Source: an uncultured Candidatus Saccharibacteria bacterium
GTDB taxonomy: Bacteria > Patescibacteriota > Dojkabacteria > SC72
Length of the DNA stretch: 33,586 nucleotides
Reading direction: 5' to 3'
Assembly: GCA_964647075.1 (NCBI GenBank)
Contig: CAZYGQ010000004.1
Coordinates: forward strand, 1 to 33,586
In this document: positions 1-33,586 of the stretch, in pieces
How positions within the stretch are numbered: position 1 is the first letter of the stretch
How the letters are laid out: every line of letters starts with the position of its first letter
Notes under the pieces: generated by a model
What the model was told of the DNA's origin: nothing
Database searches by the model: none
Seen by the model: the letters and a program-made list of their open reading frames with translations, nothing else
Made by a program: the position numbers and the translations under genes

Positions 1-183
1 AGTACAACCCCCTGGTCCGTAGCCACCACAAACTGGACGAGTATAGCACTGTGCATACAATTTAGAAGGAGAAGAAATACTAAATAGAAAAGAGGATAAA
101 AGTGCAAAGAAAAAAAGAGTTATCCCTAGTATATAGTTCCCTTTTTTCTTGTTTCTATTAATATAATCCAAGATTTTGCTCAT
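1..183 (-). CDS. 5' part of a secreted Cys/Gly-rich protein (continues past the left window edge)
   Basis: Hand translation of the minus strand from ATG at 183-181 gives MSKILDYINRNKKKGNYILGITLFFFALLSSFLFSISSPSKLYAQCYTRPVCGGYGPGGCT..., open to position 1. An in-frame TAA lies two codons upstream of the ATG. A basic N-region plus hydrophobic core looks like a signal peptide. Confidence 0.4.
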   Translation of the reverse strand, partial: MSKILDYINRNKKKGNYILGITLFFFALLSSFLFSISSPSKLYAQCYTRPVCGGYGPGGCT

Positions 184-256
184 CAAATATTATTTTACTG
201 TATCAAAAAATATCTTGTTTTTAAGTGGCGTTTTATTTATTTATACAGAGTTTTTA

Positions 257-775
257 TTACTTTTTATCCCTCTTCGCTTTAGTCTTACTCTCTTTACTAT
301 AGAAATACAGTACTGCCAACAAACCAACGATTATCATACCTGTGACAAACAAGATTCCATATTCTCTCTCCTTACTATCCTCTCTAGAAAGGGCACGATC
401 AGTACTGTCAATATCAGAAGCTTGTAAAATTTCCCTACTCTTCTCTCCCACAACGACAAGATTTACAACAAACTGCTCCTCATTACCATCCTTTACAGTT
501 ACAACGTACTCTCCATCCTCCATTTCTGTGATACTAAAGAGTACATACCAATAATCATCCACAACAACTACTGGTTTAAGTTCTTCTTCCTCCATATACA
601 CTTCAACTTCACTTTCTAAGTCCATAGTACCCGAAATCCTTACTGCATCTCCATGGACTACCTCTACTTCATTTTTTTCATTAACTTCCACCCTCTGATT
701 GTTTACAGAAACAAATTTCAAATTGCTCTTTGCTAACAAAGGAGATAGATTGACAAAAAGAAATGAGAGAAGCAA
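257..775 (-). CDS. hypothetical membrane-anchored protein (acidic domain, C-terminal TM helix, Lys-rich tail)
   Basis: 172-aa ORF from the track. The start as drawn is TTG, and there is no in-frame ATG before the upstream stop at 806-808. The hydrophobic segment GILFVTGMIIVGLLAVLYFY is followed by KESKTKAKRDKK. No family recognised. Confidence 0.5.
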   Translation of the reverse strand: MLLSFLFVNLSPLLAKSNLKFVSVNNQRVEVNEKNEVEVVHGDAVRISGTMDLESEVEVYMEEEELKPVVVVDDYWYVLFSITEMEDGEYVVTVKDGNEEQFVVNLVVVGEKSREILQASDIDSTDRALSREDSKEREYGILFVTGMIIVGLLAVLYFYSKESKTKAKRDKK

Positions 776-960
776 AAAAAGAGTATTGTAATAAAGAAAG
801 ATACTTTATGCAGGCAGTTATTCATAATCTCCATTCTAAAATGTTAATTTATTCTCCCCTATTTAACTAACCCTGTCAACACGCTTTCCCTTCTCACCAT
901 AATTGCAAAAATATCTACTTTAATGCAAAATATATACATAAAATAACAAAAAGAAATGAC

Positions 961-2235
961 ATGAAGATCAAAAACATACAGGCCAGAGAGATCTTAGACT
1001 CCAAAGGTACTCCTACAATATCAACAGAGGTAGAAGTTTGGAGTGGTGAGAAAGGAGAAGCCGAAGTGCCTTCTGGAGCATCGACAGGCAAGACAGAGGT
1101 CTTAGAAATGAGAGACGAAGACAAGGATAGATATGATGGGCAGGGTGTTCTAAAAGCAGTAGAAATCATTAACAGCAAGATTAAAGAGATTGCGCTAGAG
1201 AAAGAATTCACAAGCCAAAGAGAGTTTGACCAGCTATTAATAGAGGAAGATGGGACAGAGCTAAAAGAGAAATTAGGCGGAAACAGCATCCTCTCTTGCT
1301 CTATGGCATTTGCAAGAGCTGTATCAAATTCCTTCGGACTAGAGCTTTACGAATATCTGGCAATGACATATTGGGAAAAAGAATATGACAAAAAGAATTT
1401 CCATACCCCTGCTCCACAAATATTAATGATGGAAGGAGCTAAGCATGGTAACTGGTCCACAGATATTCAAGAATATATGTTGATTCCAGATATCGCTAAA
1501 TTCAGAACATTTACTGAAACTCTACGAGTTAGCACAGAAGTTTTTCATGCCATTCATGATGTGTTAGATAAAAGAGGATACTCTGTGGGTATAGGCTTGG
1601 AAGGAGCATACTGTCCAAGGGAATTAAAAAGCAATGCAGAGGCTTTCGATATAATTGTAGAGGCTGTAGAAACAAGGGGTTTTAAAATAGGAGATGATTT
1701 TAAATTTGCGTTAGACTTAGCATCTTCAGAACTATACGATGAAATAACTGGGAAATATGTACTTAAAAGTGAGAAAAGAGAATTAGACAAAGAGGAATGG
1801 GTTAAACTTCAGAAAGAATGGTTCTCAAAATACCCAATCCTTTCTGTAGAAGACCCTCTAGAACAAGAAGATTGGAAAGCTTGGTCTGATTTTACAAAAG
1901 AGTTTGGGCAAGAACACATGATAGTAGGAGATGACTTACTAACAACAAATACAAAAAGAATTAAAAAAGGAATCGAGGAAAGAGCAATGAATGCTGTTTT
2001 AATTAAATTAAATCAAATTGGGACAGTATCGGAGACTCTTGATGCTATCCGAATGACAGTAGGCAACGAAATGGATGCAATAATATCACACAGAAGTGGG
2101 GAAACGAAAGACGATTTCATTGCAGACTTAGTAATGGCAACTCCTGCACAATTTTGTAAGTTTGGTGCTCCTTCAAGAGGAGAACGAATAGCTAAATATA
2201 ATCGATTGCTAAAGATAGAAAAGCTGACTAGATAG
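961..2235 (+). CDS. eno: enolase (phosphopyruvate hydratase)
   Basis: 424 aa. N-terminus IKNIQAREILDSKGTPTISTEVEV...EVPSGASTGKTEVLEMRD, plus the SHRSGETKDDFIADL and IKLNQIGTVSETL signatures typical of enolase. Confidence 0.95.
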   Translation: MKIKNIQAREILDSKGTPTISTEVEVWSGEKGEAEVPSGASTGKTEVLEMRDEDKDRYDGQGVLKAVEIINSKIKEIALEKEFTSQREFDQLLIEEDGTELKEKLGGNSILSCSMAFARAVSNSFGLELYEYLAMTYWEKEYDKKNFHTPAPQILMMEGAKHGNWSTDIQEYMLIPDIAKFRTFTETLRVSTEVFHAIHDVLDKRGYSVGIGLEGAYCPRELKSNAEAFDIIVEAVETRGFKIGDDFKFALDLASSELYDEITGKYVLKSEKRELDKEEWVKLQKEWFSKYPILSVEDPLEQEDWKAWSDFTKEFGQEHMIVGDDLLTTNTKRIKKGIEERAMNAVLIKLNQIGTVSETLDAIRMTVGNEMDAIISHRSGETKDDFIADLVMATPAQFCKFGAPSRGERIAKYNRLLKIEKLTR

Positions 2236-3316
2236 ACACCCTTGGATCCCTATCTATCTTTTCAATATCTTCTCTTTCCTCTAGGTACTCATTATTTAAC
2301 ACTTTAAAATATCCAACTACCCCAATCATTGCCGCATTGTCTCCTCTGTACTCTTTCTCAGGGAATATATACTTCAAACCAAAAGACCTTGCTACCTTAC
2401 CCATAGCCCTTAATATCTCTTCACTATTAAATACACCACCACCAACAAAAAGAGTTTTAACATCTGGATGCTGCTCTATGGCTGATTCCACCTTTATTTT
2501 AAGAGAGTCAATTACTGCATCTAGAAAACCTCGACAAAAATCATACACCCAATCCTTCTCCTTTCTTCCTTCCTCTCTTAACTCTTTTGCCTTGTACAAA
2601 GCAGCTGTCTTTAATCCAGAGTAACTAAAATTAAGATCCTCGGAATTTTTCATGGGAACTGGGAAAACGATCTCACCTTTCTGCCCTTTCTTGGCAAATT
2701 CAGTAACAATGGGACCACCTGGATATCCAAGGTTAAGCATCCTAGCTACCTTGTCAAACGCCTCCCCAGCAGCATCATCCAAAGTCTGCCCAAGTTTCTC
2801 ATACTCTCCAAAACTGTGCACAAGTACCAACTCCGTGTGTTTCCCGGAGATTAACAGGGTCAGAGCAGGGACAGACCCTCCCAAGCCCAGAGGCTCCTCG
2901 TCAAGCGATTTCTCCAAAGACTGGGTCAGACCTGGGCCAGACCCCATCAAGCCAGAGAGCATGTGCCCTTCCATGTGGTTAACAGGAATAAAGGGTTTGG
3001 AGTATTTAATTGCGAGCTTTTTTCCGAAGTCCAAACCTACCTCCAAATCTATGGCAAGACCAGGGCCATAGGTGGCTGCGATATACTCAATATCTTGGAT
3101 TTTTAACTTGGCTTTTTTAAGAGCTTCTTCATATACCAAAGGAAGGTTTTTCTCATGTTCTCGTCTTGCAATATCAGGGACTACTCCTCCCCATTGAGCA
3201 TGAATTTCTACCTGGGAGGAAACCACACTAGAAAGAACTCTTCTTCCTTTAAGAACCGCTACGGAGGTATCATCACAGCTGGTATCGATTGCAAGTATTA
3301 ATGGTTGATTATACAT
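2228..3316 (-). CDS. tsaD: tRNA N6-adenosine threonylcarbamoyltransferase TsaD (Kae1/Qri7 family)
   Basis: 362 aa. ILAIDTSCDDTSVAVL N-terminus, NHMEGH metal-binding motif, GGGVFNSE near the C-terminus. Its stop overlaps the eno stop convergently by 8 nt, and its start overlaps the upstream tsaC-tsaE gene by 8 nt. Confidence 0.9.
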   Translation of the reverse strand: MYNQPLILAIDTSCDDTSVAVLKGRRVLSSVVSSQVEIHAQWGGVVPDIARREHEKNLPLVYEEALKKAKLKIQDIEYIAATYGPGLAIDLEVGLDFGKKLAIKYSKPFIPVNHMEGHMLSGLMGSGPGLTQSLEKSLDEEPLGLGGSVPALTLLISGKHTELVLVHSFGEYEKLGQTLDDAAGEAFDKVARMLNLGYPGGPIVTEFAKKGQKGEIVFPVPMKNSEDLNFSYSGLKTAALYKAKELREEGRKEKDWVYDFCRGFLDAVIDSLKIKVESAIEQHPDVKTLFVGGGVFNSEEILRAMGKVARSFGLKYIFPEKEYRGDNAAMIGVVGYFKVLNNEYLEEREDIEKIDRDPRVSI

Positions 3317-4397
3317 ATATTGCTATCTTCCTTTTGTCTATTGTTAAATATTTAATTACCACCTTGTAAATTGGTATATTCATATTGTCGCATATTGCCG
3401 CTATCTCTTGGTAAAATTTATCAGCCCATTCAATCACTACAATGTTTCTTTTCTCTAAATTCTCTATCAACCCTGATTTCTCAAGATCCTTATCTTCTAA
3501 CCTCCATGTGTCCATATGTGCCAATACTCGATTCTTACCATCATATACATATGGATACTCATTAATTATGGTGTAGGTAGGAGAATTTATCATCTCCTTT
3601 ACCCCAAGCGCTTCTCCCATTCCTTTTGTAAACTGTGTCTTGCCAGCTCCTAGTTCTCCACTTAAAGCTACTACTAAAGGAGGATCTACTCGAAGAAATT
3701 TCTTGACAAATTCTTTCCCTAAAAGTATTGTCTCCTCAGTTGTATCAGTTTCCTTCTCCTCTATCTTTCTGTCTTTAATCAAAGCATTCTCAAATTGTAA
3801 TTTTCCTTGCCTTAACACACTCAACTGGTTCATGGTGGTATCTAATACTGTAGAAGGATCATTCTTGGGCAATGTGCCTGCATCTAGAATCAGATCCACC
3901 AATTCTAAACTTTTCTTGGGTAAATTCTCCATTAAGGTATCAATACTGTATGGTGCTGGCCTGTAAGAGACATTGGCGGAAGTTGCAGTAATTGGTCTTC
4001 CAAATTGTTTAATTAGCTCCAATGTAAAAGTATAGTTAGGGTATCTTACTCCAACCACCCCTCTCAAGGAGACCACAGGTGGGACTAATTTGTATTTGCT
4101 CATGGAGATGACGGTGATTGGACCAGGAAGATAGTTTTCATATATATTTCCTGCCATATCATTTATTTCTACATAGTCATTAGCCATTTCTTTGTCAGCT
4201 ACTGCTATGGATATTGGTTTTGACCCTCTTAGCTTTTTGTACTGCATTATTTTTGCTAGTGCTTTGGGGTTTGTTGCATCTCCCCCTAATCCATAGCAAG
4301 TTTCTGTTGGATATATTACTAACCCACCGTTTTTTAGTATTTCAACGGCTTTTGCAATCGCTATTTCTTTCTCTTTTTTAATATCTATTCTTTCCAT
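3309..4397 (-). CDS. tsaC: fusion protein: N-terminal TsaC/YrdC-type L-threonylcarbamoyladenylate synthase plus C-terminal TsaE P-loop ATPase
   Basis: 362 aa. The N-terminal half has YrdC/Sua5 motifs (GGLVIYPTETCYGLGGDATN, ITATSANVS). The C-terminal ~140 aa has TsaE motifs (LSGELGAGKTQFTKGMGEALGV, INSPTYTIINEY, HMDTWRL). It is one uninterrupted frame. Confidence 0.8.
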   Translation of the reverse strand: MERIDIKKEKEIAIAKAVEILKNGGLVIYPTETCYGLGGDATNPKALAKIMQYKKLRGSKPISIAVADKEMANDYVEINDMAGNIYENYLPGPITVISMSKYKLVPPVVSLRGVVGVRYPNYTFTLELIKQFGRPITATSANVSYRPAPYSIDTLMENLPKKSLELVDLILDAGTLPKNDPSTVLDTTMNQLSVLRQGKLQFENALIKDRKIEEKETDTTEETILLGKEFVKKFLRVDPPLVVALSGELGAGKTQFTKGMGEALGVKEMINSPTYTIINEYPYVYDGKNRVLAHMDTWRLEDKDLEKSGLIENLEKRNIVVIEWADKFYQEIAAICDNMNIPIYKVVIKYLTIDKRKIAIYV

Positions 4398-4473
4398 GGT
4401 ATAATGATATTATACTAGGAATGAGCTTAAATGCCCATATTCCAGTATTTTTAAGTTTTAATATATACATATC

Positions 4474-4794
4474 ATGTCAGTATTACATTTAACAGGTGAG
4501 AATTTCAAACAGGAAATTTTAGATTACGAAGGGGTTTCCGTTGTAGATTTCTGGGCTCCTTGGTGTGGTCCTTGTCAGATGGTTGGTCCCTCTTTAGATG
4601 AGATAGCTGAAGAAATGAAAGACAAGATTAAGGTTGGAAAAGTAAATGTAGATGAGGAGGGTTCTTTAGGTCAGGAGTATGAGATTATGAGTATCCCTGC
4701 AGTGTTTATTTTTAAAAATGGAGAGATTGTAGAACGAATGATTGGTCCAATGGCAAAGGATAGCTATGTTGAGGCTGTGGGTAAATATTTGTAA
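4474..4794 (+). CDS. trxA: thioredoxin
   Basis: 106 aa with DFWAPWCGPCQM active site and MSIPAVFIFKNGE; canonical thioredoxin length. Confidence 0.92.
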   Translation: MSVLHLTGENFKQEILDYEGVSVVDFWAPWCGPCQMVGPSLDEIAEEMKDKIKVGKVNVDEEGSLGQEYEIMSIPAVFIFKNGEIVERMIGPMAKDSYVEAVGKYL

Positions 4795-4795
4795 G

Positions 4796-5545
4796 TTACA
4801 GAGAGCTGTTTTTTCTCTTCTGATAGTACTGTTCGTAAAGGATATCTTTTTCCTCGCTGGTTAGTTCGTTGTAAAAAAGGATGTTTGCAGTATCTGAACC
4901 TGCTTTTTTAGCAATATACATAGTGGCATCTGCTACTTCCCAAAGTTCTTTTAGTTTTTCTTTCATCCTCTCTTTAACTAGACCCTTCTCTTCTTTCTCA
5001 TGCTGGCTTAGTTGACTAAATACTTCTCGATATATAGTAACTAGATTAATATCTACTATCCCTGCTGAGAAGGTTAGATTAGGTGAAGATTTTGATAGGA
5101 GTTCGAGATATCTGTTTTTCTCTCTTGTATCGTTATGGAGAATAAGTAGAAATTCATCTCCCCCTACTCTTGCAACTATATCTTCTGCTCTAGAGGCAAC
5201 ATCTTGAAGGTAATTAGCCATATTAGAGATTAAGATATCACCTGCGCTGTGGCCTTCTGCATTATTTATATCTCTTAATTTATTCATATCTACAAACATT
5301 ATCCTTTCATCTTTTTCTTCTTCTTTTCCTTCCCATATATCTCTTAAGGTTGTAGATATTTTTCTTTCTACTTCATATTCCAATCCTCTGTTATTTAAGA
5401 GTCCTGTTTTAGGGTCTTTCATAGATTGTTCTCTTAATGATTGATTTTCTTGTTCTAGATACTGTACTCTTTGTTGTAGTAGAGTAATTTCTTCTTTTAG
5501 GTCTTCAGGGGTTTTGTTTTGTGGCTCTTGGTTTAACAAATCCAT
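4796..5545 (-). CDS. GGDEF-domain diguanylate cyclase with N-terminal coiled coil
   Basis: 249 aa. KTGLLNNRGLEYE, then RAEDIVARVGGDEFLLIL (GGDEF A-site preceded by an RxxD I-site). The N-terminal 45 aa are heptad-like (LKEEITLLQQRVQYLEQENQSLRE). No sensor domain or TM helix. Confidence 0.8.
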   Translation of the reverse strand: MDLLNQEPQNKTPEDLKEEITLLQQRVQYLEQENQSLREQSMKDPKTGLLNNRGLEYEVERKISTTLRDIWEGKEEEKDERIMFVDMNKLRDINNAEGHSAGDILISNMANYLQDVASRAEDIVARVGGDEFLLILHNDTREKNRYLELLSKSSPNLTFSAGIVDINLVTIYREVFSQLSQHEKEEKGLVKERMKEKLKELWEVADATMYIAKKAGSDTANILFYNELTSEEKDILYEQYYQKRKNSSL

Positions 5546-5635
5546 ATTAGGCTGTTTTTATGTTTATATGACTTCTGTTTTAGTATAGTGAATAATTGTT
5601 ATTTTGTATAGAGTTTGATATACTTTTTGCGTTTA

Positions 5636-5712
5636 GGAGTGGTAGCTCAATTGGTTAGAGCATCTGCCTGTCACGCAGAAGGCTGCGGGTTCGAGTCCCG
5701 TCCATTCCGCCA
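5636..5712 (+). tRNA. tRNA-Asp (anticodon GTC), CCA encoded
   Basis: Hand-folded 77-nt cloverleaf. Acceptor GGAGTGG/CCATTCC (one G-T pair). D arm GCTC-AATTGGTTA-GAGC. Anticodon arm TCTGC-CTGTCAC-GCAGA. Variable loop AGGCT. T arm GCGGG-TTCGAGT-CCCGT. Discriminator G, then CCA. Confidence 0.93.
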
Positions 5713-5875
5713 TAATCCTCTGGTTCCTTATAGACCCGTGTACTACCTCTTAGAAAGACTGTTAAACCTTAATTATTTTGACCCTCAAAAAACAAGTTTT
5801 CGGAAATATGGCCTGGTGTATAAAAAGGACTGAAAAAGGCCCTACTTTTATACCCCCTCCGTTCGAAGTTAGAAT
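5713..5875 (+). repeat. dispersed repeat copy A (modules M + R), starting exactly at the tRNA-Asp 3' end
   Basis: TAGACCCGTGTACTAC aligns with module M. ATTATTTTGACCCTCAAAAAACAAGTTTTCGGAAATATGGCCTGGTGTATAAAAAGG...CCGTTCGAAG aligns with module R of copies B, E, G and H. Confidence 0.8.
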
Positions 5876-6004
5876 GTAGATATAACACAAGAATTGGGGT
5901 GTAGAGGAATTTTTGATTCCGTTACATTCTCGTTCACCTTACTATATTTTCTGTGGATAATTAGACAATATTATTGTCAATTATATTGACAAATAACTTG
6001 ACAA

Positions 6005-6784
6005 TTAATCAAACTCTATCTGTTTCAGATAATCTCTAAACAGTTTAATCTTATCTCCCTCTTCTTTATTTATTAAAAACGGTTGTACATCTTTAACCAT
6101 AGAATCTAAATCAACTTCCTTTATACCTTCTAGAATCTTTTCTCTAGCCTGATCCCAATTAGAAACACCAAATTTAAGAGTAAGAAAGCCAATATCTGGT
6201 TTGGTATTCTGTAATAGGTAAAGAATATCGTAGAAGTCTCTACCCTTTGCTCTACTTCGTTGAGTAATAGTCCATAGCTTCTGAGAGAGAATTATTTCTT
6301 TAGGAGTTACCCTTATCTGCTTAAACACATTAAACTTGTTTAATAGATATAACTCTGATTCATACTGATACCCCTGATCAAATGTATCTATCTGTATATC
6401 AATCTTTTCTGTTTTAATATTACTTAACTTGTTCTCAAAAAGTATATTTGAAAATTTAATGTGACAATGAATAGCTTTCTTTTCAGTTACCTTTATTTCT
6501 ACATCAAAACCATGTCTCTGAAGTTCTTGCTCTATTTTTTTAGCAAGAGATGTGAATTCTTTAGAAGACAGTTCTTTGTTATCAAAGTCTAAATCCTCGG
6601 AGAATCTTTTAATTCCATGAACTATTCTTAAACCTGTACCACCTAGAAAAGATAGCTTAGTAGAAATATTTGAATTGAATATTATTTCTAATATGAGAAA
6701 TTGTAAATACTCTCTAAGTAGACCTCTTTCAAACCTATGTATATCACTTGGATACTGTTTCTTTATTTCTTCTATACTAAGCAT
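6005..6784 (-). CDS. abiEii: nucleotidyltransferase toxin, AbiEii/AbiGii family (type IV toxin-antitoxin)
   Basis: 259 aa. FLGGTGLRIVHGIKRFSEDLDFD is the family-typical nucleotidyltransferase motif. The gene overlaps the upstream AbiEi-like gene by 8 nt. Confidence 0.8.
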   Translation of the reverse strand: MLSIEEIKKQYPSDIHRFERGLLREYLQFLILEIIFNSNISTKLSFLGGTGLRIVHGIKRFSEDLDFDNKELSSKEFTSLAKKIEQELQRHGFDVEIKVTEKKAIHCHIKFSNILFENKLSNIKTEKIDIQIDTFDQGYQYESELYLLNKFNVFKQIRVTPKEIILSQKLWTITQRSRAKGRDFYDILYLLQNTKPDIGFLTLKFGVSNWDQAREKILEGIKEVDLDSMVKDVQPFLINKEEGDKIKLFRDYLKQIEFD

Positions 6785-7391
6785 CGAGATATTTTAGTAA
6801 TAACTTAGACCTATTATTTAATTCTAAATTGTCAAATAGATTAAGATATGTATTAAACCTCTCCTTGTCAATCGTACTATTTATAATCTCTGTATTAAAC
6901 CTTAACCCCTCTAAATCATCTATAGTTGAGATCTCAGAATGTAGGTAAAGATAGTCCAAAATTGCCTTTTCAGGAGTAGCTAATGTAAATGGTCTGTCAT
7001 TGTTTTCAATAACCTCATATCCAAAGTAGAGGTTATTCTTAATACTTTGGTATGAAAATACACCATATTGAGTATCAAAAAGATTGGTCTTTCTGGTCGA
7101 TACAGAAGTTATTTGTAAAGTAGTTTCTGGTATAAATCCATAATGACTTAAAGCACTTTCTAGAGATATATAAGATGGAGAGTATATCTTGTTTGCTATA
7201 AAGAAGTAATCATTTCCTTGAGGATTGAAACTAGAGTCTGCATACCAAAATCTCCTAATTCTCTTTATCCATCCATTATTCAACCAATCATTTAAAGTTG
7301 GTTCTCTAAAATCAGGATCTAGCATCCTAATATCGTTTAGTGTAAATACACCTAAACTTCTTAAATTGTTTTGTATCTCTATGTACTTCAT
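6777..7391 (-). CDS. abiEi: AbiEi-family antitoxin / transcriptional regulator (type IV toxin-antitoxin)
   Basis: 204 aa. N-terminal winged-helix-like LRSLGVFTLNDIRML...LNDWLNNGWIKRIRRFWY and C-terminal PEKAILDYLY are typical of AbiEi. Operon position directly upstream of abiEii. Confidence 0.7.
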   Translation of the reverse strand: MKYIEIQNNLRSLGVFTLNDIRMLDPDFREPTLNDWLNNGWIKRIRRFWYADSSFNPQGNDYFFIANKIYSPSYISLESALSHYGFIPETTLQITSVSTRKTNLFDTQYGVFSYQSIKNNLYFGYEVIENNDRPFTLATPEKAILDYLYLHSEISTIDDLEGLRFNTEIINSTIDKERFNTYLNLFDNLELNNRSKLLLKYLDA

Positions 7392-7510
7392 TTCTGTAAG
7401 ATACGGTTTTCCGTATGTTATAGAAACAGAATACCATAAACCTGATGCTTAGACAAGTATTTCCTAAGATATTCAATAATATTTATGTTTTAATTTACAT
7501 TAAATATTTG

Positions 7511-7625
7511 GGGATTGAGTTATTTTGACCTTAAAAGGAGAAGTTCTCAAAAGTAAGGCCTGGTGGATGAAATGAGTCAAAAAAGAGGTGTTTTTAAGAG
7601 CTGTTGGTTCGAAGGGAGAAGCCTT
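7511..7625 (+). repeat. dispersed repeat copy B (module R only)
   Basis: GGGATTGAGTTATTTTGACCTTAAAAGGAGAAGTTCTCAAAAGTAAGGCCTGGTGGATGAAA...GTTGGTTCGAAGGG is colinear with R of copies A, E, G and H. Confidence 0.85.
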
Positions 7626-7655
7626 ATCCATTGGCAAAAAGGTTTGTTATTAAGG

Positions 7656-8450
7656 TTAATTTTCAAAAAACTTCTTAAAATTAGGCTCGTTTTTAAAAAC
7701 CTCTATAGAACATGCCGCTCTCAGAGGAACGTAAGGAAAAGCTTTTAGAAGATCTTCTACCGTTTCTGAATTACGAACCTTCTTAAGGAACTCTTCTGCT
7801 TTTTGTTTATTAGTACTACCATCCTTTGAGACAAATTGACCCCATACATCAAATCTTCTGAACGCACCCTCTGACAAACTTTCTTCCATACTCTCGGTCC
7901 ATTCTTGAGGATACACAGCTCTATACCCTTTATGGTTACAAAGCCAAGACCTCGTTGTCACAGTTTTTAAATTTGGGTTTATCTCTAATGCCTTATTTAT
8001 GGCCATCACTATTTCCTTCCTTCTGTTCTCAACTTGATTCGGAGAAAATGGTGATTCATCTCCAGGTATTGAATTATGAAAATGCATGAAGATAACGTCC
8101 TCTTCTCCATCTTTTTCAATAGAGGCATATATACAAGCATCTTTAGGTCTATCTGGATTCCTTTCCTTTAAATGTTTTCTCTCTAAATATTTCTCGTGTA
8201 TTGATTTAGTCAATGCATTAGCGTCTGCATTTTCAATTGGGAATTGAGTAGAAAATGCCTCCCCTAAATTTGTTAGTTTGGGAAGTTGAGTTAAATCCTG
8301 TAATGCTTTTTGAAACGGTATCTCTCGTTCAGACCCTTTTGTTACTTGAAAAACCTTATTAGCAAACTGGACTTGAAGATTAACAAATTCTTCATCATAC
8401 TTTGGTTCTAAATCTTTGTTATCAGTAAGGTCTGATTCTGTAATATCCAT
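7656..8450 (-). CDS. hypothetical protein (264 aa, cytoplasmic, no family recognised)
   Basis: Long ORF filling the interval between repeat copies B and C. No TM helix or signal peptide. Confidence 0.55.
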   Translation of the reverse strand: MDITESDLTDNKDLEPKYDEEFVNLQVQFANKVFQVTKGSEREIPFQKALQDLTQLPKLTNLGEAFSTQFPIENADANALTKSIHEKYLERKHLKERNPDRPKDACIYASIEKDGEEDVIFMHFHNSIPGDESPFSPNQVENRRKEIVMAINKALEINPNLKTVTTRSWLCNHKGYRAVYPQEWTESMEESLSEGAFRRFDVWGQFVSKDGSTNKQKAEEFLKKVRNSETVEDLLKAFPYVPLRAACSIEVFKNEPNFKKFFEN

Positions 8451-8469
8451 ATATTAGTAAATATATCAG

Positions 8470-8545
8470 AAATAAGACACTTTGTCCCCCTTTTATACTG
8501 TCTTATTTGTCTCATTTTAGGTTCCAGACGTGTATGTCCCACCAC
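8470..8545 (+). repeat. dispersed repeat copy C (module L + core), with a 10-bp hairpin
   Basis: TTTTATACTGTCTTATTTGTCTCATTTTAGGTT plus core CCAGACGTGTATGTCCCACCAC (8524-8545). AAATAAGACA (8470-8479) pairs with TGTCTTATTT (8499-8508). Similarity to other copies stops after the core. Confidence 0.85.
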
Positions 8546-8589
8546 ATTTCCCCATTCTAAAAAGATATCAAGGATGATATAATTGGGAC

Positions 8590-9531
8590 ATGGAAATAAC
8601 GATAAAGACAATATTAATAATACTGTTAATCAATTTTATAGTTGCCCCCTTCCTTATTCTCTTTCTTGATAGGCTGGGCTTTTACAAAAAGATAAAGACT
8701 ACAAAAGAGGTAGAGAAGAAAAGAAACAAAAAATACTATAAACATATGTTATCAAATATTGCCACACCTTCCTCTTTCGGATTTCTCCTAATAATCCTTT
8801 TGTCTATATACATTTCTGTATTTAAAACTTCAACCGAGTCCCTAATCATATCTTCCTCTGCCATACTACTTGGTACGCTAGGATTTGTTGATGATATCTT
8901 CGAGTTCTTCCTTTATAGAAAGATAAATCGTTGGGGTATAAGAGCTAGGTATAAGATGCCTATACAGATTCTTGTACTATTTATAGCTCTACTCCTACTC
9001 TCTAAATCAATCCTTCTAGCTGGGATTTTAGCTTTACCTCTGGCATTTATACTAAATTCCTTTAATATTACTGACGGAATGGATGGTTTAGCTACTGGTC
9101 TTGCTATTCCCTCTTTTCTCTTTTTTGCATATCTTGAACACACTCAGTACGGAGAAAGTTCAATACTGTTTCTCATACTCCTAATTCTCACATTTCTTTT
9201 TACCTTTTTCGTTTTCAATATTAAACCTGCAAAGGTATTTTTAGGAGATAGTGGCTCCTATGCAATTGGAACAATACTTGCACTGTTAACAATTAGATAC
9301 AATCTACTTTTTACAATACCTGTAATAGCTTTCTTTTTGGTAGAGGGTATTAGCAGCTTTATACAAATTGTCAGTATTAAAGTTTTCAAAAAGAAGTTCT
9401 TTCAGATAGCACCACTACATCTTCACCTACTAAATTCTGGATGGAGTCAATGGAGAGTTATACTAACAGCATGGATAATTCAGATTGTAATTACTACATT
9501 AACCTATGTAATATATTCATATGTTAAATAA
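8590..9531 (+). CDS. mraY: divergent MraY-like polyprenyl-phosphate sugar-1-phosphate transferase (glycosyltransferase family 4)
   Basis: 313 aa, multi-TM. LGFVDDIFEF (DD motif), NITDGMDGLATG, VFLGDSGSYAIG and C-terminal IAPLHLHLLNSGW, which matches the MraY APxHHHFExxGW region. The usual TPTMGG is TPSSFG and HHH is HLH. Confidence 0.7.
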   Translation: MEITIKTILIILLINFIVAPFLILFLDRLGFYKKIKTTKEVEKKRNKKYYKHMLSNIATPSSFGFLLIILLSIYISVFKTSTESLIISSSAILLGTLGFVDDIFEFFLYRKINRWGIRARYKMPIQILVLFIALLLLSKSILLAGILALPLAFILNSFNITDGMDGLATGLAIPSFLFFAYLEHTQYGESSILFLILLILTFLFTFFVFNIKPAKVFLGDSGSYAIGTILALLTIRYNLLFTIPVIAFFLVEGISSFIQIVSIKVFKKKFFQIAPLHLHLLNSGWSQWRVILTAWIIQIVITTLTYVIYSYVK

Positions 9532-10777
9532 AAGGCTGAAGAAAATTATTAGTGAATTCTATGATATCCCTGCAGCACCCTTCTGTATTAATCAAAAGAG
9601 TGAATATATTAAATCATATCTTACAAATAAAGGATTAGAATACGAAGAAACCCCCTACTACATTTCTAGTGTTATAAGAGAGAGCAGAAATGGCAAAAGG
9701 ATACTATTTTTTTCTCACTTGGATCATCCAGGCTTCATATTTAAGAACAATAGAGAAGGAATAGCACTGGGAACTCTATATCTAGATAGAATTAAAAATT
9801 ATGCACCAATATCTGTGTACTCTCCCTCTGGTGAGTATTTAGGTGATGTAGAACTTGAAAAAGCATCTGGATTAGGAAATAAGAATGTAGTAATTTCTTC
9901 TGATTTTGATATCCCAAAAAACTCTCAAGGTTTATGGAATACCGCGGAAACTAAGTTCACAAATAGAAAAATATTGGGGAGAAGTCATGATAATGATATC
10001 GCTACATGCTTGATGCTAAACAGCATTGAAAAGATCTCAGAGGGTGAATATGGTATAAAGTTCGTTTTTACAAAGCATGAGGAGGTATTACAACAAAGCT
10101 CTTACAATATTTCAAAAAACAATTCTTTTGACATTTCTGAAGATGATATTGTAATAAATCTAGAATCTATGAAAGTATATCCAATTACAAGAGAGGAAGA
10201 GTATTCTAATCTAAACTATGATGATGGTCCTATACTAAACATTTCAGAGAAGTCTTGTTTATACAGTACCAAAGGGAGAAATCGGGCAGAGAGTATAATT
10301 AACAATATATCTGACGAGAAGAATATTCAAATCCAGAGAGGTTTGGCAGGTGGAACTACAGATGCTAGACATATTGTAGAGTTTAGCTTAACAGATAATG
10401 TAGTTACATTAAATATCCCTAATAGATATAAGCATAATACGGATGGAAAGCGTATTCGTCCTGAGGAAGTATTAATAAAAGATGTGTTATCTGTTTCAGA
10501 GATTCTAAAGAATATATTGCATAGTCCTGATTTAAATCTTTCAGAAAACAGTAAGGATATACAAGTTGATTCTATCAAAGATTTAATTGAAGAGAGAAAG
10601 AGTCTTAATATATTGAATAGGAGGTTAGATATAGCTTCTCATGATATTGTTAGAAGGGGTTACTACTTCCCAAAGAGTATATTAGATTGTGCAAAAGATT
10701 TCTTTTGGAAATCCTTCTCCTATCTTTACTATATTGCTAAGAATGGAATAGGTCGTATCCGTGTTTCCAAAGATTAG
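9521..10777 (+). CDS. M42-family (FrvX-like) metallopeptidase homologue
   Basis: 418 aa. FFSHLDHPGFIF (cf. AHMDEIGF), RSHDNDIATCLML (cf. DNRxG), FTKHEEVLQ (cf. EEVG) and GGTTDARHI (cf. GGTDA). The start overlaps the mraY-like stop by 11 nt. Confidence 0.55.
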   Translation: MLNKRLKKIISEFYDIPAAPFCINQKSEYIKSYLTNKGLEYEETPYYISSVIRESRNGKRILFFSHLDHPGFIFKNNREGIALGTLYLDRIKNYAPISVYSPSGEYLGDVELEKASGLGNKNVVISSDFDIPKNSQGLWNTAETKFTNRKILGRSHDNDIATCLMLNSIEKISEGEYGIKFVFTKHEEVLQQSSYNISKNNSFDISEDDIVINLESMKVYPITREEEYSNLNYDDGPILNISEKSCLYSTKGRNRAESIINNISDEKNIQIQRGLAGGTTDARHIVEFSLTDNVVTLNIPNRYKHNTDGKRIRPEEVLIKDVLSVSEILKNILHSPDLNLSENSKDIQVDSIKDLIEERKSLNILNRRLDIASHDIVRRGYYFPKSILDCAKDFFWKSFSYLYYIAKNGIGRIRVSKD

Positions 10778-10790
10778 TAATACAATATAC

Positions 10791-10851
10791 ACTCCTTTTT
10801 ATACTGTCTTGTTTGTCTCATTTTAGGTTCCAGACTCGTATGTCCCGCCAT
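10791..10851 (+). repeat. dispersed repeat copy D (module L + core)
   Basis: ACTCCTTTTTATACTGTCTTGTTTGTCTCATTTTAGGTT plus core CCAGACTCGTATGTCCCGCCAT (10830-10851). Similarity ends right after the core. Confidence 0.85.
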
Positions 10852-10900
10852 TTTAAACAAATGAAATACTCTATTATAAATATTTATAATATAATTAAAT

Positions 10901-11074
10901 ATGAATAAAAATAACCAATATTATTTCATTGACCTTAATGTAATTACTATGAAGATAGTTAATTGGGGTATATCTAATACTGCAACACTAACAGGAGAGA
11001 CCTCAGATAAGGATGTTCATAGGATATTCCTAACAAAAGGTCAATACAATAAAGTAGTAAAGTACCTTAAATAA
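10901..11074 (+). CDS. small ORF (57 aa), hypothetical
   Basis: Hand translation: MNKNNQYYFIDLNVITMKIVNWGISNTATLTGETSDKDVHRIFLTKGQYNKVVKYLK*. It is below the ORF-track size cutoff and is the only ORF in the 233-bp insert between the two core copies D and E. No family recognised. Confidence 0.3.
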   Translation: MNKNNQYYFIDLNVITMKIVNWGISNTATLTGETSDKDVHRIFLTKGQYNKVVKYLK

Positions 11075-11084
11075 AGATTCTGTA

Positions 11085-11210
11085 CCAGACGTGTATGTCC
11101 CGCCATATTTTCAAGGTTGCGACAAGACCCGTCCACTATGTTTTAAAACCCTTATGGAGATTGAGTTATTTAGACTCTAAAAAGTGAAAGTCTCAAAAGT
11201 AAGGCCTGGT
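11085..11210 (+). repeat. dispersed repeat copy E (core + M + truncated R)
   Basis: Core CCAGACGTGTATGTCCCGCCAT (11085-11106), then GCGACAAGACCCGTCCACTATG (M), then GATTGAGTTATTTAGACTCTAAAAAGTGAAAGTCTCAAAAGTAAGGCCTGGT (R). Similarity stops at GGCCTGGT, inside the 3' end of the HAD gene. Confidence 0.85.
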
Positions 11211-11698
11211 TTACCTCTTACAGTTGAATTCCTATCAAAAACAATCTCAAAATAACTGTATAGATTAAAATAACTAAGTATTTTTTCAACATATTCCTTT
11301 TTAGATGAAGTAACTATAATATTTCTTTTACCCTCTTTCTTAGAATATATTAAAAATTCCCCTATCGAAGGAGAAAGATATACTTCATCCCCTAATCTCT
11401 TCTCAATTAAGGCCCTTTTGTATTTATTAAATTTTTCATTTAATTCCTCCGAATTAAACTCTAATATACTATGAATTAAAAGATATTCTTTAATACCATT
11501 AACAGAACCCTTACCTGATATATATTTCATAAAATCATCCTTCGTAAAATCCAAACCAAACATCTCCCTGAAAACCATTGAGAAAGCATCAACATTTAAT
11601 TTATCTAAATTAACCAATGTTCCATCAAAATCAAAAAGAAAAGCCTTAGAGTTATCTACCCGTTTTTTTACATCTTCAATTGATATTTTGTTATTCAT
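11177..11698 (-). CDS. HAD-superfamily hydrolase (beta-phosphoglucomutase-like), apparently 3'-truncated
   Basis: 173 aa. Motif I FLFDFDGTL, motif II IIVTSS, motif III GKP. The last 11 codons (PGLTFETFTF*) are encoded by repeat copy E. The expected motif IV (GDxxxD, usually ~20-25 aa after the Lys) is absent. Confidence 0.65.
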   Translation of the reverse strand: MNNKISIEDVKKRVDNSKAFLFDFDGTLVNLDKLNVDAFSMVFREMFGLDFTKDDFMKYISGKGSVNGIKEYLLIHSILEFNSEELNEKFNKYKRALIEKRLGDEVYLSPSIGEFLIYSKKEGKRNIIVTSSKKEYVEKILSYFNLYSYFEIVFDRNSTVRGKPGLTFETFTF

Positions 11699-11796
11699 AT
11701 TCTTAATATATCAGATATATTCAAATATCAAAAGATGTTGAAAACACGTAGGTTTATTGATATAATGGTGCTTTCTAACTTTACAATTATAACGAC

Positions 11797-12057
11797 ATGA
11801 GAAGCGAAAGTTACTGTGGAGAAATAATAATTGGCAAAAGCTCTACTGGCTACCCAATTAATATAAATCCTGAAAAAAGAGTTGAGAATACTATAAATGG
11901 TGTCGCAAAGTTAATGCAAAATCCAAATATGACTCAAGAAGATATAGATTACTGTTTAAAAGTTAACTCCAAAAGATTAGGAATTGATTCAGACGATTTA
12001 CTTTCTCGCGTTGAAGAAATATTAGATGGAGAAAATTCAGAGGAAACAGAGGCGTAA
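11797..12057 (+). CDS. hypothetical protein (86 aa, acidic C-terminus)
   Basis: ORF from the track in an otherwise empty interval. No recognised motifs. Confidence 0.4.
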   Translation: MRSESYCGEIIIGKSSTGYPININPEKRVENTINGVAKLMQNPNMTQEDIDYCLKVNSKRLGIDSDDLLSRVEEILDGENSEETEA

Positions 12058-12126
12058 TTCTAACACATTTTAAGAGCTCAATTCCATTATTGCTGACTTA
12101 AAAAAAAGTGTGTTAGAATATTACAT

Positions 12127-12789
12127 ATGAAGAAGTCAGTTCCGAAAGTGTTTCTAATATCTTTTCTTTTCCTTATCAATATTTCAGGAGTTGTATACTC
12201 TGCAAAATATCTAGCACCCCTAGTTTTTACCCTATCTAATAAACCGCAATACAAATATTCTTTTGAAAATGGAAGACCCAATTTAGTATCCACCAAAAGT
12301 GATACAAAGAATAGAGATAATCTTAATATTAAATGGGGTGCTATATTCTACTATCCTTACCAAAGTATTAGACCAGAAGAAATCCACCTCCATGAAGATA
12401 ACTTAGAGTGGACGTGGAGAGAAGAAAACAACAAATTAATGGGAGAAACATTGATTGAGTCTTGCAATGTTACTTTAGAGTATACAATTGAGAATAACAA
12501 ATTATTAAGTAAAGTCTCGTTTAAAAATAACACCGACAAGACCATTCAAAATCTTCGTTATGTTTTTGATATTAATTTCCCAGCCCATTTTGAGGTAGAG
12601 AATGATAAAATTCGAACTTCAAAAAACAAAAATGCAGGAGAAATACTCATAAGTACATCTTACTATTTAGGTAAATTAGAGGAACAATATAAAGGGAAAG
12701 AAAAAAGCTCCGCTTCCTATACCGTATATATGGGAGATATTATTCCAAACCAAAGTAACTATGCAATAATAGAGCTCGTATACCAATAA
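12127..12789 (+). CDS. secreted hypothetical protein, first gene of the surface locus
   Basis: 220 aa. N-terminal signal peptide MKKSVPKVFLISFLFLINISGVVYSA. Its stop overlaps the start of the next gene (TAATG). Confidence 0.6.
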   Translation: MKKSVPKVFLISFLFLINISGVVYSAKYLAPLVFTLSNKPQYKYSFENGRPNLVSTKSDTKNRDNLNIKWGAIFYYPYQSIRPEEIHLHEDNLEWTWREENNKLMGETLIESCNVTLEYTIENNKLLSKVSFKNNTDKTIQNLRYVFDINFPAHFEVENDKIRTSKNKNAGEILISTSYYLGKLEEQYKGKEKSSASYTVYMGDIIPNQSNYAIIELVYQ

Positions 12790-15047
12790 TGAATAGAAAC
12801 ACCCTTTATAAAAGAATAGCACTCATTCCAGTCTTTGTTTTACTGTTTCTAAGTTTAAAGACACTCGCCCTAGCAGGATGTACGGGGACACCTACCGCAT
12901 GTGGGAGTCTTCCATCTGGAAGTTGTTCCAGTTGTGGTTGTAGTACAACCGCAGGATACTGTAGTAACAATGGCGCATGCAGTAACAATACTACACAAAC
13001 AAACTGTGACTACTGTTCCTGTGCTGGATGTAGTTGGGGAGGTACTAGCTGCCCTTGGGTAGGAAGTTGGAATGGAGAAGAATGGATTTTAGAACATGAG
13101 GCATTCCCCTTTGCAGCTTTTGAAGGAGTAAGTACAACATCATATGACTCCTTACCCAACCTCAAGTGTATAAATGGGGAGGTAAAAATTAAGATATATG
13201 AGGGATTGCCAGAAAAATCTTTTGTAAATGATTTCAAATTGTTCAAGGCAGAAAAAGTTGAAGGATTAGTTAAGCCAGATCTGACAGGAACCCCTAGAAT
13301 ACTATCTCAAAGAGTCACTCCAGACAATTGTGCAAGCTCCGACAAGCAAGATTGTAAATTACAAATTTCTAGCTATGATGGAGAATTCTGGGAGCCTGAA
13401 TTCGACAATTCTAAAACTGAGGATTGGATTGAAGTTGAATTTAACAATATCAATTCTCAATCATCAAAGCTCTATATAGTTGCTCGTAAACAAGCCTTTT
13501 TAACAACTTACTACGAGTATATGGCACATATGATGGGGCAGAAACAGTTCTACCTATTCAGTGATATTTCGAAATGGGAGATATTTAATGACAGAATACA
13601 AAACTGGTGGGATGAAAATCTTAAGATGAAAGTAGAGGTTTGGGATGGGAGCAACTGGGTTAACCAAGGGTTAATCTCCGCTGGATATCATATGCCAGGA
13701 AGTGGAGCCGACGACTTCCTCATCTCCATTGCAAAAAAGGATCCAGGTTCAAATACCCTAAAGTTAAGAATGAGATTTCTTACAGGAGCGTTCGGCATAG
13801 ATTATATAACGCTAGATTCCTCATTAGATTCAACAATGAAGATTGAATCGATAACTCCAAAAGAGATTACCTTAAATGATAAAACTAGTACAAATGTCTT
13901 TCCACTATCAATGAGCTATGACGATTCCTTAATAATGAAATATGATTGTGAACCACAGGACACTTTCTTTTTCTCAATAGATGGCTACTATCTCCCAGAC
14001 AATTTCCTAAAAGAAAGAGAAAAAAGTCTTTTCTGTGCATGGGGTGAATTAATAGATTTCTTCTCAAAGGGGAAAGACAATGTCGTAAAGATTGCTTCTG
14101 AAAAAGGGCTTTACAAACATGCTAAATGTATGGATTCCTTTACCAAAGAGGAAATTGCAAAACAACAAGAAGAGTGCCCTCTTTATTACATTATTTGGGC
14201 AATATTTTTTATAACATTAATCGCAATTCTATATTTACTCTATAGGAAATTAGCGAAAAAACACTTCATACCCGTATTGATTATTACTCTATCTCTCCTT
14301 GGTGCAAGTTTAGGAGTAATCTCTACTTACGCTACAATGAGTTGTAGTGGAACACTTAACTGTAGCAACTGCTCCGAAGCAAACTGTAATTCCTGCCCAG
14401 TATGCACCTGGAATCCTCCAGCTTGTAGTGGGACTCCTTCTAGTTGCAGTTCGTACTCAACCCAAGCAGCTTGTAGTACTTGTGGCTGTACTTGGCAAGC
14501 TACTGGTCTTCTTGTAGATATTGTAGACGCAACGAACAATTCCGTGTCCTCCCCAAATATAAGTATGAGTAACAAATCACTTTCTTTCTCCTCCCAGACA
14601 TCTACAGGAACTTTGGGAACATCTTCAGAGAAAATATTTATACAATCTGATGGAACTACCAACTGGCAAGTTAGTATAGCAGCTACAGATGGTCCTACAG
14701 GATTGTGGGAGAATTCTGGTAGTAGCAAATTCTTTGATTTTAACGATTCAACTTCAAATGCCGAAGATGGCGCAGACAGTGATAGTTATGGTGGGCAGTT
14801 ATCAATATCTCCCTCATCTGCAACCCTAACGGCTGGTTCAGGATGTTCAAATGCTGGATTAAGTTTGGGCAGTAATTCTTCTTTTATCGAAGGGACCGTT
14901 AACTCAATCCTCCTACTTTCAGCCTCCTCACAATCCTCTGGGTGTAATTGGTCGTTGACAAATGTTGGTATATCTCAATCTATACCCAAAGAGCAAGCTG
15001 CAGACAGCTATGGTATAAATTTAACTCTTACAATCGTTGCTATTTAG
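12789..15047 (+). CDS. large surface protein: signal peptide, Cys-rich module, ~400-aa domain, two TM helices, second Cys-rich module, C-terminal WxL-like domain
   Basis: 752 aa. Signal LIPVFVLLFLSLKTLALA. Cys-rich module 1 CTGTPTACGSLPSGSCSSCGCS...CSWGGTSCPW. TM helices YYIIWAIFFITLIAILYLLY and FIPVLIITLSLLGASLGVISTYA. Cys-rich module 2 CSGTPSSCSSYSTQAACSTCGCTW. The last ~190 aa are paralogous to the 233-aa product of the next gene. Confidence 0.7.
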   Translation: MNRNTLYKRIALIPVFVLLFLSLKTLALAGCTGTPTACGSLPSGSCSSCGCSTTAGYCSNNGACSNNTTQTNCDYCSCAGCSWGGTSCPWVGSWNGEEWILEHEAFPFAAFEGVSTTSYDSLPNLKCINGEVKIKIYEGLPEKSFVNDFKLFKAEKVEGLVKPDLTGTPRILSQRVTPDNCASSDKQDCKLQISSYDGEFWEPEFDNSKTEDWIEVEFNNINSQSSKLYIVARKQAFLTTYYEYMAHMMGQKQFYLFSDISKWEIFNDRIQNWWDENLKMKVEVWDGSNWVNQGLISAGYHMPGSGADDFLISIAKKDPGSNTLKLRMRFLTGAFGIDYITLDSSLDSTMKIESITPKEITLNDKTSTNVFPLSMSYDDSLIMKYDCEPQDTFFFSIDGYYLPDNFLKEREKSLFCAWGELIDFFSKGKDNVVKIASEKGLYKHAKCMDSFTKEEIAKQQEECPLYYIIWAIFFITLIAILYLLYRKLAKKHFIPVLIITLSLLGASLGVISTYATMSCSGTLNCSNCSEANCNSCPVCTWNPPACSGTPSSCSSYSTQAACSTCGCTWQATGLLVDIVDATNNSVSSPNISMSNKSLSFSSQTSTGTLGTSSEKIFIQSDGTTNWQVSIAATDGPTGLWENSGSSKFFDFNDSTSNAEDGADSDSYGGQLSISPSSATLTAGSGCSNAGLSLGSNSSFIEGTVNSILLLSASSQSSGCNWSLTNVGISQSIPKEQAADSYGINLTLTIVAI

Positions 15048-15140
15048 TTTTATGAACTGTATAGTATATTTGTATTTAGTCTGTTGACAAGTGCTCTGTG
15101 AATATATTACGATTAAACTGTAATCTTATTTATAAAAGGA

Positions 15141-15842
15141 ATGAAAAGAAATAAAATAATAATTACTGTTAGCGCACTCTTAATTACCTTCATTACTGGA
15201 GCAACAACTATGTACTTTTTGTACAAGGAGAAATATGGGGTCGTTAGATCCGCAACAACAGCACTAACTCAAATTATTAACTCAGGAACATTAACTGCAG
15301 ACATTGTAGATGCAGCATATACTCCTGTAGCAAGCCCTTCTTTTGCAATGTCTTCTAAGAACTTTAGCTTTAGTTGTCAATCTTCAACTGGGACATTAGG
15401 GACCGCTTCACAACAACTTTATGTACAAAACCCTGATGCTGCAGATAGTGGGTGGACCTTAACAATTGCTGCCACTAGTGGTCCAACTGCTTACTGGGAC
15501 AGCACTGTCGACTACGATTATAATGACGCCACAAGTAGTGGTTGTACAGATGGAGCCGATGCAGACTCTTTAGCTGGACAAATGACAATAGATGCTTCTG
15601 CTGGAACATTAGCTGTAGGAAGTTGTAACTCATGCACAATAAATAATATAACAAAAGGTTCTTCCGCAGCATTTGCAGAGACCTCTGTTGATAGCATAAC
15701 CTTACTTAATGCAGCTGCAGGTTCTGATGATATTGGAGACTGGAAATTAACAGGAGTAGCAATAACACAAACAATTCCAGGAGAACAGCCAGCAGCTTCC
15801 GATTACTCTATTAATTTAACAATTACTGTTACAGCGGTATAA
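15141..15842 (+). CDS. secreted WxL-domain-like surface protein
   Basis: 233 aa with an N-terminal hydrophobic signal/anchor. ADIVDA...SPSFAMSSKNFSFSCQSSTGTLGT...LYVQNPDAADSGWTLTIAAT...GDWKLTGVAITQTIP...YSINLTITVTAV follows the WxL-domain layout (two W-x-L motifs and a Y..l.l.l C-terminus). The assignment is by pattern only. Confidence 0.55.
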   Translation: MKRNKIIITVSALLITFITGATTMYFLYKEKYGVVRSATTALTQIINSGTLTADIVDAAYTPVASPSFAMSSKNFSFSCQSSTGTLGTASQQLYVQNPDAADSGWTLTIAATSGPTAYWDSTVDYDYNDATSSGCTDGADADSLAGQMTIDASAGTLAVGSCNSCTINNITKGSSAAFAETSVDSITLLNAAAGSDDIGDWKLTGVAITQTIPGEQPAASDYSINLTITVTAV

Positions 15843-15858
15843 TTTGGTATTCGAAAAA

Positions 15859-17232
15859 ATGAAAAAAACAAAAACTGCCCTATTAACACTTTTACTATTA
15901 AGCCTTATTTATTCTACAGTATTCGCAATTGGACAGGATGGTATAGGCATATTACCTGCATATCCAAGGGAAGATAACGAGAGAACCCAATCCATATTTA
16001 TTTTCGAAAGTGCACCAGGAACTACTATTAATGATGGTGTTGTAGTTATGAACAACACTACAGATACTAAAACAATCTTAGTTTACGCTACCGATACAAC
16101 ACCTTCTTCGGACGGAGCTTTTGCTTGTAAACAGCTTTCGGAGGACATAGTTAACGAAGGAACTTGGTATAAATTAGAAGAAAGCGAAGTTACTCTCGAA
16201 CCAAATACAAATATAATTGTGCCTTTTACAGTTACAATCCCTGAAGATGTCTCAGTTGGTGAGCATAACGCTTGTATTGTAGTCCAAGAGAAAAAAGAAG
16301 CAGAAAACAATGCAGGAGTTAATTTAAGTTTCAGAGCAGCAATTAGATCTGTAGTAACAATACCTGGAGATATGCTTAAAAAGTTGGAAATAGAGGATTT
16401 CTTCTATACTAAAAACGAAGGTGGAAAAAATCAACTTACTGTTACATTGGCAAATAGTGGGAATGTGTCTTTGGATACCTCAATAAAAATTGATGTTAAT
16501 AATTTGATTTCCTCTAAGCTCTTTTATTCAAACACCTCTGAATTTACAATATTAAACAGTAACCAACAGACCTTTAATTTCGATATAGAAAATAACCCTT
16601 GGGGAGGTATATATAAGGCAGTTGTAACAATTACATTTGATGGTCAAAACGGGCCTGAAACATTAACAAAAGAATTAACCTTTGTAATTGTTCCATCAGT
16701 CTATGCTATGGCACTGTATGCTTCTGTATTAATAATATTGATTACTGCAATATTACTTTTATCTGGATCTAAAAGAAAGTATAAGATGGCTGTAAGAGAC
16801 TCTGAAGAATATATAGTTAAAGAGGGTGACACTTTAAACTCAATAGCAAAAGATCATAACGTTAAATGGAAATTACTTGCAAAAATAAATGGTAAAAAGG
16901 CTCCCTTTGAGGTTAAAGTTGATGAAAGGCTTAAAATACCTATGGTTAAAGGTAAAGAAAAAACCCAGGAAACTCCATTAATGGCCGAAAACAATCTCCC
17001 TAATGAGAGACCTGTAATACCTACTACATCCATTCCTACATTTAATAACCAACAAACAGAAGTAGGAGTTGAACCTGTACAAACTCCTCCAGCAGCTCAA
17101 CCAGCACCTTTTGTAGTAAGTGAGCCTATCTCAAATCCACAGCCAATTCCTACTCCAACTAATACACCACAGGAAAGTACATCAGAAGATATTATCAAAG
17201 ATATTCAAGGAGATATTACTAAAGCTCAGTAA
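15859..17232 (+). CDS. DUF916/DUF3324-like cell-surface protein with TM anchor and C-terminal LysM + Pro-rich tail
   Basis: The track draws a TTG start at 15844, but ATG at 15859 (MKKTKTALLTLLLLSLIYSTVFA signal peptide) is more plausible. ILPAYPREDNERTQSIFIFESAPGTTINDGVVVMNNTTDTKTILV and VTLEPNTNIIVPFTVTIPEDVSVGEHNACIVV resemble the DUF916 partner protein of WxL loci. TM helix VYAMALYASVLIILITAILLLSG. LysM YIVKEGDTLNSIAKDHNVKWKLLAKINGK...VDERLKIP. Confidence 0.6.
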   Translation: MKKTKTALLTLLLLSLIYSTVFAIGQDGIGILPAYPREDNERTQSIFIFESAPGTTINDGVVVMNNTTDTKTILVYATDTTPSSDGAFACKQLSEDIVNEGTWYKLEESEVTLEPNTNIIVPFTVTIPEDVSVGEHNACIVVQEKKEAENNAGVNLSFRAAIRSVVTIPGDMLKKLEIEDFFYTKNEGGKNQLTVTLANSGNVSLDTSIKIDVNNLISSKLFYSNTSEFTILNSNQQTFNFDIENNPWGGIYKAVVTITFDGQNGPETLTKELTFVIVPSVYAMALYASVLIILITAILLLSGSKRKYKMAVRDSEEYIVKEGDTLNSIAKDHNVKWKLLAKINGKKAPFEVKVDERLKIPMVKGKEKTQETPLMAENNLPNERPVIPTTSIPTFNNQQTEVGVEPVQTPPAAQPAPFVVSEPISNPQPIPTPTNTPQESTSEDIIKDIQGDITKAQ

Positions 17233-17346
17233 GGATTTAATTAGGATATATATCCAAAGTTAAAAATGGACAACATATCATCTATCAATTAGATAGGTCA
17301 AAAAGAAATACCCTTAAAAATATATTTAAATTAATATCCGAGTAAT

Positions 17347-18576
17347 ATGAAAAAAAATCTGCTCATAATATTTTCTATCATATTAACAATAGCTATTCTT
17401 TTAGTAGGAGAATACTTTCTCTTAATGTCATATAGAAAAAATAGAATAGAAACTACAACAGAAACAAATACACCAAATGCAATGATGTTGTTAATAGAAT
17501 TTGTAGATACAAAAGGATTAGCAAATATGGTTAATGATATGAAAGAGAGAAATATAAAAGGACTTCTAATGATTAATGGAGAATTCATAGAAGAGAATGC
17601 ACAAGATCTTAAAGAGATTTTAAAAACAGGAGTAGTTGAATTAGCACCATCATATGATCCAGAACCATTCTGGGATATGCCATATGAGAAACAGTACGAG
17701 ATAATATCAAAGATGATAGAAAATTCTAAAACATATCTAGGAGTAACACCACGAGTCATTAGTTCAAGATATATGGCCTCAGATGAAAATACCATTAAAG
17801 TAGCACAAGAATTAGGAATAGAATATATAACAGCAAGAGGAACAACAGAACTAGCAACAACAATATATAAACCAGAAGAGTACGATGTGAAGATAATCTC
17901 TGTCTCTAATATAGATATACCTGAATTTAAATATGGTAGCTTCTGTGACTATAGCTTCTATGAAAGAAATGGCTCTCCCGAAGACATGGAGAGACAATTT
18001 AAAAGAGCAATACAAAATAATAAATTCATGGCAGTATCACACACATACATAGGAGGAAAGAAAGAAAGATGGAATGATATGTGGCATAGGTTCTGGGAGA
18101 ACTACGAGGTTGATTGGGTAGATTTAGATACATTGGGGAGTGTAGATAGGGAGATGCCTATGTGGCAGATACCTGTAAACAAGAATGCTCCATATACTCC
18201 GGAGAAGATAAGACCTGCGATACCGTATGAGGAGGAAGAGAATGTAACTAATCCTTGTAAGGTAGAAGATCTTAACGAAGGGGAGTCTGGGATTTTAGAG
18301 AGTAAGAGCAATGAGGTTGTGGTTTTCCATAATGGTACTGGTCCTATGTGCATTGAGATGGAAGAATTCTTTCAAGAGAATAATATTGAATATGAAGAAC
18401 ATTTAACTACAGATACTGATTTTGGTACGCAATTAAATGCTTACAAGGGGAATATTTCAAAGAGTGAGGGTATTTCAGATAGTTATGGTTACTACCCTAT
18501 TATCTTTGTAGAAGGGAAAGCATATTCCGGGTTTAGCGAAGAGATTGGAGATGAGATATTAGGGACGTTGGAATAA
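17347..18576 (+). CDS. membrane-anchored protein, weakly polysaccharide-deacetylase-like, with a thioredoxin-fold-like C-terminus
   Basis: 409 aa. N-terminal TM helix LLIIFSIILTIAILLVGEYFLL. The middle region loosely resembles a NodB fold (PRVISSRYMASDENTIKVAQELGIEYI), but the TFDDG and HxxxH motifs were not seen. The C-terminal VVFHNGTGPMCIEMEEFFQENNIEYEE...IIFVEGKAYSGF is glutaredoxin-like without a CxxC. Confidence 0.45.
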   Translation: MKKNLLIIFSIILTIAILLVGEYFLLMSYRKNRIETTTETNTPNAMMLLIEFVDTKGLANMVNDMKERNIKGLLMINGEFIEENAQDLKEILKTGVVELAPSYDPEPFWDMPYEKQYEIISKMIENSKTYLGVTPRVISSRYMASDENTIKVAQELGIEYITARGTTELATTIYKPEEYDVKIISVSNIDIPEFKYGSFCDYSFYERNGSPEDMERQFKRAIQNNKFMAVSHTYIGGKKERWNDMWHRFWENYEVDWVDLDTLGSVDREMPMWQIPVNKNAPYTPEKIRPAIPYEEEENVTNPCKVEDLNEGESGILESKSNEVVVFHNGTGPMCIEMEEFFQENNIEYEEHLTTDTDFGTQLNAYKGNISKSEGISDSYGYYPIIFVEGKAYSGFSEEIGDEILGTLE

Positions 18577-18610
18577 CTGTAGAGGATATACAGTATTTTC
18601 GGAAGTCATT

Positions 18611-18700
18611 CCATATCCTCCGCCAATTTCAACATGTTCCAACAAGACCCGTTCGCTGATATGGTAACTCCTTAAACCTCATCTTAAAGTCCTAAAGATT
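18611..18700 (+). repeat. dispersed repeat copy F (degenerate core + M + start of the following spacer)
   Basis: CCATATCCTCCGCCAATTTCAACATGTTCCAACAAGACCCGTTCGCTGAT aligns with H GTGTATGTCCCGCCATTTCCAACATGTTCCAACAAGACCCGTCCACTAT. CAACATGTTCCAACAAGACCCGT is identical in both. Confidence 0.75.
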
Positions 18701-18768
18701 AATAAACTGTTGAGATATGATTAAATAGGATGTATAAATTAATATATATTAATTTATAATATTAAAAT

Positions 18769-19263
18769 ATGGCAAAACCTACAAAAAATGCAGCAATTAT
18801 ATGTACTATTGTATCTATTATTGCATTGATAGGAATCATTATTGGATTATCAAAAGGTATTCCCCTACTAATTATATCTCTTTTACTTCCAGCGGTAGTA
18901 TATGAAGTGTATAGAACTGAAGGAGAGTCAACAAGATCTTCATCCATTATTCTTTTAGTTGTGTTAATAGTTGAAATAATACTTGTACTATTTAATATTA
19001 ATTTTAATCTTGCTGAATTCCTAGGTACCACTGAAGAATACATCGGGGGATATCTAGTACCTCTTGGAGAAATTAAAGTGGTCGGCCCAACTCTCATGTC
19101 CATACTTTCAGTTATCCTTTTTGTGAGAACTCGAGGAATATATACTAGATGGTTAGCAGTAACAATCTTTATTACCTCTTTAGTAATAATATACTCAGTT
19201 AACCCTAAAATATTCAGCGATTTGATTAAGATGGCATTACAAGAAGGACTAAGACAGCTATGA
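18769..19263 (+). CDS. small integral membrane protein (about 5 TM helices), hypothetical
   Basis: 164 aa, dominated by hydrophobic stretches (AAIICTIVSIIALIGIIIGL, LLIISLLLPAVVY, IILLVVLIVEIILVLF, LMSILSVILFV, LAVTIFITSLVIIY). Confidence 0.55.
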   Translation: MAKPTKNAAIICTIVSIIALIGIIIGLSKGIPLLIISLLLPAVVYEVYRTEGESTRSSSIILLVVLIVEIILVLFNINFNLAEFLGTTEEYIGGYLVPLGEIKVVGPTLMSILSVILFVRTRGIYTRWLAVTIFITSLVIIYSVNPKIFSDLIKMALQEGLRQL

Positions 19264-19265
19264 AA

Positions 19266-20366
19266 TTAGAGTAAAGAACTAATCTTGTTTATCATATCTT
19301 TTACTTCCTCTCTACTTAGATACCCCTCTTCCAAAAGAGTACTATTTACAGGATAAACGACATGTTCTAAAAAGGTTATACCTTCGGAGTGAGTAGTGTG
19401 TGTTTCAGTTCTAAATTTTGTTAATGAGTGACAAAATTGTTTCCCACTGGGCAAATAACAAAGAGTTGACACAAGACTACCCGAAATAATATGTTTTCCA
19501 ATCTGTATGGCTTGAAGAATTTTTCCCTCAAGTGGTAATTCTTCTTTTTCAAATGCGTTTGGTGGATATTTTATCCTTGTATCAGTACCTCCTGATGCTT
19601 GAATTTTTGTTACAGTACCATCAAAATTCTTTATCTCAATAACTCCATCCCGCTTCTTCCCTTTCTTAACTAATCTCGGTGTTGGAGAAATAATAAAATA
19701 TACAGCTGAATACTTATTATATTTTCCTATCTCATATTTAAAATTTGATTCTTTTACTCCTTTTACAATCTGCTCTGATGCTTTGTTAAATTCTTTTAAC
19801 ATTTTATCCAATTCCTTTTCACTTCCAAAATGTTTCTTTATTTCTTCTCTTACTAAAGGATTTTGTAAAGTTTCTCCAAAGGTCATATTGTTTGTCATAC
19901 CTGGCATTTGAGCATTCATTAATCCCTTTGTCGTTTGAGTGACCATATTCTCCAAAGTCTGAGATGCTATTTTTTCATTTTCATAGTCTGCAATAGAAAC
20001 ATCGATATGGAAATCACATTCCTCAGGATTAATGTTGTTTGTTTTTTCTCTCATATTTTGAACATCTTTTACAGTTATACCGGTGATAAAGCCGGCTTGT
20101 ATTGCTTTAATCATAGCTTCATAGTAATCTGTCATAGATCCTCTTAACGTTTGAACCCCCACTACTATTGTAGTCTCTACAACTTTTCTTTTTTTATCTT
20201 CCTTGTTAACTTGAGATGCTATACCCTTTTCTTTATTCATAAATACCTCGGGATTAATATGCCCTATTCTTAAAACAAACTGATTACTGGATGAAGCAGA
20301 ATAGTCCAAGAGTTTCCACCTCTTTGGATCTGCAAAGTCTTCGAGTTTTAATTTTTCATCTCTCAT
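19266..20366 (-). CDS. hypothetical protein (366 aa, cytoplasmic)
   Basis: Long ORF 11 nt downstream of the 382-aa gene on the same strand. No recognised motifs. Confidence 0.55.
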   Translation of the reverse strand: MRDEKLKLEDFADPKRWKLLDYSASSSNQFVLRIGHINPEVFMNKEKGIASQVNKEDKKRKVVETTIVVGVQTLRGSMTDYYEAMIKAIQAGFITGITVKDVQNMREKTNNINPEECDFHIDVSIADYENEKIASQTLENMVTQTTKGLMNAQMPGMTNNMTFGETLQNPLVREEIKKHFGSEKELDKMLKEFNKASEQIVKGVKESNFKYEIGKYNKYSAVYFIISPTPRLVKKGKKRDGVIEIKNFDGTVTKIQASGGTDTRIKYPPNAFEKEELPLEGKILQAIQIGKHIISGSLVSTLCYLPSGKQFCHSLTKFRTETHTTHSEGITFLEHVVYPVNSTLLEEGYLSREEVKDMINKISSLL

Positions 20367-20377
20367 TAAAATATACC

Positions 20378-21526
20378 CTAGGTAACAGATTTGTCTTTTT
20401 CTTCCTTCTTAGTTTCAACAGTATTAATTTCAACATCAGTACCCTCTTCTACCGTTACCTTTACTTTGTTTTGACTCTTATCTTCTGTTTCAATTTTTTT
20501 ACTTTCAGATATTGACTTCTCATTAGATTGTTTTTTGTTCTTCTTACCCATTCGGATAACAAGCAAGACAATGAAAACTACTACTAGAATAGCTAATGCT
20601 AAAATCGCCAATTTAATAATAATGCCTTTAGTATTATCAGTAACAATCGTACTCTCTTCCTCGTTGTTTTCAGTTTCCTGGTCTATTGCAATCTCTCCTC
20701 CCACTTTCTCTATGCTCTGATTTGTAATCAATAGTGTATATTGATCAATGCTATCCCACTTCTCTCCATATGAGGATTGTTTTACTACAACATATATGTA
20801 TCCATCGGATTGGATTTCAAATGTTTTTTGAATAATTTGACCTACTTCAAGATTTAATCCATCCTCGTTAAAAAGCTCTGACCTATTACTGTCATAAACT
20901 GCGCAACCCACTTCAAAATCTCCTGTAGGTTCTACTTTTATCTCAATATTGTCACCCTTTTTTACCGCTAACCTGTAATAGTCTGAATTATCATTTCCCC
21001 CTATGCTCCCAGATACAAAACTAGATAAAGAACCCGTATATTCACCATATTTAATACCTAGTGCACTATTAAAATCCCCCCCAGCATCAGTTTTGCTCAT
21101 AGCATCCGTTCTATCTACTAGTGTAACATCATACAACTGAGAATTAGTTCTGTAAGAATTCTTTACAACTAAATAGTATTTTGTTGGTGTCAAATCAGCT
21201 CCGAGCCACTTTAATGTATCTTCTACATCTATACTTGTCACTATTTCGGTCTTTTCACTGTTATATAGAGATACGAATCCGAAGAATCCTTCTCCTGTAA
21301 TTTTATATCTTACATCTAATTCATATCCTGATTTAGAGTTAAAAAAGTAATAACAGGTACTATTTTCATTAATTACTCCTCCAGTATTTTCTCCTTCTTG
21401 AAGTTCTACGGCATTGGAAAAATCATTCCCACAAGTGGTAACTTCATTTGCATACACCGCATTTAAAGGGGAAAACAGTAGGGAAAGAAACAATAATGTG
21501 ATAAATAAATATAGTTTAGTGTTCAT
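20378..21526 (-). CDS. secreted, membrane-anchored protein with two PPC-like (pre-peptidase C-terminal type) beta-domains
   Basis: 382 aa. Signal peptide LYLFITLLFLSLLFSPLNAVYA. Two repeats of the pattern CGNDFSNAVELQEGE...YYFF and DAGGDFNSALGIKYGEYTG...NDNSDYYRLAVKKGDNIEIKV...AVYDSN. TM helix IIIKLAILALAILVVVFIVLLVI, then a Lys/Glu-rich tail. Confidence 0.55.
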   Translation of the reverse strand: MNTKLYLFITLLFLSLLFSPLNAVYANEVTTCGNDFSNAVELQEGENTGGVINENSTCYYFFNSKSGYELDVRYKITGEGFFGFVSLYNSEKTEIVTSIDVEDTLKWLGADLTPTKYYLVVKNSYRTNSQLYDVTLVDRTDAMSKTDAGGDFNSALGIKYGEYTGSLSSFVSGSIGGNDNSDYYRLAVKKGDNIEIKVEPTGDFEVGCAVYDSNRSELFNEDGLNLEVGQIIQKTFEIQSDGYIYVVVKQSSYGEKWDSIDQYTLLITNQSIEKVGGEIAIDQETENNEEESTIVTDNTKGIIIKLAILALAILVVVFIVLLVIRMGKKNKKQSNEKSISESKKIETEDKSQNKVKVTVEEGTDVEINTVETKKEEKDKSVT

Positions 21527-21603
21527 TATAATTTGAATTAAATTAACTATACACTTAAAAGTTTAGCAAATATTCTCTGAATTGCAAATCAAAGAGTACT
21601 CTT

Positions 21604-21815
21604 TTTACTTTGTCTCATTGTCATCTCTCATAGGGTCCAGACGTGTATGTCCCGCCATATTTGAGCTGTTCCAACAAGACCTGTGTACTATGTTTAAAGA
21701 GCCTTTTAAGACTTGTTTTGTTTATCCTTAAAAACAGGAGTGTTCAAAAGTAAGGCCTGGTGGATGAAAAAGTGAGAAAAAGAGATGTTTTTTAAGCTCC
21801 TCGGTTCGAAGGAGA
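21604..21815 (+). repeat. dispersed repeat copy G (full length: L-like + core + M + R)
   Basis: Core CCAGACGTGTATGTCCCGCCAT at 21637-21658. M is GTTCCAACAAGACCTGTGTACTATG. R is TTCAAAAGTAAGGCCTGGTGGATGAAAAAG...CTCGGTTCGAAGGAG. Confidence 0.9.
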
Positions 21816-21836
21816 AAGGCCTATTTAGCACAATAA

Positions 21837-22727
21837 TTACTTACTCAACTTAATATGATCCACTACCTTCCCCCCTACCAATTCCAATTCATATTTTTCT
21901 ATCAATTCCAAAACAACCTCATTTAACCTATTCTTGTAATCATTACTCTGAGAATCAACAAAAAGTCTGTGCTCTTCCTTACTCAACTTATCTCCAACCA
22001 GTTTCATCAATCTCTTCATCTTCTTACCTTTCAAATTAATATGCTCTACCCATACTACGTTAGTACCCGCCTCCTTTATCCTTCTAAACAGTTTTTCCAA
22101 ACCCTTCTCATTAGCAACAAAATGAGGAAGAAGAGGACCTACAAAAGCATATGTATTTATACCCTCTTTATTTAATTCACTTAATGCTTTTATTCTCAAA
22201 GAACTAGGAGGAGCATAACTCTCAAACATCTTACTAACTACGTCATCTGTAGATGTAATTGTCATACCTATTTCCAAATTGGGGATTTGTTTAAATATAT
22301 CTATATCTCTAGTTACTAATGGGGATTTAGTAAGTAAGGAAATTTTAATATCCTTTTTAATTTCACTCTCTGCTATTATTTCTAAACATTTTTTTGTTAA
22401 CTGGTACTTAGCTTCTACACCCTGGTATGGGTCTGTAACAGAACCAAAGAATATTGCTGGCTTATCTCCTTTTTTAAACTCATTCTTTTTAACTATCTTC
22501 TTAGAAAGATTACTTAATTCTTTTTCAAATATTTGTGGGGTATTAGTCTTAATATCTACATACTCACCCCATTTATCATTAGTATGTCCTGTAAATCTTC
22601 TAGTAAAGTCTGCGTAGCAGTATACACAACCGAAAGCACATCCTGAGTATGGATTAACTACATAGTCTGCACCTGGTAGTTTACTTGGTGTTAGTACAGA
22701 CTTAGCTTCTTTCTGAGTAATTTTCAT
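21837..22727 (-). CDS. radical SAM protein, SplB-like (COG1533 DNA-repair-photolyase family)
   Basis: 296 aa. VVNPYSGCAFGCVYCYADF carries the CxxxCxxC cluster in the family-typical NPYxGCxxxCxYCYA context. Confidence 0.85.
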   Translation of the reverse strand: MKITQKEAKSVLTPSKLPGADYVVNPYSGCAFGCVYCYADFTRRFTGHTNDKWGEYVDIKTNTPQIFEKELSNLSKKIVKKNEFKKGDKPAIFFGSVTDPYQGVEAKYQLTKKCLEIIAESEIKKDIKISLLTKSPLVTRDIDIFKQIPNLEIGMTITSTDDVVSKMFESYAPPSSLRIKALSELNKEGINTYAFVGPLLPHFVANEKGLEKLFRRIKEAGTNVVWVEHINLKGKKMKRLMKLVGDKLSKEEHRLFVDSQSNDYKNRLNEVVLELIEKYELELVGGKVVDHIKLSK

Positions 22728-22746
22728 TCTTAGCCATTATAACAAG

Positions 22747-22985
22747 AATAAGACATTTTCTCCCCCTTTTTATACTGTCTTATTTGTCTCATTTTAGGTT
22801 CCAGACGTGTATGTCCCGCCATTTCCAACATGTTCCAACAAGACCCGTCCACTATCTCTAGGAATCCCTTGGTTGCTTCATAAAATCGTCCCTAAATTTA
22901 AGTATTTCGATTTCACATCCTGGTGGATGAAAATACCCATTTTAAGACCAGTTTTTACTACCCCACGGTTCGAAGGTAAAAGCTT
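22747..22985 (+). repeat. dispersed repeat copy H (full length: hairpin + L + core + M + R)
   Basis: AATAAGACA (22747-22755) pairs with TGTCTTATT (22776-22784). Core CCAGACGTGTATGTCCCGCCAT at 22801-22822 is identical to G and E. M is TTCCAACAAGACCCGTCCACTAT. R is CCTGGTGGATGAAAATACCC...CACGGTTCGAAGGT. Confidence 0.9.
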
Positions 22986-23065
22986 GATACGATACAGCTT
23001 AGATGCATCCTTGCATGGTATAATATACTAGAGGACAAGATATCTAAATTAAGTCTTTACTAAAT

Positions 23066-23359
23066 ATGAGCGAATTACGATCTCACAAAACAACGGCTAA
23101 CAGAATAGCGAAGAAATACAACACCTCATACATTTCAGACGAGGGAGTTGATATAGTAACAAAAAAAGTAAAAGTTGAAGTTGAAACTGAAGGGAATGTA
23201 AGTTCAGGTATTAAACAACTATGTGGTTCTAAAGGAAAAGTCTACATTGCAGGAGTAAACAAGAATACTGTGAAGGAAGCCTTAGAGAAAACAAAGGATA
23301 CAACAATAGGCGTAATGGACAACCAAGGAAAGATTATCAAAAAATCCACTAGAAAATAA
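23066..23359 (+). CDS. small basic hypothetical protein (97 aa)
   Basis: ORF from the track. The GVDIVTKKVKVEVET pattern is faintly reminiscent of a PD-(D/E)xK core, but that is not enough for a call. Confidence 0.4.
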   Translation: MSELRSHKTTANRIAKKYNTSYISDEGVDIVTKKVKVEVETEGNVSSGIKQLCGSKGKVYIAGVNKNTVKEALEKTKDTTIGVMDNQGKIIKKSTRK

Positions 23360-23419
23360 CAAAGAGGATGTAACTCAATACACTTGGAAAGAATTATGAA
23401 AAACGAATAAGGAAAACCT

Positions 23420-24250
23420 CTACTCCATTATTCCGCCAATCGTCTTTTCTAGTGTTAAAACATCATCATTCAAACCCCAAACCCGAAATACTCTCACGCC
23501 ACCATATGCTGGATTATGAAATTTTGTAATAATTTTGTCATTATTGATATAAAAGTCTAATTCTAATGGATATGTTACAGTCCATGTATCTTTATCTTCT
23601 GAGTCAGTATGGAATGTAAGTTTCTCTATATCACCATCAATTAATCTAAATATCGTAATATCATCATATGATCCACCAGCATAGGTATCAAGTACTAAGT
23701 ATTCCTCCCTGTCTGTAGAAAACAGTTTCAAAGAGACCTCACCTGTTTCATCTTCTCCATTAATATAGTATCTAACATAATCTTCTAGTTCCTCACCATT
23801 ATATGTCACACTACATCCATAGGACTCTCCCGGAAGAACTTGATCTAAATCTTTTTCTTCACACTCGATAGATAATATAAAACCATTATTTAATGACCAG
23901 TCCCTTTTAAATGTAGATAATTCACCATCAAAAAGAGTCTCTGGCATCTCTATCTTGGGAGTATCTGGAGTAAGATTATCTAAAGTCCAATCCCACCCAT
24001 ATACATACTCTTCTATACCATAGGATTGAGTTGTTTCTTCATACTGCGATAAATATTCTTTTTCGAATTCTGATTGTGTACCTAGTACTTCATATCCCTG
24101 AGTATAGTGGTCACGTAAAGTGTTATCTATGAGATCTACATAGTAATTACCAATTACAACAATCATCATTACTACTGGGAGAAAGGTAGCAACACCTTTT
24201 AATATTCTTTTAGAATTAATTTCTTTGGATAAGAATGGGTTGCTACTCAT
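23420..24250 (-). CDS. N-terminally membrane-anchored hypothetical protein (276 aa, acidic ectodomain)
   Basis: TM helix GVATFLPVVMMIVVIGNYYV near the N-terminus. No recognised domain. Last gene of the minus-strand block headed by hsdM. Confidence 0.5.
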   Translation of the reverse strand: MSSNPFLSKEINSKRILKGVATFLPVVMMIVVIGNYYVDLIDNTLRDHYTQGYEVLGTQSEFEKEYLSQYEETTQSYGIEEYVYGWDWTLDNLTPDTPKIEMPETLFDGELSTFKRDWSLNNGFILSIECEEKDLDQVLPGESYGCSVTYNGEELEDYVRYYINGEDETGEVSLKLFSTDREEYLVLDTYAGGSYDDITIFRLIDGDIEKLTFHTDSEDKDTWTVTYPLELDFYINNDKIITKFHNPAYGGVRVFRVWGLNDDVLTLEKTIGGIME

Positions 24251-24281
24251 AGTAATATAATATCGCTAAAATTTTAATTTA

Positions 24282-24869
24282 TCAAACTTCTTCTTCTTTT
24301 AATAGGCCCTTCTTTCTAGCCTCGGATAAAATATGATCTATATGTTTCTCAGCCCATGCAAGATAATTATCTAAATCTTTAAGATAAACAGTTTTCTTTC
24401 CAATTCTAATAAATTCAAGGGCAAATTCCATATCTGTTTGAAATCTTTCTTCTAGACCTAAGGTCTCTAATCTTTTCTTTTTCCGACTTTCATTTTCTTT
24501 ATCAAAATTATCTCGGATATCATGCCTTATATGATTCCGGACATTAATCCACAAAGAATTATAAGGATGATTTAACCCAGATTCCTCTAGATACATAACA
24601 ATAGTAGCAACATCTTCAAATAGACAAGAAGCTTCATGTAAACAGAACATAATCTTGGTAGGAGCACTTTCTTTACTCAACTGTTTAGCAATTTGACGAT
24701 ATCTTTGTAATTGCAACTTTGCACCTAACAGATATGGATAAGCCAATAAATTCAATATCTCTAATTGTATTTTCTTATCAGGCTTTTCTGAATCTTTATT
24801 TTCTTTTGGCTTTACACTTTTATCCTTAACATCATACCCTTTTTTTGTAACCTGTAGAACATAGCCCAT
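24282..24869 (-). CDS. hypothetical protein with an RNxxxH (HEPN-like) motif
   Basis: 195 aa. WINVRNHIRHDIRD contains R-x4-H (codons at 24539-24522) in a predicted helical context. The gene starts 23 nt downstream of the serine recombinase stop. Confidence 0.45.
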   Translation of the reverse strand: MGYVLQVTKKGYDVKDKSVKPKENKDSEKPDKKIQLEILNLLAYPYLLGAKLQLQRYRQIAKQLSKESAPTKIMFCLHEASCLFEDVATIVMYLEESGLNHPYNSLWINVRNHIRHDIRDNFDKENESRKKKRLETLGLEERFQTDMEFALEFIRIGKKTVYLKDLDNYLAWAEKHIDHILSEARKKGLLKEEEV

Positions 24870-24892
24870 ATCACTATTATATCATTCAAAAC

Positions 24893-26191
24893 TTACTCTA
24901 TTATCAACCTTCTATTATTTAATAGAAACTTAGTTTTAATACCTTCTAATATTCTTAGTCTCTCCTGTGGATTACCAAACTGTAGTATATGTAATAGGTA
25001 GTTCTTAATCATTTCATCTGTAGTATGTATTTCTTCTTTACCATTATGTGGTGTTAGTTCTTTTCCTTTGTAATTACTATCTTCTATTATCAATCTCATA
25101 TTGTTTACTCTCTTTATCTCATCATTGAATTCTTTAAGTAGATATTTCTTGTCTAATTTCATTTGAGGAAGTAACGATATTAATTGATTAATCATCTCTT
25201 CTTCTGTTATATATGGTTCTCTACACTTCTCATCTTTAGATCTACAACAGTGATAGTAGATATGTGTATTTACTTTAGTAGATTTAAGTACTCTGTACTT
25301 TATTTCTGCTGTTACTCCTGATCCACAACTAGCACATGTACATATCTTTTTAAATGGGAATACTTGTTTATTCCATTGTTTTGGTGTTGTTTCTAATTGT
25401 ATTTGTACCTTATCAAATAGCTGTTTGGATATTAATGCTTGATATGTTCCTTTATACCAATGTCCTCCGAAATGGAATTCTCCATAGTAGAATGGATTCT
25501 TAAGAGTAGCGAATACTCTTCCTAATGACATTTCACATCCTCTTGGTGTTTTAAAGTTTATACTTCTTAACCATCTTCTTATCATTCTTCCAGAGTGTCC
25601 TTCATACCCTACTCTTTCAAACATTTCTTTTACTATTGGTGCTCTTTCTTTATCAAACTGTACAGATGATATTCTATTTGCTTTTAGTATATTTACATAC
25701 CCTATTGGTGCTGGTCCTGGTCTAATTCCTATCATGCATTTATTTCTGTGTCCCCTTTTTACATTTATTCCTCTGTTATCATTTTCTAATTTAGCTTGAG
25801 AACATAGTATCATTAGTAAGAATTTTTCATTTGGGTTATTAGAGAATGTTTGTGAATGGCAGTTTATTAGTTCTAGTTTTCCTTGATCCATTAGGTCTAC
25901 TATTCTTCCTAAGTCTCCTGCATTTCTAGATAGTCTGTCTGGTGCCCATGTAATAATGGCGTTGTATTTTCCTTTGAATATATTGTCTAATAGGTTATTG
26001 AATTGTGGTCTTTGTCCTGTTTCTTTTGCAGAGTGTGATTCTGTAATTGTTTCTACTATGTTTATCTTTTCTCTTTTAGCTTTTTCTTTCATTTCCATGA
26101 GTTGTCCATCTATACTCATGGCTTGTCTTTCATCTGATTCTGAGGATTTTCTTGCGTAGAGGACATATTTGAGTTGTCGTGTATCTTTCAT
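24893..26191 (-). CDS. large serine recombinase (resolvase/invertase catalytic domain + recombinase domain + Cys-rich zinc ribbon)
   Basis: 432 aa. YVLYARKSSESDERQAMSIDGQ (catalytic Ser region), ITWAPDRLSRNAGD, and a C-terminal Cys cluster CTCASCGSG...YYHCCRSKDEKC. Confidence 0.85.
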   Translation of the reverse strand: MKDTRQLKYVLYARKSSESDERQAMSIDGQLMEMKEKAKREKINIVETITESHSAKETGQRPQFNNLLDNIFKGKYNAIITWAPDRLSRNAGDLGRIVDLMDQGKLELINCHSQTFSNNPNEKFLLMILCSQAKLENDNRGINVKRGHRNKCMIGIRPGPAPIGYVNILKANRISSVQFDKERAPIVKEMFERVGYEGHSGRMIRRWLRSINFKTPRGCEMSLGRVFATLKNPFYYGEFHFGGHWYKGTYQALISKQLFDKVQIQLETTPKQWNKQVFPFKKICTCASCGSGVTAEIKYRVLKSTKVNTHIYYHCCRSKDEKCREPYITEEEMINQLISLLPQMKLDKKYLLKEFNDEIKRVNNMRLIIEDSNYKGKELTPHNGKEEIHTTDEMIKNYLLHILQFGNPQERLRILEGIKTKFLLNNRRLIIE

Positions 26192-26234
26192 TAGAAGGAA
26201 GGTACCAGTAAGGTGAGAGGAAGTCTAGGGAATT

Positions 26235-29200
26235 CTAAAGATTTCTTGAGATATCAAAGAATCTCTCAAAGAAACTTGAGAGTTTACTTAATACACTTTC
26301 TCTTTTTTTGCTTCTTTCTCTTGTTTGAGAAAAACGTGATACAGGTGGTAAAACTTTTGTAATTGCTGTCCCAGTAGTAGCTACCACACCATCTCTAAAA
26401 GCATTCTGAATGAAAGTATATGTAGCGTCTCTATCTAAACTCTCGCTTTCAATTATTTGTTCTAACTCTTCAATCTTCTTTTTGTTGACAAAATTTTGCC
26501 AATCTTCATCAACAACTGACTGGGCACCCAAGGATGTTATGAATTGATTTATCAAATCTTTCTTGTTTCTTAACGAGACACTCGAATCAATTGCCTTATT
26601 TATATCTACTAAAATCTCTCGATTTTGAATATGATCTTCATGATATTTTTTGATTAATCCAAGTATGTAATCAATATTAATATCAACTTGCTTAATAAGT
26701 TCCATTTCAAAGACCAAATCATCATTAACATTTTCCTTCTCCCCTTCCTCTCCTTTCCTGAATTCATTGTATATATCTATATAGACACTATGATAATCTT
26801 GTACGTCACGCTCCGTCAGGATTTCATTTCCTTCAAACTCATCAAATGTTACAAGAATATTTCTAACTCGTAAAATTGCACTATATAACTTGATAAAGTC
26901 CTTCTGACTTTGTTCACCAAGTACTCTTTCTCCAACTGGATATTTTTCCAACAACTCATTAACCATGCTTTCATATCCTCTTACTTCTTTTTCGCCATCT
27001 TTATATCCATAATAGTAATCTTTATATGCTTTTAATAAAACAATACCACTAGCCTCTTTATCTCCAAATAAGGCAATAGATTCATTTGTTGCCTTCTCAA
27101 GATTACGGAAACAAACAATATTTCCAAATGTTTTTACACTATTTAATATACGATTAGTTCGAGAAAATGCTTGCAGTAACCCATGTAATCGTAAATTCTT
27201 ATCAACCCATAAGGTATTAAGTGTTGTAGCATCAAAACCAGTTAAGAACATATTTACTACAATCAAGATGTCAATATCCCTGTTTTTTACACGCTCACTT
27301 ACATCTTTATAATAGTTCTGGAATTTATCTGAAGAGGTATCATAAGATGTTCCAAACACCTGATTGTAATCTGCAATAGCACTTTCTAAGAAATCCCTTG
27401 AGCTAGTATCAAGACCTGATGTATCCTCAGAATTCTCATCTATCATTCCATCTGCATCTTCGTCATTTACTCCGAAACTATATATTGTTGCAATCTTTAA
27501 TCTTTTATCACTTGGAACTTCTGATAACTGTTTTTTAAATTCTGCATAATACTTTTTGGCTACATCAATAGATGAAACTGCAAAGATAGAATTAAAACCA
27601 GCAAGTCTCCTTTCTTTTATTTTGTAAAAAGTATTTCGTTTTGTTTTTTGATCAAAATGCTCTCGAATATATTCCACAATGTTAGAAAGTCTTTCAGGAG
27701 ATGAGAGAATCGCTTCTCTATCAATATCGCTTACTTTTTCATCTTCAATGTCCTCTGCCTCACGAACTGTTGAAATGTAATCTACTTTGAATGGTAAAAC
27801 ATTATTATCAGCAATAGCATCAACAATTGTATACGTATGCAATTTTTCTCCAAATGCTTGCTCTGTTGTTTTCAAATCTGGACGACCACCCGAAGATGCA
27901 TTGATTGCAAAGATTGGAGTACCTGTAAAACCAAAAATATGATAATTCTTAAATGCCTTCGTTATTGCAGCATGCATTTCTCCAAACTGCGAACGATGAC
28001 ATTCATCGAATATAATCACTACATGTCCATCAAGAATTGTATTTCCGTTGTTTCTACTTACAAATCTCTCTAATTTTTGTATCGTAGTTATAATTATCCT
28101 AGAATTCGGATCATTTAGCTGTTTTGTCAGTATTGCTGTACTTGTATTACTGTTCGCTGCACCTTTTTCAAATTTGTCATATTCTCGCATTGTTTGATAG
28201 TCCAAATCCTTACGATCTACAACAAATATTACTTTTTCAATGTAAGGTAGCTTACTAGCTAATTGAGCTGTTTTGAAACTAGTTAAAGTTTTTCCTGATC
28301 CTGTTGTATGCCATATATATCCCCCAGCGTCTACTGTACCCAGTTTTTTATAGTTTGTACTTACCTCAATTCTATTAAGTATTCTTTCAGTAGCAACGAT
28401 CTGATAAGGACGCATCACAAGAAGTAATTTTTCTGTAGTAAAGACACAATACTTGCTTAATATATTTAAAATAGTATGTTTTGCAAAGAATGTTTTTGCG
28501 AAATCCATTAAATCTGTTATCGGTCGATTTGTAGCATCTGCCCACCAACTTGTGAATTCAAAACTATTACTAGTTCTTTTACCCATTTTAGTTGAGCCTT
28601 CTCCTGTTTCTTTAATATGCTGAGATCTTGTTGTATTACTGTAATACTTTGTATGGGTACCATTTGAAATTACAAATAACTGTACATATTCAAAAAGTCC
28701 CGATGATGCCCAAAAACTTTCTCTACTATATCTATTTATTTGATTGAAGGCTTCTTTAATTGCAATTCCTCTTCGTTTTAATTCTACGTGTACTAAGGGT
28801 AATCCATTAACAAGAATTGTTACATCATATCTATTTGCTCTTTGTCCTTCTTCTGTTGAGTATTGGTTGATTACTTGTAGAATATTGTCATGGATATTGT
28901 CTTTTCTAATTAAATATATATTCCTTACTATTCCATCATCTCGAATTAAATTCTTTATATAGTCTTCTTGTATTGTGGTTGTTTTCTCTTGAATGCTTTG
29001 ATTTGGATTTGCTAATTCACTTTTAAAAAATTTTTCCCATTCTGTATCAGAGAATGTATATTCATTTAATTTTTGTAATTGTATACGTAGGTTATTGATA
29101 AGATCTTCTTCATTGTTTATCGATAGATATTCATATGCTTGTAATTTTAGTTGTTCAATGAAGGCTTTTTCTAATTCTGCTTCGGTTTGATACTTTGCAT

Positions 29201-29294
29201 CTCGGAGTGTGTTTGTATTAGAAACATATTTACTTACTACAGTACTTTCTGTATTTTGAGCAACCATATTGTAACTATATGTATTATTTTCCAT
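26235..29294 (-). CDS. hsdR: Type I restriction enzyme, R subunit (HsdR)
   Basis: 1019 aa. Nuclease motif RYDVTILVNGLPLVHVELKRRG. Helicase motif I HTTGSGKT. Motif II IIFDECHRSQ. Later FTGTP and helicase C motifs. Confidence 0.92.
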   Translation of the reverse strand: MENNTYSYNMVAQNTESTVVSKYVSNTNTLRDAKYQTEAELEKAFIEQLKLQAYEYLSINNEEDLINNLRIQLQKLNEYTFSDTEWEKFFKSELANPNQSIQEKTTTIQEDYIKNLIRDDGIVRNIYLIRKDNIHDNILQVINQYSTEEGQRANRYDVTILVNGLPLVHVELKRRGIAIKEAFNQINRYSRESFWASSGLFEYVQLFVISNGTHTKYYSNTTRSQHIKETGEGSTKMGKRTSNSFEFTSWWADATNRPITDLMDFAKTFFAKHTILNILSKYCVFTTEKLLLVMRPYQIVATERILNRIEVSTNYKKLGTVDAGGYIWHTTGSGKTLTSFKTAQLASKLPYIEKVIFVVDRKDLDYQTMREYDKFEKGAANSNTSTAILTKQLNDPNSRIIITTIQKLERFVSRNNGNTILDGHVVIIFDECHRSQFGEMHAAITKAFKNYHIFGFTGTPIFAINASSGGRPDLKTTEQAFGEKLHTYTIVDAIADNNVLPFKVDYISTVREAEDIEDEKVSDIDREAILSSPERLSNIVEYIREHFDQKTKRNTFYKIKERRLAGFNSIFAVSSIDVAKKYYAEFKKQLSEVPSDKRLKIATIYSFGVNDEDADGMIDENSEDTSGLDTSSRDFLESAIADYNQVFGTSYDTSSDKFQNYYKDVSERVKNRDIDILIVVNMFLTGFDATTLNTLWVDKNLRLHGLLQAFSRTNRILNSVKTFGNIVCFRNLEKATNESIALFGDKEASGIVLLKAYKDYYYGYKDGEKEVRGYESMVNELLEKYPVGERVLGEQSQKDFIKLYSAILRVRNILVTFDEFEGNEILTERDVQDYHSVYIDIYNEFRKGEEGEKENVNDDLVFEMELIKQVDINIDYILGLIKKYHEDHIQNREILVDINKAIDSSVSLRNKKDLINQFITSLGAQSVVDEDWQNFVNKKKIEELEQIIESESLDRDATYTFIQNAFRDGVVATTGTAITKVLPPVSRFSQTRERSKKRESVLSKLSSFFERFFDISRNL

Positions 29295-29877
29295 ATTCTT
29301 TGAAGGTTAATAGTTTGTTTCTATAATATTCGTATTGCTTCTTCCTTGCTTCCAATTCTGCTTCCAATTCTGCTTCCAATTCTGCTTCCAATTCTGTAAA
29401 AGAATCTAATATTTTTACTATTTCTTGTTGAATTGGAAGGGCAGGGAGAGGAATTGGCAATTTCCATAGGTAAGACTTATCTAGTTTTGGCATTGAGCCG
29501 CCATAAAGATGATGCTTAAAATTTTGTGATTCATGCTTTACGAAATAGTAAACATATTTAATAAGTGCTTTTTCATCTTTTTGAGTTGCAACAAAACATA
29601 CATCTGTTGCCCAAAACTTATTGGGTAACCAATTTACAAAACCAGCACTTCCTGCACGTGAGATTGTTATTGCATTTTCAAAATTATATTTATTATAATA
29701 ACCAGTAGGTGATGTGCCCCCACCCATAACAGGATATTCAAAATCGCCATCCATCATTGATTTAATAATTCTGTCGCCTGCTTGAAGATTGCAAATTTTA
29801 CTAAATTCTTTAATTTCCACTATCCCTGAGCACAATTCATTAATCAACTTTTCAATATTGTTCATTTTTTTACTCAT
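29284..29877 (-). CDS. hsdS: Type I restriction enzyme specificity subunit (HsdS), half-size with a single target-recognition domain
   Basis: 197 aa, about half the length of typical two-TRD HsdS proteins. Conserved LPIPLPALPIQQEIVKILDSFTELEAELE... helix. Overlaps hsdM by 8 nt and hsdR by 11 nt. Confidence 0.8.
   Translation of the reverse strand: MSKKMNNIEKLINELCSGIVEIKEFSKICNLQAGDRIIKSMMDGDFEYPVMGGGTSPTGYYNKYNFENAITISRAGSAGFVNWLPNKFWATDVCFVATQKDEKALIKYVYYFVKHESQNFKHHLYGGSMPKLDKSYLWKLPIPLPALPIQQEIVKILDSFTELEAELEAELEAELEARKKQYEYYRNKLLTFKEYGK
29348..29395 (-). repeat. perfect in-frame tandem repeat, 12 bp x 4 (GCTTCCAATTCT on the + strand), encoding (ELEA)x4 in HsdS
   Basis: Read directly from the sequence: gcttccaattct gcttccaattct gcttccaattct gcttccaattct. 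The minus-strand codons are GAA TTG GAA GCA. Confidence 0.95.
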
Positions 29878-31456
29878 TTGCTTCTATATCATTTACTATT
29901 TCATCAATTGCTAATCTCAATTCATTCTGTCTCTTAACAATATCTTTTATTTTTGAATTAAGTTCAGAAATATTTATTATCTCCCTCGTATCTTCCGCTA
30001 TAACATAGCTTGAAACACCAATATTGTAATCATTCTCCCCTATCTCTTTGTTATCTACCAATTTCGAAAAATACTCCTCATCTAAACGTTTTGAAAAACT
30101 ATTAAGTATCTTACTAATATTCTCTTCACTTAATTTGTTCTTGTTTCCTCCTCTTACAAATTCCTTAGAAGCATCTATAAAAAGAGTTTTGTTATCCTTT
30201 TTGCTCTTTTTAAGAACAATTACACATGTTGCAATCGTAGTTCCAAAAAACAAATCTGGTGGTAATTGAATAACCGTATCAATATAGTTGTTATCTATTA
30301 GATATTTTCTTATTTTTTGTTCTGCCCCTCCGCGATATAAAACCCCTGGGAATTCAACAATAGCTGCAGTACCACTTGTAGAAAGCCATGAAAGCATATG
30401 CATTGTAAATGCTAAATCCGCCTTACTCTTTGGTGCCAATACTCCTGCAGGGGAAAAACGAGGATCATTTATTAGTAACGGGTTACTGTCTCCTTCCCAT
30501 CTTATAGAATATGGGGGATTAGACACTATTGCATCAAAAGGCTCATCATCCCAATGCTTTGGATCAGTTAATGTATCTCCAAGTGCAATATCAAAATTAT
30601 TGTAATTAATATCATGCAAAAACATATTTATACGACAGAGATTGTAAGTAGTAAGATTAATCTCCTGTCCAAAGAAACCTTGACGAACATTTTCTTTTCC
30701 TAAAACTTTAGAAAATTTAAGAAGCAAAGAACCAGAACCACATGCTGGGTCATATACTTTATTTACTTCTTTCTTCCCTACTGTCGTAATCTTTGCAAGA
30801 AGCTCACTCACTTCTTGTGGAGTGTAGAACTCTCCTCCAGACTTTCCTGCATTGGAAGCATACATTGTCATAAGAAATTCATATGCATCTCCAAAAGCAT
30901 CTATTGTATTATCAGAATAATTGCCCAAACGAAGTCCTCCAATAGCCTCTAGGAGATTTACTAATTTCTGATTTCTTTTTTCAACTGTATTACCAAGTTT
31001 TGCAGAGTTAACATCAAGATCTGCAAAGAGTCCTTTTAAGTCATCTTCACTACTAAATCCTTTTGCTGAATTCTCAATATTCTTAAAAACTTGTGAAAGT
31101 GTTTCATTTAAGTTCTTATCCTGTCTAGCATTTTTTAAAACATTTAAGAAAAGTTCACTAGGTAATATGTAGAATCCCTTTTCCTTTACAGTGTCCTCAT
31201 GGCCATACTCGGCTTTTTCATCGGATAGATCTGCGTAATTGAAGTCCTTATTTCCTGACCTACGTTCGTCTGTATTAATATAGTTAGTTAGATTCTCACT
31301 AATGAAACGATAGAAGAGTATACCAAGGACATATTGTTTAAAATCCCACCCATCAACGCTACCTCGTAAATCATTTGCAATCTGCCAGATAGCTCTATGT
31401 AGTTCTGTGCGTTCTTGCTCTTTAGTTCGATTACCATTTTGAGTAGTATCTGCCAT
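29870..31456 (-). CDS. hsdM: Type I restriction enzyme, M subunit (HsdM), N6-adenine DNA methyltransferase
   Basis: 528 aa. HsdM N-terminal domain LHRAIWQIANDLRGSVDGWDFKQYVLGILFYRFISE. SAM motif VYDPACGSGSLL. Catalytic IVSNPPYS. Confidence 0.92.
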   Translation of the reverse strand: MADTTQNGNRTKEQERTELHRAIWQIANDLRGSVDGWDFKQYVLGILFYRFISENLTNYINTDERRSGNKDFNYADLSDEKAEYGHEDTVKEKGFYILPSELFLNVLKNARQDKNLNETLSQVFKNIENSAKGFSSEDDLKGLFADLDVNSAKLGNTVEKRNQKLVNLLEAIGGLRLGNYSDNTIDAFGDAYEFLMTMYASNAGKSGGEFYTPQEVSELLAKITTVGKKEVNKVYDPACGSGSLLLKFSKVLGKENVRQGFFGQEINLTTYNLCRINMFLHDINYNNFDIALGDTLTDPKHWDDEPFDAIVSNPPYSIRWEGDSNPLLINDPRFSPAGVLAPKSKADLAFTMHMLSWLSTSGTAAIVEFPGVLYRGGAEQKIRKYLIDNNYIDTVIQLPPDLFFGTTIATCVIVLKKSKKDNKTLFIDASKEFVRGGNKNKLSEENISKILNSFSKRLDEEYFSKLVDNKEIGENDYNIGVSSYVIAEDTREIINISELNSKIKDIVKRQNELRLAIDEIVNDIEANE

Positions 31457-31614
31457 GTGTTTATTTTACCCTCTTATTTGTTTTTTTACCACCTCCGCCT
31501 ACCCCGAAGATGCACAAATTTTAAGGTTTAGTATAAAAATTGGTATCTCCGATTTTTCTTTTAATCCGAACTGTTTGGAATTCCCGAACAGTTAAATTCC
31601 GCATACCAATACAT

Positions 31615-32367
31615 TTACTCTTCTCCCAACACCTCTAACATATCCTTAGGTAAATACCCCTTAGCCCTCTCCCATATATCCTCATCCAAACCATAGTAAG
31701 CTTCAGATATACTACCTGTAATAGCTGCTAGCGTATCAGCATCACCATTTAAATATATAGCATTCCTAATACTATCTTCAAAACTATTACTATCCAAAAA
31801 ACAAATAATACTCTGGGGAACAGTATCTATACCCAATTCACTCCTAATATATTCCTTTCTAACCTCTTCATATGTCTTACTTAAATCATATTTAAACCTC
31901 TCTTCAATATACTCCCTAATCTCTTCCTTACTCTTTTTAATCCTACTTAAATATATACACATAGCTACTGCTTGAGCTGTCTCTATCCCCTCTATATGAT
32001 TATGTGTGATCTCTGATACCCTCTTAGCCTCTCTAAGTACATCCTCTTCTGTATCATATAGCCATCCTACACTAGATACTCTCATAGCAGATCCATTACC
32101 TTTACTATCGTATGGTTCTTTCTTTTTACTTAGTATCCATTCAAAAAACATACCACCATATCCTCTATTAGGATATTTCTCTATCCATTTCATAAAAGAT
32201 TTTTCTAAAGGAATATTGTTTTTTAAAGAATCATATACTGCAATAGTTAATACAGAATCATCTGTAAATGTACTACCATATGGAAAAAGTTCAAACTCTT
32301 TACTAGTAACCTTATTACTAAACTCATATGTACTCCCTATTATGTCTCCTATAATGGCTCCTCTCAT
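31615..32367 (-). CDS. ADP-ribosylglycohydrolase family protein (DraG/ARH-like)
   Basis: 250 aa. N-terminal MRGAIIGDIIGSTYEF and C-terminal LNGDADTLAAITGSISEAYYG are the two metal-binding signature regions of the family. Confidence 0.85.
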   Translation of the reverse strand: MRGAIIGDIIGSTYEFSNKVTSKEFELFPYGSTFTDDSVLTIAVYDSLKNNIPLEKSFMKWIEKYPNRGYGGMFFEWILSKKKEPYDSKGNGSAMRVSSVGWLYDTEEDVLREAKRVSEITHNHIEGIETAQAVAMCIYLSRIKKSKEEIREYIEERFKYDLSKTYEEVRKEYIRSELGIDTVPQSIICFLDSNSFEDSIRNAIYLNGDADTLAAITGSISEAYYGLDEDIWERAKGYLPKDMLEVLGEE

Positions 32368-32471
32368 ATATCCCCATTATACAATATATTTAACATATTT
32401 CTTCTCGATTACTAATTAATCTTTCACTCTATAACTGTTTTAATAATATTGAAACTCTTATATACTAAACT

Positions 32472-32978
32472 ATGGAGAAACTATATCTATACATTGGTAT
32501 TCTTTTTGTATTAGGCTTTCTATTTAGACTATTTTTTAAAAAGAAACCTAAAGAAAAGAAAATATATCAATATACTAAGAAACAGTATTTATTAAGAAAA
32601 GATGAAAATGATTTCCTAAAGATATTAGAACAGATACTCAGTAATAGATATTACATATTTCCACAAGTACATATATCTTCAATAGTCGAACATAAGATAA
32701 AGGGTCAAAGTTTTAAGGGAGCATTAAGTCATATAGATAGAAAATCTATTGATTATTTAGTATGTGATAAACAGTATATATCACCAATATTGGGTATAGA
32801 GCTAGATGGATCATCACATGATAGAGAAGACAGAATAGAACGAGATATAGAGGTTGAAAGAATATTTAAAGATATCGATTTACCCTTGTTAAGGATAAAC
32901 AGTAGGGATAGAAGTAATACAGAATTTATAAAGGAAGAAATAGAAAAATTTATCCACAATATAAAACAATTTCATTGA
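32472..32978 (+). CDS. DUF2726-domain protein with N-terminal TM helix
   Basis: 168 aa. LLRKDENDFLKILEQIL...YYIFPQVHISSIV...SIDYLVCDKQYISPILGIELDGSSHDREDRIERDIEVERIFKDIDLPLLRI matches the DUF2726 pattern (a restriction-endonuclease-like fold family). Confidence 0.75.
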   Translation: MEKLYLYIGILFVLGFLFRLFFKKKPKEKKIYQYTKKQYLLRKDENDFLKILEQILSNRYYIFPQVHISSIVEHKIKGQSFKGALSHIDRKSIDYLVCDKQYISPILGIELDGSSHDREDRIERDIEVERIFKDIDLPLLRINSRDRSNTEFIKEEIEKFIHNIKQFH

Positions 32979-32987
32979 AACAATATC

Positions 32988-33560
32988 CTAACTCCCAAAC
33001 CTAGCGATTCTTTTATTCCTAGCTTGAACAAATTCCACAGTTTCATTCATATACAGAATGTATTCATCAACCGTTGTCGGAACTGGAACTGACTCAAAGT
33101 TGTCAAATGGGGGTGCAATTCTTACTGAGGAATAATCACTTGATACTGCATCTTGGAATAGAAAGAAGTCTATATAACCCTTAAAATCTTCAAATAATCT
33201 AAAGAAGCTATTGTATCTCTTAAATGTCTCATATAGAGGACTCTCTTGATTTAAATAATATCTTCGAATACATTCAATCGTAAGATCTAAACGGTCACTA
33301 ATCTTACTATTAAACCCTCTTGCGCCATTAATGGTTTGATTATTCCCTATTCTATTACTTGGCCAGACTATGATTCCCCCTATTGTTTCGGCAAGGTTTA
33401 TGAAATTACTAAGTCTATTTTTTGAAATCTGTGAAATTATATGTTCCAGTTTTTTCCATTTTGAAAATGTTGGAATCGCTCTGTCACTAGATAGATAGAA
33501 CTCTCCAATGTCGGATTTATGATAAAGTTGATTGTTTGAAATCTTTGACAATTCAAACAT
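32988..33560 (-). CDS. hypothetical protein (190 aa)
   Basis: ORF from the track. The conserved-looking block INGARGFNSKISDRLDLTIECIRRYYLNQESPLYETFKRYNSFFRLFEDFKGYIDFF was not assigned to a named family. Confidence 0.5.
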   Translation of the reverse strand: MFELSKISNNQLYHKSDIGEFYLSSDRAIPTFSKWKKLEHIISQISKNRLSNFINLAETIGGIIVWPSNRIGNNQTINGARGFNSKISDRLDLTIECIRRYYLNQESPLYETFKRYNSFFRLFEDFKGYIDFFLFQDAVSSDYSSVRIAPPFDNFESVPVPTTVDEYILYMNETVEFVQARNKRIARFGS

Positions 33561-33586
33561 CTTGCCATTAGGTAGAGGTTTACTCC

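Follow-up and report, generated by a model that had tools for sequence, protein, structure and literature searches.

The window, meaning the whole 33,586-nucleotide stretch of DNA analyzed here, probably carries, at the 3′ end of a tRNA-Asp gene, an array built by tandem accretion of site-specific integrative units, with a modular repeat forming the recombination junctions. The repeat consists of four parts, L, a 21-nt core (CCAGACNNGTATGTCCCRCCA), M, and R, and a repeat profile finds eight plus-strand copies of it downstream of the tRNA. The copies and the genes that they separate are as follows.

5636-5712, plus strand: tRNA-Asp(GTC) (ARAGORN, Rfam), the chromosomal anchor and putative left half of attB
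5713-5876 (profile match 5688-5876), plus: copy A, M+R arm abutting the tRNA CCA; putative attL-type junction
5877-7506, minus: cassette with an AbiEii toxin gene (6005-6784) and a gene for its 204-aa partner (6777-7391) (Pfam)
7507-7623, plus: copy B, R-only remnant (profile positions 123-239)
7656-8450, minus: cassette with a 264-aa gene without a family match
about 8454-8564, plus: copy C, L and core (8524-8544), then unrelated DNA; putative attR-type junction
8590-10777, plus: glycosyltransferase family 4 and M42-like peptidase genes (Pfam), sense behind L+core
about 10787-10858, plus: copy D, L and core (10830-10850)
10851-11084, plus: mini-cassette between two cores, carrying a promoter-like site of its own and an ORF of 57 aa (10901-11074)
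about 11082-11210, plus: copy E, core (11085-11105), M, and partial R
11177-18576, mixed strands: long interval with a HAD hydrolase gene (minus), then 86-, 220-, 752-, and 233-aa ORFs and LysM/WxL-type surface protein and polysaccharide deacetylase genes (plus)
18596-18657 (profile match 18620-18657), plus: copy F, "type 2" pseudo-tRNA 3′ end and M
18762-21526, minus: one or more cassettes with 113- and 164-aa ORFs and 366-aa and 382-aa genes
21598-21819, plus: copy G, degenerate L, core (21637-21657), M, and R; putative attP-type junction
21837-22727, minus: cassette with a radical SAM gene (Pfam)
22752-22983, plus: copy H, full L, core (22801-22821), M, and R; putative attP-type junction
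22984-33586, minus: recombinase-bearing element, incomplete in the window, with 97-, 276-, and 195-aa ORFs beside the recombinase, an ADP-ribosylglycohydrolase gene, and 168- and 190-aa ORFs
24893-26191, minus: large serine recombinase with Resolvase, Recombinase, and Zn-ribbon domains (Pfam; integrase in PHROGs)
26235-31456, minus: type I restriction-modification system

The exact core occurs five times in the window, always on the plus strand (copies C, D, E, G, and H); it is absent from 100 shuffles of the window sequence, even with up to 2 mismatches, so that none is expected by chance. The end of L plus the core aligns colinearly with the last 26 nt of tRNA-Asp (17 of 26 identical), whose end, ...TCCGCCA, occupies the place of the core, and M resembles the tRNA 3′ strand (GACCCGTCCAC versus GTCCCGTCCAT). 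Both relationships had been proposed in a sequence-only reading of this DNA, which had also placed all eight same-orientation copies within a few bases of the profile matches and described copy A as an M+R arm beginning where the tRNA ends, in agreement with profile and alignment; its statements on the genes hold in gene calls, Pfam, and family searches. The modular structure that it described is seen as well, with a core of 21 nt, but copy F lacks the standard core. Of the two copies that it took to be full length, H has the entire L-core-M-R, whereas the L module of G is degenerate (profile positions 26-238). Instead, F carries a pseudo-tRNA end of another type, TTCGGAAGTCATTCCATATCCTCCGCCA (at ∼18596-18625), and then M; such type-2 ends are also found in related loci L006, L008, L009, L022, L029, L044, and L056. 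Copy E overlaps the HAD gene at the 3′ end of the latter. The halves around CCGCCA contain direct GTTCCA motifs and no obvious inverted ones, and no coding signal is found in the repeat. A family search with the 366-aa and 382-aa genes gave no convincing match.

A set of 200 related loci (1.07 Mb), mostly from Dojkabacteria-like MAGs, contains 448 copies of the repeat, uniformly oriented within every locus. The family is not genome-wide: on contigs of 121 to 724 kb, exact-core matches are confined to one 8-kb locus. Arrays start at tRNA-Asp or tRNA-Ser genes with a YCCGCCA end, which terminates every anchor that encodes its CCA; tRNA-Arg and tRNA-Tyr, whose 3′ ends differ, are not used as anchors in this set. 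In nine genome loci, and likewise in further metagenome loci, a co-oriented tRNA-Asp lies upstream, and in 7 of these 9, M+R (of differing subtypes) directly follows its CCA. Three tRNA-Ser isoacceptors (TGA, GCT, and GGA) with the same CCGCCA end also serve as anchors; the earlier view of tRNA-Asp as the anchor thus stands, though not as the exclusive one. Clean single-cassette insertions at tRNA-Ser (L011, L107, and L114) read tRNA|M ... L+core|other, the geometry of attL and attR, and L107 and L114 share homologous flanks on both sides but differ in cargo. The attL, attP-like, and attR-like assignments made from the window fit every junction type seen, including these insertions. In L020, a 600-nt gene is inserted between L and a core that is not duplicated, so the simple rule is not obeyed at every boundary. 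The intervals (n = 114) have a median length of 1028 nt, with one ORF in 65 and two ORFs in 30. Their cargo is very diverse; 62% of the cassettes are antisense, so both orientations occur, and several have promoter-like sites of their own.

Cassette content is strongly polymorphic among related genomes that share a conserved housekeeping flank, and the same cassettes are found between different flanks and behind different tRNAs, as expected from horizontal spread. The AbiE cassette is 92% identical to that of L041 and 84 to 85% identical to those of L002 and L028, in differing contexts; the radical SAM cassette shows 78% identity to L041, in which ∼0.9 kb separates it from the AbiE cassette, and the region at 17249-18536 shows 79% identity to L023. 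The mini-cassette is 99.0 to 99.6% identical across the window, L024, L038, and L074, with different L and M flanks; with its flanking repeats, it retains 95% identity between genomes, and the housekeeping flank is ∼66% identical on the same contig pair on which the mini-cassette is 95 to 99% identical. One cassette is found behind tRNA-Ser in L124 and behind tRNA-Asp in L074 (99.4% identity), and another, 87% identical, takes the first position behind tRNA-Ser in L129 and tRNA-Asp in L024. In the first 79 loci, the ends of blocks with at least 93% identity cluster at the core. In the 200 loci, with blocks of at least 95% identity, the mode falls exactly at the CCGCCA end (15 ends at position 0, 8 at −1, and 9 at +1), and a second peak marks the paralogous AAGAC|C in M. 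In the pair L004/L009, the DNA to the right of CCGCCA matches at 100% identity, but the left side is a tRNA remnant in one case and a core in the other; L022/L074 and L066/L074 provide further examples.

As previously noted, the large serine recombinase is the only recombinase in the window. Its homologs (63 to 96% identity) are common in Patescibacteria and present in array loci L125, L146, L178, and L190. The gene is not adjacent to the site; it lies antisense, 0.5 to 4.7 kb from an M+R arm, in L125, L190, L200 (a 724-kb Dojkabacteria contig), L203 to L208, L210, and L211. Copy H is the tRNA-proximal boundary of the recombinase-bearing element, and L190 has the same arrangement, a repeat with the antisense recombinase 1.5 kb on. 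The element, which in relatives spans 13 to 20 kb with terminase, ParB-methylase, and restriction-modification cargo, keeps a constant position between M+R and L+core. Its tRNA-side boundary is always tRNA|M+R or core|M+R, and the order from there to the recombinase is invariant in L200, L207, L208, L210, L211, and the distant L203 to L206, with terminase and ParB-methylase genes beyond the recombinase wherever the locus extends that far. At the other side, an L-starting repeat follows the terminase or ParB-methylase end in 11 array loci, without exception. Boundaries of this kind argue for L-core-M-R being the attP-type junction of the element. The distal L+core of the element in the window is expected ∼1.8 kb past the window end; in L115, DNA matching positions 32317-33586 has the ParB-methylase gene on one side and, on the other, the next repeats that start with L (first exact core at 4648). 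The 276-aa ORF weakly resembles p463, the conserved ORF that lies downstream of the L207 recombinase. M+R similarity tracks that of the recombinase, with E values of ∼1e-24 to 1e-38 at 82 to 100% protein identity and ∼1e-8 at 65%, and is undetectable at 46%. The hallmark genes of the element are found in only ∼16 of ∼190 array loci, so that most cassettes are far from any recombinase.

In the proposed mechanism, tRNA|M+R would be the attL-type junction, L-core|M-R the attP-type junction between neighboring units, and L-core followed by unrelated DNA the attR-type junction. The core would represent a pseudo-tRNA 3′ half, from the T-loop to CCA, and exchange in or at its last 6 to 7 bases, YCCGCCA, would leave the tRNA intact. 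The autonomous member of the family would be the 13- to 20-kb element, whose order in the orientation of the array is M+R, 1 to 3 small ORFs, recombinase, cargo such as restriction-modification genes, large and small terminase subunits, ParB-N6 methylase, 2.5 to 5 kb of further cargo, and L+core; its hallmark genes are all antisense to the tRNA. With M+R at one end and L+core at the other, an excised circle would carry L-core-M-R as attP. The ∼1-kb, mostly one-gene cassettes may be non-autonomous units bounded by sites of the same kind. That recombinase would move them either in trans or, through accretion, in cis, and they would pass from genome to genome and from tRNA-Asp to tRNA-Ser anchors or back. 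Judging from its position, the serine recombinase, to which the sequence-only reading had given no such role, is the best candidate enzyme for these exchanges, and the cassettes may move individually. Large serine recombinases normally act strictly on attP and attB; an array with internal attP-type junctions would need integration into attL- or attR-like sites, a permissiveness known for the Ccr enzymes. Also counting against the mechanism are the distance of the recombinase gene from the site, the small share of array loci with a hallmark gene, the direct rather than inverted GTTCCA motifs around CCGCCA, and the L020 junction. The conserved unit is 280 nt long versus the roughly 50 bp required by a serine recombinase; therefore, L and M+R must have an additional role.

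The sites might be as described and yet serve another enzyme, whose gene would reside at a different genomic site or on a phage or plasmid, such as a tRNA-targeting tyrosine integrase or an Xer-type recombinase, with the serine-recombinase element as a passenger at the hot spot. A shared crossover segment of 6 to 7 bp at a tRNA 3′ end is typical of tyrosine integrases, which readily use attL- or attR-like sites and, in Prochlorococcus, form tandem elements delimited by partial-tRNA repeats; the serine recombinase gene is also distant from most cassettes. We nevertheless consider this explanation unlikely, as the serine-recombinase element is placed non-randomly, with M+R on the tRNA side and an L-starting repeat past the ParB-methylase end, and its recombinase co-diverges with M+R. 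Profile and single-sequence searches of the 1.07 Mb of arrays with approximate XerC, XerD, lambda Int, and Cre queries, liable to miss very divergent enzymes, detected no tyrosine recombinase, and there is none among the called genes of the recombinase-centered loci. It is quite improbable that the repeats are expression modules, L being a promoter or operator and R a terminator, that double as portable arms for homologous recombination after DNA uptake, with no site-specific enzyme in play. L may act as a promoter: it has a conserved TATACT box with GAGACA upstream, and a sense gene follows 16 of the 18 L+core-only copies, which weakly favors the earlier suggestion that the arms carry expression signals. 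R of some subtypes has features of a hairpin plus T-run (a terminator-like site lies at 5843-5826, minus strand), and repeats of 50 to 240 nt are long enough for homologous recombination. However, breakpoints peak to the base at the CCGCCA end and not across L or R; identical right-hand DNA is joined to a tRNA remnant, a type-2 end, or a core, with only CCGCCA shared to the left; the 21-nt core is duplicated on both sides of the mini-cassette; and M adjoins the CCA of four different tRNAs, which homologous recombination would not yield.

It is very improbable that the unit is a multicopy structured noncoding RNA or cis-regulatory leader, possibly a tRNA-like or 3′-trailer-derived small RNA, lying between genes by chance. 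The promoter-like L is directed into core-M-R, copy A would share a transcript with the tRNA, and an inverted repeat between M and R (CGTCCACT/GGTGGATG) is pairable in 97% of cells on the plus strand. Yet covariation in this helix does not exceed that of shuffles (353 of 500 reach the observed pairing), RNAalifold gives a consensus energy of ∼0 on both strands for 71 copies, Rfam has no match at the gathering threshold or at E values up to 10, and a pure RNA gene would account neither for modules being truncated at the core edges nor for cassettes being shared. It is hardly conceivable that the repeat is an artifact of assembly or a generic, dispersed element of the REP/MITE type. Copies are frequent at MAG contig ends, and so appear to break assemblies, but they lack terminal inverted repeats, keep a single orientation in all ∼190 loci, are confined to tRNA-anchored arrays, occupy one locus on long contigs (exact-core matches), and have the same structure in independent assemblies from many samples. 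On all three points that the sequence-only reading had offered for its own refutation (a generic repeat, a lack of cassette polymorphism, and a known RNA family), the outcome was in its favor.

An accretion array of attachment-site-separated accessory cassettes would give a Dojkabacteria-like bacterium of the candidate phyla radiation (CPR) an integron-like route to collect and shuffle genes; a literature search found no account of such a process in these tiny-genome bacteria. The closest analogs are SCCmec composites and the Dehalococcoides ssrA islands. The latter lie in tandem downstream of ssrA and have DsiB, a large serine recombinase of the CcrB family; those without a recombinase have been read as cis-mobilizable elements moved by accretion (PMC3146451). 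Shared features are tandem islands after a single small-RNA gene (ssrA) or rlmH, separation by direct repeats of the target 3′ end, an integration module on the reverse strand beside attL, and the domain set of the recombinase. In contrast to Dehalococcoides, the target is the extreme 3′ end of tRNA-Asp or tRNA-Ser (CCGCCA) instead of the tmRNA T-loop, a recombinase is found in ∼1/30 units versus 16 of ∼28 islands, and the junction has ∼280 nt with L and M+R arms versus a 20-bp repeat and a 15-bp motif. Unlike in either system, most units here are ∼1 kb long with a single gene and no recombinase, the CcrA/CcrB or DsiA/DsiB pair is replaced by one recombinase gene, and the element bears terminase and ParB-methylase genes in a CPR host.

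Integrons (IntI, attI, and attC) likewise have long single-orientation arrays of ∼1-kb, mostly one-gene cassettes with very diverse cargo, recombination sites straddling neighboring cassettes, new cassettes arising beside a fixed anchor, and cassettes common to several genomes. Here, however, there is no IntI tyrosine recombinase, attC hairpin, or GTTRRRY boundary; a tRNA gene takes the place of attI as anchor; the cassettes lie in both orientations, several with their own promoter-like sites; and the candidate enzyme is a serine recombinase on a terminase-bearing element. CIMEs keep their att sites and lack a recombinase of their own. Successive integration at tRNA 3′ ends is also found in tRNA-linked islands, ICE-CIME accretion, and tycheposons, in which older elements are pushed distally and partial-tRNA repeats and remnants build hypervariable islands (bioRxiv 10.1101/2020.12.28.424599). 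All of these use tyrosine recombinases and have true partial tRNAs as repeats. In the present arrays, no tyrosine recombinase was found, long conserved arms accompany the commonest repeat, a pseudo-tRNA end that has diverged (CCAGACNNGTATGTCCCGCCA), and the units are far smaller and far more numerous.

The repeat unit behind tRNA-Asp consists of four colinear modules: L, a 21-nt core, M, and R. The eight co-oriented copies (A to H) that had been proposed from sequence alone were all recovered by repeat finding, local BLAST, and multiple alignment. In the full-unit nhmmer profile of 239 positions, L occupies positions 1 to 53, the core 55 to 75, M 76 to 110, and R 111 to 239. The tRNA gene (ARAGORN and Rfam) and the profile matches are located as follows.

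5636-5712, + strand, tRNA-Asp(GTC)
5688-5876, + strand, copy A
7507-7623, + strand, copy B
8481-8564, + strand, copy C
10787-10858, + strand, copy D
11082-11210, + strand, copy E
18620-18657, + strand, copy F
21598-21819, + strand, copy G
22752-22983, + strand, copy H

Two copies required correction: copy F is actually a different pseudo-tRNA end (the type-2 end) followed by M, and copy G, previously described as full length, has a degenerate L module. The core occurs 5 times in the window, versus 0 times in 100 shuffles with 2 mismatches tolerated. Past copy H, no further repeats were found in the window, even with filters off.

The last 26 nt of tRNA-Asp align in register with the end of L plus the core (17/26). 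M, by local BLAST and alignment, is another, shorter mimic of the tRNA 3' strand and is paralogous to the core (GTTCCAACAAGAC/CCGTCCA versus GTTCCAGACGTGTATGTC/CCGCCA). In L203, a locus from a distant Patescibacteria genome (17120-17330 and 19470-19680), the L+core equivalent contains a clean mimic of the T arm, GGGTTCCAGACCC, with ...CTCCGCCA after it, which argues that the core is a decayed tRNA 3' half. A TATACT box is conserved in the L module, which also has an inverted repeat covarying among lineages (GAGACA..TGTCTC versus GACAC..GTGTC); L might be a regulated outward promoter. The change of this inverted repeat in L203 (GACAC..GTGTC) is compensatory.

The core pattern, scanned against ~186,000 species genomes, yielded 79 loci, with ~9 expected by chance. 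Matches in Serratia, Porticoccus, and similar genomes are the chance ones; the others come from Candidatus Dojkabacteria or from MAGs automatically labeled as Saccharibacteria or Patescibacteria. The same pattern detected at least 120 further loci in metagenomes and had no match in IMG/VR. The combined loci (1.07 Mb) contain at least 448 profile matches, and all copies within any one locus have the same orientation. On contigs of 121 to 724 kb, exact-core matches are confined to a single 8-kb locus, so the repeat is clustered, not dispersed.

A tRNA-Asp gene is found upstream of the copies, and co-oriented with them, in 9 genome loci, and in 7 of these M+R begins at the base after CCA (an attL-type junction). 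The M+R subtype abutting tRNA-Asp varies from genome to genome, indicating that the first unit beside the tRNA turns over. M or M+R also adjoins tRNA-Ser(TGA), tRNA-Ser(GCT), and tRNA-Ser(GGA). All CCA-encoding anchor tRNAs end in YCCGCCA; nearby tRNA-Arg and tRNA-Tyr genes, with other ends, are not used as anchors. The left partners of M+R, namely, L+core, true tRNA-Asp 3' remnants, and the type-2 end, all terminate in CCGCCA. Single insertions are seen in three loci of other genomes or metagenomes (L011, L107, and L114), where the tRNA is followed by M(+R), one gene, and L+core adjoining other DNA. L107 and L114 have common flanks on either side and different cargo.

The intervals between copies (n = 114) have a median length of 1,028 nt and contain one ORF in 65 cases and two in 30. 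Relative to the tRNA, 108 ORFs are antisense and 66 are sense. The most frequent unit is R, a gene in either orientation, and L; copies reduced to L+core are followed by a sense gene in 16 of 18 cases. The cargo is diverse and includes methyltransferases, radical SAM proteins, AbiE, GmrSD, NUDIX proteins, a sortase with its surface protein, LD-carboxypeptidase, and many unknowns. The commonest families are SDR, sortase, LD-carboxypeptidase, a NUDIX protein, DUF5674, and unknowns, and no recurring recombinase was found among them. A survey of loci L001 to L199 also listed heliorhodopsin, a RuBisCO large-chain-like protein, an ice-binding-like protein, LpxC, GmrSD, and sortase-surface protein pairs. 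All of these are unexpected accessory functions for bacteria of such small genome size. An AbiEii/AbiEi-like toxin-antitoxin cassette is present in four genomes (window, 5983-7437; L041, 4550-6004; L002; and L028) at 84 to 92% identity, invariably with a CCGCCA end and M+R on its tRNA side.

Between related genomes, units are polymorphic in presence/absence and in order, with breakpoints at the repeats. Housekeeping genes of the window and of locus L024 share ~66% nucleotide identity, whereas a mini-cassette at 10851-11084 (a 57-aa ORF with a core on both sides) is 99.0 to 99.6% identical across the cassette itself and 95% identical with its flanking repeats included. The L and M variants that flank this mini-cassette differ among the window, L024, L038, and L074. 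Between the AbiE and radical SAM cassettes, the distance is 14 kb in the window versus ~0.9 kb in L041. Cassettes are also shared between arrays behind tRNA-Ser and arrays behind tRNA-Asp.

Breakpoints were first collected from the 79 loci plus the window by taking sequence blocks of 93% identity or higher and retaining those ends that are internal to both members of a pair. Of these ends, 34% fall in or beside repeats, which make up 9% of the sequence, and the repeat-associated ends cluster at the core. When all 200 loci were compared using blocks of 95% identity or higher, the modal breakpoint was the exact end of CCGCCA (15 at position 0, 8 at -1, and 9 at +1), and AAGAC/C in M, 20 to 29 nt downstream, formed a secondary peak. 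In the pairs L004/L009 and L022/L074, identity is 99.9 to 100% to the right of CCGCCA, and to its left a tRNA remnant or type-2 end stands opposite a core. Breakpoints at CCGCCA combined with differing left partners are the signature of site-specific exchange in a shared segment of 6 to 7 bp. Homologous recombination would not yield such a pattern. As judged from these alignments, the exchange is likely to take place within or at CCGCCA. The proposal that the repeats of this tRNA-Asp-anchored array act as att sites is supported; the sequence comparisons show their anatomy, their anchoring, the polymorphism and sharing of cassettes, and the exchange point. One junction is an exception to the core-to-core rule: in L020 (5150-5800), L is separated after ...CTCATTAT from the core by a sense gene of ~600 nt, and the core is not duplicated.

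The window encodes a large serine recombinase of 432 aa (24893-26191) with Resolvase, Recombinase, and Zn-ribbon domains (Pfam), annotated as an integrase in PHROGs. Its homologs are found in array loci L125, L146, L178, and L190 and in the separately fetched contexts L200 to L211. A database search gives thousands at 63 to 96% identity; many of them carry the name Patescibacteria or Dojkabacteria, and the contigs reach 1.17 Mb. The recombinase belongs to an element whose gene order is invariant in all evaluable loci: the tRNA or core, M+R, one to three small ORFs, the antisense recombinase, cargo (often restriction-modification), the terminase large subunit, an HTH protein resembling the terminase small subunit, a ParB-N6 methylase, another 2.5 to 5 kb of genes, and an L-starting repeat. 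The element is fixed in position between M+R and L+core, and eight consecutive junctions are present in the window. M+R followed by the antisense recombinase is seen in the window, L190, L200, L207, L208, L210, L211 (an IMG/VR contig), and L203 to L206, and the terminase/ParB-methylase end followed by an L-starting repeat in 11 array loci. In L200, within the 724-kb Dojkabacteria contig JBMNHC010000001.1, the element sits directly on tRNA-Asp, and its neighbor is the enolase-TsaD-Sua5-thioredoxin-GGDEF flank that the window also has.

In L203 to L206, from the distant Patescibacteria genome, the recombinase is 65% identical, the anchor is tRNA-Ser (L203, 12826-12913), and M+R is recognizably diverged. 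In L212, a relative with 46% identity (9998-11254) lies 2.2 kb from tRNA-Gln (13498-13572), and M+R is undetectable. The divergence of M+R thus keeps step with that of the recombinase. These distant relatives keep their distance and orientation relative to the other tRNAs, Gln (46%) and Ser (65%), and different clades of the family may target different tRNAs.

An excised element would bear L-core-M-R, which makes the full-length repeat an attP-type junction of the element and copy H the tRNA-proximal boundary of an element extending past the window end. In L115, the stretch from the ParB-methylase gene to the next L-starting repeats (first exact core at 4648) includes DNA matching window positions 32317-33586; by this arrangement, the distal site should lie ~1.8 kb outside the window. 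ParB-N6 methylase and terminase genes (PHROGs) are present in L211 (6741-11302), L207 (172-3354 and 10001-11302), L200, and L203. Within the 10-kb flanks, neither a capsid nor a portal gene was seen. The element resembles a phage satellite or a reduced prophage, one with a wide distribution in Patescibacteria. One copy is listed as viral in IMG/VR.

Several other identities of the repeats were considered. A generic REP/MITE-type element, which the sequence-only reading had named as an alternative, would be dispersed genome-wide in both orientations and show terminal inverted repeats or target-site duplications; the copies here are clustered with one orientation per locus. The structured-RNA alternative raised in the same reading fares no better: the tRNA is the sole Rfam match at gathering thresholds, nothing meaningful appears at E values up to 10, and the RNAalifold consensus energy of 71 copies is ~0 kcal/mol on both strands. 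A helix between M and R is 97% pairable, with covariation no better than in shuffles. Coding of a small protein by core-M-R was suggested by a synonymous-like pattern in M, which was unsupported; there is no 3-base periodicity or conserved ORF, and several core-M-R subtypes contain early stops. Scans for consensus promoters and terminators yielded as many sites as expected from shuffling this AT-rich sequence, and GC skew, used as a terminus/dif test, is dominated by the coding strand; neither is informative.

Integrons share with this array the small, mostly one-gene cassettes, the varied cargo, and the sites in one orientation, that is, the cassette-array phenotype but no molecular part. Neither XerD alone nor a four-sequence profile detected a tyrosine recombinase, IntI type included, in the window or in the 1.07 Mb of arrays, in agreement with the earlier statement that the window has only the large serine recombinase. 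Integron attC sites are imperfect palindromes of 55 to 141 nt with R'', L'', L', and R' boxes and GTTRRRY at cassette boundaries; here the fold energy is ~0 and the boundaries are at YCCGCCA. The hallmark gene of tycheposons, a large tyrosine recombinase, was likewise not detected; tycheposons and classical tRNA islands have the accretion logic in common with this array but use tyrosine recombinases (bioRxiv 10.1101/2020.12.28.424599). As in tRNA islands and CIMEs, an intact tRNA-Asp or tRNA-Ser stands at the array start, with direct repeats of its 3' end at the boundaries; upstream of tRNA-Asp, the window contains housekeeping genes. Tandem islands of large serine recombinases are matched by the element-encoded enzyme, the reverse-strand module near attL, and the repeats of the target 3' end. 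Among described systems, the Dehalococcoides ssrA islands and SCCmec composites come closest, both having tandem islands, a large serine recombinase of the CcrB type, direct repeats of the target 3' end, a reverse-strand integration module beside attL, and recombinase-less cis-mobilizable members (PMC3146451). The array differs from them in its host lineage, its target (the CCGCCA end of tRNA-Asp or tRNA-Ser), its recombinase-less one-gene units of integron-like size and number, its long conserved arms, and its terminase/ParB-methylase helper. Searches of open-access text found no description of such a system, whether for cassettes in Dojkabacteria, integrons in CPR bacteria, or serine recombinases with tRNAs in Patescibacteria.

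We consider a composite model, with the window serine recombinase as the most likely enzyme, to be reasonably probable. The element's recombinase would perform the exchanges, cassettes would be moved individually in trans or along with the element by accretion, and the terminase genes might permit packaging and spread. Large serine recombinases are normally strictly directional; the internal attP-type junctions would need Ccr-like permissiveness, and the 280-nt unit is far longer than these enzymes require. A more far-reaching reading, a serine-recombinase functional analog of the integron in CPR bacteria, is doubtful when all of its parts are taken jointly. It would have a terminase-bearing, satellite-like helper element provide a single recombinase that captures, excises, and reshuffles one-gene cassettes at pseudo-tRNA sites behind tRNA-Asp or tRNA-Ser. 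The conserved L arm would give captured genes regulated outward transcription, and the element's own terminase would package cassette sets, spreading them between species.

CPR bacteria have genomes of ~0.7 to 1.2 Mb and few recognized mobile elements. The locus suggests a concrete, testable route for the gain and exchange of accessory genes in these bacteria: one fixed chromosomal platform per tRNA and dozens of interchangeable one-gene cassettes with defense, cell-surface, and metabolic functions, 95 to 99% identical between genomes whose core genes are only ~66% identical. The candidate engine is one highly conserved family of large serine recombinases. If correct, this would provide a serine-recombinase counterpart to the integron and a compact pair of recombinase and site whose natural target is defined, of relevance to mobile-element biology and to the biology of CPR bacteria, and would account for MAG assembly breaks at this locus in these lineages.

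Exact-protein look-ups of three window genes returned no record. A 366-aa ORF at 19266-20366 (- strand) has a weak Pfam match to Ribosomal_S17e (E value of 3.4e-5, just above the cut-off), which is probably spurious because this family is archaeal/eukaryotic. The Type I specificity subunit at 29284-29877 (- strand) is half-size (197 aa) and contains four copies of a 12-nt tandem repeat at 29347-29394 that encode ELEA four times (TELEAELEAELEAELEARKK). Gain or loss of repeat copies could serve as a phase switch or change the spacer within the recognition sequence.

Follow-up and report, generated by a model that had tools for sequence, protein, structure and literature searches.

Why does a single radical-SAM gene lie between two identical copies of a 22-nt sequence, and could such a unit move? 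The question matters for the CPR bacteria (Patescibacteria). These bacteria have tiny genomes. To our knowledge, no genetic tools exist for them and their acquisition of accessory genes is poorly understood. A preliminary description of the window (the whole stretch of 33,586 nt that was analysed) saw in the unit an integrated minimal element, with both attachment arms and one cargo gene but no recombinase. We find that 21637-22822 is one cassette of an eight-junction array that extends from a tRNA-Asp gene to the gene of a large serine recombinase (LSR).

Anatomy of the radical-SAM cassette

The two cores, M_G (21637-21658, + strand) and M_H (22801-22822, + strand), both read CCAGACGTGTATGTCCCGCCAT. 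As first described, they are identical, in direct orientation and spaced by 1164 bp. M_G is presumed to be a crossover site or a half-site. A 21-nt core pattern, allowing up to 3 mismatches, has 5 matches in the window versus 0.00 expected from shuffled sequences. The core mimics a tRNA tail, with 17/25 identity to the 3' end of the tRNA-Asp over GGTTCC...CCGCCA. The 22-mer is found a third time in the window (11085-11106) and accounts for 49 of 93 core copies at other Dojkabacteria MAG loci. Because it is conserved throughout the lineage, the 22/22 identity of the two cores is no sign of a recent duplication, nor does it show recent insertion.

M_G is preceded by a variant L arm, L'_G (21584-21636, + strand), ending in ...TTTTTACTTTGTCTCATTGTCATCTCTCATAGGGT and defined with nhmmer and by alignment to CATTCTCATTTTACATAGGGT-type L copies from other loci. 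L'_G closes the preceding cassette on the right; this cassette carries genes for proteins of 164, 366 and 382 residues (18658-21526). The nhmmer profile matches this left junction at 21602-21814, starting at profile position 21. After M_G comes the R_G arm (21659-21822, + strand; nhmmer), ca 165 nt located 3' of the radical-SAM stop codon. Within it, GTTCCAACAAGACCTGT is a second, degenerate block resembling a tRNA tail, and the motifs GGCCTGGTGGATGAAAA and CGGTTCGAAGG are also present. On the 5' side of the gene, the L_H arm (22749-22800, + strand; nhmmer) shares 92% identity with another L arm (8472-8523). It is associated with an inverted repeat, AATAAGACA (22747-22755) and TGTCTTATT (22776-22784), around a GGGGG/TATAC stretch. 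M_H is followed by the R_H arm (22823-22985, + strand; nhmmer), probably the resident end of the LSR element. The interval had been read as core and R arm, one gene, then hairpin and L arm. The single gene, R and L are indeed present, but the left copy also has the variant L arm.

R_G and R_H are 61% identical, other R pairs being 60-73% identical, and L'_G and L_H are 56% identical. The flanking copies therefore resemble each other no more than unrelated copies do, a situation that the preliminary description equated with ancient static duplication. Such divergence does not imply a static duplication, since in an attachment-site model only the core is shared.

We found no sign of a structured RNA or of a regulatory element in the repeats. 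RNAalifold applied to 27 core-plus-R copies gave -2.6 and -4.9 kcal/mol for the two strands, with no supported helices, and the sole long-range pairing, GTCCAC/GTGGAT, is disrupted in several copies. Rfam at gathering score returned only tRNA genes in the window and 14 loci. A promoter and terminator scan of the repeats found none. A tmRNA or tRNA gene as origin of the repeat was rejected, as ARAGORN found no tmRNA and Rfam only ordinary tRNAs. Moreover, the acceptor-like strand lacks G3:U70, so that the core is not a tmRNA end. A dif/XerCD-like or attC-like site was ruled out because the core shows no dyad symmetry by inspection; a repeat search of the window found no inverted repeat at the cores. 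Crossover at a variable dinucleotide of the core (CCAGAC-NN-GTATG) is unsupported: around a mini-cassette of the window, the left core has TC and the right core GT.

The radical-SAM gene (21837-22727, - strand) is the only real ORF between the two cores. It encodes 296 residues matching Pfam Radical_SAM (3.2e-12), with a CxxxCxxC motif at C30/C34/C37. From its sequence, the protein is a predicted radical-SAM enzyme of the COG1533 'SplB-like / DNA repair photolyase' superfamily. The initial 'SplB-like' label is justified at the superfamily level and by the motif, but not at the level of spore photoproduct lyase proper, which was rejected on scores below cut-off for TIGR04070 (photo_TT_lyase; 28.7 vs 400 bits) and Pfam SPL (18.6 vs 27). 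NCBIfam rSAM_mob_pairB gave 144 bits, with a cut-off of 410. A 168-nt metatranscriptome contig matches the gene at 22539-22706. Inspection of the sequence revealed an extended -10-like block, TGTTATAAT (22736-22744, - strand), located 8 nt upstream of the ATG and kept as TGGTATAAT in the homologue cassettes of loci L157 and L161. A sigma-70 two-hexamer scan made no call at 22736-22744. This block may provide the cassette with its own promoter, which would yield a leaderless or near-leaderless mRNA.

An array between tRNA-Asp and a large serine recombinase

The array is anchored by the tRNA-Asp(GTC) gene (5636-5712, + strand), identified with Rfam (73.3 bits) and ARAGORN. Its 3' end, ...GGTTCGAGTCCCGTCCATTCCGCCA, is directly followed by an R arm (5713-5875; nhmmer R match 5687-5874). 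Eight junction copies, all in one orientation, are located between this tRNA and the LSR gene, and none is found to the right of 22985. Junctions B, C, D and F are truncated according to nhmmer; junction F (18609-18657, + strand) retains a degenerate core and the proximal part of R. Pfam searches of the window ORFs found no recombinase inside the array (5.7-23 kb). The mini-cassette, 233 bp long, has no L or R of its own and is inserted exactly core-to-core. Its protein is 100% conserved in four genomes.

The LSR gene (24893-26191, - strand; 432 residues) has its 3' end facing the array and the tRNA. Downstream of it lie genes for proteins of 195 and 276 residues. The protein has the resolvase catalytic, Recombinase and zinc-ribbon domains of large serine recombinases (Pfam Resolvase 7.5e-22, Recombinase 2.3e-14, and Zn_ribbon_recom 7e-5, just below cut-off). 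The serine of its YARKS sequence aligns with the YLRRS motif of the SPbeta integrase, in the resolvase nucleophile region. NCBIfam scores are 103 bits for CcrB (cut-off 900), 47 for CcrA (cut-off 700) and 41 for CcrC (cut-off 900). Given the CcrB score, the protein is not a member of the Ccr family. More than 8000 homologues are found across Patescibacteria. The LSR is the only plausible catalyst that we found, and is a candidate integrase/excisionase acting in trans.

The linkage of LSR, R arms and tRNA extends to other genomes. Among 13 related loci with at least 3.5 kb of downstream sequence, in 12 the LSR orthologue is followed downstream by copies of R or of L-core-R, all on the opposite strand. 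Where a contig is long enough, a convergent tRNA closes the series. This is tRNA-Asp in Dojkabacteria; in other classes, a convergent tRNA-Ser, -Asn or -Pro is located downstream. The LSR is 0.5-10 kb from the convergent tRNA in L080, L084, L086, L087, L089, L093, L101, L105, L108, L111, L128 and L132, and R adjoins the tRNA in L080, L086, L089, L093, L105 and L111. Outside Dojkabacteria, R was detected only beside tRNA-Ser (E 7e-10 and 2e-6). In L116, an L-core sequence lies beside an unrelated flank, on the far side of a module containing ParB-MTase, TerL-like and LSR genes. L-core and R ends are common to the cassettes and to the larger LSR-carrying element. The order tRNA-Asp, R ... L-core, with an integrase at the edge, is that of a tRNA-integrating island, the integrase being here of the serine and not of the usual tyrosine type. 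A cassette-free relative (L089) shows the order tRNA-Asp, R, homologue of the 276-residue protein gene, LSR. A predicted viral contig (L168) carries an 84% identical LSR with a tRNA-tail-plus-R site, in which a 25-nt copy of the tRNA-Asp tail and R lie outside any tRNA. Another 25-nt copy of the true tRNA tail, also not within a tRNA, is present in L041. No exact core match was found in the viral collection.

Junctions and cassettes in other genomes

The core pattern is present in ca 93 copies at ca 65 Dojkabacteria/CPR MAG loci, and its orientation with respect to L and R never varies. Often several copies are found on one contig, spaced by 0.25-4 kb. In copy pairs that share one flank, divergence sets in precisely at positions -1/-2 or +21/+22, counted from the core, and a second class of breakpoints is observed at +36 to +48. 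Some R copies are mosaic, as in a contig where a CCGCCATTTTCAACA start is fused to the remainder of R_G.

The radical-SAM cassette occurs in different contexts. In another genome (L161/L162), a gene 84% identical at the nucleotide level has the same junctions and other neighbours, the unit core-L-gene-R-core-L being 82% identical over 1214 nt. The unit is found again in L041, in a different array. In L165-L167, an 80% identical homologue has no repeats at all. R_G is 73% identical to the R arm of the L161 homologue and 76-81% identical to unrelated R copies; as R_G is no closer to the former, there is no clear sign that arm and gene travel together. The AbiE pair and the mini-cassette, like the radical-SAM gene, are found in different arrays. 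Strains with 92-96% identical LSRs have none of the window cassettes in common. The 150 ORF families neighbouring the arrays cover diverse accessory functions. Among their representatives, from 79 loci, Pfam showed no recombinase family with at least 2 members. In a 724-kb genome, an array is also present away from the LSR locus (L041 vs L080).

Variants in metagenomes

We examined 12 DNA metagenome runs, using short-read contigs that break at repeats. In run X3, a 2280-nt contig joins 18629 to 22826 through 23 shared nt without mismatches. This form lacks 18630-22825, that is the radical-SAM cassette and its neighbour, and co-exists with the full haplotype. The crossover lies within R, 5-27 nt past the core on the right, and its left partner is junction F. 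In run X5, the depth is 360x to the left of junction F and 182x to the right, and depth steps across junctions are also seen in X1. Both runs come from digester and bioreactor communities, where this strain is present at 100-360x. Loose ends of the tRNA-Asp tail join 18619 and 22816, the latter in X1, X16 and X18.

A precise deletion of 21659-22822 (joint 21658>22823) was not found in the short-read contigs of the 12 runs, nor was an unambiguous circle junction joining 22800 to 21659. Because the contigs break at repeats, this is weak negative evidence. Two joints, 22795>21636 and 22857>21746, were considered as circles and rejected: their short sides (32-33 nt) and mismatching letters identify them as other L-core-R junctions. 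Exact-protein look-ups with the radical-SAM, 382-residue and 276-residue proteins retrieved only 1-4 kb contigs, which break at repeats. The anatomy and the ends shared with the LSR element agree with the early view of an integrated recombinase-less element, while the predicted deletion and circle did not appear.

A possible mechanism and its alternatives

We lean towards the view that 21637-22822 is a non-autonomous cassette of a tRNA-Asp-anchored array, whose units would be moved by recombination at the core with the LSR acting in trans. The cassette would comprise the R arm, the radical-SAM gene with its own promoter-like -10 block, the L arm and the core. The platform would be an element inserted at the 3' end of a tRNA ending in ...CCGCCA, in Dojkabacteria and other CPR classes, with the presumed gene order ParB-methylase, small protein, terminase-large-subunit-like protein, variable defence system and LSR. 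As the element ends with R on the tRNA side and with L-core at the far end, its attachment site would be L-core-R, the core being a tRNA-tail mimic of 21-25 nt. Recombinase-less units with R and L-core ends could then pile up between the tRNA and the LSR gene, each seam between two units forming a full L-core-R junction. Units would be gained, lost and reshuffled through recombination in the core, where the crossover presumably takes place, and some exchange may occur in the second tail-like block, ca 25-47 nt into R. The most probable agent is the LSR, encoded 2 kb to the right, which would act in trans in the way that Ccr moves recombinase-less SCC units, and the system may still be active today. 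Neither a precise single-cassette deletion nor a circle was recovered, so that this LSR-driven mobilisation is an inference.

Some observations go against this cassette model. The 18629>22826 crossover in a 23-nt identity inside R fits homologous recombination equally well, and any recombination between diverged repeats gives breakpoints at the edges of identical blocks. The array away from the LSR locus, the repeat-free 80% homologue and the fact that R_G does not follow the gene also count against it. Canonical LSR attachment sites are ca 50 bp long, with weak dyad symmetry, and have only a dinucleotide in common. Here, in contrast, the site is ca 240 bp and its conserved blocks are direct, not inverted. 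Moreover, canonical attP and attB differ, whereas the partner sites look alike here.

Homologous recombination might on its own account for the array. L-core-R would then be a conserved intergenic module made of a promoter/operator (L), a 3' region (R) and a tRNA-tail-like insulator, and the LSR would integrate just its own large element. DNA of relatives would be taken up, and RecA-type crossovers would swap it in and out wherever identical blocks are longest. CPR bacteria commonly carry DNA-uptake machinery, the single deletion variant crosses over within R, R copies are mosaic and do not co-diverge with the radical-SAM gene, and breakpoints fall where identical blocks end. L, with its inverted repeat on the 5' side of many cassette genes, would suit an intergenic module. 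However, a 21-nt core that is invariant across species calls for a dedicated function. The LSR element has these arms at its ends, they are kept beside different tRNAs in other classes, and the mini-cassette sits exactly core-to-core without L or R. In addition, RNAalifold, Rfam and the promoter/terminator scan gave no regulatory or RNA structure for such a module. We therefore regard this explanation as unlikely, though a serious competitor. Ancient fixed duplications, leaving a unit that is now immobile, would explain why the flanking copies differ as much from each other as unrelated ones do, why junctions B, C, D and F are truncated and why neither circle nor precise empty site was found in the 12 short-read runs. 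Yet cassette content differs wholly between strains with nearly identical LSRs, the AbiE pair, mini-cassette and radical-SAM gene each occur in different arrays, and haplotypes with and without 18630-22825 co-exist in X3, with depth steps in X1 and X5. These polymorphisms make a static relic very improbable.

Another recombinase encoded elsewhere in the genome, either a tyrosine recombinase or XerC/D, could also act in an integron- or lambda-like manner, with L and R as arm-type accessory sites on either side of a tRNA-derived core. With ca 50 nt before a core of 21-25 nt and ca 165 nt after it, the layout recalls a lambda-type attP and its arms, and such an enzyme would suit recombination between like sites. 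According to the Islander study (PMC4383910), blocks of identity at the 3' end of tRNAs typify tyrosine integrases. Against this, no Phage_integrase-type protein is encoded among the 30 window ORFs, no recombinase family recurs in the 150 families of ORFs that neighbour arrays in other genomes, and the core lacks by inspection the dyad symmetry of dif or attC sites. This makes the involvement of another enzyme distinctly doubtful, and we retain mobilisation of cassettes by the LSR as the preferred reading.

Comparison with known gene-capture systems

The closest parallels are found in the SCC elements of staphylococci (SCCmec, pseudo-SCC; CcrAB/CcrC). Both systems have a large serine recombinase, CcrB being the best named NCBIfam match of the LSR. 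SCC also inserts behind a conserved housekeeping gene, at its 3' end, and leaves it intact; each unit brings a short target-like copy, giving direct-repeat junctions; and tandem composite arrays include recombinase-less units that need mobilisation in trans. The layout observed here, with eight junctions after tRNA-Asp, a core matching 17/25 positions of the tail and recombinase-less units, is of this type. The target differs, being the rlmH 3' end for SCC and a tRNA 3' end here (Asp; Ser, Asn or Pro in other classes), as do the repeats, ca 18 bp for SCC, while the junctions here span ca 240 bp and include the conserved arms L and R. The cassettes here are often single genes, 0.25-3 kb in length, and the LSR belongs to a conserved module with TerL-like and ParB-methylase genes.

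CIMEs, which accompany ICEs and IMEs (as in the ICESt1/ICESt3 family) at the 3' ends of tRNA or other genes, are likewise non-autonomous units with the attachment arms of an autonomous element that shares their integration site. They accumulate one behind the other and rely on the resident integrase, a dependence that is conjectural here. However, CIMEs and ICEs use tyrosine integrases and conjugation or mobilisation genes, whereas a serine recombinase is present here. The autonomous partner looks phage- or satellite-like, owing to its terminase-like gene, and the units are far smaller and more numerous.

As in integrons, a fixed platform lies by a recombinase gene, one junction element is present per cassette, and the array is one-directional, with small, mostly single-gene, recombinase-less cassettes of diverse accessory functions and rapid turnover between close strains. 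Integrons have IntI, whereas no Phage_integrase match is found in the 30 window ORFs. attC sites are imperfect inverted repeats of 57-141 bp; the sites here are ca 240 bp, with direct blocks GGTTCCAGAC...GT and GTTCCAACAAGACCCGT and no consensus fold. Here, a tRNA gene serves as the anchor, and the recombinase lies at the distal end of the array. Instead of the common Pc promoter of integrons, the radical-SAM cassette appears to have its own -10 element. On balance, the arrangement seems to work like an integron, with different parts.

A broader reading, tentative and short of probable, is a phylum-wide gene-capture platform of CPR bacteria, a serine-recombinase counterpart of the integron anchored on the G73-CCA 3' end of tRNAs. 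It might consist of a possibly phage-derived module (ParB-methylase, TerS-like, TerL-like, defence hotspot and LSR). L-core-R would have two roles, as the attachment site of the module and as the site at which hundreds of recombinase-less mini-cassettes, each with a promoter, recombine. Cargo would include radical-SAM enzymes, toxin-antitoxin pairs, methyltransferases, RuBisCO and heliorhodopsin, and the radical-SAM unit would be a minimal, intact, mobilisable cassette. We found no published description of this array system in the literature searched, and a 2025 survey of Patescibacteria genomic islands (PMC12455944) mentions neither tRNA, integrase, recombinase nor cassette. If the cassette model is right, a conserved serine recombinase with a defined site of ca 240 bp and natural single-gene cassettes would explain strain-level variation of gene content in CPR bacteria and would add a serine-recombinase analogue to the gene-capture family formed by integrons, SCC and CIMEs. 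It would also provide a testable recombinase/attachment-site pair for CPR genetics and the recombinase toolbox, for which the radical-SAM unit is a compact substrate of ca 1.4 kb.

We also note that the LSR gene of the window shares 94.5% nucleotide identity with that of L087, the flanking housekeeping genes being 70-74% identical.

Organization of the radical-SAM unit

The radical-SAM unit is bounded by two 22-nt cores (CCAGACGTGTATGTCCCGCCAT; 21637-21658 and 22801-22822) that are identical, direct and 1164 bp apart, as reported in the preliminary description. They enclose a single real ORF. The R arm (21659-21822) is followed by the radical-SAM ORF (21837-22727, minus strand; Pfam Radical_SAM 3e-12; CxxxCxxC at residues 30-37) and by the L arm (22749-22800), which contains the inverted repeat AATAAGACA/TGTCTTATT. 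This order of R, one minus-strand gene and L is the one initially proposed, except that the left copy has an L arm too, which belongs to a second sequence type (matched by nhmmer at 21602-21814). Beyond the core, identity between the left and right copies is only 61% in R and 56% in L, on par with unrelated copies.

The 296-aa product belongs to the COG1533 group of radical-SAM enzymes, labelled “DNA repair photolyase” in the sources. Its scores for spore photoproduct lyase and the other named subfamilies lie far under their cut-offs. An element TGTTATAAT is located 8 nt before the ATG and is kept as TGGTATAAT in two other loci, L157 and L161. This sequence suggests that the gene is transcribed from its own promoter, as a near-leaderless mRNA. 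Transcription is hinted at by a metatranscriptome contig of 168 nt that matches 22539-22706.

Junction repeats across the lineage

With up to 3 mismatches, the core pattern matches the window 5 times (0.00 expected from shuffles). A third identical 22-mer is found at 11085. A scan for CCAGACNNGTATGTCCCRCCA in one genome per species gave 79 loci, nearly all from Candidatus Dojkabacteria or from MAGs labelled Saccharibacteria or Patescibacteria, many contigs having 2-4 copies spaced by 0.25-4 kb. The exact 22-mer is present in 49 of 93 core copies, and polarity is constant in all of them, with a left arm (...TTTTTATACTGTCTCTTTTGTCTCATT...) and a right arm (...GTTCCAACAAGACCCGTCCACTA...GGCCTGGTGGATGAAAA...CGGTTCGAAGG). 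Such recurrence and fixed polarity argue that the 22/22 identity reflects purifying selection. It is a lineage-wide property and not a mark of recency.

A profile of the whole junction (L arm, core and R arm; L-core-R) finds exactly 8 copies in the window, all on the plus strand, from tRNA-Asp (5636-5712) to 22985, and none to the right of 22985. The first copy is the 3' end of tRNA-Asp itself, followed by R. We could not find any Rfam match, consensus fold, terminator or coding potential in the R arm. At 10852-11084, a 233-bp mini-cassette lies between two cores without an L or R arm of its own; it contains a 60-aa ORF (10892-11074, plus strand).

Resemblance of the core to the tRNA-Asp 3' end

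Ungapped alignment of GGTTCCAGACGTGTATGTCCCGCCA with the 25 nt at the 3' end of the resident tRNA-Asp (GGTTCGAGTCCCGTCCATTCCGCCA) shows 17/25 identical positions, and up to 19/25 for core copies whose variable dinucleotide is CC. The beginning of R contains a second block of this tail-like kind, in degenerate form (GTTCCAACAAGACCCGTCCA). In some internal junctions of other genomes, the true tRNA-Asp tail replaces the mimic (L041 6810-6847, L168 14400-14425). As judged from these alignments, the core is a tRNA-tail mimic. The CC variant TTCCAGACCCGTATGTCCCGCCA was also observed at L013 1646-1666 and L069 5361-5381 (a Saccharimonadales and a Parcubacteria contig), where neither ARAGORN nor Rfam calls a tRNA. 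The L013 copy can pair with an upstream GGGACA to give a minihelix-like hairpin.

The serine recombinase and its element

The 432-aa protein (24893-26191, minus strand) is a large serine recombinase (LSR), in which Resolvase, Recombinase and zinc-ribbon domains were recognized. The serine in its YARKS sequence can be aligned with the SPbeta integrase. The nearest named family is CcrB, with a score far under the CcrB cut-off. More than 8000 homologues were found, the best 120 of which are 63-96% identical, about 435 aa long and spread across Patescibacteria. Gene contexts were read and scanned for tRNAs and junction copies. The recurring order is ParB_N/N6_N4-methylase, a ~132-aa protein, a Terminase_6C-like protein, a variable defence system and LSR; variable genes occupy the next 0.5-10 kb, up to an R in opposite-strand orientation and a convergent tRNA. 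R or L-core-R copies are present downstream of LSR in 12 of the 13 loci whose LSR is 60% identical or more and whose downstream sequence extends for 3.5 kb or more, all in the same orientation (opposite strand to LSR). The convergent tRNA is tRNA-Asp in Dojkabacteria (L080, L086, L087, L089, L093, L101, L105, L111), where it always adjoins the Trx-Sua5/TsaE-TsaD-enolase cluster, as in the window. In other classes it is tRNA-Ser, Asn or Pro, and R is detectable beside tRNA-Ser (E 7e-10 and 2e-6). Wherever the 3' end of a tRNA-Asp or tRNA-Ser gene was read, its last bases are ...CCGCCA.

L089 represents a minimal state, with tRNA-Asp, R, a homologue of the window's 276-aa gene and LSR. L116 shows the other end, where an L-core copy three genes past the ParB-methylase is followed by unrelated sequence. 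These layouts place R at one end of the LSR-carrying element and L-core at the other, which makes L-core-R its attachment site. The cassettes share these ends and have no recombinase.

The slot between the TerL-like gene and LSR contains a different defence system in each genome (window 26235-31456, L080 3369-9946, L086 2626-8999, L116 7427-9608): type I R-M in the window, a PLD-SNF2 helicase and MmeI-like methylase in L080 and L086, and SMODS-SLATT with Hypoth_Ymh in L116, whereas the slot of L082 is empty. The slot thus resembles a defence hotspot within a conserved module. The half-size hsdS gene of the window has four perfect in-frame copies of a 12-nt unit (29347-29394; TGCTTCCAATTC register), possibly a specificity or phase-variation repeat. 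The LSR gene (24914-26229) and its L087 counterpart show 94.5% nucleotide identity, which drops at the gene ends, whereas the value for housekeeping genes next to the tRNA (Sua5/TsaE, thioredoxin) is only 70-74%. This contrast points to a recent horizontal exchange between species that involved the LSR gene alone. In L084 (15758-19629), from a different CPR class, another tRNA gene, tRNA-Ser GCT, has L-core-like copies downstream of it, on the side away from the LSR/tRNA-Ser(ACT) site; arrays within one genome may therefore not be limited to a single tRNA.

Evidence for cassette movement

None of the window's cassettes is present in contigs with an LSR gene 90-94.5% identical in nucleotides, the housekeeping flank of which can be as low as 70-74% identical. 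The AbiEii/AbiEi pair is also found in L041, L002 and L028 (84-92% protein identity), and the 60-aa ORF of the mini-cassette in L024, L038 and L074 (100%). The radical-SAM gene occurs in five neighbourhoods (window, L041, L161/L162, L157 and L165-L167). In L041, it is 78% identical in nucleotides and is preceded by a true tRNA-tail copy and a truncated R. In L161/L162, it is the only gene between a degenerate L-core on one side and a full L-core-R on the other, and this unit is collinear with the window at 82% over 1214 nt (core, L, gene, R, core, L), where homology stops. In L157, it lies with two more genes between two junctions, and in L165-L167 no repeats accompany it. R does not co-diverge with the gene (73%, versus 76-81% to unrelated copies). 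Copy pairs with the left but not the right flank in common diverge at +21/+22 relative to the core, and those with the right but not the left flank in common at -1/-2. A minor breakpoint class is located at +36 to +48.

The 724-kb Dojkabacteria contig JBMNHC010000001.1 has a cassette-free LSR/tRNA-Asp locus (L080). Its array lies elsewhere, in L041, where four junction copies accompany the AbiE pair and the radical-SAM gene and the nearest 8 kb are free of tRNAs. Inside the window's array, between junctions E and F, a four-gene surface-protein locus (12127-17232) has homologues in L058 (38-53%). Its last gene carries WxLIP_PGBD and LysM domains; several of the proteins have no Pfam match.

In metagenome run X3, a 2280-nt contig joins 18629 straight to 22826, with 23 shared nt and 0 mismatches, and 18767-22797 is present on other contigs at similar depth. 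In X5, depth falls from 360x on the left of junction F (18609-18657) to 182x over 18623-21658, and is 222x over the radical-SAM unit and 197x to its right. In X1, the two cassettes reach 88-97x versus 10x for the right flank. In other samples, loose ends join the tRNA-Asp tail directly to 18619 and to 22816. The crossover of the deletion variant lies within the second tail-like block, 5-27 nt to the right of the core, and is explained just as well by homologous recombination. Site-specific and homologous exchange are likewise not told apart by breakpoints that coincide with the ends of identical blocks. The precise deletion and the circular form proposed in the preliminary description were not seen. 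No metagenome contig joins 21658 to 22823, which is weak evidence because all runs are short-read contigs breaking at repeats. Joints that go back have sides of only 32-33 nt that differ in sequence, and were rejected as circles in favor of other junction copies. The idea of a mobile element is supported in part. On balance, we slightly favor the view that the radical-SAM unit is a cassette lacking a recombinase and mobilised by the serine recombinase nearby.

One X8 contig departs from the radical-SAM gene at 22528 and runs on into ...AATAAGACATTCTCTT, the start of an L arm, suggesting a 5'-truncated copy joined to a junction in another strain.

Comparison with known systems

SCC elements with Ccr recombinases are closest in the way they work: they too combine a serine recombinase with a conserved gene whose 3' end is the target, direct repeats that resemble this target, and tandem units lacking a recombinase. 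The array likewise resembles CIME accretion at ICE attachment sites, and its cassettes resemble those of integrons in size and diversity. The window's system is a member of none of these, and no description of it was found in the literature searched. Compared with large serine recombinase sites in general, its junction is unusual, being about 240 bp long, with conserved blocks that are direct, not inverted, and partner sites that look alike.
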